A stretch of DNA of 64,000 nt from an uncultured Actinomycetota bacterium (GTDB lineage Bacteria > Actinomycetota > Actinomycetes > Mycobacteriales > CADCTP01). The first letter of the stretch is position 1; each line of letters begins with the position of its first letter. This document shows, one piece after another, positions 1-64,000 of the stretch. Position numbers and translations under genes: made by a program. The stretch lies in contig OY970235.1 in NCBI GenBank assembly GCA_963714145.1, positions 7,744,407 through 7,808,406 on the forward strand, written 5' to 3'. Below the pieces are notes generated by a model. The model searched no databases. It worked only from the letters and a program-made list of their open reading frames with translations, and was not told where the DNA came from.

Positions 1-3000
1 GACGCCAGCCGCAACCCGCTGTTCGACGTGCTCGTGCTGCTCCAGAATGCGCAGCCGGCACTGCCCGAGTTCGCCGGGCTGCGGGTAGCCGAGGTTGACG
101 TGCCGCGGCGGGCGGCCAATTTCGACATCAGCCTGGAGTTCCACCAGCGCACCGGGGCGGCCGGCGAGACGCTGGCCGGGCTGCTGGAGTACAACACCGA
201 CCTGTTCGACGCCGGCACGATCGAGCGGCTGATCAGCCACCTGACCGTCCTGCTGGACGCGATCGCGACCGAGCCGGGCCGCCCGCTGGCCAGCTTGCCC
301 TGGCTGTCCACAGTGGAACGCGAGCAGGTGCTGTCCGGCTGGAACGACACCCGCCGGGCGGTACCCGCCGGCACGATCGCCAGCCTGTTCGCCGAGCAGG
401 TGCGGCGGACCCCGGCGGCGACCGCGGTGGTCGCCCCGGACGGGACGCTGAGCTACGCCGAGGTGGACGCCCGGGCCAGCCGGCTCGCACACCGGCTGCA
501 CGCCCTCGGCGTCGGCCCGGACAGCCTGGTCTGCCTGCTGATGGAGCGGTCGGCCGATGTCGTCGTCGCGGAGCTCGCGGTGGCCAAGGCCGGCGGCGGG
601 TACGTGCCGCTCGACGTCCGGGCGCCGGCCTCCCGGCTGCGGCCACTGGTCGCCGAGACGGCCGGGCCGGTGCTGCTGACGGACCGGGCCTGGCTGCCCA
701 CCGCCGAGACCATCCACGATGGACACGTCCTGGTCGTCCGGGACGCGGCCGGCCCGGCCGCGATCCTGGACACGCTGCCGCCCGCGCTGCCCGAGGCCGG
801 GCCGGAGAACCTCGCGTACGTCATGTACACGTCCGGCTCGACCGGCTTGCCGAAGGGCGTCGCGATCCGGCAGCGGGACGTGGTCGCGCTGGCATTCGAC
901 CACCGGTTCCGGAACGGTGCGCACCAGCGGGTGCTGCTGCACTCGCCGCTGGCGTTCGACGCGTCCACCTACGAGCTCTGGGCCCCGCTGCTGTCCGGCG
1001 GGCAGGTGGTGATCGCACCGCCCGGCGACGTCGACGTCGACACTGTCCGGCGGGCGATCACCGAGCACGGCGTGACCGGGATGTGGCTCACCGCCGGGCT
1101 GTTCCGGCTGCTGGTCGGCGAGGACCCGGGCTGCCTGGCGGGCCTGCGCGAGGTCTGGACCGGCGGCGACGTGGTACCGGCCGCGGCCGTGCGCCGGCTG
1201 CAGGCCGCCTGTCCGGACGTCGTGGTGGTGGACGGCTACGGCCCGACCGAGGCCACCACGTTCGCCACCTCCTACCGGATGGCCGGGCTCGGCTCGGTGT
1301 CTGAGACGGTGCCGATCGGTGCCCCGCTGGACAACATGCAGGTGTTCGTCCTCGACAGTGCACAGTCACCGGTGCCGATCGGGGTGGCGGGTGAGCTGTA
1401 CATCGCCGGTGCCGGCCTGGCCCGCGGCTACCTGAACCGGCCTGGCCTGACCGCTGAGCGGTTCGTCGCCAACCCGTACGGTGCGCCCGGGGCGCGGATG
1501 TACCGCACCGGTGACGTGGTGCGCTGGCGTCCGGACGGCACCGTGGAGTTCGTCGGCCGGGCCGACGACCAGGTGAAGATCCGTGGCTTCCGGATCGAAC
1601 CCGGGGAGATCGAGGGCGTGCTGACCCGGCACCCGGACGTCGCCGAGGCGGTCGTCATCGCCCGCGCCGACGGCGGCCGCAAGCAGTTGGTGGCCTACCT
1701 GGTACCGGCCGCCGGGGCCGACCTGCCGTCCACATCGGACCTGCGGTCCTGGTTGAAGCGCAGCTTGCCGGACTACATGGTGCCGGCGGCGTTCGTCCCG
1801 CTGGCCGAGGTGCCGCTGACCGCCAACGCGAAGGTCGACCGGCGGGCGCTGCCGGCGCCGGATCCGAACGCCGACCCGGCCGGCCGGTATCTGGCGCCAC
1901 GCACGCCGGCCGAGCGCGAGCTGGCCGGCATCTGGTCGGACGTGCTCGGCGCCGACCGGGTCGGCATCGAGGACAACTTCTTCGAGCTCGGTGGCGACTC
2001 GATCCTGTCCATCCAGGTCGTCACCCGGGCCCGCCAGGCCGGCCTGCAGCTGACCTCGCGGGACGTGTTCCGGTACCAGACCGTCGCCGAGCTCGCCGCC
2101 CAGGCCGGCAGCGAGATCCGGCCGGCTGCCGGCCCGGGGTCGGTCGGGCCGGTGCCGGTTGGCGCCATCCAGCGCTGGTTCTTCGACTCCGACCCGCCCG
2201 ACCTGAACCACTTCTCCATGTCCACGCTGGTCGAGCTGGCGCCGGACGTCGACCCGGTCGCCCTGCGGTCCGCTGTGGACGCGGTTGTCGCGCACCACGA
2301 GGCCCTGCGCACCCGGTTCCAGCACACCGATGCCGGCTGGACCCAGCAGGTCAGCACCGAACCGCTGGCCGGCGTACTGGCCAGCCGCGACCTGTCCGAA
2401 CTGGACGGTCCGGCGCAGCAGGCGGCGATCGAGGCGGAGGCGCTGGCGGCGCAGACCAGCCTCGACATCACGGCCGGGCCGCTGGTCCGCGCGGTGCTGT
2501 TCACCCTCGGCGGCGGCCACCGGCCCCAGCTGTTCCTCACCGTGCACCACCTGGTGGTGGACGGCGTCTCCTGGCGGATCCTGCTCGGCGACCTGGAGAC
2601 CGCGTACCGGCAGGCGGTCGGCGGCCAGCCGATCACCCTGCCGCCGGTGGGGACCCCGGCGACCGAGTGGACGGCCCGGCTGATCGACCGGGTCGCCGCC
2701 GGCGAGCTGGCCGGTGAGCTGCCGTACTGGGCCAGCATGGTCGAGGGTGCCGCGGCCGACCTGCCAGTCGATCGGGCCGGCGCGAACACCGTTGGCTCGG
2801 CCCGGACCATCGCGGTCCGACTCGGCCCGGCGGACACGGACGCGTTGCTGCATCAGCTGCCGGGCCGGTTCCGCACCCAGGTGAACGACGTGCTGCTGAG
2901 CGCGCTCGGCGCGGCCGTGACGCGGTGGGCCGGCGTGAGCCGGGTGCTGGTCGAGCTGGAGGGCCACGGCCGCGAGGAGGAGGCGGTGGCCGGGGCCGAC

Positions 3001-6000
3001 CTGGCCCGCACCGTCGGCTGGTTCACCAGCCAGTTCCCGGTCGCGCTGACCGCGCCGGCCGGACGGAACTGGGGCGACGTGCTCAAGTCCACAAAGGAGC
3101 GGCTGGCGACGCTGCCGCACCGCGGCCTCGGCTATGCCGCGCTGCGTTACCTCGGCGGGCCCGCCTCGCCGGGCGCCGACCAGCCGGACCCGCAGCTCAG
3201 CTTCAACTACCACGGGCAGTGGGACCTCGCCGGTACCGGGCTCTACCGGGCCCGGTGCGCCACCCCGGGCCGGGATTTCGCGATCGCCGCCGAACGGGCC
3301 CACCTGCTCGACGTCACCGGCCTGGTCGAGAACGGCGAGCTCGAGCTGAGCTGGACCTACTCGACCGCGGTGCACGACGAGGCCACTGTTCGCCGGGTCG
3401 CCGGCGAGATGCTCGACGCCCTGCGCGAGATCGTGGCGTACTGCGCGCAGCCCGGCGTCGGCGGCCGGACGCCGTCGGACTTCCCGCTCGCCCGGCTGAC
3501 CCAGGCGCAGGTGGACTCGATCGTCGGCGACGGCCGGTCGGTGGCGGACGTGCACCCGCTGACCGCGCTGCAGGCCGGCATGCTGTTCCACAGCCTGGTC
3601 GACGAATCCTCGCAGGCGTACTTCGACCAGGCCCGGATCCGGCTGGCCGGCGTCACCGACCCGCGGGCGCTGGGCGAGGCCTGGCAGCGGGTGGTGGACC
3701 GGACGCCGGTGCTGCGCAGCAGCGTGGTCTGGGCCGGCGTGACCGAGCCGGTGCAGGTCATCCACCGCCGGGTGCCGTTGCCGGTGGCGTACCACGACTG
3801 GCGCGAGGTGTCCGATGTGGACGCTGCGGCGGCGAGGGTGGCCGAGGCCGAGCGCGTCGCCGGGCTGGACCTCACCAGGCCACCGTTGCTGCGGGTGGCG
3901 ATTGGCCACCTGCCGGCCGACGAGGTGCTGCTGATCTGGACGTTCCACCACGTCCTGCTGGACGGGTGGAGCCTGGGTCAGGTGTTCGCCGAGGTGTGTG
4001 AGCAGTACTCGGCGATCGTGGCCGGGCGGCGTCCGGAGTTGCCGCCGCGGCGGCCGTTCCGGGACTACCTGCAGTGGCTGCGTGACCAGGATCGGGCCGA
4101 GGCCGAGGCGTACTGGCGGGGCGTGCTGTCCGGTGTGGACGCCGCTACCCCGCTGCCGTACGACCGGCCGCCGGTCGAGGCACACCGGGCCGAGTCGGCC
4201 GGGTCGGTCCGCCGCACCCTCCCGGCCGAACGATCCACCGCCCTGCGCCGGCTGGTCAAGCGCAACGGGCTGACCCTGAACACGGTCGTGCAGGGTGCCT
4301 GGGCGGTGTTGCTGGCTGGTTATGGCGGTGTGGGTGAGGTGGTGTTCGGGTCGACGGTGTCGGGTCGGCCGGCTGAGTTGGCTGGGGTCGAGTCGATGGT
4401 GGGGATGTTCATCAATACGATCCCGACCCGGGTCCGGGTGGAGGGTTCCCGTGAGTTGGTGCCGTGGCTGCGGGAGTTGCAGGCGGCGCAGACCGAGGCG
4501 CGGCGGTTCGACTTCGTCTCGCTGCCGCAGTTGCAGTCCTGGGCCGACCTGCCCGCCGGCGCAAGCCTGTTCGACAGCATGGTGGTCTTCGAGAACTACC
4601 CGTTCGATGCCGCGCCGGCCGCCGAGGCCGGGCTGCGGATCCGCGAGGTGCAGGCGCAGGACACCACCAGCTACCCGCTCAGCCTCAGCGCGTACCTGGA
4701 CGACCGGCTGCACTTCGACCTCGCCTACGACCCGCGGCTGTTCGACGCCGCGACGGTCGAGCGCATGCTCGGCCATCTCGACCTGCTACTGGCCGGGATG
4801 GCCGAGGACCCGGACCGGACGCTGGCCGCGCTACCGCTGCTCACACCGGCCGAGCGGGAGCAGTTGCTGGTTGGCTGGAACCAGACCCGCCTGCCGGTGC
4901 CGGCCGGTTCCTACCCGGAGCTGTTCGAGGCGCAGGCGGCGGCGACTCCGGACACGACCGCGCTGGTCTGCGGCGGCGTGCGGTTGAGTTACCGGGAACT
5001 GAACACGCGGGCCAACCGGCTGGCCCGCTACCTGGTCGCCGTCGGGATCCGGCCGGAACAGATCGTCGCGCTCGCGCTGCCCCGCACTGCCGACATGATC
5101 GTGGCACTGCTGGCCGTGCTCAAGGCCGGCGCGGTGTACCTGCCGGTCGACCGCGGCCTGCCCGCCGACCGGATCGGCTACCTGCTCACCGACGCCGACC
5201 CCGCTCTCGTCCTGACCACCCGCGACAGCACGAACGTCCGGTCCGCAGTGGACGGCCGGCGGACCCGGATGCTGGACTGCCCGGACGCGGCAGCGGCGAT
5301 CTCCGGTTACGCCGGCACCGACCTGACGGACGTGGAGCGGGCCGGGCCGCTGACCCCGGGTAGCGCCGCGTACGTGATCTACACGTCCGGTTCGACCGGG
5401 CGGCCGAAGGGTGTCGTGGTTTCGCACGGCAACCTGGCCAACCTGTTCCACGCACACCGCACCGGCCTGCTGGCCGGGCCGCTGGACACGGCGATCGAGC
5501 GGTCCGGGCGGGCCCGGGTCGCGCTGACCGCGGTGTTCTCGTTCGACACGTCCTGGGAGGGCCCGCTGCTGATGGCGGCTGGGCACGAACTGCACCTGAT
5601 CGACGACGACACCCGCCTCGACCCGGCCGCCCTGGTCGACTACGTCGCCACCAACCGGATCGACTTCCTGGACCTGACACCCTCATACGCGCAGCAACTC
5701 GTCGCCGCCGGCCTGCTGACCGACCCGCGGCACCAGCCGGCCACGCTGATGCTCGGCGGCGAGGCAGTGGGCGGGGCGCTCTGGCGCGACCTCGCCACCA
5801 CCGAAGGCACGACCAGCCTGAACTTCTACGGCCCCACCGAGTGCACTGTGGACACCCTGTCCTACCCGGTCACCGCCGCGGACCCGCGGCCGCTGGTCGG
5901 CCGCCCACTCGGGAACGTGCAGGCGTACATCTTGGACGGTCGACTCGGGCCGGTCCCGGTCGGGGCGGCTGGCGAGCTGTACCTGGCCGGCGCCCAGGTG

Positions 6001-9000
6001 GCCCGCGGCTATCTCAACCGGCCCGGGCTGACCGCCGACCGGTTCGTCCCCGACCCGTACGGTGCGCCCGGCACCCGGATGTACCGCACCGGCGACCGCG
6101 CCCGCTGGACACCAGACGGCGCCATCGACTACCTCGGCCGCGCCGACGACCAGGTCAAAATCCGCGGCCACCGGATCGAACCCGCCGAGATCGAAACCGC
6201 ACTGCTGCAGCACCCAGCCGTGGCCGCTGCCGCGGTGATCGCCCGGCAGGACGGCGGACCCACCCGCCTGGTCGCCTACCTGGTGCTGGCGACCCCGGAA
6301 CTCCCACCCGACCTGCGCGGTTGGCTGAGCCGGACGCTGCCCGACTACATGCTGCCGGCCGCGTTCGTCCCGCTCGCCGCGCTGCCGCTGACCTCAGCCG
6401 GCAAGCTGGACCGCCGCGCGCTGCCCGCGCCGGACTTCGACCGGGCCAGCGGCGCCGACTTCGCCGCCCCGCGGACACCGGCCGAGCGGGAACTGGCCCA
6501 GATCTGGGCCGATGTGCTCGGCCTGACCAGGGTCGGCCGGCATGACAGCTTCTTCGAACTCGGCGGCGACTCGATCCTGTCGATCCAGGTGGCCTCCCGG
6601 GCCCGGACCGCGCTCGGCGTGGACATCTCGCCGCGCGCGTTGTTCACCACGCCGACGATCGCCGGCCTCGCCGCCGGCCTGCCCACCGGTACGGGCCCGG
6701 AGCTGACCGGCATCCCGGTTCACCCGCGGGACGGCGCGCTGCCGCTCTCGTTCGCCCAGCAGCGGCTCTGGTTCCTGCACGAGTTCGAGCCGGACAGCAC
6801 CGAATACATCACCCCGACCGCGCTCCGCCTCCACGGCACGCTCGACCAGGCGGCGCTGCGCACCGCGTTCAACCAGCTCGCGGAGCGGCACGAGTCGCTG
6901 CGTACCACCTTCGACTCAACCGACGGCAGCCCGAGCCAGGTCGTCCACCCACCGTCCGAAGTAGACCTCCCGGTGCTCGACCTGACCGGCTGCCCGGCCG
7001 CCGAGCGGGACGCCCGACTGCAGGACGCGCTGGCCGAGGAGAGCGGGCGACCGTTCGATCTACAGCGCGGGCCGTTGCTGCGGGTGCGGTTGATCCGGCT
7101 GGCTGCCGACGATCACGCGCTGGCCATCACCATGCACCACATCATTACCGACGGCTGGTCGGCCGGTGTGCTGCTGACCGACCTCGCTGCCCTGTACGCC
7201 GCCGCGCTCGGTGCAGAGCCGGCCGGCCGGCCCGAGCTGCCCGTCCAGTTCGCCGACTTCGCCGCCTGGCAGCGGGCCCGGCACACCAGCTCCACAGTGG
7301 ACAGCCAGCTCGACTACTGGCGCACCCAGCTCGCCGGAGCACCGCCGCTCGACCTGCCCACCGACCGGCCACGCCCGACGGTACGGACCAGGAACGGCGC
7401 CACCATCGAGTTCGAACTGCCGGTGGAGACCACCGCGGCGCTGAAGAAGCTGGGCCAGCACCATGACGCGACGCTGTTCATGACGCTGGCCGCCGCCTAC
7501 CAGGTCCTGCTCAGCCGGTGGACCGGGCAGGCCGACATCAGCGTCGGTACGGTCACCGCCGGCCGTGACCACCCCGACCTGGAACACCTGATCGGCTTCT
7601 TCGTCAAGACGCTGGTACTGCGCAGCACGGTGGTCCCGGACAGCACGTTCACCGAATTCCTGGCCGACCTGAAGCGCACCGCGGTGGACGCCTTCGAGCA
7701 CGCCGACATCCCGTTCGAGCGGCTGGTGGACGAGCTGCAGCCCACCCGCGACACCAGCCGGACCCCGCTGTTCCAGACCATGATCGCGCTGCACAACACT
7801 CCGGTCGGGGTGGCCGAGCTGCCCGGCCTGGAGCTGACCGAGATCGAACCGCCGGCCGGGACCGCGGCGTTCGACCTCGGGGTGGACTTCCAGGAGCGGG
7901 ACGGTGTGCTGGCCGGCTCGATGAACTACAACACCGACCTGTTCGACGCGTCGACCGTGCACCGGATGGTCGGGCAACTGCTGGTGCTGCTGGACGGCAT
8001 CGCCGCCGATCCGGCCCGGCCGGTGGCCGACCTGCCGGTGCTGTCCGAGGCGGAACACCGGCAGGTGCTCCAGGAGTGGAACGGGACCGACCTGCCGGCG
8101 GTGGTCGATTCCTTCGTCGAGCTGTTCGAGGCCCAGGCCGCGCGTACGCCCGACCACACCGCCGTGGTCGCCGGGGGCGAGCAGCGCAGCTACGCCGAGC
8201 TGAACGCTGAGGCGAACCGGCTGGCCCGGCTGCTGATCCAGCAGGGTGCCGGCCCGGAGCGGATCGTCGCGCTCGCGCTGCCCCGGACGACCACCGTGAT
8301 CGCCGCACTGCTGGCCGTACTGAAGGCCGGCGCGGTGTACCTGCCGGTCGAGCGGGAGCTGCCGCCGGACCGGATCGGCTACCTGTTCGACGACGCCTCC
8401 CCCGCCCTGGTCGTCACCACCCGCGACAGCGTCAACGTCCACAGTGGAGCCCAGAGTGCCGGCAGCCGGCTGCTGGTACTGGACGATCCGGACGTTGCGG
8501 CCGCCGCCGCGATGCAGCCGGCGGTCGACCTGACCGACGCCGAGCGCGGCTGGCCGATCCGGCCGGACAGTTCCGCGTACGTGATCTACACGTCCGGCTC
8601 GACCGGGCGGCCGAAGGGCGTCCTCATCCCGCACCGCGGCCTGGTCAGCCTGGCCCGCGGCCAGCAGAGCTGGCTGCAGCCACTGGTTGCCCACCTGGGC
8701 CGGCTGCGGTTCGCGCAGACCGCGGTGTTCTCGTTCGACACGTCCTGGGAGGGCCCGCTGCTGATGGCGGCCGGGCACGAGCTGCACCTGATCGACGAGG
8801 AGACGCGGCTGGACGCGCCCGCGCTGGTCGACTACATCGCCGAACGCCGGATCGACGCGCTGGACCTGACACCGACGCACATCCAGCATCTACTCGCCAA
8901 CGGCCTGCTCACCGACGTGCGGCACCGACCGGGACTGCTGATGGCCGGCGGCGAGCCGGTCAGCGAGGCGCTCTGGCAGGAGCTCAGCGCCGTCGACGGC

Positions 9001-12000
9001 ACCCTGAGTGTCAACGTCTACGGCCCGACCGAGTGCACTGTGGACGCCACCGCGCACCCGATCAGCCCGGGCAGCCGGCCGGCGATCGGCCGCCCGTTGC
9101 CGAACCTGCGGACGTACGTGCTGGACGAGCGACTGCACCCGGTGCCGGTCGGCATCCCCGGCGAGCTGCACCTGGCCGGCCCGCAACTGGCCCGCGGCTA
9201 CCTGAACCGCCCCGGTCTCACCGGCGAGCGGTTCATCGCCAACCCGTATGGGCGGCCCGGCAGCCGGATGTACCGCACCGGTGACCGGGTCCGGTGGACC
9301 GCCGACGGTGTGCTGGAGCACCTGGGGCGGACCGATCAGCAGGTCAAGATCCGCGGCTTCCGGATCGAGCCGGGCGAGATCGAGTCGGCCCTGCTGGCGC
9401 ACCCGGCCGTCGTGGCCGCCGCGGTGGTCGCATGGGAGAACGAGGCCGGCCACCGGCAGCTCGTGGCCTACCTGGTGCCGGCTCCGGACGCGACGCTGCT
9501 TGGCCCGGCCGAGCTCCGGCCGTGGCTGAAGCGCACGCTGCCGGAGTACATGGTGCCCGCCGGCTACGTCACGCTGGACGCGCTGCCGCTGACGTCGAGC
9601 GGGAAGCTGGACCGGCGCGCGCTGCCGGCACCGGTGTTCGAGGCCACCGGCGATGGTGGCTACGTGCCGCCACGGTCGCCGGTCGAGCAGGAACTGGCCC
9701 GGGTCTGGGCCGGCGTGCTCGGTGCCGCCCGGGTCGGCATCGAGGACAACTTCTTCGAGCTCGGCGGCGACTCGATCCTGTCCATCCAGGTGGTCGCGCG
9801 GGCCCGGCAGGCTGGCCTGCGGCTGTCCGCAAAGGACATCTTCCTCTACCAGACCATCGCCGAGCTTGCCGCCAGCGTCGCGCTGGTGGACGAGCCGACC
9901 GGGGCGGCCCAGCCGGTGATCGAGGGTCCGGCCCCGCTCGGCCCGATCCAGCAGTGGTTCCTGGAGACCGAGACCGGCACGCCGAACCACTTCACCATGT
10001 CGATGCTGGTGGACCTGGCCCCGGACACGGACACCGAGACGCTGCGGTCCGCCGTGGACGCGGTGATCGCGCAGCACAGCGCGTTCCGGCTCCGGTTCCG
10101 GGACATCGACGGCCGCTGGCAGCAGGAGCTCACCCCGCCGCTGGCCGCCGGCGGCGTCCAGGTGGTCGATCTGTCCGAACTGGACGGTGCCGCGCAGCAG
10201 GCGGCGATCGAAGCGGAAGCGCTGGCGGCGCAGACCGGCCTCGACATCGCCGCCGGGCCGATGCATGCCGCCCGGCTGTTCCTGCTCGGCGCCGGTCGCC
10301 GGCCGCGGCTGTTCCTGACCGTGCACCACCTGGTGATCGACGGCGTCTCCTGGCGGATCCTGTTCGAGGACATCGAGACCGCGTACCAGCAGCTGCGGTC
10401 CGGTCAACCGGTCGCACTCGGCCCGGTCGGCACCGGCTACCTGGAGTGGACCACCCGGCTGGCCGAGCACGTCCACTCCGGACAGTTGGACGCCGACCTC
10501 GCGTACTGGGCGCAGCGCTCGGCCGGCGCCGGCGACGCGCTGCCGGTGGACCGGGTCGGCACGAACACCGTCGGTTCCAGCGAGACGATCACCGTTCGGC
10601 TCGGTGCCGAGGAGACGGACGCGCTGCTGCACCAGGTGCCTGGCGTGTTCCGGACCCAGGTGAACGACGTGCTGCTGAGCGCGCTAGGCGCGGCGGTCGC
10701 TACCTGGACCGGTCGCGACCGGGTGCTGGTCGCGCTGGAGGGACACGGCCGGGAGGAGATCCTGGCCGGCGTCGACCTGTCCCGCACGGTCGGTTGGTTC
10801 ACCGCCGAGTTCCCGGTCGCGCTGACGATGCCGGCCGGCGCGGTGCCGACCGGCGCGGTACCGGCCGGCGACTGGGGTGCCGTGCTCAAGTCGGTCAAGG
10901 AGCAGTTGCGGGCGGTGCCGCATCGCGGGCTCAGCTACGGCGCGCTGCGCTACCTGAGCGGGCCGGACTCACCGGCCAGCGTGTTGCGCGCCGACCCGAT
11001 GCCGCAGATCAGCCTGAACTACCACGGCCAGTGGGGCGTCGGTGGCGCCGCGACCGGCCTGTTCCAGGGCGGCGGCGCCGGCGTCGGCCAGGACGCCGCG
11101 CCCGGCAGCCCCCGCAGCTACCTGCTGGAAATCACCGGCGCGGTCGAGAACGGCGAGCTGGAGCTGGGCTGGACCTATTCGACCGCGGTGCACGACGAGG
11201 CGACCGTCCGCCGGCTGGCCCAGTCCGTGCTGGTCGCGCTGCGGGAGATCGTGGCCTACTGCGCCCGGCCGGAAGCCGGTGGCCGCACGCCGTCGGACTT
11301 CCCGCTGGCCGGGTTGACCCAGTCGCAGGTGGACACCGTGGTCGGCGACGGCCGGTCGGTGGAGGACGTCTACCCGCTGACCGCGCTGCAGGCCGGCATG
11401 CTGTTCCACAGCCTGGTCGACGGCCGGAGCGCCTACTTCGACCAGCTGCGGATACGGCTCGGCGGCATCACCGACCCACAGGCGCTGGGCGCCGCCTGGC
11501 AGCGGGTGGTGGACCGGACGCCGGTGCTGCGCAGCAGCGTGTGCTGGGACGGTGTCCCCGAGCCGCTGCAGGTCGTGCACCGCCGGGTCGGCCTGCCGGT
11601 CGAGCACCATGACTGGCGCGCACTGTCCGATCAGGACGCGGAGCGGGCGATCGAGCGGGCGCTGGCCGCGGACCATGCGGCCGGGGTGGACCTGACCGCC
11701 GCGCCGCTGCTCCGGGTCATGATCGGCCGGCTGTCCGACGACGAGGTGCTGCTGGTCTGGACCGCACACCACATCCTGCTGGACGGTTGGAGCCTGGGTC
11801 AGGTGTTCGCCGAGGTGTGCGAGCAGTACTCGGCGATCGTGGCCGGGCGGCGTCCGGAGTTGACGCCGCGGCGGCCGTTCCGGGACTACCTGCAGTGGCT
11901 GCACGACCAGGACCCGGCCGGCGCCGAGGCCCACTGGCGGGCCGTGCTGTCCGGTGTGGACGCCGCCACCCCGCTGCCGTACGACCGGCCGCCGGTCGAG

Positions 12001-15000
12001 GCGCACGACGCGGTGTCCAGCGCGTCGGTCCGGGTGGAGTTGCCGCCGGCCGAGTCGAGCCTGCTGCGGGAGACCGCCAAGCGGGCCCGGCTGACCCTGA
12101 ACACGGTCGTGCAGGGTGCCTGGGCGGTGTTGCTGGCTGGTTATGGCGGTGTGGGTGAGGTGGTGTTCGGGTCGACGGTGTCGGGTCGGCCGGCTGAGTT
12201 GGCTGGGGTCGAGTCGATGGTGGGGATGTTCATCAATACGATCCCGACCCGGGTCCGGGTGGAGGGTTCCGGTGAGTTGGTGCCGTGGCTGCGGGAGTTG
12301 CAGGCGGCGCAGACCGAGGCGCGGCGGTTCGACTTCGTATCGCTGCCGCAGCTGCAGTCCTGGGCCGACCTGCCCGCCGGCGCAAGCCTGTTCGACAGCA
12401 TGATCGTGTTCGAGAACTACCCGATCGACACCGACACCACCGCCGGGCTGCCCCAGGTGCGCGGGGTGGACGGGATCGACACGACCAACTTCCCGCTCAG
12501 CCTCAGCGCCTACCTGGACGACCGGCTCTGCTTCGAGCTGGACTACGACCCGCGGCTGTTCGACGCCGCGACGATCGAGCGGCTGACCGGTCACCTGGTC
12601 GCGCTGCTGGCCGGTATCGCCGGCAACCCGGACCGCCGCCTCGCCGACCTTCAGCTGCTGTCCGCAGCCGAGCGCGAGCAGTTGCTGGTGGGCTGGAACC
12701 AGACCGCGCTGCCGGTGCCGCCCGCCAGCTATCCGGAGATCTTCGAGGCCCAGGCCGCGCACACGCCACACGCGACCGCCCTCGTCTGCGGCGACGCCCG
12801 GCTCAGCTACGCCGAGCTCAACGCCCGAGCCAACCAACTCGCCCGCTACCTGGTCGCCGTCGGGATCCGGCCGGAACAGATCGTCGCACTCGCCCTGCCC
12901 CGCACCACCGACATGATCATCGCACTGCTCGCCGTCCTCAAGACCGGCGCCACCTATCTCCCGGTCGACCGCGACCTGCCCGCCGACCGGATCGGCTACC
13001 TGCTCACCGACGCCGACCCCGCTCTCGTCCTGACCACCCGCGACAGCACGAACGTCCAGGCTGGACTGACCTGCCGGCACCGCCCGCTGATGCTGGACGA
13101 TCCGGCGCTGGTCGCGGCCGTTGCGTCCTGCCCCGACACCGACCTGTCCGATGTGGAGCGGGCCGGGCCGCTGGCCGCGGAGGCAGCCGCCTACGTGATC
13201 TACACGTCGGGTTCGACCGGGCGGCCGAAGGGTGTCGTGGTCTCGCACGGCAACCTGGCCAACCTGTTCCACGCGCACCGCACCGGCCTGTTCGCCGCCC
13301 CGCTGGCCGGCGCCGCCGAACGGTCCGGGCGGGTCCGGGTCGCGCTGACCGCGGTGTTCTCGTTCGACACGTCCTGGGAAGGCCCGCTGCTGATGGCGGC
13401 CGGGCACGAACTGCACCTGATCGACGACGACACCCGGCTCGACACGGCCGCCCTGGTCGACTACATCGCCACCAACCGGATCGACTTCCTGGACCTGACG
13501 CCCTCGTATGCTCGGCAGCTGGTCGCGGCCGGGCTGCTGACCGACCCGCGGCACCGGCCGGCCGCGCTGATGCTCGGCGGCGAGGCGCTCGGCGAGACAC
13601 TCTGGCGCGACCTCGCCACCGCCGAAGGCACGACCAGCCTCAACTACTACGGCCCGACCGAGTGCACCGTGGACGCGCTCGCCCATCCGATCACCGCGGC
13701 CGATCCGCGGCCACTGGTAGGCCGTCCACTCGGGAACGTCCAGGCGTACATCTTGGACGATCGGCTCCAGCCGATACCGGTCGGCGCTCCGGGTGAGCTG
13801 TACCTGGCCGGTGCCCAGGTGGCCCGCGGCTACCTGAACCGGCCCGGGCTGACCGCCGACCGGTTCGTCCCCGACCCGTACGGTGCACCCGGCACCCGGA
13901 TGTACCGCACCGGCGACCGCGCCCGCTGGACACCAGACGGCGCCATCGACTACCTCGGCCGCGCCGACGACCAGGTCAAAATCCGCGGCCACCGGATCGA
14001 ACCCGCCGAAATCGAAACCGCACTGCTGCAGCACCCGGAACTGGCCGCTGCCGCGGTGATCGCCCGGGGCGGCGAGCCGGACGGCTCCGGCCACCTGCGC
14101 CTGATCGCCTACTGCGTGCCCGCCGTGGGCCGGGAGCTGCCGGCCGATCTGCGCGGCTGGCTCGCCGGGACGCTGCCCGACTACATGCTGCCGGCCGCGT
14201 TCGTCCGGCTGGACACGCTGCCGCTGACCTCGGCCGGCAAGCTCGACCGCCGCGCGCTGCCGGCGCCGGAGTTCGACCTGCCCGCGGGCACCGGGTACGT
14301 CCCGCCGACCACGGCGGCGGAGCGGGAGCTGGCCCGGATCTGGGCCGAGGTGCTGCGGGTGGCCGAGGTCGGCGTCCAGGACAACTTCTTCGAGCTGGGT
14401 GGTGACTCGATCCTCGCCATCCAGGTGGTCTCCCGGGCCAGGGCCGCGCTCGGCGTGCAGCTCTCGCCGCGGGCGCTGTTCGGCACGCCGACGATCGCCG
14501 CGCTGGCCGGCGCGATGTCGACGGCCGACCCGGCACCGGCCGGCATCCCGACCCGCCGCCGCGATGGCACGTTGCCGCTCTCGTTCGCCCAGCAGCGGCT
14601 CTGGTTCCTGCACGAGTTCGATCCGGACGGTTCCGAGTACGTCACGCCGACCGCGCTGCGGCTGCGCGGCACGCTGGACCACGAGGCGCTGCGGGTCGCG
14701 TTCGGCCGGCTGGTCGAGCGGCACGAGTCACTGCGCACCACGTTCGACTCGACCGACGGCAACCCGACCCAGGTGGTGCACCCGCCGTACCAGCCGGAGA
14801 TCGAGTTCATCGATCTCGCCGGGGTGTCCGAACCGGACGGCACCCTGCTGCGGCTGCTGGCCGAGGAGAGCAGCTACCCGTTCGACCTGCACCGCGGCCC
14901 ACTGCTCCGGGTGAAGCTGATCCGGCTCGGCGCCGACGACCAGGCATTGTCGATCACCATGCACCACATCGTGACCGACGGCTGGTCCACCGGCATCCTG

Positions 15001-18000
15001 CTGACCGACCTGGCCGAGTTCTACACCGCCGCCGTCGAGGGCCGGCCGGCGGACCTGCCCCCACTCCCGATCCAGTACGCCGACTTCGCGGCCTGGCAAC
15101 GCGAACAGCACGCCGGCTCCACTGTGGACGGCCAGCTCGACTACTGGCGTACCGCGCTCGCCGACGCGCCGACGCTGGAGTTGCCCATCGATCACCCGCG
15201 TCCGCTGGTACAGACCAAGAACGGCGGCACCGTCGACGTCACGCTGTCCGCGGAAGTGACCGAGCGGCTCAAGCGGATCGGGCAGCGGCACGACGCGACG
15301 CTGTTCATGACGCTGACCGCCGCCTACCAGACCCTGCTCGCCCGGTGGACCGGGCAGCGCGACATCACGATCGGCACGGTCACCGCCGGCCGCGACCACC
15401 CCGACCTCGGCCACCTCATCGGCTTCTTCGTGAACACCCTGGCGCTGCGTTCCACAGTGGACCAGACCGCCACGTTCACCGAGCACCTCGCCGCCGTACG
15501 GGAGACCGTGCTCGGGGCGTTCGGCAACGCCGATGTCCCGTTCGAGCGGTTGGTGGACGAGCTGCAGCCCACCCGCGACACCAGCCGGACGCCGCTGTTC
15601 CAGACCATGCTCTCGCTGCAGAACACGCCGACCGCGGCCGGCGGGCTGCCCGGGCTGGAACTGTCCGACCTGGAGCCGCCGACCGCGACCGCACCGTTCG
15701 ACCTGACCGTCGAGTTCGGTGAGTCGGAGACCGGCCTGCAGGGCGTGCTGACCTACAACACCGACCTGTTCGACGGCAGCACCGGGCAGCGGCTGGCCGA
15801 GCAGCTGCGCATCCTGCTGCACGGCATCGCCGCCGACGCCGACCGCCCGCTCGTCGACCTGCCGATGCTGCCGGCAGCGGAGCGGGACCGGCTGGACAGC
15901 TGGAACGCGACCGACCGGGCGATCGGGCCGGTCACCTTCCCGGCGCTGTTCGAGGCCCAGGTGGCCCGGACCCCGGCCGCACCGGCGCTGCTGACCGGCG
16001 ACGGCCCGATCAGCTACGCCGAGCTGAACGCCCGGGCGAACCGGTTGGCCCGGGTGCTGATCCAGCACGGTGCCGGCCCGGAGCGGATCGTCGCGCTCGC
16101 CCTGCCCCGCTCGGTGGACATTGTCACCGCGCAGCTCGCGGTGCTGAAGGCCGGCGCCGCGTACCTGCCGATCGACCCGGCCTACCCGGCCGACCGGATC
16201 GCGTTCATGCTCGCGGACGCGCGGCCGGTGCTCACCCTGGCCCACCGGGACGGCGCGCCCGCCGGCAACGTCCTCGCCGTCGACGACCCGACCGTCCAGT
16301 CCATTGTGGACGACCAGCCGGACGGTGACCTCACCGACGCCGACCGGATCGCACCGCTGCGGATCACGCATCCGGCCTACGTCATCTACACCTCCGGCTC
16401 GACCGGAAAGCCCAAGGGTGTCGTCATCGCGCACACCGGGCTGGCCAGCTTTGCCGCCGCCGAGATCGAACGGTTCGACGTGCGGCCCGGCGACCGGGTG
16501 CTGGAGTTCTCCTCGCCCAGCTTCGACGCGTCCGTGCTGGAGCTGTGCATGTCGCTGCCGGCCGGCGCCGCGCTGGTCGTACCGCCGCCGGGCCCGCTGC
16601 TCGGCCAGCAGCTCGCCGACGTCCTGGCCGCGAACAAGGTGACCCACGCGCTGATCCCGCCGGCCGCGCTGGCCACCGTGCCGGCCGCCGACCTGACCGA
16701 GTTCCGCGGGCTGATCGTCGGCGGCGACGCCTGCACGGCCGAGCTGGTGCAGCGCTGGGCGCCGGGCCGGCAGATGATCAACGCGTACGGGCCGACCGAG
16801 TCCACTGTGGTCGCGACCTGGTCGGCGCCGCTGGTGCCGGGGCCGAGCGCGCCGCCGATCGGTCGACCGATCCTGAACACCCGTGCCTACGTGCTGGACG
16901 CGCTGCTGCGGCCGGTGCCGATCGGCGTGCCCGGCGAGCTGTACGTGGCCGGCATCGGGTTGGCCCGCGGCTACCTGAACCGGCCCGGGCTGACCAGCGA
17001 GCGGTTCGTGGCCAACCCGTACGGCCAGCCCGGCAGCCGGATGTACCGCACCGGCGACCGGGTCCGGTGGGCCGCCGACGGCCAGCTGACGTTCCTGGAA
17101 CGGGCCGATCACCAGGTGCAGATCCGCGGTTTCCGGGTCGAGCTCGGCGAGGTGGAGACGGCGTTGCTGCGGCACGAGGCGATCGCCGCGGCGGTGGTGA
17201 CGGCCCGCGCCGACACCGGCCACAAGCGACTCGTCGCCTACCTCGTGCCGGCCGGCCCGGAGCTGCCCGGCATTGCCGAGCTGCGCGAGTTCCTCGGCCG
17301 GACACTGCCCGACTACATGGTCCCGGCGGCGTTCGTCCCGCTGGCCGCGCTGCCGCTGAACCCGAACGGCAAGCTGGACCACCGGGCGCTGCCAGCACCG
17401 GCGCACGTCCAGCCGGCGGGGGAGGAGTACCGGCCACCGCGGACACCGACCGAGCGGACGCTGGCCGACATCTGGGCCGACGTGCTCGGCCTGGACCGGG
17501 TCGGCATCGAGGACAACTTCTTCGAGCTGGGCGGTGATTCGATCCTGTCCATCCAGGTCGTCTCCCGGGCCCGGCAGGCCGGGCTGCGGCTCACCCCGAA
17601 AGACCTGTTCGGGCACCAGACCGTGGCCAGCCTGGCGCCGGTCGTCACCGCCGAGACCGGCGGTGAGCCAGCGCGGGAGCAGGTGACCGGGGCGGTGCCG
17701 CTGACCCCGATCCAGCACTGGTTCTTCCAGCAGCAGCCCACCAGCCCGCACCACTTCAACCAGTCCACCCTCGCCGAGCTCACCGAGGACGTGGACGGCA
17801 CCCTGCTGGAGCGGGCGTTCGAGGCGCTGCTCACCCACCATGACGCGCTGCGGATGCGGTTCAAGCAGGTGGACGGTCGCTGGCGGCAGTGGAACGCGCC
17901 GGCCGAGCCGACCCAGCTGCTCTTCCGCCGCGATCTGTCCGAGCTGGCCGAAGAGCGGCAGCTGGCCGCGATGGAGCAGGCCGCGGACGACCTGCACGCC

Positions 18001-19014
18001 AGCCTCGACCTGCGCCGCGGCCCGCTGTTGAAGGCGATGCTGTTCAACCGCGGCCCCGGCCGCCGGCCGATGTTGTTCGTCGCGGTGCACCACCTAGTCG
18101 TCGACGGCGTCTCCTGGCGGATCCTGCTGGACGACCTGGAGACCGCCTACCGGCAGGCGGCCAGCGGCGGCCCGATCGACCTGGGCGCCAAGACCACCTC
18201 GGTCCAGGAGTGGTCCGAGCGGCTGAGCGAGTACGTCCGCTCCGGCGGCCTGGACCGCGAGTTGGCGCACTGGGCCGCGGCCGCGCCGGCCGGCCCGCTC
18301 CCGGTCGACCGGCCGCCGGCCGAACAGCCGGCACCGGTCCGAACGGTCGCCATCGCACTGTCCACTGCGGACACCGAGGCACTGCTGCGGGCCGCGCCCG
18401 GCGTCTACCGCACCCAGGTGAACGACGTGCTGCTGGCCGCGCTGGCCTCGGCGCTGTCGAACTGGACCGGACAGCGCCGGGTCGCGGTCGACCTGGAGGG
18501 GCACGGCCGGGAGGAGATCCTGGACGGCGTCGACCTGTCCCGCACGGTCGGCTGGTTCACCACGGTGTTCCCGGTCGCGCTGGAGGTGCCGGCCGGCAGC
18601 CCGGACTGGCGGACGCTGATCAAGTCGATCCGCCGGCAGTTGCGCTCCGTTCCCGGCAACGGGTTCGGCTACGGCGCCCTGCGGTACCTCGGCTCGCCGG
18701 CGGTGGCCGATCGGCTGCCGGACGCTCCCGGCGCGGAGGTCGTGTTCAACTACCTCGGCCAGTGGGACGCCCGCTCGCAGCAGGCCGAGACCGGCCTGAT
18801 CCAGGTCTCGCACGGCTCGTTCGGCCAGGACCATGATCCGGCCGACCAGGGTTCGCACCTGCTCGAAGTGGTCGGCGCCGCGTCCGGCGGGCAGCTGGAG
18901 TTCACCTGGTACTATCGGCCGGACCGGCACGACGAGTCCACAGTGGAATCCGTCGCGGCCGGCTTCGCCGCCGCGCTGCGCCAGATCGCGCAGGACTGCC
19001 GGGCCGCCCGATGA
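1..19014 (+). CDS. Non-ribosomal peptide synthetase, 5'-truncated by the window; five modules visible: (C)-A-T-E / C-A-T / C-A-T-E / C-A-T / C-A-T-E; no terminal TE or reductase
   Basis: Frame is open from base 1 ([10 protein letters not shown]..., end of a C domain). Five A domains with YTSGSTG(L/R/K)PKG, YGPTE and YRTGD motifs; five PCP motifs FFELGGDSI (~1980, 6550, 9750, 14390, 17520); three E domains HHL(V)(V/I)DGVSW (~2545, 10325, 18090); C domains [18 protein letters not shown] (DCL-type, after E) and [18 protein letters not shown] (LCL-type). Stop at 19014 overlaps the next start (ATGA). Confidence 0.97.
3961..6212 (+). repeat. Internal NRPS duplication, copy 1 (DCL C domain plus A domain of visible module 2)
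   Basis: Near-identical DNA blocks recur at a constant offset of 7821 nt (3961/11782, 4291/12112, 6016/13837). Confidence 0.9.
11782..14033 (+). repeat. Internal NRPS duplication, copy 2 (DCL C domain plus A domain of visible module 4)
   Basis: Matches 3961-6212 at +7821 nt, with long identical stretches that include rare-codon G/T-rich and C/A-rich patches. Confidence 0.9.
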
Positions 19015-20516
19015 CCGGCCAGCCCGTGGCTCCGCCGGCGGCCGCGCCGGCAAAGCCACCGCTGTCCCGCAACCGCGACTACCGGCTGCTGTGGACCAGC
19101 CAGGCCCTGGCCGAGTTCGGGGTGAACGCGACGATCATCGCGTTCCCGCTGCTGGTGCTCGCGCTCACCGGCTCGGCGGCCGCGTCCGGGCTGGTGCTCG
19201 GCACGATCGCGGCGGCCCAACTGGCTGCCGGGCTGCCGGCCGGCGCACTGGTGGACCGGTGGAACCGCAAGCGACTGATGCTCGGCTGCGAGGCGGCCCA
19301 GGCGGTGGCCGCGGCCAGCCTGGTCGCCGTGCTGCTCTGGGGCACCGCGACGGTACCGCACCTGGTCGCCGTGGCCGCGGTGTTCGGGCTGTGCGCGGCG
19401 CTGTTCGAGCCGGCCGAGGAGTCCTGCCTGCCGAACCTGGTCGAGCCCGAGCAGCTGCCCACCGCGATCGCGATGAACTCGGCCCGCGGCTACCTGGGCC
19501 ACCTCTCCGGCACGGCCGCCGGCGGGTTCCTGTTCACACTGGGCCGGTTCGTGCCGTTCGCGGCGGACGTGGTCACGCACACCGCGGCGTTCTGCACGCT
19601 GGCCTTCGTGCGGGTGCCCGCCCGGGCGAAGGTCGAGGTGGAACGCAAGCACCTGGGCCGGGAGATCGCCGACGGGCTGCGCTGGGTCTGGCGGCACCGG
19701 CACATCCGGGTCACCATGCTCTGCGCCGTCGTGCTGAACCTGTTCTTCAGCGCCTTCTACATCGTGGTGATCGTGCTCGCCCAGCGCCGCGGTGTCCCCA
19801 GTGGACAGATCGGCATCATGGCCGCGATGCTCGGCATCGGCGGAATAGCCGGGGCGCTGCTCGCCCCGTACCTGCACCGGGTGCTCAGCCCGTACCAGTC
19901 GATCGCCGGTGTCTTCTGGGCGTTGACCGTGCTCACCCCGGCGGCCGTGTTCGTCCACAATGGATACGCCATGGGCGGCCTGTTCGCCGCGATGGCGCTG
20001 CTCCCGCCGGCGGCGAACACCACGATCATGACGCAGCAGTTGCTGCTCACCCCGGATCATCTGCGCGGCCGGCTGAGCAGCGTGCTGGGCCTGGTCACCG
20101 GCGTCGCGGCCACCATCGGCCCGGTGCTCGGCGGCGTGCTCGCGCAGACCCTGGACGGCAGCCGACCGGTGCTCGTCTGCGCGGTCGGCATGGCCGTGGT
20201 CACCGTGGCCGTCACCGCCAGCGGCACGCTGCGCGGCTTCCCCACCCACCAGACCGCCGCGACCGACGTCGCGGCCGACCCGAGTCACAACCACCCGAAG
20301 GAGATGGAGATGGACGACAACGCCCGGTACGAGGTGCTCCGCAACGACGAGGACCAGTACTCGCTCTGGCTCGCCGGCCAGGAGGTACCGGCCGGCTGGC
20401 ACCGGGTAGGCAGGGAGGGCAGCAAGGAGGAGTGCTCGGCCTACGTCGACGAGGTATGGACCGACATGCGCCCGCGCAGCCTCCGCGAGCAGATGGACGG
20501 TGCGGCCAGCTCCTGA
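19011..20516 (+). CDS. MFS exporter with an in-frame C-terminal MbtH-like domain
   Basis: About 12 hydrophobic segments and MFS motif A ([12 protein letters not shown]). The C-terminal ~68 aa has the MbtH signature NDEDQYSLW...VPAGW...[14 protein letters not shown]. Confidence 0.92.
20310..20516 (+). CDS. mbtH: MbtH-like protein, possibly also translated from its own internal start
   Basis: AAGGAG at 20298-20303 lies 6 nt before an in-frame ATG at 20310. The product [20 protein letters not shown]... is a complete MbtH-like protein. Confidence 0.7.
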   Translation: MDDNARYEVLRNDEDQYSLWLAGQEVPAGWHRVGREGSKEECSAYVDEVWTDMRPRSLREQMDGAASS

Positions 20517-20654
20517 GCCACCCGGGCCGCGCCCCGGCCCGCGCAGACCCCGACGAGCCGCCGCCGTGGCGGCACGCCTGGCACATTGGTGCCGGCAGGC
20601 GTGCAACCCGGCGGCGGCTCGTTCGCCTTTCACTGAGTACCAGCGTCGATCGGG

Positions 20655-21197
20655 ATGGAGACAACGCCGGTGCGGGACGAGGAGGAACAGCAGTTCCGGG
20701 ACTATGTAGCCGGCCAGTCGGCCCGGCTGCGGCGGACCGCGTATCTGCTCTGCGGGGATTGGCATGCCAGTCAGGATCTTGTGCAAGAGACGTTGTGCCG
20801 GTTGTACGTGGTGTGGCCGCGGGTTTCCAAGCTGGAGCAGATCCACTTGTATGCCCGGAAGACCCTGCTGCGGGCGTACCTGCACACGCTCCGCCGCCGA
20901 CGATGGCGGGAGGAGCCGCTGCACCTGACCCCGGACATGGCTGATCGGGCCGGGCCGGCCGTCGAGGACCGGGTCGCGATGATCGCCGCCCTCGCCGTCG
21001 TCCCGCCCCGGCAGCGGGCGGTGCTCGTGCTCAGGTACTACGAGGATCTGAGCGTCGAGGACACCGCCGCGTTGTTGCGCTGCTCCACCGGCAACGTGAA
21101 GAGCCAGGCCGCCCGCGGGCTGGCGGCACTGCGCCGGGCGCTGGACCGGGACAGGCCCCGAAACGGGGCGGCAGACGCGAAGGAGCGGATCACATGA
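20655..21197 (+). CDS. ECF RNA polymerase sigma factor (actinobacterial SigE-like family)
   Basis: LRRTAYLLCGDWHASQDLVQETL (region 2) and PPRQRAVLVLRYYEDLSVEDTAALLRCSTGNVKSQAARGL (region 4). Confidence 0.93.
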   Translation: METTPVRDEEEQQFRDYVAGQSARLRRTAYLLCGDWHASQDLVQETLCRLYVVWPRVSKLEQIHLYARKTLLRAYLHTLRRRRWREEPLHLTPDMADRAGPAVEDRVAMIAALAVVPPRQRAVLVLRYYEDLSVEDTAALLRCSTGNVKSQAARGLAALRRALDRDRPRNGAADAKERIT

Positions 21198-22156
21198 TCG
21201 AGCCCGATGAGTTGCGGGCCGAACTGGCCCGGGCGGCCACCGCGGACGAACCCCCGCTGACCCTGGACACCGATCGGGTGGTGGCCGGTGGGAGGTCGCG
21301 GCGGCGCCGCCGGCAGGCGCTGCTCGGGGCCGGCGGGGCGCTGGCGGTGGCGATGGTGGTCGGGGTGCCGGCCTACCTGTTCGCCGGGCCGGGCATCGGC
21401 CTGAGCGGGTCGGGGATCGACGCCGCGGCCGGCGGCTCGATCCCGGTCACCCCGGGCGCGCCGCACAACGGTTGCGCCGGCCAGACCCGGTCCGGCTCGA
21501 CCCAGGGCTACGCGCTGGCGCAGTGGCTGCAGCCGCGGCTGCCCACCCGGCAGCACTACCAGACGATGAGCGGCTGGCAGGTTTCCTACCTGACGGACTG
21601 CGTGGACGGCGCCAAGCAGGACAGCACCGACGTCGGCTTCCGGGCCATCGAGCACGCCGGCGATGTGCAAGTGGTGCTCGAACGCAACACCCCGGCCGAG
21701 CCGGTGGCCAAGCCGTGCGTGCCCGCCGACGGCACGATCGCCCAGAAGAACGGCACCGCAACCGCGCCCCGCCCCAGCGGCGCGGCTGGCAACGGCCAGG
21801 CGAATGCCAGCGCGCAGGCCGACCCCGGCCGCCAGACCGGCGCCTCCAGCCCGCCGCCGTCCACCGGCCCGGCCGGCGATAAGTACGTCCGGTGCGAGAC
21901 CCGGCCGCTGGCCGGCGGCGCCAAGCTGACGATCGAGGAGCTCCGGGGAGCACAGCTCAGCCCGTCCGAAGACCGGTACGTCAGCCGGACGGTCCGGCTC
22001 TGGCGACCGGACGGCACGGTGACCAGCGTGACCGCGGACAACCGGCTGGTGGAAGATGGCCAGCACTCGGCCGCCCAACCGCCGCTGACCGTCAACGAGA
22101 TGATCGCCCTGGTGCAGAACCGCGACCTGCAGCTGTACCTGCCCCCGGCACGCTAG
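21194..22156 (+). CDS. Single-pass membrane protein coupled to the ECF sigma (putative anti-sigma or sensor)
   Basis: ATGA overlap with the sigma gene; short cytoplasmic N-terminus, RRRRRR patch, TM helix, and an extracellular domain with four Cys. Confidence 0.72.
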   Translation: MIEPDELRAELARAATADEPPLTLDTDRVVAGGRSRRRRRQALLGAGGALAVAMVVGVPAYLFAGPGIGLSGSGIDAAAGGSIPVTPGAPHNGCAGQTRSGSTQGYALAQWLQPRLPTRQHYQTMSGWQVSYLTDCVDGAKQDSTDVGFRAIEHAGDVQVVLERNTPAEPVAKPCVPADGTIAQKNGTATAPRPSGAAGNGQANASAQADPGRQTGASSPPPSTGPAGDKYVRCETRPLAGGAKLTIEELRGAQLSPSEDRYVSRTVRLWRPDGTVTSVTADNRLVEDGQHSAAQPPLTVNEMIALVQNRDLQLYLPPAR

Positions 22157-22281
22157 CCGGGCACCGGCCCGGTCGGGCGGCAACCCGACCGGGCGGCGGG
22201 TGCCCCGGCCGCACCCAGCCGTTGAGCCGGGAGCTCGCCGACCGGCAATCGGCCGATCCACCTGACAGCTGTCCGCAGGCC

Positions 22282-22319
22282 CCCGCCCGCGACCGGCCCA
22301 TCCGCCGGTCGCGGGCGGG
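22282..22319 (+). terminator. Strong GC hairpin, probable intrinsic terminator
   Basis: CCCGCCCGCGACCGGC (22282-22297) pairs perfectly with GCCGGTCGCGGGCGGG (22304-22319); 6-nt loop. Confidence 0.55.
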
Positions 22320-22357
22320 TTGCGTGCGGCCGTGCCCGGCTTGTGGCTGTCCCAAGT

Positions 22358-22398
22358 GGACTGCGAGCCGGACTGGGAGCCGGACTGCGAGCCGGACG
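22358..22398. repeat. 12-bp tandem repeat GGACTG(C/G)GAGCC, about 3.4 copies
   Basis: Read directly, upstream of the ABC ATPase gene. Confidence 0.7.
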
Positions 22399-22454
22399 GC
22401 ATGCCGGCGCCCGGCCGGCTGAGTAGTGTGCTCGCCGGTGGATCTGATCAGGAT

Positions 22455-23534
22455 GTGGTACCGGTGAGTGTCACGCTGCGTGAGGTGCGGAAGGTCTTCC
22501 CGGCCGGCGGCGCCTCGGTCACCGCCGTCGACGGGGTCGATCTCGACGTCCGCGATGGCGAGTTCTTCGCCATGCTCGGGCCGTCCGGCTCGGGCAAGAC
22601 CACGGTGCTGCGCATGATCGCCGGCTTCGAGCAGCCCACCTCCGGGCAGATCCTGCTCGGCGGCACGGACGTCAGCCGGCTCGCCCCGTTCCAGCGCGAC
22701 GTGAACACGGTCTTCCAGGACTACGCGCTGTTCCCGCACCTGTCCGTGCAGGAGAATGTCGCGTATGGACTGAAGGTGAAGGGGGTCGGCCGGCCCGAGC
22801 GGCGGGCCCGGTCGGCCGCGGCGCTGGCCACCGTCCGGCTGGACGGCTACGGCCCGCGCCGGCCGGCGCAGCTGTCCGGCGGCGAACGGCAGCGGGTGGC
22901 GCTGGCCCGGGCCCTGGTGAACCGGCCCAGGGTGCTGCTGCTGGACGAGCCGCTCGGCGCCCTGGATCTGCGGCTGCGCGAGCAGATGCAGGTGGAGTTG
23001 AAGGCGATTCAGCGCGAAGTGGGTATCACCTTCCTGTTCGTCACCCACGACCAGGGCGAGGCGATGACGATGAGCGACCGGATCGCGGTGTTCAACCGCG
23101 GCCGGATCGAGCAGGTCGGCAGCCCGCCGGAGATCTACGAGCGGCCGGCCACCGGGTTCGTGGCCGGCTTCGTCGGCACCGCGAACCTGCTCTCCGGCCC
23201 GGCCGCGCAGGCGGTGCTGGGCAGCCCTGGAACGGCCAGCATCCGGCCGGAGCGGATCCGGCTGGCCGCTGCCGACACCGCGCTGGCCGCCGACGTCACC
23301 GTCGAGGGCATCCTGGCGGACGCGGCCTACGCCGGCCCGGAGACCCGGTACACGGTGAATCTGGACGCGGGTGTCCGGCTGGTGGTCACCCGGCCGAACA
23401 CCGGGGCCGGCCCGGACGGCGGCGAGCCGAAGCCCGGCGACCGGGTGCTGCTCGGCTGGCAGCGCGAGCACGTCTCCCACATTCCGGACGGCACGTCCCA
23501 GTCACCGGCCGGCCCGACACCGACCGACAGCTAA
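22455..23534 (+). CDS. potA: Polyamine (spermidine/putrescine-type) ABC transporter ATP-binding subunit
   Basis: Walker A GPSGSGKTT, signature LSGGERQR, Walker B LLLDEP, C-terminal TOBE-like region. Likely start is the GTG at 22455 or 22464, not the ORF-track start at 22320. Confidence 0.88.
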   Translation: MVPVSVTLREVRKVFPAGGASVTAVDGVDLDVRDGEFFAMLGPSGSGKTTVLRMIAGFEQPTSGQILLGGTDVSRLAPFQRDVNTVFQDYALFPHLSVQENVAYGLKVKGVGRPERRARSAAALATVRLDGYGPRRPAQLSGGERQRVALARALVNRPRVLLLDEPLGALDLRLREQMQVELKAIQREVGITFLFVTHDQGEAMTMSDRIAVFNRGRIEQVGSPPEIYERPATGFVAGFVGTANLLSGPAAQAVLGSPGTASIRPERIRLAAADTALAADVTVEGILADAAYAGPETRYTVNLDAGVRLVVTRPNTGAGPDGGEPKPGDRVLLGWQREHVSHIPDGTSQSPAGPTPTDS

Positions 23535-23537
23535 GGG

Positions 23538-24761
23538 GTGGGTTCCATGCGCAGGCAGAGATCCGGGCTGACCGCGGCCATCGCCGGCACCGCGGCGCTG
23601 CTGCTGGCCGCGTGCGGCTCGAGTTCCGGCGGCGGCGGTGGTGGCGGCGGTGGTGCGACAGGCGGCGACCAGCCGCCGAAGCTGGCCGCGGCCACCGCGG
23701 TGGGTCCGACCGAGGGCGAGCTGAACATCATCGTCTGGGCCGGCTACGCCGAGGACGGCTCCAACGACAAGACCGTCGACTGGGTGCACCCGTTCGAGAA
23801 GCAGACCGGTTGCAAGGTCAACGTGAAGGTGGGCAACACCTCCGACGAGATGGTCACGCTGATGAAGACCGGCCAGTACGACGGGGTTTCCGCGTCCGGC
23901 GACGCGACCCTGCGGCTGATCTACAGCGGTGACGTGGCCCCGGTGAACACCTCGCTGGTGCCCGGCTACGCGACGATCTCGGACTTCCTCAAGAACGGCG
24001 CCTGGAACTCGGTGAACGGTCAGATGTACGGGATTCCGCACGGCTGGGGCGCGAACGTACTCACCTGGCGCACCGACAAGGTGAACCCGGCGCCGGACTC
24101 CTGGGGTGTGGTGTTCGACCAGAACAGCCCGTACAAAGGCAAGGTCACCGCCTACGACTCACCGATCTACATCGCCGACGCGGCGCTGTACCTGAAGGCG
24201 ACGAAGCCGGATCTGAAGATCAACAACCCGTACGAGCTGGACGACACGCAGTTCCAGGCCGCGGTGGACCTGTTGAAGGCGCAGAAGAACCTGATCGGCG
24301 AGTACTGGTCCGACTACACCAAGGCGGTGCAGGCGCTGCAGAGCGGCGACACCGTCGTCGGCACCGAGTGGCAGGTCATCGCAAACCTGGTGAACGCCGG
24401 CAAGAAGGTCACCGTGCAGTCGGTGGTGCCGAAGGAGGGCTCCACCGGCTGGTCGGACACCTGGATGGTCGCGGCCAAGGCCAAGCACCCGAACTGCATG
24501 TACAAGTGGATGGACTGGATCGTCTCGCCGAAGGTCAACGCGCAGGTGGCCGAGTGGTTCGGCGAGGCGCCGGCGCAGACCCAGGCCTGCGAGCAGACCG
24601 CCGACAAGTCCTTCTGCAGCACGTACCACGCCACCGACCAGACCTACGCCGGCAAGATCTCCTACTGGACCACGCCGACCCGCAACTGCGGCGACTCGCG
24701 CGGCAACACCTGCAAGGACTACGCCGCCTGGACCCAGGCCTGGACGGAGATCAAGAGCTGA
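23538..24761 (+). CDS. Polyamine ABC transporter substrate-binding lipoprotein (PotD/YdcS-like)
   Basis: Lipobox LAAC, IVWAGY, FEKQTGCKV, YDGVSASGDATLRLI and PKEGSTGWSDTWM motifs. Confidence 0.88.
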   Translation: MGSMRRQRSGLTAAIAGTAALLLAACGSSSGGGGGGGGGATGGDQPPKLAAATAVGPTEGELNIIVWAGYAEDGSNDKTVDWVHPFEKQTGCKVNVKVGNTSDEMVTLMKTGQYDGVSASGDATLRLIYSGDVAPVNTSLVPGYATISDFLKNGAWNSVNGQMYGIPHGWGANVLTWRTDKVNPAPDSWGVVFDQNSPYKGKVTAYDSPIYIADAALYLKATKPDLKINNPYELDDTQFQAAVDLLKAQKNLIGEYWSDYTKAVQALQSGDTVVGTEWQVIANLVNAGKKVTVQSVVPKEGSTGWSDTWMVAAKAKHPNCMYKWMDWIVSPKVNAQVAEWFGEAPAQTQACEQTADKSFCSTYHATDQTYAGKISYWTTPTRNCGDSRGNTCKDYAAWTQAWTEIKS

Positions 24762-24766
24762 CCACT

Positions 24767-25666
24767 GTGGACGGTCGGCCGGCGGCGCCGGCCGACCCGC
24801 CCCGGCCGGCCCGGGTGTCGAGCTTCCTGCACCGCTCGCCCCGGGTCCGGTTGGCCGCGCTGCTGCTGGCGCCGATGACCTGGCTGGTGGTGGCGTACCT
24901 CGGCTCGCTCGCGGTGATGTTCGCGTCCGCGCTGTGGACCACCAACTCGTTCACCGGCGCGATCATCCGGCACCCGACCTGGGAGAACTTCCAGACCCTC
25001 GTGCAGCAGCCGGTGTACCGGAAGATCGCGCTGCGCACGGTCGGCGTGGCCGCGCTGGTCACCGTCCTGGACGCGGTGATCGCGCTGCCGATGGCGTTCT
25101 ACCTGGCGAAGGTGGCCAGCCGGCGGGCCCGCGGGCTGCTGGTCGCCGCGATCCTCACCCCGCTGTGGGCCAGCTACCTGGTGAAGGCGTACGCCTGGCG
25201 GGTCATGCTCAGCGGCGACGGCCCGGTCAACTGGGTGCTGCGGCCGTTCCACGCCAGCGGCCCGGGCTTCGGGCTCACCGCGGTCACGCTGACCCTGGCG
25301 TACCTCTGGCTGCCGTACATGGTGCTGCCGGTGTACGCCGGGCTGGACCGGCTGCCGGACTCCCTGCTGGAGGCGTCCGCCGACCTGGGCGCGCCGGCGT
25401 GGCGGACGTTCCGCTCGGTGGTGCTGCCGCTGCTGTTCCCGGCGCTGGTGGCCGGCTCGATCTTCACGTTCTCGCTCAGCCTCGGTGACTACATCACCGT
25501 GAAAATAGTGGGTGGCCGCACCCAGCTGTTCGCCAACGTCATCTACGACAACATCGGCGTGGCCGACAACCTCCCGTTCGCCGCCGCCGCCGCGACCACG
25601 CCGGTGCTGCTGATCATCCTGTACCTGCTGCTGGTCCGGCGCACCGGCGCGTTGGAGAACCTATGA
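24767..25666 (+). CDS. Polyamine ABC transporter permease (PotB-like)
   Basis: TM segments and EAA loop LLEASADLGA; start taken as the GTG at 24767. Confidence 0.87.
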   Translation: MDGRPAAPADPPRPARVSSFLHRSPRVRLAALLLAPMTWLVVAYLGSLAVMFASALWTTNSFTGAIIRHPTWENFQTLVQQPVYRKIALRTVGVAALVTVLDAVIALPMAFYLAKVASRRARGLLVAAILTPLWASYLVKAYAWRVMLSGDGPVNWVLRPFHASGPGFGLTAVTLTLAYLWLPYMVLPVYAGLDRLPDSLLEASADLGAPAWRTFRSVVLPLLFPALVAGSIFTFSLSLGDYITVKIVGGRTQLFANVIYDNIGVADNLPFAAAAATTPVLLIILYLLLVRRTGALENL

Positions 25667-25731
25667 CGCCCCCCACGAAAACGCTCCGCGCGCTGGCCGC
25701 GCTCCACGTTTCCGCGGGGGCCCCGCGGTGA
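25663..25731 (+). other. MIRU-like intercistronic mini-ORF (22 aa, MTPPTKTLRALAALHVSAGAPR)
   Basis: Its ATG overlaps the upstream stop (ATGA) and its TGA overlaps the downstream GTG start (GTGA). Confidence 0.55.
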
Positions 25732-26528
25732 TCCTGTCGCGGCGGGCGAAGGTTCTGTTGCGGCTGGCGATGGCACTCGGCCTCGCGGTCATCTACGTAC
25801 CGCTGCTCGTCGTGATCGTGAACTCGTTCAACCCCTCGCGCACGTTCAGCTTCCCGCCGACCGGGCTGACGCTGGAGTGGTGGCGGCGCACCGTGGACAG
25901 TTCCGGCGCGCGTGCCGCCCTGTGGACGAGCGTGAAGGTCGGCCTGGGCGCGACCGCGGTGGCGCTGGTGCTCGGCACGATGGCCGCGTTCGCCGTACAG
26001 CGGTACCGGTTCTTCGGCCGGGACGCGGTCAGCCTGCTGGTAGTGCTGCCGATCGCGCTGCCCGGCATCGTCACCGGAATCGCGCTGAATTCAGCGTTCC
26101 GCGCCGGGACAGTCCCCTTTGGATACATCACCGTCATCGTCGGCCACGCCACCTTCTGCATCGTGGTCGTCTACAACAACGTGCTGGCCCGGCTGCGCCG
26201 CACCGGTACCCGGCTGGAGGAGGCGTCGATGGATCTCGGCGCCACCACGTTCCAGACATTCCGGTACGTGACGTTCCCGCAGTTGCGGTCGGCGCTGTTC
26301 GCCGGGGCGCTGCTGGCATTCGCGCTGTCCTTCGACGAGATCGTGGTCACCACGTTCACCACCGCGCCCGGGCTGCAGACGCTGCCACTCTGGATCTTCG
26401 ACAACCTGTTCCGGCCGAACCAGGCGCCGGTGGTGAACGTCGTCGCGGCCGCCCTGGTACTGCTGTCGGTGCTGCCGATCTGGGCCGCGCAGCGGTTGTC
26501 CGGCGAGGAGACCGGCGGCCGGCTCTGA
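25728..26528 (+). CDS. Polyamine ABC transporter permease (PotC-like)
   Basis: LPIALPGIVTGIAL, LEEASMDLGA and FALSFDEIVVT motifs. Confidence 0.88.
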   Translation: MILSRRAKVLLRLAMALGLAVIYVPLLVVIVNSFNPSRTFSFPPTGLTLEWWRRTVDSSGARAALWTSVKVGLGATAVALVLGTMAAFAVQRYRFFGRDAVSLLVVLPIALPGIVTGIALNSAFRAGTVPFGYITVIVGHATFCIVVVYNNVLARLRRTGTRLEEASMDLGATTFQTFRYVTFPQLRSALFAGALLAFALSFDEIVVTTFTTAPGLQTLPLWIFDNLFRPNQAPVVNVVAAALVLLSVLPIWAAQRLSGEETGGRL

Positions 26529-26702
26529 CCCGGCCACCCACCCGGCGGACGCCGACCGGCCAGACCGGGGCACATCAGTCCAGTTCGGACGGTCGGTGGC
26601 CGGGGCTGCGTTGGCCCGCCGGAACCGGTGCTGGGCGGGACAACTGGCGCTCCATTACGATCCGACCCCGGGACGGGCCGGAACGTATGAGGGAGCACAC
26701 CT

Positions 26703-27530
26703 GTGACGGACGAGCATCCGGCGCCCAGCGGGGTTGATGTCAACACACCGAACGTGGCTCGGATGTGGGACTACCAACTGGGCGGCAAGGACAATTTCGC
26801 TGCCGACCGGGCCGCCGCCGAGGCGGTGAACGAGGTACTGCGCAAGGCGAATGTGCCGGACGGCCGGGACGCGGCCCGGGAGAACCGGGGATTCCTGCAC
26901 CGGGCGGTCCGATACCTGGCCGGCGAGGCGGGCATCCGCCAGTTCATCGACATCGGTGCCGGGCTGCCCACCCAGGGCAACGTGCACGAGGTCGCCCAGG
27001 AGTTGGCGCCGGAGGCCCGGGTGGTCTACGTCGACTACGACCCGGTGGTGCTGGTGCACAGCCGGGCGCTGCTGGGCAATGACCCGCAGGCGACGATCAT
27101 CCAGGCGGACATGCGGCGCCCCGAGGAGATCCTGGCCAACCCGGAGCTGCGCAACCTGATCGACCTGAGTGAGCCGGTCGCCGTGCTGCTGATCGCCACC
27201 TTGCACCTGATCCCGGACGAGGAGTCGCCGGCCGGGATGGTCGACCGGCTGCTCGCCGCGCTGCCGGTCGGCAGCTACCTGACCGTCACGCACGCCACCC
27301 GGGAGGGCAAGGCCGAGGCGGCCGCGGCCCTGACCGCCGAGTTCGCCCGCAGCCGCACCACCGCCCCGATCGTGCCGCGCAGCCGGGCGGACATCGCCCG
27401 CTTCCTGGCCGGCGTCGACCTGGTGGAGCCGGGCCTGGTCTACGCCGTCGACTGGCGGCCGGATCCGCCGCAGCCGGTGGTCGGTGCCGGATGGCTACTT
27501 GCGGGCATCGGCCGCAAGAGCAAAGACTGA
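26703..27530 (+). CDS. Actinobacterial SAM-dependent methyltransferase (Methyltransf_19/DUF574-like)
   Basis: PNVARMWDYQLGGKDNFAADR, IRQFIDIGAGLPT, VVYVDYDPVVLVH; RBS GAGGGAG upstream. Confidence 0.92.
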   Translation: MTDEHPAPSGVDVNTPNVARMWDYQLGGKDNFAADRAAAEAVNEVLRKANVPDGRDAARENRGFLHRAVRYLAGEAGIRQFIDIGAGLPTQGNVHEVAQELAPEARVVYVDYDPVVLVHSRALLGNDPQATIIQADMRRPEEILANPELRNLIDLSEPVAVLLIATLHLIPDEESPAGMVDRLLAALPVGSYLTVTHATREGKAEAAAALTAEFARSRTTAPIVPRSRADIARFLAGVDLVEPGLVYAVDWRPDPPQPVVGAGWLLAGIGRKSKD

Positions 27531-27602
27531 CTACTTGACCGCCCATGACCCGGACGGTGACAAGGATGATGTTCGCGGACACGCAGTCGGGGCGAGGACG
27601 CG

Positions 27603-28481
27603 ATGAGCACGGTTGAGCCCAGTGCCGGCCCCACGGTGCTGCGTATCCTGCTGGGTTCCCAGCTGCGCCGGCTGCGCGAGCAGCGCGGGATCAGCCGGGA
27701 GGCCGCCGGCTACGCGATCCGGGCGTCCGAGTCGAAGATCAGCCGGCTGGAGCTGGGCCGGGTCGGCTTCAAGGAACGCGACGTGGTCGACCTGCTGACC
27801 CTCTACGGCGTCGACGGCGGCGAGGAGCGGATGGCCCTGCTGGGGCTGGCCCGGGACGCCAACGCGCCGGGCTGGTGGCACAAGTACGGCGACGTGCTGC
27901 CGTCCTGGTTCCAGTCGTACGTCGGCCTGGAGGCGGCGGCCAGCCTGATCCGTACGTACGAGGTGCAGTTCATCCCGGGGTTGCTGCAGACCGAGGAGTA
28001 CGCCCGGGCGGTGGTGCTGCTCGGCCACGATGGCCGGTCGGAGGAGATCGACCGCCGGGTCGCGCTGCGGATGGAGCGGCAGACGGTGCTGGCCCGGCCG
28101 GGCGCCCCGCGGCTGTGGGCGGTGGTGGATGAGGCGGCGTTGCGGCGGCCGATCGGCGGCCCGGAGGTGTTGCGCGGCCAGTTGGAGCACCTGGTCGCCG
28201 CGGCGAAGCTGCCGAACGTGACCGTGCAGGTGATCCCGTTCGGGTTCGGCGGGCACGCCGCGGCCGGCGGGGCGTTCAGCATCCTGCGATTCGCCGACCA
28301 GGCGCTGCCCGACGTGGTCTACATCGAGCAGCTGACCAGCGCCCTCTACCTGGACAAGCGCGAGGACGTGGACCGGTACCTGGAGGCGATGGAGCGGTTG
28401 TGCGTGGAGGCCGAGACGCCGACCGAGAGCGTGCTGCGGCTCAACCAGTTGTTGACCGACCTACCACCGGCCGGCCACTGA
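27603..28481 (+). CDS. XRE-family HTH regulator with DUF5753 domain (WhiJ/Scr1-like)
   Basis: LGSQLRRLRE...SKISRLELG HTH; PGLLQTEEYARA and AVVDEAALRRPIGG in the C-terminal domain. Confidence 0.92.
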   Translation: MSTVEPSAGPTVLRILLGSQLRRLREQRGISREAAGYAIRASESKISRLELGRVGFKERDVVDLLTLYGVDGGEERMALLGLARDANAPGWWHKYGDVLPSWFQSYVGLEAAASLIRTYEVQFIPGLLQTEEYARAVVLLGHDGRSEEIDRRVALRMERQTVLARPGAPRLWAVVDEAALRRPIGGPEVLRGQLEHLVAAAKLPNVTVQVIPFGFGGHAAAGGAFSILRFADQALPDVVYIEQLTSALYLDKREDVDRYLEAMERLCVEAETPTESVLRLNQLLTDLPPAGH

Positions 28482-28524
28482 GCCGCGATCGGCAAACAGG
28501 GCCGGCCGGTGGGCCAGCTGCCGC

Positions 28525-28761
28525 CTAGCCGATCAGATGGTCGAAGTGGCCGTCCCGGGCGCCACCGATGAGCGCGGCGATCTCGGCCCGGGTACAGATC
28601 AGCGCGGGTCCGTCCGGGAAGCGTGAGTTCCGCAGCGCGAACTGACCGTCCGCGAGCCGGGCTATCTCCACGCAATTCCCACTCGGGTTGCTGTGCTGGC
28701 TCTTGTACCAGGCGACGTGCCGCAACTCGCTGGCGGGCATTCCGTTATGCGGGGGCCACAT
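28525..28761 (-). CDS. DUF397 protein (BldB/Scr2-like)
   Basis: WYKSQHSNPSGNCVEIA...ALRNSRFPDGPAL...ARDGHFD signature; RBS GAGGTAGG. Confidence 0.92.
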   Translation of the reverse strand: MWPPHNGMPASELRHVAWYKSQHSNPSGNCVEIARLADGQFALRNSRFPDGPALICTRAEIAALIGGARDGHFDHLIG

Positions 28762-28866
28762 GTCCTACCTCTCTGATGTCCATGCCGGGTCGATGTTCAC
28801 GCTGAGCTATTCGTAGCTCTCCGTGTTCGTTGCGCCCGGACTCTGCCCCGTCCGGGTGAATCTATC

Positions 28867-28927
28867 TGCACGTGCATTTGCCCTTGCATTTGCACGGTCT
28901 GAAGCAGGACCATAACGCATGTGCACC
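28867..28927. promoter_or_regulatory. TGCA-rich repeated motif upstream of the DUF397 gene, putative XRE operator
   Basis: TGCACGTGCATTTGCCCTTGCATTTGCAC and GCATGTGCAC; the function is inferred only from position. Confidence 0.4.
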
Positions 28928-29290
28928 GGACGAGCAGACAGGGATCTGGCCCTATGAGCCGTCCGGGCACAGACCGGCGAACGAGGTCGGATCTGGTCCG
29001 ATCTCGTACGGGGGCTGCCGGGGGTGGGCGCGTCCACGGGGGGAAAGAGCGCCCGCCTCCGGCTCGATCAACCGTGGCTGGCCAGTGGACCCGTACGGGT
29101 TGAGCTGGCAATAGCCGCGGGGCCGCGGTCGGCCGAGAACCCGTCGACCGCGGCCCCCGGGTGTTCCGGGCCAACCCGCAGTCGGGGTGTCATCACGGGC
29201 TCTTCCGTAGCCATCTGGTAAAATCCCCCAAAGAGCCACTTGACAGGCCAAGTGTGGGTTGATCGACTCGCGGCGGACGAAGGATTCGCC

Positions 29291-30598
29291 GTGCAACCAT
29301 TTCAGCGCGACACCCCCATCCGGATGGCTGTCCATTCCAGCCGCCGGCTGCTTCGCGATACTCTCGCCGCCTACCTGGCCACGTTGCCGGACTTCACGGT
29401 CGTCGGCGACGCCGCCGATGTCGAGGGCCTGATGACTCTGTGTGAGTTGTCCCAGCCGGATGTCGTGCTGCTGGACGCCGAAGTCGGCGTCGCGGCGGTG
29501 CTGCGCACACTCAAGGCGCGATTCCCGGTCGTTCACCCGGTGCTCATGTACGAGAAGTTGTCGCAGTCCGATCTCGCCGAGATGCGCACGTCGAACCTGA
29601 CCGGGCTGGTGCCGTTCACGTACAGCCTGCACACGCTGCTGGCGGTACTGCGCAACCCGGGCACCATCCGGTCGACGCCGCGGGCCGGCAATGCCCGGCT
29701 GACCGAGCGCCAGCTCGAAATCCTCATGCTGATCAGTTCCGGGCACAGCGTGGCCGAGATCGCCGAGCTGCTCGCGATCAGCGCCGGCACCGTGCAGAAC
29801 CACAAACGCCGGCTGTACGCGAAGCTCTGGGCCACCAGTGGGGCCGACGCGGTGGCCCGCGCGGCGTCGGTGGGCATCATGTCCACCCCGTCCGCCGCCG
29901 ACCCACCGCCGCTGCCGGCGAACGAGGCCGGTTGGCCGGCGCTGGTGGTGGTCCGTGGTCGGTCCGGCTGCGCGGTGGACCGGGTGCTGGTCGAGTTGGT
30001 GCGGCACCGGGTGCCGTTCGTCCGGGTGCAGGTCGAGCACACCCGGCGGGACGCGCACTGGCTGCGCTGGCACCGCGGCCCGGTCACGACCGTGCTGGTC
30101 GACCCGGAGCCGGCGCACTGGCCGACCGGCCGGCCGGCCGGGCACCGGGTGCTGGTCGTCCGCAGCGGCGTGCTGGACCAGGCCGCGATGGTGCGCGATC
30201 TGTCCCGCGGCGCCGGCGGGATCATCGAGACCGAGCGGGTGGAGGGCCAGCTGATGTCCGCGCTGGCGCTGGCCGCCGAGGGCTGCCTGGTGATCGGCGG
30301 CAGCCAGGCCCGGCCGGTGGCCCGCGCGGTCATCTCGCATTCAGCCGAGCGGCGCTCCCGCGTCCCGGAGGTCACCGCCAGGGAGCGGGACATCCTGTCG
30401 TCCATCGCACTGGGCCACACCGTCCGGCAGACCGCCCGCAGCCTCGGCATCACCACCAAGACCGTGGAGAACACCCAGGCGCACCTGTTCAGCAAGCTGC
30501 GCGTGCACAACCGGGCCGGCGCGCTGGCCGCCGCGTATGCCCTCGGCCTGATCAGCCCGGCCGGCGATGCCGCCGGCGAGGCTGGACTGCTGGGGTAG
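29291..30598 (+). CDS. LuxR-family regulator with two tandem receiver-like/LuxR-HTH units
   Basis: QPDVVLLDAE receiver-like N-terminus; HTH1 LTERQLEIL...SVAEIAELLAISAGTVQNHKRRLYAKL; HTH2 VTARERDIL...TVRQTARSLGITTKTVENTQAHLFSKL. Start is uncertain (29240-29324). Confidence 0.82.
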   Translation: MQPFQRDTPIRMAVHSSRRLLRDTLAAYLATLPDFTVVGDAADVEGLMTLCELSQPDVVLLDAEVGVAAVLRTLKARFPVVHPVLMYEKLSQSDLAEMRTSNLTGLVPFTYSLHTLLAVLRNPGTIRSTPRAGNARLTERQLEILMLISSGHSVAEIAELLAISAGTVQNHKRRLYAKLWATSGADAVARAASVGIMSTPSAADPPPLPANEAGWPALVVVRGRSGCAVDRVLVELVRHRVPFVRVQVEHTRRDAHWLRWHRGPVTTVLVDPEPAHWPTGRPAGHRVLVVRSGVLDQAAMVRDLSRGAGGIIETERVEGQLMSALALAAEGCLVIGGSQARPVARAVISHSAERRSRVPEVTARERDILSSIALGHTVRQTARSLGITTKTVENTQAHLFSKLRVHNRAGALAAAYALGLISPAGDAAGEAGLLG

Positions 30599-30605
30599 TT
30601 TGTTC

Positions 30606-30624
30606 TAAGGTAAGGCTTACCTAT
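30606..30624. promoter_or_regulatory. IdeR/DmdR1/DtxR-type iron box
   Basis: TAAGGTAAGGCTTACCTAT matches the consensus TWAGGTWAGSCTWACCTWA at 18 of 19 positions, about 200 nt upstream of the multicopper oxidase start. Confidence 0.8.
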
Positions 30625-30822
30625 GTGTCTGGGTGGCTGAGTCCCCCCAGGGGTTGTTCGTCACTTTTCTGAAACGTGACGACGGGTCTATCTTGAGGCC
30701 GCCCGAAGCCCGGTTCCGTGATCGGGAACCGCCCTCCGCGCAGTTCGTATCCCCCATCCTCGCGGTCGCCGACCGCGTGTCTTCGCGTGCCCGGCGCCGC
30801 CAACCGTGCAGGGAGTCCTGGG

Positions 30823-32799
30823 ATGCTGAACCGACGGCAGTTCGTCCTGTCCGGTGCCTTTGTCGGCACCGGACTGCTGGTGCCCTGGCAGGTGCGCCAG
30901 GGTGCCCGCCGCAGCCAGCTCGGCCGAACTGGCACCGCCGCCCCGGCGGCGTTGCCAGGCGGCACACTCGACCCGACATCGATCCCGAAGTACGTGGCAC
31001 CGCTGGTGATCCTGCCGGCGATGGCACCGGCCGGCACCAGCGGCGGGATCGACCGGTTCTCGGCGGCCGTCCGCCAGTTCCGGCAGCAGGTGCTGCCGCC
31101 GGGCAGCCCGGCGACCACCGTCTGGGGCTACGGCTCGACCGGCGATCCGGCGAGCTTCCGCTATCCGGGCCCCACCATCGAGGCGTCCGTCAACCGGCCC
31201 ACCCGGGTGCGCTGGGCCAACCAACTCGTGGACGGCAACGGCAACTTCCTGCCGCACCTGTTCACCGTCGACCCGACGCTGCACTGGGCCAACCCACCGG
31301 GTGGCAGCACCGGTCGGGATCACCGGCCGACGTTCGACTCGACGCCGCCGCCGTACCGCGGCCCGGTTCCGCTGGTCACCCACCTGCACGGCGCGCACGT
31401 CCACGAGGAGAGCGACGGGTACCCGGAGGCCTGGTACCTGCCGACCGCGCGCAACCTGCCCAACGGCTTCGCCAGGGTCGGCACGTTCTACGACCGGTTC
31501 AAGGCCGAAGCGCAGGCCAACTTCGGGGCGAACTGGGACCCGGGCACCGCGATCTTCCAGTACACCAACGACCAGCGGGCCACCGCCCTCTGGTACCACG
31601 ACCACACGCTCGGCCTGACCCGCACCAACATCTACGCCGGCACGATGGGTTTCTACCTGCTCCGCGGCGGCTCGGCCGACCTGCCCGCCGGTACGCTGCC
31701 CGGCCCGGCGCCCAAGCCGGGCGACCCGGCCGGCACCAGGTACCGGGAGATCCCGCTGGTCCTGCACGACCGGTCGTTCAACCGGGACGGCTCGCTGTTC
31801 TTCCCGGACAGCCGCGACTTCTTCGGCGACGCGACGCCGGGCGGCCCGTTCATCCCGACCACGGACCTCCCGCCGTACTGGAACCCGGAGTTCTTCGGCA
31901 ACACGATCGTGGTCAACGGCCGCACCTGGCCGGTGCTGAACGTGGAGGCGCGCCGCTACCGGTTCCGGATCCTGAACGCCTCGAACGCCCGCATGTTCAT
32001 CCTCAAGATCGTTACCAACCCGCTGGCGACCCGGCCGGCCAGCCCGGCGCTGCCGCTCTGGCAGATCGGGTCGGACGGCGGCTTCCTGCCGGCGCCGGTG
32101 CCGCAGCGCAGCCTGCTCGTCGGCGGGTCGGAGCGGGCCGACGTGATCGTCGACTTCACCGGTGTGCCGGCCGGGACCTCGCTCTACCTGATCAACGAGG
32201 GTCCGGACGAGCCGTTCGGTGGCGGCGAGCCGGTCACCGACTTCGACGCGTCCGACCCGAACACCACCGGACAGGTGATGAGGTTCGTGGTCGGCCCGCG
32301 CACCTCGACCGACACCTCGACCCCGCCGGCCCAGCTCCGGCTGCCGTCCATCCCGGCCCCCCGGCCGGCCAGCCGGACCCGGCAGCTCTCGCTGAACGAG
32401 CTGACCTCGGCGGTGTTCGCGGACGCGCCGATCTCCGGCCAGCTCGGCCTGGTGGACAGCATGGGCATGGGCATCCCGAAGATGTGGATGGACCCGGTCA
32501 CCGAGAACCCGGCGGTCAACTCCACCGAGCAGTGGGAGCTGCACAACTACACCGAGGACGGGCATCCGATCCACCTGCACCAGACCCAGTTCCAGGTGAT
32601 CAACCGGGAGTCGATGAGCACCGGGGCGGTGCGGCCCCCGGAGCCCAACGAGCGCGGCTTCAAGGACACCGTGATCGCGCTGCCGGACGAGATCACCCGG
32701 CTCCGGGCGTCGTTCGACATCGCCGGCCGGTACGTCTGGCACTGCCACATCATTGATCACGAAGACAACGAGATGATGCGGCCGATGCAGGTCGGCTAG
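30823..32799 (+). CDS. Tat-exported multicopper oxidase (CotA/bilirubin oxidase-like)
   Basis: Twin-arginine leader MLNRRQFVLSG and all four copper motifs: HLHG, WYHDH, HPIHLH, HCHIIDHEDNEMM. Confidence 0.93.
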   Translation: MLNRRQFVLSGAFVGTGLLVPWQVRQGARRSQLGRTGTAAPAALPGGTLDPTSIPKYVAPLVILPAMAPAGTSGGIDRFSAAVRQFRQQVLPPGSPATTVWGYGSTGDPASFRYPGPTIEASVNRPTRVRWANQLVDGNGNFLPHLFTVDPTLHWANPPGGSTGRDHRPTFDSTPPPYRGPVPLVTHLHGAHVHEESDGYPEAWYLPTARNLPNGFARVGTFYDRFKAEAQANFGANWDPGTAIFQYTNDQRATALWYHDHTLGLTRTNIYAGTMGFYLLRGGSADLPAGTLPGPAPKPGDPAGTRYREIPLVLHDRSFNRDGSLFFPDSRDFFGDATPGGPFIPTTDLPPYWNPEFFGNTIVVNGRTWPVLNVEARRYRFRILNASNARMFILKIVTNPLATRPASPALPLWQIGSDGGFLPAPVPQRSLLVGGSERADVIVDFTGVPAGTSLYLINEGPDEPFGGGEPVTDFDASDPNTTGQVMRFVVGPRTSTDTSTPPAQLRLPSIPAPRPASRTRQLSLNELTSAVFADAPISGQLGLVDSMGMGIPKMWMDPVTENPAVNSTEQWELHNYTEDGHPIHLHQTQFQVINRESMSTGAVRPPEPNERGFKDTVIALPDEITRLRASFDIAGRYVWHCHIIDHEDNEMMRPMQVG

Positions 32800-32852
32800 C
32801 AGTTGGCGGACGGGGACATCGGCCGGATGGGCCCGCCGGGGTGGCGCGTTCG

Positions 32853-32868
32853 GTTACTCGTGAGTAAC
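32853..32868. promoter_or_regulatory. Palindrome GTTACTC-GT-GAGTAAC, candidate operator
   Basis: Perfect 7-bp arms about 60 nt upstream of the next gene's start. Confidence 0.45.
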
Positions 32869-32925
32869 GTGGATCGGCATCGAGGCGCATTCCGGCACGG
32901 GGGATCAGAGCTCGGGAGGCTAACG

Positions 32926-33528
32926 GTGTCCCCACTCCGTCGTCTGTTGGTCGCACTGACCGCGGCGCTCGCGGTCGGTGGGACGGTGACCACGCTGGCC
33001 CTGCCGGCGGCCGCCGATCCGATCTGGCAGTTGCACTACGCGAACACCACCGGCTCCACCCACCTGGCCAAGCCGAACGCCACCGCGGCGATCCCCAAGT
33101 CCACTGTGGACGCTCAGCTGGACCTGGCCACCGGCGCGCTGACCGGCCAGGTACAGGTGCCGGACTTCCCGGTCACCATCAAGCTGCTGAACGCGTTGCC
33201 GGTGACCGCGGTGACCCGGCTGGTGCCGGCCGGAAACCTGACCGGAACCCTGAACGGCACGCTGACCACGACGACCTCGTTCACGCTGCGGCTGATCAAG
33301 GTCTACCAGCCGGCGCTGCCGAAGCTCAACCTGGTGCCGAGCACCTGCCGCACCGCCAGCGCCACAACCGCGACGCTGCGCAACACCACACCGGTCGACC
33401 TGTTCGACACCACGGTCGCCGGCACGTACACGATCCCGAGGTTCACCGGCTGCGGCGCGCTGACGCCGGTGCTGAACCTGCTGCTGTCCGGGCCGGGCAA
33501 CGGGCTGACCCTGCGCCTGCTGGCCTGA
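32926..33528 (+). CDS. Secreted beta-rich hypothetical protein
   Basis: RBS GGGAGG, GTG start, signal peptide ending PAAA-D, Thr-rich beta strands and a Cys pair. Confidence 0.75.
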   Translation: MSPLRRLLVALTAALAVGGTVTTLALPAAADPIWQLHYANTTGSTHLAKPNATAAIPKSTVDAQLDLATGALTGQVQVPDFPVTIKLLNALPVTAVTRLVPAGNLTGTLNGTLTTTTSFTLRLIKVYQPALPKLNLVPSTCRTASATTATLRNTTPVDLFDTTVAGTYTIPRFTGCGALTPVLNLLLSGPGNGLTLRLLA

Positions 33529-33534
33529 TCGGCG

Positions 33535-33567
33535 CTCGGGCGGGCCGACCCTTCCGGCCCGCCCGAG
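33535..33567. terminator. Hairpin between convergent genes
   Basis: CTCGGGCGGGCCG pairs with CGGCCCGCCCGAG (13-bp stem). Confidence 0.6.
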
Positions 33568-33587
33568 TCCCTGTCCTGGACCCGTTC

Positions 33588-33968
33588 CTAAGCCTTGCGG
33601 ACCAGCAGGTCATGCCAGAGGACGAGCCGGTTGCCGTCCGGGTCGCGCAGTTCGAGCAGGGCGATCACGCCGGGCCGGGTCCGGACCGGGGGGACATCCG
33701 GCAGTTCGGTCAGTAGCCGGTCGCGCTCAACGTTGGCGTCCGGGACGCCGATGCCGACCCGGACGGTGCCCGGGGCGGGCTCGTCCGGCCGGTCGGCGCG
33801 GGACTCGATCAGCCGCAGCGCGATCTCCGGGTCGCGGTGCAGGATCCATTCGGCGGTGCGGTCGTCCGGCGTGAGGTCGGCCGGGCGGCCGAGCACCGCG
33901 GTGTAGAACGGGACGGCGGCCGGCAGCGCCGACACCGGTAGGTCGGTGGTGATCCCAAGAATGTCCAC
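33588..33968 (-). CDS. VOC/glyoxalase-like protein
   Basis: LPVSALPAAVPFYTAVLG...ELRDPDGNRLVL; GTG start at 33968 inside the longer ORF-track frame. Confidence 0.78.
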   Translation of the reverse strand: MDILGITTDLPVSALPAAVPFYTAVLGRPADLTPDDRTAEWILHRDPEIALRLIESRADRPDEPAPGTVRVGIGVPDANVERDRLLTELPDVPPVRTRPGVIALLELRDPDGNRLVLWHDLLVRKA

Positions 33969-34009
33969 GGCGGCCAGCCTGCCGGCTGGCCGCCGCGGCG
34001 GCACCCGGT

Positions 34010-34669
34010 TTACCGGTCCGGGTACACCTCGTAGACCACCCAGTCCGTGCCGACCCGGGCGGCGATCCGCTTGCCGGTCGGGGTGCCACGGATCTCGTAC
34101 AGCGGGGTGCCGGCCGGCAGATAGCCGGCGTCGCCGTCCACCGGGTGGTAGTCGGGATCGGGCTGGACGGAGCTCAGGTCGCAGCGGACGGTGCCGAGCA
34201 GGCGGCCGAGGCTGGCCCGCGGCACCTTCTTCGCGGTGCCGGTCCGGCCGGCGATGTACTCCCGCCCGCCGAACCGGACGAAGTCGACGTAGTCGACGAT
34301 CGAGTTGCCGGACATCGGCGGTGGGCAGTTGATGCCGCCCGGGAGCGGCCGGGGTGAGGCGGTCGCGCCGGGTGTCGGTGCCGCCGGGACCGGCTGCTTC
34401 CCGCCGGCGACCGGCGGGTTGGCGGTGTCCGGCCGGGCGGCGCTGCCGCCGGCGGCAACGCCGCTGTTGGCCGTGTCGCCGCCGCCGAGGGTGAGCCCCG
34501 GGACGAGGATCGCGGCGCCGGACAGCAGCACCACGGCGGTCAGCACGGCGGCGCTGGCGAGCTGGCGCCGGCGCTGTACCCGCTCGGCGACGGCGGCCAC
34601 CGGAACCGGGTCGAACTTCGGCGGGGCGGCCCGCAGCCGGTCCCGCAGTTGCTGCTCGATGTCGGTCAT
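34010..34669 (-). CDS. Single-pass membrane protein coupled to the second ECF sigma (putative anti-sigma)
   Basis: ATGA overlap with the sigma gene; RRR patch, TM helix, extracellular domain with a Cys pair. Confidence 0.72.
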   Translation of the reverse strand: MTDIEQQLRDRLRAAPPKFDPVPVAAVAERVQRRRQLASAAVLTAVVLLSGAAILVPGLTLGGGDTANSGVAAGGSAARPDTANPPVAGGKQPVPAAPTPGATASPRPLPGGINCPPPMSGNSIVDYVDFVRFGGREYIAGRTGTAKKVPRASLGRLLGTVRCDLSSVQPDPDYHPVDGDAGYLPAGTPLYEIRGTPTGKRIAARVGTDWVVYEVYPDR

Positions 34670-35178
34670 CGGGCCGCCTCCTCACGGTTCACGGTGTCCG
34701 TCCAGTTGTGCTCGCGCAGCTTGGTCAGCGCCTTGGCGGTCTGGCTCTTCACCGTGCCGATCGAGCAACCGAGGGCGTATGCGGTCTGGGTGGTGCTGAG
34801 GTCCTCGTAGAAGCGCAGGACGATGACCGCGCGCTGCCGGCGGGGCAGCGTGGCGAGCGCGGTGGCGACCTCGTCGCGCAGGTCGGCGGCGGCGAACTCG
34901 TCCTCCTGGCTGGTCCGCTCCGGTGGTTCGGCGGTCGATATCTCGTCCCGCCAGCGACGCCGCCACCAGGTCGCGTAGGTGGTGACCAGGACCCGGCGGA
35001 CGTACGCCTCACCGTTGGCCTTGTCGGTCAACCGGTGCCACTGCGGCCAGGTGCGGGCCAGCGCGGTCTGGACCAGGTCCTGCGCGGTGTCGGGGTTGCC
35101 GGTGAGCAGCCAGGCGGCCCGCAACAGGGCCGGCGACCTGGCCTGCACGAACTCGCGAAACCCATCCGGCTCCCGCAT
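34666..35178 (-). CDS. ECF RNA polymerase sigma factor (actinobacterial SigE-like family)
   Basis: MREPDGFREFVQARSPALLRAAWLLTG...AQDLVQTAL and LPRRQRAVIVLRFYEDLS...GTVKSQTAKAL. Confidence 0.92.
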   Translation of the reverse strand: MREPDGFREFVQARSPALLRAAWLLTGNPDTAQDLVQTALARTWPQWHRLTDKANGEAYVRRVLVTTYATWWRRRWRDEISTAEPPERTSQEDEFAAADLRDEVATALATLPRRQRAVIVLRFYEDLSTTQTAYALGCSIGTVKSQTAKALTKLREHNWTDTVNREEAAR

Positions 35179-35486
35179 GCTGCCAACCCCCTGTGCCCCG
35201 CCGGTCGCCTCATTGTTCCTGGCGTAGACGACTTGATCGGCCCGGATGGTTGCCCGCTGGTGCACGCGGCTCGCCGGCCGCTAGTGTCAAAATTGAGTAG
35301 TCACGCTGCGTACTTGATTGCTCGTTTTCCTCCGGGCGTGACGAGCGCCGCCTTAGCCTGGATCGCCGGTCCAGCCCGGGGGTGTCGTGTGAGGGGCTGG
35401 GTTCGGCCAGGGGGCCCGCTGCGTTGACCCTGCACCGGGTGGCGAGCCGCGCGCTGCGCGTGGCGCTTGGGGGGAGTGGGTCCGAC

Positions 35487-37877
35487 GTGCCTGTTAATGC
35501 TGTTCGGCGTGCGCCGCGTTGGGTCGTGGCCGCCGGCCTCTTACTCGCGGTAGTGACGGCGCCGCCGCTGGCCGGGCCAGCCGCCGGCGCGGACAGTTGC
35601 GCGCTGCCGGCACCGAATCCGGTCGCGTGCGAGAACGCCAAGCCCGGCAATCCCAAGTCGGAGTGGGACGTCGCCGGCTCGGGCAGCAGCACGATCCAGG
35701 GCTTCGCCACCCAGATGAGCGTCAACCTGGGCGAGACGGAGACCTTCAAGATCAAGACTCCGGCCCGGACGTACCGGCTGGACATCTACCGGATGGGCTA
35801 CTACGGCGGCAGCGGCGCGCGGAAGATCGCCACCGTCAGCCCGTCCGCGGCGCTGCCGCAGACCCAGCCGAGCTGCCTGTCGGTGAGCAGCACCGGGCTG
35901 GTCGACTGCGGCAACTGGGCGGTGTCGGCGTCCTGGCCGGTGCCGGCGAGTGCGGTGTCGGGCATCTACTTCGCCCGGCTGGTGCGCACCGACGGCACCA
36001 CCGGGGCCAGCCACGTGCCGTTCGTGGTCCGCGACGACGCCAGCCACTCCGACCTGTTGGTCCAGACCTCCGACACCACCTGGCAGGCGTACAACCAGTA
36101 CGGCGGGAACAGCCTGTACGTCGGCAACCCGGACGGCCGCGCCTACAAGGTCAGCTACAACCGGCCGTTCACCACCCGGGGCACCGGCTCGCAGGACTTC
36201 GTCTTCAACGCCGAGTACCCGATGGTGCGGTTCCTCGAATCCAACGGGTACGACCTGAGCTACCTGGCCGGTGCGGACACCGACCGACGTGGTGCGCTGC
36301 TGCGCAACCACAAGGCGTTCCTGTCGGTGGGGCACGACGAGTACTGGTCCGGCCAGCAGCGGTCCAATGTGGAGGCTGCCCGGGACGCCGGGGTCGACCT
36401 GGCCTTCTTCAGCGGTAACGAGTCGTTCTGGAAGACCCGCTGGGAGAACAGCGTCGACGGCTCCGGCACCCCGTACCGGACCCTGGTCACGTACAAGGAG
36501 ACGCACGCCAACGCGGTGATCGACCCGAGCGACCCGCCGACCTGGACCGGTACCTGGCGGGACCCGCGGTTCAGCCCGCCGGCCGACGGCGGCCGGCCGG
36601 AGAACGCGATGACCGGCACCGGCTTCATGGTCAACGCCGGCACGGTGGACCTGCAGGTGCCGGCCGCCGAGGGCAAGCTGCGGCTCTGGCGCGGCACCCG
36701 GGCGGCCACGTTGGCGGCCGGCGCGGTCGCCACGATGACCGCCGGCACGGTGGGATACGAGTGGGATGCCGACCTGGACAACGGCGCCCGCCCGGCCGGC
36801 CTGATCGACCTGTCGAGTACCCCGGGCGACGGCGTGCAGGTGCTGCTGGATCAGGGCAGCAACTACGGCGACGGCAACGCGGTGCATCACCTCACCCTGT
36901 ACCGGGCGCCGAGCGGGGCGCTGGTCTTCGGCGCCGGCACCGTGCAGTGGTCCTGGGGGCTGGACGCCAACCACGACCGCGGCTCCGCCCCGGCCGACCC
37001 GGCGATGCGGCAGGCCACGGTGAACCTGTTCGCCGACATGGGCGCCCAGCCGGCGACGCTGGCGGCCGGGCTGACCGCCGCCGCGGCCTCCACCGACACG
37101 ACCGCGCCGACCGCGTCGATCGCCACCCCGCTGGCCGGGGCGACCGTCCAATCCGGAGCGGCCGTGACGGTCAGCGGCACCGCCGCGGACGTCGGCGGCC
37201 TGGTCGGCGGGGTCGAGGTCTCCACCGACGGCAGCAGCTGGCACCCGGCCACCGGTCGCGGCAACTGGAGCTACTCGTGGGTCCCCGGGGCACCGGGAGC
37301 GGTCACGATCCGGGCCCGGGCCACCGACGACAGCGTGAACACCGGCGGGTCCGTCTCGGTCCCGGTGACGGTGGCGCCCCGGGCCTGCCCATGCACCATC
37401 TGGGACACGGCCGCCACGCCGTCGGTCCCGGCCGACCCGGATACCGCGGCGGTCGAGGTCGGCGTGAAGTTCCGGGCCGACGTGGCCGGTTCGGTGACCG
37501 GGGTCTGGTTCTACAAGGGCCCGGGCAACACCGGCACGCACGTCGGTCACCTGTGGACAGCCGCCGGGGCGCTGCTGGCGACGGTCACGTTCAGCGGCGA
37601 GACCGGGTCCGGCTGGCAGCAGGCCACGTTCCCGGCCGGGGTGCCGATCAGCGCCGGCAGCACCTACGTGATCTCGTACTTCGCGCCGAACGGCCACTAC
37701 GCCGCCGACACCGGCTACTTCGCGATCGGCGGGCACGACGCCACCCCACTGCACGCGCTGGCGTCCGGTGTGGACGGTCTGAACGGCGTCTACCGCTACG
37801 GGCCGAGTGGCAGCGGGGTGCCGAACCTGTCCTGGCAGTCCGCCAACTACTGGGTCGATCTCCTCTTCGCGTCCTAG
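35487..37877 (+). CDS. Secreted protein: DUF6605/N,N-dimethylformamidase-beta-like domain, Ig-like domain and DUF4082 domain
   Basis: Signal peptide; CENAKPG, TTWQAYNQYGGNSLY, LSVGHDEYWS; C-terminal CPCTIW...VEVGVKF...FYKG...NYWVD repeat unit. Start approximate. Confidence 0.8.
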   Translation: MPVNAVRRAPRWVVAAGLLLAVVTAPPLAGPAAGADSCALPAPNPVACENAKPGNPKSEWDVAGSGSSTIQGFATQMSVNLGETETFKIKTPARTYRLDIYRMGYYGGSGARKIATVSPSAALPQTQPSCLSVSSTGLVDCGNWAVSASWPVPASAVSGIYFARLVRTDGTTGASHVPFVVRDDASHSDLLVQTSDTTWQAYNQYGGNSLYVGNPDGRAYKVSYNRPFTTRGTGSQDFVFNAEYPMVRFLESNGYDLSYLAGADTDRRGALLRNHKAFLSVGHDEYWSGQQRSNVEAARDAGVDLAFFSGNESFWKTRWENSVDGSGTPYRTLVTYKETHANAVIDPSDPPTWTGTWRDPRFSPPADGGRPENAMTGTGFMVNAGTVDLQVPAAEGKLRLWRGTRAATLAAGAVATMTAGTVGYEWDADLDNGARPAGLIDLSSTPGDGVQVLLDQGSNYGDGNAVHHLTLYRAPSGALVFGAGTVQWSWGLDANHDRGSAPADPAMRQATVNLFADMGAQPATLAAGLTAAAASTDTTAPTASIATPLAGATVQSGAAVTVSGTAADVGGLVGGVEVSTDGSSWHPATGRGNWSYSWVPGAPGAVTIRARATDDSVNTGGSVSVPVTVAPRACPCTIWDTAATPSVPADPDTAAVEVGVKFRADVAGSVTGVWFYKGPGNTGTHVGHLWTAAGALLATVTFSGETGSGWQQATFPAGVPISAGSTYVISYFAPNGHYAADTGYFAIGGHDATPLHALASGVDGLNGVYRYGPSGSGVPNLSWQSANYWVDLLFAS

Positions 37878-37886
37878 GGAGCTTGT

Positions 37887-40800
37887 ATGTCCAGCCTGTT
37901 CTCACGGCGGTCGTGGGCCCGCTCCCGGCACCACGCGCTGCTGCGCGTCGGCCTGCCGGTAGCCCTGCTCGGCGGCCTGCTCACCCCGGTGCACCTGCTC
38001 GCCGCGGCGCCGGCCGCCGCGGCCCAGTGCCCGTGCACGATCTGGAGCCCGGCCGCGACGCCATCGGTCCCGGCCGACACCGACCCGGCCGCGGTCGAGG
38101 TGGGGGTCAAGTTCCGCTCCGATGTGGACGGTGCGATCGCCGGGGTGCGGTTCTACAAGGGCACCGGCAACACCGGCGCGCACGTCGGTCACCTGTGGAC
38201 GGCCGCCGGCGGCATCCTGGCGACCGCCACGTTCAGCGGGGAGGGCGCGTCCGGCTGGCAGCAGGTGCTGTTCCCGGCGCCGGTGCCGATCACCGCCGGT
38301 ACGACGTATGTGGCCTCGTACTACGCGCCGGTCGGCCACTACGCCAGCGACAGCGGCTACTTCGCCACCGGCGTCGACAACACGCCGCTGCACGCGCTGG
38401 CCGACGGGGTGGACGGAGCCAACGGTGTCTACCGGTACGGCACCGGCGGCGGCTTCCCCAGCAACACCTGGCACTCCGCCAACTACTGGGTGGACGTGGT
38501 GTTCACCACCTCGGTGCAGGACACCAGCCCGCCGACGGTGAGCACGACCGCCCCGGGCGGCGAGACCACCGGGGTGCCGCTCGGCTCGCCGGTCAGCGCC
38601 GGCTTCAGCGAGGCCGTCCAGCCGGCCAGCCTCGGCTTCACGCTGCGCAACCCGGCCGGTGCCGCGGTGCCGGTGGCGCAGAGCTACGACGCCGACAGCC
38701 GCACCGCCACCTGGACACCGGCCGCGCCGCTGGCCGCGGTCACCCGGTACACCGCTACGATCGACGCGGCTGCCGACACCACCGGCAACCCGCTGGCGCA
38801 GCCGTTCGCCTGGTCGTTCACCACCTCCGCGGCCACCGGCTGCCCATGCACCGTCTGGACGCCGACCACCACGCCCGGGACGGTCACCGTCGCCGACAGC
38901 AACGCGGTCGAGTTGGGCGTCAAGTTCCGCAGCAGCACCGCCGGCATCATCCGCGGCGTCCGGTTCTACAAGGGGCCGCAGAACACCGGCATCCACACCG
39001 GTTCACTGTGGACAACCGGCGGCAGCCGGCTGGCCACCGGCACGTTCAGCGGTGAGAGCGCGTCCGGCTGGCAGCAGTTGACGTTCCCGAGTCCGGTGCC
39101 GATCAACGGCAACACCACGTACATCGCCTCGTACCACACCAACACCGGCTTCTACTCGGCCAACGACAGCGGGCTGGTGGCCGCGGTCAGCAACGGCCCG
39201 TTGACCGCACTGGCCAACGGCACCGATGGCGGCAACGGCGTCTACCTCTACGGTGGCGGCGGCTTCCCGGTGAACACCTTCCAGTCCAGCAACTACTGGG
39301 TGGACCCGGTCTTCGACCTGACCGGGCCGGACCTGACCGCGCCGACCGTGCTCACCCGTACCCCGGTGCCGGACGCGGCCGGGGTCTCCACCGGCACCAG
39401 CGCCAGTGCCGTGTTCAGCGAGGACATCCAGCCCGGCACGATCACGTTCACGCTGACCGGCCCTGGCGGCACCGCAGTGCCCGGCTCGGTCAACTATGTG
39501 GCCGCGACCCGGACCGCGACGTTCAGCCCGGGCACCGTGCTGGCCAACTCGACCAGCTACACCGCGACTGTCTCCGGGGCTGCCGACATCGCCGGCAACG
39601 TGCTGGCCGGCCCCGTCAGCTGGCAGTTCAGCACCGCGGCCCCGCCGCCACCGCCGCCCACCCAGGGCCCGGGCGGGCCGATCCTGGTGATCGGCAACTC
39701 GGCCTCCACAACCAGCCGGTTCAGCCTGTTCACGGCCGAGATCCTGCGCAGCGAGGGGCTGAACGAGTTCGCCACCGCCGACCTCGGCGGGGTCAGCCCG
39801 GCCACGCTGGCCGGCTACGACCTGGTCATCCTGGGCACCACGGCCCTGTCGGCAAGCCAGGCCAGCATGCTCAGCACCTGGGTGACCGGCGGCGGCCGGC
39901 TGATCGCGTTCCGGCCGGACAAGCAGCTCGCCGGCCTGTTCGGGCTCACCGCGACGACCGGCACGATCAGCAACGCCTACCTGAAGGTGAACACCGCGGC
40001 GGCGCCGGGTGCCGGGATCACCGACCAGACCATGCAGTTCCACGGCACCGCCGACCAGTACACGCTGGCCGGCGCCACCCCGGTGGCCACCCTCTATTCG
40101 ACCGCGACCAGCGCGACCGCGGCGCCGGCGGTGACGCTCAGCCCGGCCGGCGCCGGGCAGGCCGCCGCGTTCAGCTACGACCTGGCGCAGTCCATTGTGT
40201 ACACCCGGCAGGGCAACCCGGCCTGGGCCGGCCAGGAGCGGGACGGGCAGGACCCGGTCCGCTCCGACGACCTGTACTTCGGCGGCACCCCGGCCACCGA
40301 CTGGGTGGATCTGTCCAAGGTGGCCATCCCGCAGGCGGACGAGCAGCAGCGGCTGCTGGCCAACCTGATCGGCTCGATGGAGCTGGCCCGGATGCCGCTG
40401 CCGCGGTTCTGGTACCTGCCGCGCAGCCTGAAAGCGGTGGTGGTGGCCACCGGCGACGACCACGGCACCGGCGGCACGCCGGGCCGGCTGGACCAGTACG
40501 CCGCGGCCAGCCCGGCCGGGTGCAGCGTGGCCGACTGGACCTGCTTGCGGTTCACCTCGTACATGTACCCGGACACCCCACTGTCCAATTCGGATGCGTC
40601 GGCGTACCGGGCGGCCGGCTTCGAGCTGGCCCTGCACCCGCAGTCCAACTGCGGCAACTTCACCCCGACCTCACTGGAGAGCTCGTACGCCACCCAGTTG
40701 GCGCAGTTCCACACCAAGTGGCCGAGCCTGCCGAACCCGTCGACCAGCCGGTTCCACTGCATCGTCTACAGCGACTGGGCCTCGCAGCCGAAGACCGAGC

Positions 40801-42141
40801 TGCGGCACGGCATCCGGCTGGACACCGACTACTACTACTGGCCGGGCAGCTGGGTGCAGAACCGGCCCGGCTTCATGACCGGGTCGGGCCTGCCGATGCG
40901 GTTCGCCGACACCGACGGCACGATCATCGACGTCTACCAGGCGGCGACACAGCTGACCGACGAGTCCGGCCAGTCGTACCCGGCGACGCCGAACGCCTTG
41001 CTGGACAGCGCGCTCGGTCCGCTCGGGTACTACGGCGCGTTCGTCGCCAACATGCACACCGACAGCCCGAGCACCTTCGAGGACGACCAAGCTGCTGACC
41101 AGCGCGCGGGCCCGCGGCGTCCCGCTGATCGCCGCCAACCAGCTGCTCACCTGGCTGGACGGCCGGAACGGGTCCTCGTTCGGCGGGGTCAGCTCGACCG
41201 CCGGCGCGCTCTCGTTCACGATCGCGGTCGGCGCCGGCAGCACCGGGCTGACCGCGATGGTGCCCACCCTGGGCAGCGGCGGCGCGGGGTTGGCCACCCT
41301 CACCCGGGCCGGCACGGCGGTGCCGTTCACCCGGATGACCGTGAAGGGCGTCTCCTACGCGCTGTTCGCCGCGGCGCCCGGGGCGTACACCGCGACCTAC
41401 TCGGCCGGCGTGAGTGCCGGCGCCGGCACCCCGGCGGCGAAGCCGGCACCGGGCGGGTCCATCGCGGACCGGGTCGCGCCGCTGCTGTCGGCGCCGGCCA
41501 CCTTCCCGCTGCCGGACGGCACCGCCGCGGTCAGCTGGACCACCGGCGAACCGGCCAGCACCGAGGTCCGGTACGGCACCGCCGCCGGCCGGCTCGACCA
41601 TGGCGGCTTCGACACCGACCGGGGCCTGGCGCACTCGGTGGTGCTCACCGACCTGACCCCGGACACCACCTACCACTACCGGCTGGTCGCTACCGACCCG
41701 GCCGGTAACCAGACGGTCTGGCCGGCCGTCGACCGTCCACCCGCGACGTTCGTCTCCGCGGCGAGCGGCGTCGCGGATCGGAGCCTGGTCCGGCTGCAGT
41801 CGGGCAGCCGGACCAGCACAGTCAGCTCCCGGGTGCTGGACGGGCACGCGATGATCGGCTGGGATCGGGCCTACTGGCGGGCCGACGTTCCGGTGGGCAG
41901 CACGCTCACGGTCGCCGTCCGGGCCGGCAGCACCGCGCGGCCGGACCGGAGCTGGACCGGCTGGCAGCCGCTGGCCGGCCCGGGCGCCCGGGTGCCGGGC
42001 AACTCCCGTTACCTGCAGTACCAGGTGACGCTGTCCACTGTGGGCGGTGGGCTGCTGCCGGGTCCGGTGCTGTACGGGATCGGGTTCACCGGGAACGGGC
42101 CGGCGCCGGACCTGATCGGCGAGCTCGGCCACCACGACTGA
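37887..42141 (+). CDS. Large secreted protein: two DUF4082 and two Ig-like domains, a polysaccharide-deacetylase-like domain and FN3; one apparent +1 frameshift near 41090
   Basis: Repeated VELGVKF...NYWVD units; TGDDHG and HPQ motifs. Removing one A at 41089/41090 gives EDDQLLTSARARGVPLIAANQLLTWLDGRN..., in frame with ORF 41257..42141. Confidence 0.75.
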
Positions 42142-42147
42142 TCGGGT

Positions 42148-42177
42148 GCGGGGGCGGCCAGCCCCGGCCGCCCCCGC
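42148..42177. terminator. Hairpin between convergent genes
   Basis: GCGGGGGCGGCC pairs with GGCCGCCCCCGC (12-bp stem). Confidence 0.6.
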
Positions 42178-42184
42178 GCTGCCC

Positions 42185-44636
42185 TCAGATCCGCTGGATC
42201 GGGATGCAGTTGCCGGTGTGGAAACCGCCGTCGGCGTCCTTCATCAGCGCATGCTGGGCGTCCGCGATCCGGGCGCAGACCCTGGTCGCGTCCGCCCCGA
42301 TCGCCTTCTTGAAGTCGTTGCTGCTCGCCTTGCGGATGGACGGGTTCTCGTCCTCCACGTACCAGCGGCCCGGGGTGGGCGACTGGCTGCCCATCGTGCT
42401 CTCGTCCGGCAGCGTGCCGCCGCCGCCGTAGATGTGCAGGTGGAAGCCGCCGGCCGCATGCGGCGTCCCGCCGGCGAAGTTCGCCTGGTACTCGATCACG
42501 ATCTGGTTCCCGTCGAACGTGGCCTTGGTCAGGCACACCCAGCGGGTGCTGGCCTTGATCTGGTCGGTGCACTGCTCGTCGGACGGCACGGTCGGGCTCG
42601 GCCTGCTGCTGGGCGTGTTGTTGGTCCGCGCCGCGTCGGTGCTGGCCGGTTTGTTGTTCGCGGCGTTGTTCTGCCTAGGGGTGCTGCGGTCGTGCTTGGC
42701 GTACAGGATCCCCGCCACCGCCGCGATCGCCGCGGCCAGCAGGAACGCGATCACCACCGGGAGCATCCGGCGGGCCCCGCCGGCACCACCGCGCCCACCC
42801 CCGCTTCGACCGCCCGAACGCGACGATCGGGGCGGCTGGAACGTCGGCGGGCCGCCGGCCGGTACCCGGGCGAAGACCTCGGTCGCGTCCGCGGGGGCCG
42901 GCCGCGGCGACCGGGTGGCCGGGTCGAGCGGGAAGTAGTCGGCCTCCGGCCGCCGTCCGCGGTCGTCCGCCCGGCCGGGCGGTGGCAGCCGGCCCGGCGG
43001 CGTGCCGGCACCGGGCGGCCGTGCCCCACCCGGCGGCGAGCTGGCGGGCCGCGCTCCGGGTGGCTGCCCGCCGGGCTGGCGGGCTCCCGGCGGTGACATC
43101 CGGGGCCCGGGCGGCAGGCCGGAGTCGGCCCCGGTCCGGCGCCCGGAGGCGTCCAGCCGGTCGGCCGGCCCGGGTCGGCCCGATCCGGCACCCGGCCGGT
43201 CGACCGGCTCGCGCCGGTCGCCCGGGCGGTCGAGCCCGGGGCGCTCGCCCGGCCGGTTGACGCCGGGTCGGCCACCCTGGCGGTCCGGCCCGGGGCGGTC
43301 GGGGCCGGGGCGGTCGGAACCCGGGCGGTTGAGATTGGGGCGATCGAGACTGGGCCGGCCAGGGCCGGCCAGCGGGCCGACCGCCGGCACCGGGCCGGAG
43401 GCGGGCCCGACCGGAGGGAGCGGGCCGACCGCGGGGACCGGGCCGGACGGCGGGCCGGGTCGGGCCGGGCGACCGGCGGCGTCCCGGCGTCCCCGGTCGT
43501 CGAACGAGTCGCGCCGGACGGCCGGTGTCGGCCGCGACGGCGGCCCGGTCACGGCCCCGCCGGCCGCCGCCGGCGCGGCACTGGCCACGAAGGCGGCGCC
43601 GAGCGCGACCGCGTGCTTCGGGTGCGCGTCCGCCGCGACCGGCCGGCCCAGCTCGGCCGCGACCAGCTGGGACACGATCGGCATCCGGGACGAGCCGCCG
43701 ACCAGCAGCACCGTGTCCAGGTCCTCCGGCGTCACGCCGGCCGACCGGATGGCCCGCTTCAGCGCCTCGATCGAGTCGTGACAGCGCCGGGCGGACCATC
43801 GCCTCCAGCTCGGCCCGGGTCAGCCGGACCTCGGTGCTGACGTTCGGCAGCAGCACCGGGATGGTGACGTCGGTGTCGGTGGACAGCGCCTCCTTCGCCG
43901 CGGTGCACTCCTCCTTCAGCCTGGCCACCGCGGCGATCGCGGCCGGCGTCGTCCTCGTCCAGCTCGGCCAGCTTGCCGCCGAGCACCCGGGCCACGTGGT
44001 TGAAGACGGCCGCGTCGAAGTCGATCCCGCCGAGCCGCTCGATGCCTTCCGGCTGGCCGAGGATCTCGAATCCGGTCTGCGGTCTTGCGCAGTACCGCGG
44101 CGTCGAACGTGCCGCCGCCGAGGTCGTACACGGCTACCACCGAGCCGGGGTCGATCCGCTGCTGCCGCGCGTAGAAGACGGCCGCCGCCTCCGGCTCGGT
44201 GACCAGCGTGACCGGCTGCTCCAGGTCGGCGAGGCGGACCGCCTGGCGCAGCAGGTCGGTCTTGTACGGCCCCCAGTTCGCCGGGTGGCAGACGCAGATC
44301 AGCGCCGGCTCGCCACCCTCCCGGGTGGACACCTCGGTCGATCACCGAGCGGAGCAGCCGGGCCATCAGCGCCTCGGCCGAGTAGGGCACCCCGCCGAGC
44401 AGGATCGGCGTGGTGTCGCCGAGCCGGCGCTTGAACTCGCGGGCCACCCGGTCCGGCTCGGACAGTGCCCGCCGGTTCGCCGTCTCCCCGGTCAGGAACG
44501 TCTCGTCCTGGCGGAGCAGCACAACGGAGGGGATCGCGGCGGCGCGGCTGCCCAGCGCAGCGATCTCGGCCCGGCCGTCGCGCCAGACCGCGGCAGCCGT
44601 GAAGGTGGTGCCGAGATCAATGCCCAGTGCGTACAT
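42185..44636 (-). CDS. Membrane-anchored Hsp70-family protein (ATPase domain, Pro/Arg/Gly linker, TM, small extracellular Cys domain); four apparent +1 frameshifts
   Basis: MYALGIDLGTTFTAAA, TEPEAAA, VYDLGGGTFDAAVL, LGGIDFD and VLLVGGSSRMP are spread over frames joined by single extra bases near 44336, 44074, 43947 and 43781. Confidence 0.8.
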
Positions 44637-44680
44637 CGCAACCGCTCCGAATCGTTGTGGGGACCTACGAATGCTATGTG

Positions 44681-44766
44681 CGGGGACGTCCCCGGGCACC
44701 GCGCTGGCAACGGATTGGGGGATGCCCGGGGGAAGTCCCCCACGCGCGATAGGGGGGCCTTTCCTA
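44681..44766. promoter_or_regulatory. Cluster of GGGG-n-CCCC palindromes in the divergent promoter region
   Basis: CGGGGACGTCCCCG (44681-44694, perfect), GGGGGAAGTCCCCC (44728-44741) and TAGG..CCTA (44750-44766). Confidence 0.45.
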
Positions 44767-44776
44767 CAGTTGACCC

Positions 44777-45511
44777 ATGGACGAGGCCCGACCGCTGCGC
44801 GACGTATTCGCTGAGCTGGCGACCGATGAGGACGCCCGCCGGGCGCACGCGGCCGACCCGGAGGGGTTCCTGCAGGCGCACGGCCACACCGACCTGCCCG
44901 GCCAGCTGGTGAACGAGGCGATCGTGAACTACGCCGACACCGCGCCGCCGGAGGTCGCCGAGCACCTGGCGCCGTTCGTGCTGGCGCACAGCCCGATCCC
45001 GGTCGAGGACGGCATCGCCCCGGCCGACGGGCTGCACCTGCTCGCCACCGCGCCGGCCGACCCGTACCTGGACCTGCTTCCCCCGGACGACCTGGACGGC
45101 GCCCAGCTGGACAGCGGGCACTCCGGCACCGGGCAGCTGGCCGCCGACCAGCACGCCGACCACGGCCCCGACGGCAGCCACGCCGGCACCCCGGATGACC
45201 CGTTCGACCTTGACTTCGGCCACGGCGACCAGCCTGACCAGATGCACCACGGTGCGACCGGAACATCCGAAGTGGACGGTGCGCACGGGCTGGGCGGGCA
45301 ACTCGGATCGCACGTCGACGAGTCGCATGTGGACGACATGCTGTCCGGGTCCGATATCGGCACGCTGCTGCCGGCGGACGGGGCGGACGCCGACCCGGGC
45401 CACGACGCCGGACATGACCCCGGCCAGCTGCACGGGCACGACGCGCACGGCTGGCTGCCGGTCGAGCACGATCCGGCCGACCACCCGGCGGAAGACCTCA
45501 CCGACCTGTGA
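44777..45511 (+). CDS. Asp/His-rich protein with an IniB-N-like N-terminal domain
   Basis: N-terminus LRDVFAELATDEDARRAHAADPEGFLQAHGHTDL resembles the N-terminus of 49188..50294 ([33 protein letters not shown]); disordered D/H/G-rich tail. Confidence 0.65.
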   Translation: MDEARPLRDVFAELATDEDARRAHAADPEGFLQAHGHTDLPGQLVNEAIVNYADTAPPEVAEHLAPFVLAHSPIPVEDGIAPADGLHLLATAPADPYLDLLPPDDLDGAQLDSGHSGTGQLAADQHADHGPDGSHAGTPDDPFDLDFGHGDQPDQMHHGATGTSEVDGAHGLGGQLGSHVDESHVDDMLSGSDIGTLLPADGADADPGHDAGHDPGQLHGHDAHGWLPVEHDPADHPAEDLTDL

Positions 45512-45780
45512 CCCGGCCGGCGGTCGCCCGGCCGGCGGTCGCCGGTCCGCCAGTGGCAGCTCCGGCCGGCAGTTGTACGGGCGGCGGGCACTCGGGGGCC
45601 CGCCGCCCAGGCGTCCGGGAAGCCCGGCCCGCCCGGCCGGCCGGTGCGTCGGCGGCGGTCCGCATCGCGGCGGTCCGCATCGCGGCCGGGCGGGTGGTCG
45701 GCGGCCGACCTGGCCGGGTGCTGACCCGGACCCGCGGTGGCCGTGCCGGTCGGTTGGCCGGTGCCGGCTCAGCACAGCGT

Positions 45781-47269
45781 TCATCGGGCGGCGGCCAGGT
45801 CGGCGAGCATGCCCTCGCAGGAGCGGATCGCCACCCGGGCGGCGACCACCAGCTCGTGCCCGGTCATCGGGTTCTCGGCCCGGCGTTGCCAGCGCATCAG
45901 CGCCTGCGCGGCGGCCGCCCGGACCTCGGCCGGCCCGGCGTCCGGCGGCAACCGCAGCCGCAGGTGGGCCGAGTTGCCGGCACCACCGATCAGCTGCTCC
46001 AGCTCGGCGACCACCTCGGGCTTGCCGCTGACCCAGCCGGCGCGCAGCGAGGCCAGCACCCGCAGCTCGTTGAACGGGTGCGCCGAGGCGATGATCTCCT
46101 CCAGCTCGGCGATGATCGCGGCGCTGCCGGGTACCTGTTCGGACCGCACCAGGGCGTCCAGCGCGAGCAGCGCCGACCGGCTCTTCAGCACGTCCCGGCG
46201 TTCGAAGAACAGCGACTGCAGCACCTCATGCAGGTCGTTCAGCCCGCTCCGGTCGGCCAGCTCCTTGGCCAGCTCGGTCGCGGTGCCGGCCACCTCGCGG
46301 CGGATCAGGGTGGAGCCGAGCCGGACGCCGAACAGCCCGAACCGGCCCAGCAGCCCCTCCCGCTCGATCGACGTGATGCCCAGCTCCGGCATCTTCTCGA
46401 TGAACCGGTCGGCGGACAGCAGCAGTTCCTCGATCGCCTTCGGCGGGTGATCGGCGATCAGCCGCAGCTGCGCGCACCTCCGCCTCGGTCAGCGTGAGCG
46501 CGGTCTCGGCCAGCAGGCCGGCCACCGGCACCACGGTCTGTACCACCCGGCGCACCTTCGGCTCGGTGGCCAGCCGGCCGGCGATCCGGCGGGCCGAGGC
46601 CATCGAGTCCAGCCGGCCCACGCCGATCTCGTCCGCCCGGGACAGCACACCGATCGCGTTGACCGGGTTCGGCCGGGACACCTCGGTGTCGTGGAAGGCC
46701 CGCAGGAAGTCGAGGTCGTTCGCGTGCAGGTGCTTCATCAGGTAGAGCACCGCGTCGGCCGGGGTTTCCTCGTCGTCGGCGGCGAGCAGTTCCCAGGCCC
46801 GCCGGGCGGCCCGCTCGGTGAGCGAGCCGATGCCCGGGGTGTCGATCAGCGTGGCCGTGCGCAACGCGGACGACGGCCAGGTGACCAGCATTTCCTCGAT
46901 GTCGTCCGGCGCCATACCGGCCAGGTCGACCTCGATCGACTGCTCGTTCCGGGTGAACCGGGCCTGCATCGCACCGCCGTTGCGGGGCTTGAGCACCACC
47001 TGGTACGACTGGCCATTCAGGTACCAGGTGACGATCCGGGTGCACTCGCCCGCGTCCGTGGTGGCCAGCCGCTCGCCGACCAGCGCGTTCAGCAGCGTCG
47101 ACTTGCCCGACTTGACCCGGCCGGCGATCGCCACCCGCAGCGGCTCGTCCAGCCGGGCCCGCACCGAGAGCAGCCGTGCCCCGCTGCGGGTGCCCCGGTA
47201 GGTGTCGATCGCCCGGGTCAGCACCGCCCGGGTCCGGTCCAGCAGGACGCTCGCACCCGGTGCTGTCAC
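45781..47269 (-). CDS. iniC: Dynamin-like GTPase, IniC-like; one apparent +1 frameshift near 46471
   Basis: PLRVAIAGRVKSGKSTLLNAL, TDAGECT, DTPG, VLSRADEIG. Removing one base joins ORF 46226..47269 to 45781..46392 (LLGRFGLFGVR..., HPFNELR). Confidence 0.78.
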
Positions 47270-49110
47270 GGGGCGACCGCCGCGGCGCGTTCGCGCAGCA
47301 TCCGCAGCCGGGTGAGTTCGGCGTCCAGGTCCTTGAGCCGTTTCTCCCGATCGGTCTGGCTGCGCTTGGCCACGTCGTTGGCGCTCTGCAGGGCCGCGGC
47401 GTTCGACTTGTTCAGCTCGTCGGCGCGGGCGCTGTAGTGGTCGCGCAGCTGCCGCTGGATCCGGCGCAAGGTGTCCCGGGAATCCTTGCCGGTGACGAAG
47501 CTGACCTCGTCGGAATACCGGCGGATCGCGTTCTTCGCCTGGCCGCGGCGCTGCTGCACCTGCCGTTCCTTCTCGTCCTTCAGGCCCTTGCGGCCCATTA
47601 CCAGGCCGATGCCGATCCCGAGTGGACCGAGCGCGATATGCGCCATGCTGCTCAGCATGGTGAACATGATCATGCCGCTGTAGGTGCTGCGCATCGCCAG
47701 CATCGTCTGCTTGCCGACGCTCATCTTCTCCAGCTTGATGTTGTGATCCATCTGTGCCTGGGTCAGCAGCGGCGTCGGGTTGTAGACCGCGAACTGCTCC
47801 AGCACTTCGCCGGAGACCTCGCGGAAATGGTCGGCCACCTGCTCGCTCAGATCGTCCGCGCGGCGGCGCAGCAGGGTGTAGTTCGCCACCAGCTCGTACG
47901 AGGTCCGCGATTCCAGCCAGGCTTCCATCTCCGGCCAGTTGTCGGCCGGGTCGCTGTTCTCCAGCGCGTCGTCCGCCTCCTGGAGCACGTGCCGGATCCG
48001 GGCGCGCAGATCGTGGTCGATGTCGGAGGTGAGGTCGGCGACGCCGTCAGCGAGCGTCTGCATCCACTTCGCCGCCGCGCTGCGCAGCGAGTCGACCCGG
48101 GCCTTGGCCGCGGTGAGCTCGTCGATGACCCGCTTCGCCGTTTCCGGGTCGGCCAGCGCGGCCCGCTCGGCGGAGAACTGCATCTCCAGCTGCCGGCAGA
48201 CCGCCGACACCTCGCCGGCCGCCTCGCCCGCCAGCTTGGTCGCGCCGCGCCGGGTCACCTGCTCGTTGACGAACGCCACCAGGTCCGGAAAGCCGGACTC
48301 GGTGTTCAACGTCGTGTCGTTGCCACGGACCGCGCGGGACCGCAGCGCGGACGAGACCGCAAGTATCTGGACGCCGTTCTCACCGCGCAGGTGGCCCTCG
48401 TTCAGCTCGCGGATCCGCCGCCAGTACGGGTAGAAGTCGATTTTGGTCAGGACACAGAGGACAGTGCCGCACAGGTCGCGGGCCCGGCGCAGGAAGTCCA
48501 CCTCGGTCTGGGTCAGCTCCTGGGACGCGTCGGTGACGAACAGCACCGCGTCCGCGATGGAGATCGCGGCCAGGCTGGCCGCCGCGTGCGCCGAGCCGAG
48601 ACCACCGACGCCGGGGGTGTCCACGACGATCAGTCCGGAGCTGAGCATCTTGCGCGGCAGGTTGATCTCGACCCCGGCCACCAGGCTGCCCGGGCCGCCC
48701 GGACCGGGGGTCGCCGGCGTGCCGCCGGACTGCTCGACCACGTACCGGCGGATGTCGTCCACCGGGATCGGTTCGCGCCGCGGTGGTTCACCCTCGAACA
48801 GCACCGCCGCCTGCAGTTCCGGTCCATACCGGACATAGGTCGGCACCGCGGTCGCCACGTCGTCGTCCACCGGGCAGACCGTCGCGCCGAGCAGCCCGTT
48901 CACCAGTGAGCTCTTGCCCTGCTTGAACTCGCCGGCGACGACGATGTGGATGCCCGGGTTGGCCAGCGAGCGTTTGGCCGCCGATAGCCGGTCGGTCAGA
49001 TCGGTGCGTTTGTAGGCCTCGCAGGCCTTCAACCCGAGATCCACGATCGAATTCGCCGCCGCGAGCGGATCGGCCTCGACTGTGCCGGGCGTATTGGCTG
49101 GCGCCGTCAT
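47266..49110 (-). CDS. iniA: Dynamin-like GTPase, IniA-like
   Basis: VVAGEFKQGKSSLVNGL, CPVDDDVAT, VDTPGVGG, DASQELT, LTKIDFY; helical stalk with a hydrophobic membrane loop (YSGMIMFTML...IGLVMG). Confidence 0.85.
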   Translation of the reverse strand: MTAPANTPGTVEADPLAAANSIVDLGLKACEAYKRTDLTDRLSAAKRSLANPGIHIVVAGEFKQGKSSLVNGLLGATVCPVDDDVATAVPTYVRYGPELQAAVLFEGEPPRREPIPVDDIRRYVVEQSGGTPATPGPGGPGSLVAGVEINLPRKMLSSGLIVVDTPGVGGLGSAHAAASLAAISIADAVLFVTDASQELTQTEVDFLRRARDLCGTVLCVLTKIDFYPYWRRIRELNEGHLRGENGVQILAVSSALRSRAVRGNDTTLNTESGFPDLVAFVNEQVTRRGATKLAGEAAGEVSAVCRQLEMQFSAERAALADPETAKRVIDELTAAKARVDSLRSAAAKWMQTLADGVADLTSDIDHDLRARIRHVLQEADDALENSDPADNWPEMEAWLESRTSYELVANYTLLRRRADDLSEQVADHFREVSGEVLEQFAVYNPTPLLTQAQMDHNIKLEKMSVGKQTMLAMRSTYSGMIMFTMLSSMAHIALGPLGIGIGLVMGRKGLKDEKERQVQQRRGQAKNAIRRYSDEVSFVTGKDSRDTLRRIQRQLRDHYSARADELNKSNAAALQSANDVAKRSQTDREKRLKDLDAELTRLRMLRERAAAVAP

Positions 49111-49140
49111 GACCTCTCCCTATCATCCGCGCGACGTGCC

Positions 49141-49172
49141 GCAGCGGGCCCCCGGGAGTGGGAGCCCGCTGC
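49141..49172 (-). other. Intercistronic hairpin between the iniB-like and iniA-like genes
   Basis: GCAGCGGGC (49141-49149) pairs with GCCCGCTGC (49164-49172). Confidence 0.45.
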
Positions 49173-49187
49173 GGCCGGTCGGTTTGC

Positions 49188-50294
49188 TCAGCCGTGCTCG
49201 ATCGGCAGGTCGGCGCCGTGGCCCGGCTGGACGTCGGCGTGGAAGACCGGCTCCTGGTGCAGCGGCTCCGGGTGGAAGTCGTGCTGCTGGGTCTGGTCCG
49301 CGGTCGCGTCGCCGGGGCCCTGCTCGGTCTGCACGTTGGAGTGGTCGGCGTTGACCGTGTTGGTCTCGGTGGTGTCGTGGCTGTCGACGGTCGTGGTGTC
49401 GTGGCTGTCCGTGTTGTGGCTGTCGGTGAACGAGCCGCTGGTCGGGCTGTGGTCGCCGGAGGAGACGCCGGAGCCCTCGAGCGAGCTGTGCGAGACGTTG
49501 GTGGAGTTGCCGCCGGTGGCGACCGAGGAGTCGGTCAGCGTCGCGTGGCTGAGGTCGGCCACGTTGGCGCCGTCACCGAAGTTGATCGGGCCGTCGTGCG
49601 GACCGTCACCCTGCACGGCCTGGTTGTGGTCGCCGACGATCGCGTTGTCGACGACGCCGGTGTTCTGGATCCCGGTGTTCACGCCGGTGTTGACCACGCC
49701 GGTGTTCGGGCCGCCGACCTGGACCGCGCCGTCGCCGGTGTTGGCCTGGCCGAAGTTGTCGCCGTCGATGATCTGCGAGCCGGCGCCGGTGGCCTGGTTG
49801 ATATCGCCGCCGGCCGCGACCGAGTGGTCACCGGTGGCCGCCACGTTGGTGGGGTCGATGTCCACGCTGATCGAGCCGCTGACGTTGCCGTCGATGTCCA
49901 GGTTCGTGTTGGTGGACTGGTCGATGTTGGTGATCTCCTGGGTGATCGAGTGGTCGTCCTGGTAGACCACCGACACCGCGTAGTTCAGGTTCTGCATGAC
50001 CTGCTCGACCGGCGGGGCGGAGCTGTGCGCCGGCGGCGGCGGGGCGGCGTAGCCACCGGACGGGGCGCCGCTGCTGTAGCTCTGCAGCGCGGTCCGGGTG
50101 CCCTCGGGCAGGTTCATCTCGTTGCAGACGTCACCCACGATGGCGGGGACATCGGCGCCGGACAGGTCGTGGTCGCTGATCCCCTGGGCGGCCAGCGTGC
50201 CGGACGGGTCCTCCGCGTACTGCTGCGCGAGATCGTGGTCGCCGAACAGCTTCTCGACAAAGCCCTTCAGAAGCTGGGTCACGTCTTCTGCCAT
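49188..50294 (-). CDS. iniB: IniB-like low-complexity protein
   Basis: IniB-type helical N-terminus followed by G/N/D/T/S-rich short repeats ([17 protein letters not shown]; [10 protein letters not shown]); sits directly upstream of the iniA/iniC-like genes; RBS GGAGG. Confidence 0.7.
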
Positions 50295-50431
50295 CGTTCT
50301 GCCTCCTGGCTCTTGCCCCTTCCTTCGTGGCGGGGCGTCTGATGCATAGATTGCTAGGGCGTCGAGCTCGGAACATCGGGGAAACCCCCCGGTCCCCAGG
50401 TGTTCGTAGGGGGACGGCTCGCCGGTTCTGG

Positions 50432-52831
50432 CTAGCCGCTGTCCAGCACCTCGTGCAGCGCCGCGACGAACTCGGCCCTGCTGGTCGCGCCCAGCTTGGT
50501 CTTGATCCGGGCGACGTGGTGCTCGACGGTCTTCGGCGAGATGTAGAGCTGCCCGCCGATGTCACGGTGCGTAGCGCCGGCCAGCACCAGCCGGGCCACC
50601 TCCACCTCCCGTTCGGACAGCCCGGCCAGCCGGGCGTCCGACCGGGGTGCCGCCGGCGCCGCCGCGGCCACGGCGGCGTCCGGATTGGACAGTTCGCGGG
50701 CGTGCTCGAGCAGCCGCCGGGCCGCGCTCGGGTCGGTGGTCCGGATGGCCGCCTGGCCGGTCAGCCGGGAGGCCTCCCAGGGCAGCTCGGCCGCGGCCAG
50801 CCGGTCGGCCGCGGCCAGCACGCCGTCCGGGTCGACCGTGCCGGCCAGGACGGCGGCCCAGTGGCTGGCCGCCGCGCACTGGGCCCGCTGCCGCTCGCCC
50901 GGCGGGCAAATGCCGGCGAGCCGCTCGGCGAGCGCTCCGGCCGCGCCGGCGTCCTCGCTGACGATCGCGACCTGCAGCCGGGCCCACCCGGTCGCCACCG
51001 TCCAGGCCGCCGGTGCGCCGAGTCGGGTGACGATGTCGTCCAGCGAGTCCAGCGCCGGGGTGATGCGCTGCTGCTGGCGCAGCCGGGCCGCGGCGACCGC
51101 CAGCTCCTCCAGCGGCTCGGTATGGAACAGGTCGATCGCCCGCCGGGCCAGCACCGGCTCGACGCTGGCCCAGCTCTCCCGGATCTTCGCGATGTCGCCG
51201 GAGCGGCGGGCCACCCCGGCCGCCACCGCCGCCCGCAGCAACTGCTCCCGCCCAGGCAGATCGCCGGTCCCGCTCAGCCGGCGGAGCTCGGCGACCGCGG
51301 TGTCGTACCGGCCGACCCGCAGCCGCACCCAGGCCAGCAGCAGCCGGTGCCGGTCGGCCGCCACCGCGCCACCGACCCGGCCGCTGATCGCCCGGCCGAG
51401 CAGGTGCTCGGCGGTGGCCGCGTCGCCGGCGGCCACGGCGATCAGCGCGCCGAGCGCGTGCGGCGTGTCCGGCAGCACCAGCTGCGGCGGGTTGCGCTCC
51501 ACCGCTTCGGCCGCCTCGATCAGCAGCGGCAATGCCGCGGCCGGGTCGCCCGCGGCCAGCGCCGCCTCGGCCAGCCGCCGCAGGCTCAGCGGCCCGGACG
51601 GCCCGGACGGCCCGGACGGCCCGGGCGGCTGGGCGGCGGTGCGGGCCTCGGCCAGGCGGCCGGTGGCGATCAGCGGCGGGACGGCGAGCAGCTGGCCGAC
51701 CGGACCGGCGGCCAGCAGCGCGTCGGCGGCCCGCCCGGCCCGGCCCTGATGTGCCGCGACCGCGCCGTCGACCAAGGCCAGCCGCAGCCGGTCCGGCTCG
51801 GCCGCCGGCTTCGGGTCGTCCAGGTCCACCGGCAGGCCGAGCAGCGCGGTGGCCTCGGCCCGGCCGGCGGCCAGCGTCGCCGGGTCGGCGCCGGCGTCCA
51901 CCGCGTCGTCATACCAGCCGACCGCGGCGGCCGGATCGGTGAACCGGAGCAGGTCGCCGGCGGCCTGGTAGGCGGCGGCCGCCTTGCCGGTCCGGGCCCG
52001 GGCAGCGCGCAGTTGGGCAGCGGTCGCGGCCGGGTCGCCGCCGGCGCCGGCCAGCGCGTCCGCCACCGCCTCGTGCACCCGGCGCAGCTCGGTCGGCGGC
52101 AGGTCGGCCAGCACCGCCACGGCCACCGCCGGGATCATCCGGTCGTCGCCGGGCACCAGCAGGCCGCCATCGCGCAGCGCGCGCAGCGCCAGGGCGAGAC
52201 CGGGCAGGTCGACCCCGGCCGCGCCGGCCAGCGCGGCGTCGGGCAGGTCGAGCCGCAGCGCCAGCACCCGGGCCAGCGCGGCGGCGGCCGGCTCCAGCAG
52301 GGCCAGCCGGCGGTGCACCCGGGCGGCGAGCGCCGGGGTCGGCCCGCCCGGTGCCGGGGCGGCGGTCAGCGCGGCGGCGCCGGTCAGCGCGGCGGCGACC
52401 GCGGCGAGGCCGGCGGACGCGGTCAGGACGGCCTGCACCGCCTCCGGGCTGGGCGCCCGGCCGGTGCCCTGGTTGATCAACACGGCTATACCGGTGGCGT
52501 CCAGCGGGCCCAACTGCTCGACCGTGCCGCCGACCGCCTCGTCCAGCGCGGCCAGCTCCGGCCGGTCGAGCGTGGGCCGGCGGCTGATCGCCAGCGAGAG
52601 GCCGTCGTGCGCGGCGGCGGCCAGCGCCCGCAGCGCGTCCGCGTCCAGCCGGTGCACGTCGTCGACCACGACCAGGCTGCCGGCCGCATGGGCGGCGGCG
52701 AGCTGTGCCGGCAGATCGGGCGGTGGGCCCGCCGCCGCGGCGATCCGGACCACTCCGGTGGACGCCTGGGCGGCTATCTCCGACAGGCGGTGGGTACGGC
52801 CCGAGCCGTCGACGCCGACGACTACGATCAC
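50432..52831 (-). CDS. Large LuxR-family regulator with an N-terminal P-loop-like region (IniR-like)
   Basis: GVDGSGRT and VVDDVHRLD at the N-terminus; C-terminal [11 protein letters not shown]...[25 protein letters not shown]; adjacent to the iniBAC-like genes. Confidence 0.82.
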
Positions 52832-52966
52832 TCGCAGTCACCGTGTAGTACCAGCCGCCCCGCCATGCCCTCGATTCTGGCCCGACCGGCCCCAACCTGG
52901 CGGAATTACTTCCGAACTCCCGCCCCGAGAGGCAAGCCTGTTGGCCGGCGGGGAACAGTAGGAAGC

Positions 52967-54424
52967 ATGCTTGCCTACTTCATGTCCGTCCGTCGATCGC
53001 GTTGGGTCAGCGGTGCGCCGGCGCGGCCCCGGGATCGGCGGCCGGTTGCCGCGCTGCTGCTGGTCGGGGTGCTGGCCGGCTGTAGCGGTGGTTCGAGCCA
53101 GCCGGACGTTACCCCCACGGCGGCACCGCCGGCGCCGACCGGGCCGACCTCGAGCGCGGCCCGGCCGAGCACCGGCGCGGTGGCGGCCCCGGCGGACTGG
53201 CCGACCTACCACCACGACAACGCCCGGACCGGGGTCGCGCCCGGGCTGGCCCCGCTCGGCACCCTGCGCCCGGCCTGGACCACCGAGCTGGACGGCGCCG
53301 TCTACGGCCAGCCGCTGGTCGTCGGCGACCGGCTGCTCGCGGGCACCGAGAACGACACCGTCTACGCGCTGGACAGTGCCACCGGGCGGGTGCTGTGGGC
53401 CCGGCATGTCGGCACCCCGGTCCGCCGCTCGGACCTGCCCTGCGGCAACATCGACCCGCTCGGCATCACCAGCACGATGGTCTACGACCCGGCCAGCCGG
53501 CACGTGTTCGCACTGGCCGAAATGGACGGTGCCCGACATGTCCTGGTGGAGGTCGACGTGGCCACCGGCGCGCTGGTCAGCAGCCGGCCGGCGGAGCCGC
53601 CGAGGGGCGACCGGGTGGCGCACCAGCAGCGCGGCGCGCTGACCCTGCTGGACGGCTGGGTGTACATCCCGTACGGCGGGCTGGCCGGCGACTGCGGCCA
53701 GTACATCGGCTCCGTGGTGGCGCTGCCGACCACCGGCACCGCGGCGGCCCGCAGCTACGCCATCCCGACCACCCGGGAAGCCGGCATCTGGACCCCCGGT
53801 GGCGGCGTGGTGCACGCCGGCCGGCTGCTGTACGCCAGCGGCAACGGCGAGTCCACTTCGGACTACGACGGCAGCGACTCGGTGCTCGCGCTCTCCCCGA
53901 CGCTGCAACTGGTGGACCGGTTCACCGCGCCGGAGTGGGTCGACGACAACCGCACCGACCTGGACCTCGGCTCGATGAGCCCGGCCGTTGTCGGGTCCTT
54001 TGTGTACATCCAGGGCAAGCGCGGCATCGGCTACGTGCTGCGCGCCGACCACCTCGGCGGGATCGGCGGCCAGGTGGCCACGTTGCGGGCCTGCGCGTCG
54101 TTCGGCGGCAGCGCGGTCAGCGGTGACACCGTCTACGTGCCGTGCCGGGGCCGGATGCGGGCGGTCCGGATCGACGCCACCGGCCAGCCGAGCCAGCGCT
54201 GGGAGGCGGCGGTGTCCGCGTCCGGCTCGCCGGTGCTCGGCGGCGGCGCGGTATTCGTCGTCGACTACGACGGCGGCATGCTGTACGCGCTGGACCCGGA
54301 CTCCGGCGCGGTCCGCCAGCAGGTCAGCATCGGCCGGGCGCCGCACTTCGCCTCGCCGACGCTGTCCGGCTCGCGGGCCTACGTCGGCACGATGGCCGGG
54401 GTGGTCGCGGTGGACGGCGCCTGA
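52967..54424 (+). CDS. PQQ-like beta-propeller lipoprotein
   Basis: Lipobox LAGC; DWPTYHHDNARTG, VYALDSATGRVLW, LYALDPDSG repeats. Start at 52967 or 52982. Confidence 0.82.
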   Translation: MLAYFMSVRRSRWVSGAPARPRDRRPVAALLLVGVLAGCSGGSSQPDVTPTAAPPAPTGPTSSAARPSTGAVAAPADWPTYHHDNARTGVAPGLAPLGTLRPAWTTELDGAVYGQPLVVGDRLLAGTENDTVYALDSATGRVLWARHVGTPVRRSDLPCGNIDPLGITSTMVYDPASRHVFALAEMDGARHVLVEVDVATGALVSSRPAEPPRGDRVAHQQRGALTLLDGWVYIPYGGLAGDCGQYIGSVVALPTTGTAAARSYAIPTTREAGIWTPGGGVVHAGRLLYASGNGESTSDYDGSDSVLALSPTLQLVDRFTAPEWVDDNRTDLDLGSMSPAVVGSFVYIQGKRGIGYVLRADHLGGIGGQVATLRACASFGGSAVSGDTVYVPCRGRMRAVRIDATGQPSQRWEAAVSASGSPVLGGGAVFVVDYDGGMLYALDPDSGAVRQQVSIGRAPHFASPTLSGSRAYVGTMAGVVAVDGA

Positions 54425-54433
54425 GCCGGGGCC

Positions 54434-54462
54434 GCCGCGACCGGCCCCGGGTCGGTCGCGGC
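54434..54462. terminator. Hairpin between convergent genes
   Basis: GCCGCGACCG pairs with CGGTCGCGGC. Confidence 0.45.
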
Positions 54463-54480
54463 AGCCCTGGCGCGGCGCGG

Positions 54481-55449
54481 TCAGTACGGGGATGCGGTGC
54501 CGAACGCGTAGCTGGCCGGCGGGGCGGTGCCGTTGTGCCCGGCGCAGAAGTTGTCCCGGGCCGCGGTGGTGGTCACCGGCGGCAGGTACAGGTTCCCGGG
54601 CGCCAGCAGGAGGGTCGCCTGGGCCGTGGCGGCCGTCTCGATCGTGGTCGCGACGATCGCCCGCGCGGCCGGCGTCGGCGCGGCCAGCAGCAGTTCGGCG
54701 TTGTGCCAGGCCAGTTCCCGCCAGGCCGCGATCAGCTGGAACAGGCCCGCGTAGCCGACACCGTACGGGGTGGCCAGGTTGACGATCGAGGAGTCCAGCC
54801 GGGCGATCTCCTCGATCAGCAGCGGCTCGGTGACCAGGTTCAGGAACTGGTCAACCTTGTCGTGGTCGGGCTTGCGGCTCTGCCCGCCCGGGGTGGCCAG
54901 CCCGATCGCGGCGAGCACGAACGGCAGGTCGCGGGTGATGTGCGCGTTCATGCCGAGCAGCAGGTCGGCGGTGCCGGTGGTGCGCTTGCTGCCGGCATTG
55001 TCCAGCGCGATCAGCCAGGCCTGCGGCACCGCCGCGCGATTCCCGGCCGCCCAGTTGTCGTACGCGGCGAAGTAGTACTTGGCGAACACCGCCGCCTCAT
55101 GGTTCACGTAGGCCGGATCCTGGAAGTACCCCAGTTGGGCCGCCGCCCATTGGAACGTCTGGGTGGTGCGTAAGTAGGCGAGCGCGAAGACCGCCTGGTG
55201 ATTGCAACTGTGCCCGAGCGGCCCGAATCGCGCGTTCATCTCGTCGATGATCGCGCTGGTACACACCGGACGCCCGGCCACGCAGTCATTCGTGCTGTCC
55301 GGCACATACTGGTCGAGCAGGCCCGGCAATAACGCCGGCCAGGGCAGGTAGATCGGATCGGCCTGAGCCGGCTGCGCCGACCCCACCAGCAGCGCGGCAC
55401 CCGTCAACAGCGCACTGATGAACACACGAACGCGACGTCGGGACAGCAC
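54481..55449 (-). CDS. Secreted DUF5995-like protein
   Basis: Signal peptide (AQA-D); FALAYLRTT, FAKYYFAAY, LLGMNAHITRDLP motifs; RBS GAGGAGG. Confidence 0.75.
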   Translation of the reverse strand: MLSRRRVRVFISALLTGAALLVGSAQPAQADPIYLPWPALLPGLLDQYVPDSTNDCVAGRPVCTSAIIDEMNARFGPLGHSCNHQAVFALAYLRTTQTFQWAAAQLGYFQDPAYVNHEAAVFAKYYFAAYDNWAAGNRAAVPQAWLIALDNAGSKRTTGTADLLLGMNAHITRDLPFVLAAIGLATPGGQSRKPDHDKVDQFLNLVTEPLLIEEIARLDSSIVNLATPYGVGYAGLFQLIAAWRELAWHNAELLLAAPTPAARAIVATTIETAATAQATLLLAPGNLYLPPVTTTAARDNFCAGHNGTAPPASYAFGTASPY

Positions 55450-55570
55450 GAATCCTCCTCAGCTGACAGCGAATAACCCCACCCCCGACGTGGCGTCCAA
55501 TCTGTACCACGGGCGGTCGCCGGCGGCGCGAGGTTCGGCCGAACGGTCAACACGGTCGTACCGTTGGTCG

Positions 55571-55960
55571 GTGCAGGAAGTTTGGCGGGTGGGGGCGGTA
55601 GGGGTGGCCGCCGTGCATTTCGGGTTTCTGGGGTATGTGGCGGTGGGCGGGTTTCTGGCCTGGCGGTGGCCGCGGGCGGTGTGGGCGCACCTGGCCGCGG
55701 TCGGGTGGGGGCTGGCCGGGATCGTGACGCCGGTGGTGTGCCCGCTGACCGGCCTGCAGGACGCGTTCCGGCGGTGGGCCGGGGAGCCGCCGCTGCGGGG
55801 CGGGTTCATCGATCAGTACATCGAAGGCGTGCTGTATCCGGAGCGGTTCACGCCGCTGCTGCGGGCGGTGCTGGCCGCTGCGATCGTAGTGTCCTGGCTC
55901 GGCGCGCTCCGGGTCCGGAGCGCGGGTCAGGGCGTGCCCGGCGGGGTGACCGGGAGGTAG
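55571..55960 (+). CDS. DUF2784-like membrane protein
   Basis: HFGFLGYVAVGG...HL...CPLT...GGFIDQYIEGVLYP. Confidence 0.78.
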   Translation: MQEVWRVGAVGVAAVHFGFLGYVAVGGFLAWRWPRAVWAHLAAVGWGLAGIVTPVVCPLTGLQDAFRRWAGEPPLRGGFIDQYIEGVLYPERFTPLLRAVLAAAIVVSWLGALRVRSAGQGVPGGVTGR

Positions 55961-56625
55961 TCGACCCGGAAGAAACCGCGTACCGGGTGGCTGATGCCGA
56001 GGTTGTGCCGGAAGGTCGTGGCCCGGGTGGGGGCGCCGGTGTCGGCGGTGATCCAGACGTCGTCGTCGCGGCCCCGGTTCGGGTCGTAGATCCGCAGCCG
56101 GAGCGTGCTGCCGGCGGCCTCGTAGCCGTACGCCAGCACCTGATGATTCTGCCCGAGTTCGGCCGGGTTGTGCGAGTGCGCGGTGACCAGGCCGAGGCAG
56201 CTGGGCTGGCCGGCGTCGATGTCGGCGCGGATCCGCGGCAGTTCCTCGACCAGCGTGCGCCAGGCCAGGCCGCGGCTGGCGACCACGTGGTGGCCGAAGA
56301 TGTCGAAGCTGGTGTCGGCGTCACCGGCCGACATCCACTGGTAGTACCGGGCCACCCCGCGCGGGATGTCCCAACTGGTGATCAGCCGGTCGACGATGAA
56401 GCGGAACAGCGGTGTACCGCCGGCCGGCTGCTGCTCCGGCGGTGTCCGGCCGGCCCGCAGGTAGTCGCGGACGGCGAACACCATCCCGCCGCACAGGCCG
56501 TTGCTGGCGTCGCCGAGGTTCAGCCGGCCCAGCGGCGACTCGATCGTGACCGCCGGCTCCGCCGGCCAATTGTTGACGAACCCGAACGCATCCTGACTTG
56601 GCAGGAACCCTGGCACAGTAGGCAT
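55927..56625 (-). CDS. Hypothetical protein with papain/transglutaminase-like Cys-His-Asp motifs
   Basis: GLCGGM, NHQVLAYGY and IYDPN appear in the order typical of papain-fold proteases; ATG at 56625. Confidence 0.6.
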   Translation of the reverse strand: MPTVPGFLPSQDAFGFVNNWPAEPAVTIESPLGRLNLGDASNGLCGGMVFAVRDYLRAGRTPPEQQPAGGTPLFRFIVDRLITSWDIPRGVARYYQWMSAGDADTSFDIFGHHVVASRGLAWRTLVEELPRIRADIDAGQPSCLGLVTAHSHNPAELGQNHQVLAYGYEAAGSTLRLRIYDPNRGRDDDVWITADTGAPTRATTFRHNLGISHPVRGFFRVDYLPVTPPGTP

Positions 56626-56825
56626 CCCGCACCCCCCACTGCATGGAGGCGGCGGCGGGCCGCCCAGATACAGCGTGCGGCCGACCGGATCCGGACGCCA
56701 GCTCGACCAACGTCCGGTGTCGCGGGCCGGACGCCAATCCGCCCCGGGCCGGTCGAAAACCACTGGAACCCGGTCGGGTCGGCCGGTGTAGCAGCGGCGT
56801 GCAGTCTCGAATCCAGGGAGCTTCC

Positions 56826-57437
56826 ATGATCCGTCGCGTCCTACTGGTCAGCGTCGCCGTGCTTGTCGCCGTCCTGGGCCTGGCGGCGCCGGCCGCGGCG
56901 AAGGGACCGCTGGCGGCCACTGTCTCCGGACCGGGGCTGACCGCGCCGAAGCGGTTCGTGCTGCAGGACGAGCCGGGCGTCGGGTTGGCCCTGCTGGTGG
57001 AGGTGTCCAGGCTCTGGGACACCGGCGTCGGCAGCAGGTCGACCCTGCCGGCGCCGACGGACCCCGGCCCGGTCTACACGATCTCCTACGACTACGGCGT
57101 GCTGGACGGCAAACCCCGGCAGTTCCGGCAGGATCTCTACCCGCGGGCGGACTCGTGGCCGGTCATCTACACGCCGGCCGGGCAGTCGGTCTTCGAGAGC
57201 GCGGAGCCGGCCACCGGGGGCTGGATGACCGGCCCGGCCAACATGGTCGAACAGCTGGCCAAGCTCGGGATCGCGGTGCCGCCGAAGCCGGCCCGCCCGG
57301 TGCCGGCGGCGGCGCCGGTCGCGGCACCCGCCGGTGGGTCCGGAGCCCCGGGCTGGCTGCTGCTGGCCGGGCTGCTGGCCGTGCTGGCCCTCGGCGGGGG
57401 CAGTGTCCTCATCCGACGCCGGCTGAGCGCGGTCTGA
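56826..57437 (+). CDS. Secreted protein with a C-terminal membrane anchor
   Basis: RBS GGGAG; signal peptide ending PAAA-KGP; C-terminal Pro/Ala linker, TM helix and RRR tail. Confidence 0.75.
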   Translation: MIRRVLLVSVAVLVAVLGLAAPAAAKGPLAATVSGPGLTAPKRFVLQDEPGVGLALLVEVSRLWDTGVGSRSTLPAPTDPGPVYTISYDYGVLDGKPRQFRQDLYPRADSWPVIYTPAGQSVFESAEPATGGWMTGPANMVEQLAKLGIAVPPKPARPVPAAAPVAAPAGGSGAPGWLLLAGLLAVLALGGGSVLIRRRLSAV

Positions 57438-58149
57438 TCCAGTCCGGGAGGTGCTGGTCCAGCTCCCGGCGCAGGTCGAGCGCGTCGGTATGCAGCGCGG
57501 TGACCAGCAGCCCGGGGCCGGCCAGCGGCATCGCCGCGCACGTCGGGCCGGCCGTTCCGGCCGGTCGCTGCACTGTCCATTGTGGATCGATCTGGAGCAG
57601 GGTGCCGACCGCGCCGGCACCGACCATGGACGCCGGCGCGCGGGTGGCCGGGTCGGCGCCATCCAGGTCGAGCCGGTGCCGCAGCAGCGGCGCACCGGCG
57701 GCGTCGGCGTGCAGCCGGCCGTGGTACCGGCCACCGGGCTCGCCGTGCCGGCCCAGCAGTACCTCCTCGCGCAGCAGCAGCACCCCACCGGCCTCGACCT
57801 CGACCAGCGTGCTGGCCCGGTGGCAGGCGCCGGCGGCGATCACCGTCGGCTCCGGCAGCACCGCCAGCCGGCCGCCGGCCGCGACCGACACCGTCACGGT
57901 CAGCGTGGACGGGCCCGGGCCGGGCAGCACGACCGTGGCGGCCACCGTCCGCAGCACCAGTTCGGCGCCCGGTCCGACCACAATGGACAGTTTCAGGTCG
58001 TCGCCGCCGAGCGGGCCGGCCGCGCTGGCGGCCAGGTAGAGCACACCGCCGGCCGGCCGCAGGGTCAGCGGCGGCTGCGAGCGCAGCGTGGTCAGCCGGG
58101 TGCCGCCGTCGCGGCCGGCCGCCGCCACGACCGCCGCGCGCGCCTTCAC
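57409..58149 (-). CDS. ureD: Urease accessory protein UreD
   Basis: [37 protein letters not shown]; GTGA overlap with the ureG stop. Confidence 0.85.
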
Positions 58150-58946
58150 CCGGCGGCTCGGCCTGGCCCGGTGGTTCGACCCGGCCGCGCCGGCCCTGCT
58201 GGTGCCGGTCCGGTGGTGCGGATCGCGTCGGCGGCTCGGGCCGGTTCGGCGGCTCGGGCCGGTTCGGGCGGGGCGCTTCGCCGGTGTGCGGCCAGCCGGT
58301 CGCGCACCCAGCCGGTGACGGTCGGAGCCGCCGGCTCGGCGCGCAGCGAGATCAGCAGTACCGGCAGCTCGCCGCGAACCGCCCGGGCGTCCCGTTCCAT
58401 CACGCCGAGGTCCGCGCCGACCAGCGCGGCCAGGTCGGTCTTGTTCACCACCAGCAGGTCGGCCCGGGTCACCCCGGGGCCGCCCTTGCGCGGCACCTTG
58501 TCGCCACCGGAGACGTCCAGCACGAACACCTGCTGGTCGATCAGGCCGTAGCTGAAGGTGGCGGTCAGGTTGTCCCCGCCGCTCTCCACCAGCAGCAGGT
58601 CCAGCGCCGGGTGCCGGGATTCCAGCTGCTCGATCGCGTCCAGGTTCGCGCTGATGTCGTCCCGGATCGCGGTGTGCGGGCAGCACCCGGTCTGCACGGC
58701 GATGATCCGGTCCGGGTCGAGCACCCCGGCCCGGCGCAGGAAGTCGGCGTCCTCGGTGGTGTAGATGTCGTTGGTCACCACGCCGAGGTCCACTTCGGAC
58801 CCGAGCGATCGGCAGAGTGCCGCCACCAGGGCGGTCTTACCGCTGCCGACCGGGCCGCCGATGCCGATCCGCAGCGCCCGGTCGGGCCGGATCGGGCCGG
58901 GTGGACGTATCTCATGGGCGTGGTCGCCGCCGTGGTCAGGAGGCAA
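58146..58946 (-). CDS. ureG: Urease accessory GTPase UreG
   Basis: [40 protein letters not shown]; TTG start with RBS GGAGG. Confidence 0.95.
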
Positions 58947-59799
58947 AGAGACGCACCTCCGATCGCGCGTGCAGTTCGGCGAGCAGGTCCAGCCGGGGCG
59001 CGGCCGGACAGGGTAGGTCGGCCGGCGGCCCGGCGGCCGCCGCCACCGCCCGGTCGGCGACCGCCGCGATGTCGCCGGCCAGCCCGGCCAGCACGGCGTG
59101 CACCAGCAGCGGGTCGAAGCCGCGCAACCGGATCGCCGCGGTGGCCGGCCCGGACACCGCCAGGTACCCGGCCGCCAGCGCGGCGGCGGTGGCATCGCCG
59201 CCCGCGGCGACACTGACCGCGCCCAGCGCCACCGGGTGATGCGGCCCGCCAGCCCGCCCTGCCGTGCCGGCCCGCCCGGTCGGCCCGCCCGGCCCGGCCG
59301 GGAGGTCCAGCGCGCCCAGCCCAGCCAGTACCGGGCCGGGCCAGGCGGCCCGGCCGGCGCGCAGCAGCGCCCGCCCCTGCTGCCGGGACGCTGCCCGCTG
59401 CGCCGGTGACGGGGTCCGTGCGTCCGCCTCCGCGTCGAGCTCGGCCCAGGCACCCGCCGAATCCACTGTGGACGCGTCGATGGCCCGGCCCGGCCCGGCT
59501 GCCGCTGCTGGCCGCGGGTCCACACCGTCCGGCGTCGACCCACCGTCGACCGGACTCGCCCCGCCACCGGCATCCACTGTGGACCGCCCGGCGAGCCGGG
59601 CCGCCGCGGCGGCCAGTCCGGCGGCCACCAGTCCGGCCGTCCACAGCCGGCCGCGCAGGAAGCCGGCCAGGCCGGCCGGGTCGTGGACCAGACCCGCGTC
59701 GAGCGCCGCCTCCATCCCGCCGGAGTGCGCGTGCCCGCCGGCCGGCAGCCGGGAGTCGGTCAGCAGCACCAGCGCGACTGCTGCGGGTAGCGAGGTCAT
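58936..59799 (-). CDS. ureF: Urease accessory protein UreF
   Basis: [18 protein letters not shown] and C-terminal RLFAS; carries low-complexity insertions. Confidence 0.9.
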
Positions 59800-59804
59800 C
59801 GGGC

Positions 59805-61526
59805 TCAGAACAGGAAGTAGCGCTGGGTCATCGGCAGTTCGACGGCCGGCTCGGCCTCGATCACGTCGCCGTCGATGCGGACCGTGAAGGTGTCCGGCTC
59901 GACCTCGACCCGCGGCAGCGCGGTGTTCTCCGGCAGGTCGGCCTTGCGTAGCGACCGGACATCGCCGACCGGCACCAGCGGCCGGGGCAGTTGCAGCCGC
60001 TCGGCCAGCCCGTCCGCCAGCGCGGCCGGCGCGACGAAGGTCAGCGAGGTGGCCGCGGCGGCCCGCGGCGCGGCGCCCCACATCGGCCGGGGCAGCACCG
60101 GCTGCGGCGTCGGGATCGAGGCGTTCGCGTCGCCCATCGCGCCCCAGGCGATCAGCCCGCCCTTCAGCACGACGTGCGGCCGGACGCCGAAGAACGCCGG
60201 CTCCCAGAGCACCAGGTCGGCCAGTTTTCCCGCCGCCACCGAGCCGATCTCGGCGTCCAGTCCATGTGTGACAGCCGGGCAGATCGTGTACTTCGCGACG
60301 TACCGGCGGGCCCGCAGGTTGTCCGCCGCGCCATCGCCGGCCAGCGCGCCGCGCCGCTGCTTCATCACATGCGCGGTCTGCCAGGTGCGGATGATCACCT
60401 CGCCGATCCGGCCCATCGCCTGCGCGTCCGACCCGATCATCGAGATCGCGCCGAGGTCGTGCAGCACGTCCTCGGCGGCGATGGTGGACGGCCGGATCCG
60501 GCTCTCGGCGAAGGCGAGGTCTTCCGGCACGGCCGGGTTCAGGTGGTGGCAGACCATCAGCATGTCGAGGTGCTCGTCGATGGTGTTCACCGTGAACGGC
60601 CGGGTCGGGTTGGTGGACGACGGCAGCACGTTCGGGTGGCTGACCACGGTGATGATGTCCGGCGCGTGCCCGCCGCCGGCACCCTCGGTGTGGTAGGCGT
60701 GGATGGATCGGCCGGCGATAGCGGCCAGCGTGTCCTCCACGAAGCCGGCCTCGTTCAGCGTGTCGCTGTGCAGCGCCGCCTGCACGCCGGCCTGGTCGCA
60801 CACCCGCAGGCAGGCGTCGATGGCGGCCGGCGTGGAGCCCCAGTCCTCGTGCAGCTTGAAGCCGGCCGCGCCGGCCCGCAGCTGCTCCCACATCGCCGGC
60901 GCGGACACGGTGTTGCCCTTGCCCAGCAGCATCACGTTCACCGGCAGGTCGGCCATCGCGGCGTGCATCCGGGCCAGGTGCCAGGAACCGGGGGTGACCG
61001 TGGTCGCCTTGGTGCCCTCGGCCGGGCCGGTGCCACCGCCGATGACCGTGGTGATGCCGGCGCCGAGCGCCTCCGGGATCAACTGTGGACAGATCAGGTG
61101 CACGTGGCAGTCGATCGCGCCCGCGGTCAGGATCTTCCCGTTGCCGGCGAGGATCTCGGTGGACGGCCCGATCACCAGGTCCGGGTGGACGCCGGTCATC
61201 GTGTCCGGGTTGCCCGCCTTGCCCAGCGCGGTGATCCGGCCGTCCCGGATGCCGACGTCCGCCTTGATCACGCCCCAGTGGTCCAGGATCACCGCTCCGG
61301 TGATGACGAGATCCGGGGCGCCCTCGGCCCGGGTGGCCAGCGACTGCCCCATCGACTCGCGGATCACCTTGCCGCCGCCGAACACCGCCTCGTCACCGGC
61401 GACCGGCCCGCGGGACAGATCCTCGGTGACTTCGATCAGCAGGTTGGTGTCGGCCAGCCGGATCCGGTCGCCGGTCGTCGGCCCGTACAGCAGCGCGTAC
61501 CGCTGCCGGGTCAGCTCAGCCGGCAT
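59805..61526 (-). CDS. ureC: Urease alpha subunit
   Basis: [53 protein letters not shown]. Confidence 0.98.
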
Positions 61527-61977
61527 CAGCACCGTCCACTTCGGACTTTTGTCCGGTCCGGGCCGGGGCGGCAGCGCCGGACTCGGGCCCGGCACCGGCT
61601 GGGCCGGCACCGTCGGGCGGTCGGCCGGCCGGGCCCGGGGCAGCACCGTCCAGATCGGACGGACCGCCGAGCCGTAGCCCCGGCACCCGGCGGTGGCCGG
61701 CCAGCGGCACGGCCGAGACCTCCCGGGTGACCCCGGGCTCGAACCGCACCGCGGTGCCGGCGGGGATGTCCAGCCGGTGCCCCCAGGCGGCGGCCCGGTC
61801 GAACCGCAGCGCCGGGTTGGCGGCGGCCAGGTGATAGTGCGAGCCCACCTGTACCGGCCGGTCGCCGGTGTTGCGCACGACCAGCGTCCGCGCCGGCCGG
61901 TCGGCGTTCAGCAGCACCGGTTCGGCTCCGACGATCACCTCGCCCGGCACGCCGGTACCGGTGTCCGGCCCGGTCAT
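61516..61977 (-). CDS. ureB: Urease beta subunit
   Basis: VPGE...[14 protein letters not shown]...[15 protein letters not shown]. Confidence 0.95.
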
Positions 61978-62276
61978 GGGATCGGCCGGTGCACGGTGAT
62001 CAGCTTGGTGCCGTCCGGGAAGGTCGCCTCGACCTGCACCTCGTCCAGCATCTCCGGCACCCCGGCCAGGACGTCGTCGCGGTCGAGCACCTCGCGCCCG
62101 GCGGACATCAGGTCCACCACCGACCGGCCGTCCCGGGCGCCCTCGAGCAGGAACGAGGTGATCAGCGCGACCGCCTCGGGGTAGTTGAGCCGCAGGCCGC
62201 GAGCCCGCCGGTCCCGGGCCAACCCGGCGGCCACGTGCACGAGCAGGCGCTCCTGCTCGTGCGGGGTCAGCCGCAC
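61974..62276 (-). CDS. ureA: Urease gamma subunit
   Basis: [12 protein letters not shown]...LNYPEA...[15 protein letters not shown]; GTG start at 62276. Confidence 0.95.
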
Positions 62277-62349
62277 CCGAGCCTCGCAGCCATCGGCGCC
62301 TCCCTGCGGACGACTGCGAGGGATTGTCGCACCAGGCCCCGGCCGGCAG

Positions 62350-62365
62350 GTTGCCACCGCGTTAC
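62350..62365 (-). promoter_or_regulatory. GlnR-box-like site upstream of ureA
   Basis: Minus strand GTAAC-n6-GCAAC resembles the actinobacterial GlnR gTnAc-n6-GaAAc box. Confidence 0.5.
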
Positions 62366-62518
62366 CGGGCCGGCCGCGCCCCGCGCCGGTGGACCGGTCG
62401 ATTGTGCCTGTGCCGGGCTGATCAGCAGCCGTCTGACGCAGTATGATGATGCATGACTACATCATGATGGAGCCGGAATGAATCTAGTTGGCCACCCAGG
62501 AAGGATGTCGATAGCCAG

Positions 62519-62770
62519 ATGGAGACGGAAGAGCGGGTCACCGAGCGGCAGTACCTGCGCGGGCTGGGCAAGCGGATCAAGCTGCTGCGGATCGACCGGG
62601 AGCTGTCGCAGGAGCAGTTGGCCAAGGCGTCCGGCATGTCGCGAAACTTCGTCAGCTCGGTCGAGCGCGGCGCCCACGGCGTGGACGTGGTGCGGCTGGT
62701 CCGGCTGGCCGCCGCGTTGGGCGTCGATGTCGCGGTGCTGGTGTCCGACCCTCCCGGCCGGGTCTCGTGA
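62519..62770 (+). CDS. Small XRE-family HTH regulator
   Basis: LGKRIKLLRIDRELSQEQLAKASGMSRNFVSSVERG...LAAALGV. Confidence 0.88.
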   Translation: METEERVTERQYLRGLGKRIKLLRIDRELSQEQLAKASGMSRNFVSSVERGAHGVDVVRLVRLAAALGVDVAVLVSDPPGRVS

Positions 62771-62786
62771 CCGGCCAGCCCACCGC

Positions 62787-63884
62787 CTACCCCACCAGCC
62801 CGGCCGGGCTGGCTGGCTCGGCCGGGCTGGCTGGCTCGGCCGGGCTGGCTGGCTCGGCCGGGCTGGCTGGCTCGGCCGGGCTGGCTGGCTCGGCCGGGCT
62901 GGCTGGCTCGGCCGGAGTGGCTGGCTCGGCTGGAGTGGTGGCCGTGCCGCGCAGGCCGTCCATCAGCCAGGCCCAGGCCGCCGCGACCGGCGATGGGCCG
63001 GCTGGCCAGCCGTTGATCAGCGCGACCAGTTGCCAGTACCGCCCGGTGCGCGGGTCGTAGGCCGCCTGATAGCGGTCCAGCAGCCAGCGCCGGAACTCCG
63101 GGCCGTCCGGCCGGCCGAGCAGCCGGGCCTGCGCGCCGGCGAACTCGTCGATGGCCGGCCGGGCGGCCGGGTCGGTGGCGGCCCGGCCGGCGGCCAGCGC
63201 GTCCCGGGCGGCGGCCATCGCGGCGGTGTTCATCGCCTGGTAGGCGGCTTCGTCGTACCGGTCGCCGGCCTCCCGCCAGAACCACTGGACGCTGTCCCGC
63301 AGTTGGCTGATGTAGTCGTCGTCGGTGACCAGTTCGGCCAGCTCCATCCAGGCGTCGATCTGGTCGGCGCTCGGTTCCTCCGGCAGCGTGGGGGCGCTGT
63401 GCCGGCGGAACCAGGCGGCCGCGGTCGGGTCCACCGGGGTGTCGGCCATCACCCGGTCGAGGAAGTCGTGGATCACCGCGGTGCGCTCGATCGCGGTCAG
63501 CCGGGTCACCTGCTGCGCCCGGGCCAGGTAGGCCGGCGAGGCCCCGGCCGCCACCGTCGCCCGCAGCACGGCCCGCCGCACCTGCAGCGCCTTCACCTGT
63601 GCATCCAGCGCCTCGGCGTGCAGGCTGAGCACGTCCGCGAGGTTGGCCTGCCGGTCCAGCACCCGCCGGATGGTGTCCAGGTCGAGGTCGAGCTCGCGCA
63701 GCGTGCGGACCAGGTCCAGCCGGATCAGGTCGGCCGGCGTGTAGCGCCGGTAGCCGGACGCGGTCCGGGTGGTCGGCGGAAGCACGCCGATATCCGAGTA
63801 GTACCGGATCGTCTTCACCGGCAGCCCGGAGCGTCGGGACAGCTCACCGATCGGGTACGTGCCGCTTCCGGCTTGAGTCTCCAT
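62787..63884 (-). CDS. MerR-family transcriptional regulator with a large helical C-terminal domain
   Basis: [26 protein letters not shown]...SGYRRY HTH; ATG at 63884. Confidence 0.92.
62801..62938. repeat. 18-bp tandem repeat CGGCCGGGCTGGCTGGCT: six perfect and about two degenerate copies
   Basis: Read directly; encodes a (PAEPAS)n tail on the MerR protein. Confidence 0.9.
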
Positions 63885-63903
63885 CAACGGGAGACTTTAC
63901 CGT
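63873..63903 (+). promoter_or_regulatory. MerR-type promoter: -35 TTGAGT, 19-bp spacer with dyad AGTCTCC-n7-GGAGACT, -10 TACCGT
   Basis: TTGAGT at 63873-63878, TACCGT at 63898-63903, inverted repeat at 63876-63882/63890-63896. The ATG at 63910 lies 6 nt after the -10 with no SD, suggesting a leaderless mRNA. Confidence 0.8.
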
Positions 63904-63909
63904 CGGGCC

Positions 63910-64000
63910 ATGCCACCGAAGAAGAAGATCGTCGCCACGGTGACGATCCAGTTGGACGCCGGCCAGGCGAACATGGGCAAGGCCGGCCAGGCCCTGGGTC
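63910..64000 (+). CDS. rplK: Ribosomal protein uL11 (RplK) paralog, 3'-truncated by the window
   Basis: Translates MPPKKKIVATVTIQLDAGQANMGKAGQALG, which aligns with the actinobacterial L11 N-terminus (MPPKKK..LQI.AG.ANPAPPVGPALG). It is not preceded by nusG. Absent from the ORF track because it is truncated. Confidence 0.78.
   Translation, partial: MPPKKKIVATVTIQLDAGQANMGKAGQALG

What the first reader, a model, noticed from the sequence alone, without database searches (positions are those of the whole stretch)
307..61089. Highly iterated 11-bp palindrome TCCAC(A/T)GTGGA embedded in coding sequence throughout the window
Seen: exact copies start at 307, 7291, 8438, 15118, 15451, 18937, 33100, 59462 and 59573. 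The variant TCCATTGTGGA/TCCACAATGGA occurs at 16300, 19954 and 57576, and other one-mismatch copies at 5842, 9034, 16801, 18361, 24761, 39002, 42034 and 61079. It is read in different frames and strands (STVD/E, VHSG, VHNG, PQWT) and forces rare A/T-ending codons (ACA, ACT, ATT, AGT, AAT) into a GC3-rich genome. A rough zero-order estimate, assuming about 73% GC judged by eye, gives far fewer than one exact copy expected per 64 kb, against nine seen; two of the nine (7291, 15118) are at homologous NRPS positions. Inference: selection acts at the DNA level, like cyanobacterial HIP1 or the dispersed sites of nucleoid or chromosome-organizing proteins (matS, SlmA, Noc). The half-site resembles the actinobacterial DnaA box core TCCACA. 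The cognate protein is unknown to me.
Basis: partly seen in the sequence, partly recalled or inferred. Interest (0 to 1): 0.8.

Follow-up and report, generated by a model that had tools for sequence, protein, structure and literature searches.

The report
Genome-wide iterated palindrome in actinomycetes
A 13-letter DNA palindrome, GTCCAC(A/T)GTGGAC, is written hundreds of times into the genes of this soil actinobacterium and many of its relatives, against codon and even protein-sequence preferences, so it looks like a selected DNA signal whose reader is still unknown.

Summary
The window holds 9 exact TCCACWGTGGA copies (0.05 expected) and 15 one-mismatch copies. The whole 10.08-Mb genome holds 449. 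Markov models of order 0-4 expect about 1 copy of each of the two words. Synonymous shuffling expects 4.5 in genes and a dicodon chain about 7, against 341 seen.

The C/G-centred versions occur 15 times. The motif has changed the proteome: STVD occurs 287 times against 41 expected, and 267 of 349 STV[DE] use the rare codon ACW.

At least 20 copies are present in 71 of 401 genomes of the same order, mainly one large family. Named records are Pseudonocardiaceae and some Micromonosporaceae. Whole genera switch on or off. None of 144 genomes from other orders has 20.

Sites are kept between congeners about twice as often as control words, and positions turn over between families.

No matching methyltransferase or Vsr was found, and the sequence rules do not fit DnaA. 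The best reading is the recognition word of an unidentified symmetric DNA-binding protein.

The scan has noted comparable iterated words in other phyla, but not this one. Four motif or concept literature searches found no description.

The parts
307..317 (.). exact copy TCCACAGTGGA in the NRPS gene, near the end of a condensation domain, read S-T-V-D/E
7291..7301 (.). exact copy in the NRPS condensation domain; homologous to the copy at 15118
   Evidence: (flanks 75% identical)
8438..8448 (.). exact copy in an NRPS adenylation domain, read one base off-frame (..H-S-G)
15118..15128 (.). exact copy in an NRPS condensation domain
15451..15461 (.). exact copy in an NRPS condensation domain
18937..18947 (.). 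exact copy in the terminal NRPS condensation-like domain
33100..33110 (.). exact copy in a 193-aa + strand gene (my call), frame S-T-V-D/E
59462..59472 (.). exact copy in the - strand UreF gene, inside a segment of about 120 bp that the congener G001 lacks
59573..59583 (.). exact copy in UreF, at the other edge of the same extra segment
5842..5852 (.). one-mismatch copy TGCACTGTGGA (NRPS)
9034..9044 (.). one-mismatch copy TGCACTGTGGA (NRPS)
16300..16310 (.). one-mismatch copy TCCATTGTGGA (NRPS), the commonest variant class genome-wide
16801..16811 (.). one-mismatch copy TCCACTGTGGT (NRPS)
18361..18371 (.). one-mismatch copy TCCACTGCGGA (NRPS)
19954..19964 (.). one-mismatch copy TCCACAATGGA in the MFS-MbtH gene
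24761..24771 (.). one-mismatch copy ACCACTGTGGA between two called genes
39002..39012 (.). one-mismatch copy TTCACTGTGGA
42034..42044 (.). one-mismatch copy TCCACTGTGGG outside my called genes
57576..57586 (.). one-mismatch copy TCCATTGTGGA in a - strand gene
61079..61089 (.). one-mismatch copy TCAACTGTGGA in the urease alpha-subunit gene

Best explanation
GTCCAC-W-GTGGAC is a DNA word specific to one lineage. It is kept by selection on the double-stranded DNA itself, and what matters is how many copies the chromosome carries, not where each one sits. The most likely reader is a two-fold symmetric (homodimeric) sequence-specific DNA-binding protein that acts along the whole chromosome, in the way matS/MatP, SlmA-SBS or Noc-NBS do. 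Each subunit would read an outer GGA triplet and prefer ...GT next to an obligatory A/T centre. One perfect half-site plus the outer TCC of the other half is enough. Because only about a fifth of the genome is non-coding, most copies have been written into genes by point mutation. Shown here: DNA-level enrichment, the sequence rules, the lineage distribution, conservation with turnover, clustering, and the absence of a matching methylase.
For: Enrichment. There are 449 copies in G000, against 0.4-1.5 expected per word under Markov orders 0-4, and these are the top two 11-mers at order 3. In called genes there are 341, against 4.5 +/- 2.0 (synonymous shuffle), 0.65 (codon permutation) and about 7 (dicodon chain).

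The DNA, not the peptide, is the target. The centre is A 222, T 227, C 7, G 8. Of 349 S-T-V-[DE] peptides, 267 use TCC-ACW-GTG although ACW makes up 3.5% of Thr codons. STVD occurs 287 times against 41 expected. Copies occur in all three frames (267/30/44), on both strands (171/170) and outside called genes (108).

Symmetric sequence rules. G at -1 and C at +11 are each present in 74% of copies. Every TCC-NN-W-GTGGA class is enriched at least 10-fold, while C/G-centred classes sit near 0.5-fold. Of 3633 GTCCACW sites, the eight commonest following 5-mers that end in GGA account for 1441. The inner C is the most tolerant position (160-287-fold for A or T), and the centre is intolerant of C/G (1.6-fold).

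Clustering. Of 449 sites, 93 have a partner with at most 2 mismatches within 100 bp, against 4.8% of random positions; spacings are mostly 13-24 bp. Twenty pairs lie under 200 bp apart against 4 expected.

Selection. Over 410 kb aligned with the congener G001 (86.6% identity), 14 of 19 G000 sites and 14 of 22 G001 sites are kept, against 32.5% of 3585 same-phase control 11-mers (binomial 2.8e-4 and 2.7e-3). Twelve of the 13 losses are substitutions and one is a gap.

Position independence. In 22 aligned cases at 64-82% identity, the two sites aligned at 82% identity (locus L099) were kept exactly and three others had a one-mismatch counterpart.

On/off lineage pattern. At least 20 copies occur in 71 of 401 genomes of the order (up to 717 in 6.6 Mb) and in 0 of 144 genomes of other orders. 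Within one genus, G004 has 7 exact and 44 one-mismatch copies, while G009 has 158 and 198.

Sites look costly in promoters. Density is 0.021 per kb in divergent intergenic DNA, 0.042 in genes and 0.090 in convergent intergenic DNA (Poisson 0.003 and 0.0008).
Against: No reader protein was identified. Small genes next to promoter-side copies gave no obvious regulator by eye; I did not scan them against any library. G000 has no ParB paralogue and no extra DnaA-C-domain protein. The one candidate I profiled, an ASCH-wHTH protein beside parB, does not track the motif. About 450 exact and 1586 relaxed sites is far more than known nucleoid-protein site sets hold, by my recollection of those numbers; that many copies could point to a molecular drive instead of site-by-site selection. 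Density rises threefold in genes of 6 kb or more, which a chromosome-organisation role does not predict. No periodic spacing was detected (p = 0.11 and 0.067). The gene calls behind the frame and intergenic figures are my own crude ones: 7212 genes covering 81% of the genome.
Confidence: 0.5

Rival explanations
1. Molecular drive through DNA transfer or recombination. The word would be preferred by a DNA uptake, conjugative translocation or recombination-stimulating machine, as DUS/USS and Chi are. It would spread because DNA carrying it is more often acquired or repaired, without each copy benefiting the cell.
For: Copy numbers are large: 449 exact and 1586 relaxed. Positions turn over while abundance is kept. 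The pattern is on/off by lineage. Density is threefold higher in megasynthase-size genes. Tandem pairs sit inside PKS/NRPS-size genes in 9 of the 10 loci of the one recurrent flanking-gene cluster among 98 high-GC named loci. Copies lie just downstream of genes, as I recall for uptake sequences.
Against: By my recollection, known uptake, KOPS and Chi words are not palindromes and are 5-20 times denser. The asymmetric variant shows no replication-strand bias, and the central base shows none either. No competence or transfer system was tested here. The six NRPS copies in the window lie inside catalytic domains, not at module joints.
Confidence: 0.17
2. HIP1-like origin. A DNA methyltransferase would recognise the word or its core, and a methyl-directed short-patch repair would create and maintain it.
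For: The general picture matches HIP1: a hyper-abundant palindrome in and between genes, conserved above controls (abstracts of PMC4390886 and PMC5861425). The commonest one-step variant is the C-to-T change at the inner C (147 sites), which is what deamination of a methylated C would produce.
Against: G000 is 97% complete in one contig. Its only C5 methylase lies in a prophage-like region. It has no PF01555 or PF02086 match. Its single weak PF02384 protein was found in only 2 of 41 genomes. It has no Vsr. PF00145 was found in 0 of the 15 other family genomes, all of which carry the motif, but in several motif-free genomes. One-mismatch neighbours are enriched 5- to 287-fold for 14 of 15 half-site variants, not depleted. 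Only these methylase families were searched.
Confidence: 0.08
3. The word is a head-to-head overlapping pair of DnaA boxes that binds the replication initiator DnaA, for titration or reactivation.
For: GTCCACA is 7 of the 9 letters of TTGTCCACA. That box stands in G000's own dnaA-dnaN spacer and dnaA upstream region. GTCCACW is about 2.5-fold enriched overall and TTGTCCACA 50 against 11.5 expected. Density falls from origin to terminus (Spearman -0.76, p = 0.011).
Against: DnaA, with the same box, should be present in all these lineages. Yet the word reaches 20 copies in only 71 of 401 genomes of the order. The origin region holds no copy and sits in the largest motif-free gap. The far-side GGA is strongly required, which a single-box reader would not need. 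The inner AC, part of the CACA core that I recall as critical for DnaA, is the most tolerant part, and the box position I recall as free is among the least tolerant. DnaA is the only protein in G000 with a DnaA C-terminal domain.
Confidence: 0.08
4. The word acts in RNA or in translation: as a small hairpin, as an RNA-protein site, or as a rare-codon pause (ACA/ACT).
For: Of the genic copies, 267 of 341 share one frame that contains a rare codon. The asymmetric variant TCCGAWGTGGA is more often sense than antisense (198 against 86).
Against: Copies occur in all frames, on both strands and between genes. A stem of 5-6 bp around a one-base loop cannot form. The preference at the fourth base is A > T > G > C, not the A/G that wobble pairing would give. 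The frame bias follows from the codon cost of the other two frames.
Confidence: 0.03
5. The word is a by-product of composition or codon usage, of a repeated protein motif or gene family, or of a tiny mobile insertion.
For: Two of the nine window copies are at homologous NRPS positions. The two UreF copies bracket a segment absent from G001.
Against: All composition, codon and dicodon nulls fail by 50- to 500-fold. No called gene holds more than 6 of the 341 genic copies. Twelve of 13 lineage-specific sites differ by substitutions, not insertions or deletions. The flanks carry no extended repeat.
Confidence: 0.02

Closest known systems
HIP1 (GCGATCGC) and alternate highly iterated palindromes of cyanobacteria
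   Same: Both are short palindromes that are hyper-abundant genome-wide, lie inside and between genes against codon preference, are specific to a lineage, and are conserved between related genomes above control words (abstracts of PMC4390886 and PMC5861425).
   Different: This word is 11-13 bp with an obligatory A/T centre, not 8 bp. It occurs once per 22 kb (once per 6 kb for the relaxed form), not up to once per 350 bp. No matching methyltransferase was found. No periodic spacing was detected. It is in Actinomycetota.
Dispersed palindromic sites of nucleoid-organising proteins: matS/MatP, SBS/SlmA, NBS/Noc (site details recalled, not checked here)
   Same: Both are 12-16 bp palindromes read by a dimer. 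They sit mostly inside genes because the exact position does not matter. They follow a large-scale chromosomal pattern. Here density falls 1.7-fold from origin to terminus, and a 225-kb motif-free zone spans oriC and parS.
   Different: There are ten to sixty times more sites than in those systems. No region is strictly excluded except around the origin, and that zone was only weakly repeated in the one other genome I could check. No homologue of those readers was identified; only the canonical ParB is present.
DNA uptake sequences (DUS/USS) and Chi/KOPS-type oriented words (recalled)
   Same: Both are over-represented at family or order level, written into genes, frequent just downstream of genes, abundant while individual positions turn over, and possibly maintained by a drive.
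   Different: Those words are asymmetric, and Chi and KOPS are strand-biased. This one is a palindrome with no strand bias, and it is much sparser.
Actinobacterial DnaA box TTGTCCACA
   Same: The two share the letters GTCCACA, and the box is used in this genome's own origin region.
   Different: The word needs a second, mirrored half. Its tolerance pattern is reversed. It is absent from the origin region. It is restricted to some lineages.

Membership tests
Highly iterated palindromes (HIP1 type) | A short palindrome many-fold over-represented across the whole genome, in coding and non-coding DNA | tested here: met
   449 copies against about 1 expected for each of the two words. It is the top 11-mer at Markov order 3. 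341 copies lie in called genes and 108 outside.
Highly iterated palindromes (HIP1 type) | Sites conserved between related genomes more than matched control words | tested here: met
   14 of 19 and 14 of 22 sites kept, against 32.5% of 3585 same-phase controls. One genome pair, 410 kb aligned.
Highly iterated palindromes (HIP1 type) | A DNA methyltransferase for the palindrome or its core is present whenever the palindrome is abundant (abstract of PMC4390886) | tested here: not met
   G000 has only a prophage-borne C5 enzyme, no PF01555 or PF02086 match, and one sporadic PF02384 protein. PF00145 was found in 0 of 15 other family genomes. Other methylase families were not searched, and methylation itself cannot be read with these tools.
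Highly iterated palindromes (HIP1 type) | Periodic spacing of 10-90 kb along the chromosome (abstract of PMC5861425) | tested here: not met
   Rayleigh-type spectrum over 5-300 kb against 300 within-bin randomisations gave p = 0.11 (exact sites) and 0.067 (relaxed sites). This is a simpler test than the paper's.
DnaA boxes | A single 9-mer suffices, and it is used at oriC and the dnaA promoter | tested here: not met
   The origin region has single TTGTCCACA boxes and no palindrome. The mirrored far GGA is strongly required in the palindrome class.
   At least 20 copies in 71 of 401 genomes of the order and 0 of 144 genomes of other orders. DnaA was found in all 8 genomes checked plus G000.
Nucleoid-protein site sets (matS, SBS, NBS type) | Palindromic sites whose sequence rules fit a dimer | tested here: met
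   Flanks are symmetric. One perfect half plus the outer triplet is enough. The centre must be A/T.
Nucleoid-protein site sets (matS, SBS, NBS type) | A chromosomal region from which sites are excluded, or to which they are confined | tested here: inconclusive
   A 225-kb motif-free gap holds oriC and five parS sites in G000 (p about 5e-4). In G008, copies lie 3 and 13 kb from dnaA on one side, and a 161-kb gap lies on the other (p = 0.15). Only two genomes were checked.
Nucleoid-protein site sets (matS, SBS, NBS type) | An identified cognate DNA-binding protein | not testable with these tools
   This needs pull-down, ChIP or whole-proteome phylogenetic profiling. The one candidate profiled failed.
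REP / MITE-type repeats | Extragenic, hairpin-forming units with conserved flanks, spread by insertion | tested here: not met
   76% of copies are in called genes. Flanks carry no conserved sequence beyond one base on each side. Lineage-specific sites differ by substitutions in 12 of 13 cases.
DNA uptake sequences | Preferential uptake by a competence machine; an asymmetric word at about one per kb | not tested
   No competence genes were searched. The word is symmetric and occurs once per 6-22 kb.

The most novel reading that the evidence does not exclude
A previously undescribed chromosome-wide DNA signalling system exists in filamentous actinomycetes. It is carried by most sampled genera of one large family of the order (named records: Amycolatopsis, Lentzea, Saccharomonospora and others of Pseudonocardiaceae), by some Micromonosporaceae and by several uncultured families. 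An unknown symmetric reader protein recognises GTCCAC-W-GTGGAC. Selection for hundreds of copies has rewritten codons and protein sequences (about 250 extra S-T-V-D/E peptides in this genome). The system has been lost repeatedly, after which the word decays. It may keep the origin/parS domain free of sites.
Probability: 0.5. Interest if true: 0.8.

Novelty: new variant of a known kind. Interest (0 to 1): 0.72.

Why it matters
Hyper-abundant genomic words such as HIP1, uptake sequences, Chi, KOPS and matS have each led to a piece of chromosome biology, and HIP1 is still unexplained after decades. This is a comparable word in a different phylum, in genera that are culturable and genetically tractable antibiotic producers.

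Three features make the question unusually testable.
- The rules are sharp: the A/T centre is obligatory, and the C/G-centred version is a natural negative control.
- There are natural on/off contrasts between sister genera, and even within a genus, which suits comparative genomics.
- The proteome footprint is measurable (S-T-V-D/E).

The motif also matters in practice. Codon-optimised or refactored biosynthetic genes moved into or out of these hosts will lose or lack it, and megasynthase genes carry it at three times the average density.

Tried and rejected
1. Composition and coding artefacts. Markov orders 0-9, synonymous shuffle, codon permutation and dicodon chain all fail to explain the counts until the model itself contains the 8-mers.

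2. Methylation or short-patch repair. I searched PF00145, PF01555, PF02384, PF02086 and PF03852 in G000, PF00145 in 41 genomes, and the one N6-like protein in 41 genomes. No enzyme tracks the motif.

3. DnaA paralogue or ParB/Noc-like paralogue. None found.

4. MraZ. One Clostridia MAG has a motif pair upstream of mraZ-rsmH. G000's own mraZ upstream region has GTGG(A/G)G direct repeats and no palindrome. MraZ is, as I recall, universal.

5. Candidate reader beside parB. A 191-aa ASCH plus winged-helix protein was missing from the one motif-decayed genome of genus g2. At order scale it occurs in 30 of 41 motif-free f5 genomes and in only 20 of 58 motif-rich f15 genomes. Rejected.

6. Autoregulation lead. 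I read 14 small proteins next to promoter-side copies by eye and saw no obvious regulator; I did not scan them against any library. Clustering of genes flanking tandem pairs in 98 named loci gave only PKS/NRPS and one Amycolatopsis oxidoreductase/HAMP locus.

7. Motif pairs in unrelated phyla (Heyndrickxia, Shewanella, Arsenophonus and others). None of the eight flanking genes scanned across four such loci is a replication-origin gene, and they share no neighbour.

8. Viral contigs. Eleven IMG/VR stretches carry pairs. Two have arrays of WGTGGAC boxes, one of them near terminase genes. They give no lead to a host reader.

9. Alternative 'dialects'. An unbiased 11-mer scan of samples from G375 (0 copies), G031 and G004 found no replacement palindrome of this kind.

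10. Periodicity. Not significant.

11. Sequencing runs. No RNA holder was listed and only metagenome contigs were available, so no reads were laid.

12. Repeating the origin desert in G153 and G410. Only G008 could be checked, from a position list.

13. Literature. Searches for the motif letters and for the concept found primers or nothing relevant. Supplementary files were not seen.

Full report
**1.

The window has nine exact TCCACWGTGGA copies at the coordinates given. Dinucleotide shuffles expect 0.05, and 0 of 100 shuffles reached nine. With one mismatch allowed there are 24 sites against 0.73 expected.

By my own gene calls, eight of the nine exact copies are read TCC-ACW-GTG-GAx. The copy at 8438 is read one base off. 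Two lie in a minus-strand UreF gene. Only 7291 and 15118 are at homologous NRPS positions, with flanks 75% identical; all other pairs are 30-40% identical. The six NRPS copies lie inside condensation domains (five) and an adenylation domain (one), not in linkers.

**2. It is genome-wide and survives every null I could build**

The window sits at 7,744,407-7,808,406 of a single 10,076,357-bp contig with 73.4% GC. That genome has 449 exact copies, 4-27 per 250 kb.
- Markov models of order 0-4 expect 0.4-1.5 copies of each of the two words.
- At order 3 these are the two most over-represented 11-mers in the genome.

I made a crude gene set by codon-usage scoring of open frames: 7212 genes covering 81% of the genome. 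In it, 341 copies are genic. They fall in three frames (267, 30, 44) and on both strands (171, 170). A further 108 lie outside called genes.

The expected genic counts are:
- 4.5 +/- 2.0 under synonymous-codon shuffling within genes;
- 0.65 under whole-codon permutation;
- about 7 under a first-order codon chain built from the observed dicodon counts.

**3. The DNA, not the peptide, is the target**

With the flanks held fixed, the central base is A in 222 copies, T in 227, C in 7 and G in 8. ACC and ACG make up 96.5% of threonine codons. Of 349 S-T-V-[D/E] peptides, 267 are spelled TCC-AC[A/T]-GTG; codon usage predicts under two. The peptide is itself inflated: STVD occurs 287 times against 41 expected from composition, while close relatives such as TTVD, ATVD and SAVD sit at expectation. 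The motif has therefore changed protein sequences, not only codons.

**4. Sequence rules**

The word extends by one base on each side: G at -1 and C at +11, each in 74% of copies. Beyond that the flanks show only the codon periodicity.
- Every TCC-NN-W-GTGGA class is enriched at least 10-fold. The order is AC 584-fold, AT up to 393-fold, TT/TA about 220-fold, AA about 160-fold and GA about 60-fold. C/G-centred classes sit near 0.5-fold.
- The GA class (TCCGAWGTGGA) has 339 sites, but its doubly substituted form has 8. One perfect half is therefore needed.
- Of 3633 GTCCACW sites, the next five bases are GTGGA in 666, TCGGA in 298, CCGGA in 128 and ATGGA in 110. The mirrored outer GGA is strongly required.
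- In a symmetrised one-mismatch table, the inner C is the most tolerant position (A 160-fold, T 287-fold). Outer positions are less tolerant. The C/G centre is at 1.6-fold.
- Outer triplets plus an A/T centre, without a perfect half, are only 2.0-fold enriched.
- Counting relaxed forms, there are 1586 sites, one per 6.4 kb.

These rules fit a two-fold symmetric reader of double-stranded DNA. They do not fit RNA pairing, because the fourth base prefers A > T > G > C.

**5. Arrangement**

Copies cluster. Twenty neighbouring pairs are closer than 200 bp against 4.0 expected. Of 449 sites, 93 have a partner with at most two mismatches within 100 bp, against 4.8% of random positions. Spacings are mostly 13-24 bp.

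Outside genes, many copies sit 3-30 bp after a stop codon, often with a degenerate second copy. Density per kb is 0.090 in convergent spacers, 0.066 in tandem spacers, 0.021 in divergent (promoter-only) spacers and 0.042 in genes. The Poisson values are P = 0.0008 for the convergent excess (0.039 if clusters count once) and 0.003 for the divergent deficit. About 25 'intergenic' copies are probably genic, because my caller took the motif's own GTG as a start codon.

Density rises with gene length, from 3.3 per 100 kb in genes under 1.5 kb to about 10 in genes of 6 kb or more (33 sites against 13.8 expected, P = 8e-6).

Neither the asymmetric variant nor the central base shows a replication-strand bias. 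I found no significant periodicity.

**6. Chromosome scale**

GC skew puts the origin near 7.4 Mb and the terminus near 2.0 Mb. dnaA is at 7,512,885-7,514,255. Site density falls from about 55-61 per Mb near the origin to 33 near the terminus (Spearman -0.76, p = 0.011).

The largest motif-free gap is 224,558 bp, from 7,382,242 to 7,606,800. It contains oriC, dnaA and all five good parS sites (four perfect, one with one mismatch, at 7.507-7.529 Mb). The chance that the gap holding a fixed point is this long is about 5e-4.

In the one other genome I could check, G008, copies lie 3 and 13 kb from dnaA on the parAB side. A 161-kb gap follows on the dnaN side (p = 0.15). This is a lead, not a result.

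**7. Distribution among genomes**

All 15 other genomes of the family carry the word, with 7-324 copies.

In 401 genomes of the order that are at least 90% complete, 71 have 20 or more copies. The reversed-pattern control never exceeds 5. By family, the count of genomes with at least 20 copies is:
- 46 of 58 in f15, up to 717 copies in 6.6 Mb;
- 7 of 8 in the own family f1;
- 4 of 4 in f8, 3 of 3 in f9, 4 of 5 in f13, 2 of 11 in f14, 1 of 2 in f10, 1 of 1 in f4;
- 2 of 58 in f2, both in genus g71;
- 1 of 57 in f17;
- none of 58 in f12, 41 in f5, 24 in f6, 57 in f18, 6 in f19, 4 in f3, 3 in f16 or 1 in f11.

Whole genera inside rich families are poor: g42 has 6-17 copies, g70 has 4-11, g90 has 4, g92 has 0 and g28 has 0. 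Among 144 genomes of other orders of the class, the maximum is 13.

Records that carry names and hold tandem pairs are mostly Pseudonocardiaceae (Amycolatopsis, Lentzea, Saccharomonospora, Prauserella, Streptoalloteichus, Allokutzneria and others). There are also some Micromonosporaceae (Actinocatenispora, Virgisporangium, Dactylosporangium, Rugosimonospora), Jatrophihabitantaceae, and MAGs labelled Mycobacteriales.

An unbiased 11-mer scan rediscovers the word as the top hit in a 710-kb sample of G001. It finds no replacement palindrome in samples of G375, G031 or G004.

Unpublished genomes: G022 is one of the four f8 genomes, and f8 is 3 of 3 without it. G212 is one of the motif-poor f2 genomes. 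No conclusion rests on either.

**8. Selection and turnover**

Against the congener G001 I aligned 410 kb at 86.6% identity.
- 14 of 19 G000 sites and 14 of 22 G001 sites are motif in both genomes. One has the centre swapped from A to T.
- 32.5% of 3585 same-phase control 11-mers are identical (binomial 2.8e-4 and 2.7e-3).
- Twelve of the 13 non-shared sites differ by substitutions and one by a gap. Several counterparts are themselves relaxed-rule variants.
- The two UreF copies in the window are an exception: they bracket a segment of about 120 bp that G001 lacks.

In 22 aligned cases against named genomes (64-82% identity), positions are mostly not shared. The two sites aligned at 82% identity (locus L099) were kept exactly and three others had a one-mismatch counterpart.

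Within genus g2, the ratio of one-mismatch to exact copies runs from 1.25 (G009) through 2.5 and 3.5 to 6.3 in G004, which has 7 exact and 44 near copies. Many of the G004 near copies now have a C/G centre. This looks like decay after loss of the constraint. In G000 the ratio is 1.64.

**9. What it is not**

Methylation-driven (HIP1 type):
- G000's only C5 methylase lies among phage-like genes.
- There is no PF01555 or PF02086 match.
- The single weak PF02384 protein occurs in 2 of 41 genomes.
- There is no Vsr.
- PF00145 is found in 0 of the 15 other family genomes but in several motif-free ones.
- Near-neighbour words are enriched, not depleted.

DnaA:
- The origin region uses single TTGTCCACA boxes and no palindrome.
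- The far half is required.
- The tolerance pattern is opposite to what I recall for DnaA boxes.
- The word is lineage-restricted.
- No extra DnaA-C-domain protein exists.

Noc-like: only the canonical ParB is present.

MraZ: its own upstream region has different, direct repeats.

A 191-aa protein next to parB looked promising. It has no Pfam family. Its AlphaFold model has mean pLDDT 91.9. It combines an N-terminal ASCH fold like YqfB with a MarR-like winged helix. It was missing from G004. At order scale it is common in motif-free f5 (30 of 41) and found in only 20 of 58 f15 genomes, so it is rejected. Four of its 113 carriers (G212, G198, G299, G135) are unpublished genomes, and nothing rests on them.

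**10. Reading and novelty**

The evidence best fits the recognition word of an unidentified symmetric DNA-binding protein with a chromosome-wide role that does not depend on position (about 0.5). A transfer or recombination drive comes next (about 0.17). The HIP1-type and DnaA readings are at about 0.08 each.

Four searches of the held library for the motif letters or its consensus forms, or for the concept in actinomycetes, returned only primers or nothing. Two more returned nothing relevant. [quoted passage not shown] Earlier notes of this scan describe comparable iterated words in Flavobacteria, Myxococcota and Thermoanaerobaculia, but not this word.

I class it as a new variant of a known kind.

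Noticed in passing
G000:C1:7382242-7606800 (the window starts 137.6 kb after this gap ends): The largest motif-free gap of the chromosome (224,558 bp) contains oriC, dnaA and all five good parS sites. The chance for a fixed point is about 5e-4. In G008, copies lie 3 and 13 kb from dnaA on one side, and a 161-kb gap follows on the other (p = 0.15).
   Followed up: partly
G000:C1:7521464-7522036 (- strand, just after parB): A 191-aa protein of a large uncharacterised family: at least 2821 relatives and no Pfam family. The model has pLDDT 91.9. It has an N-terminal ASCH fold like the ac4C amidohydrolase YqfB fused to a MarR-like winged helix. It is scattered across the order (113 of 401 genomes) and unrelated to the motif.
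   Followed up: yes
window 59440-59600 (UreF, - strand): UreF carries an extra low-complexity segment of about 120 bp compared with the congener G001, and the segment is bracketed by two motif copies with the same centre base. In the 410-kb G000-G001 comparison, which covers only aligned blocks, only one other lineage-specific site differed by a gap.
   Followed up: partly
genome-wide; window 1-19011: Motif density is about three times higher in genes of 6 kb or more (megasynthases). Tandem pairs also fall inside PKS/NRPS-size genes in nine named genomes of several genera, two or more of them labelled Amycolatopsis. The cause is unknown.
   Followed up: partly
G375:C1:1-500000: This genome of the motif-rich family has no copy of the motif. 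It does have a different repeat: overlapping enriched 11-mers that together look like a perfect palindrome of about 40 bp, roughly 13 copies per 500 kb. It resembles a REP-type hairpin more than an in-gene word.
   Followed up: no
G000:C1:3427000-3444400: A prophage-like block with excisionase-like, RusA-like and lysozyme-like products (by eye). It holds the genome's only C5 DNA methylase.
   Followed up: partly
L159:990-1090 and L162:11900-12060 (IMG/VR contigs): Phage contigs carry arrays of five or more WGTGGAC boxes that include full palindromes. In L162 the array lies just upstream of small and large terminase-like genes, so it may be a packaging or origin region.
   Followed up: partly
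G000 genome-wide: Other exceptional words were seen. TTGCCTCAGTC has 37 copies against 0.05-0.16 expected. TTAGGTTA has 7 copies against a near-zero expectation (shown as 0) and looks like an iron-box half by recollection. In G004, TGTCCACAGAT occurs 6 times in 269 kb.
   Followed up: no
window 19011-20513: An MFS transporter has an MbtH-like domain fused at its C terminus. It overlaps the end of the 6700-aa NRPS gene.
   Followed up: no
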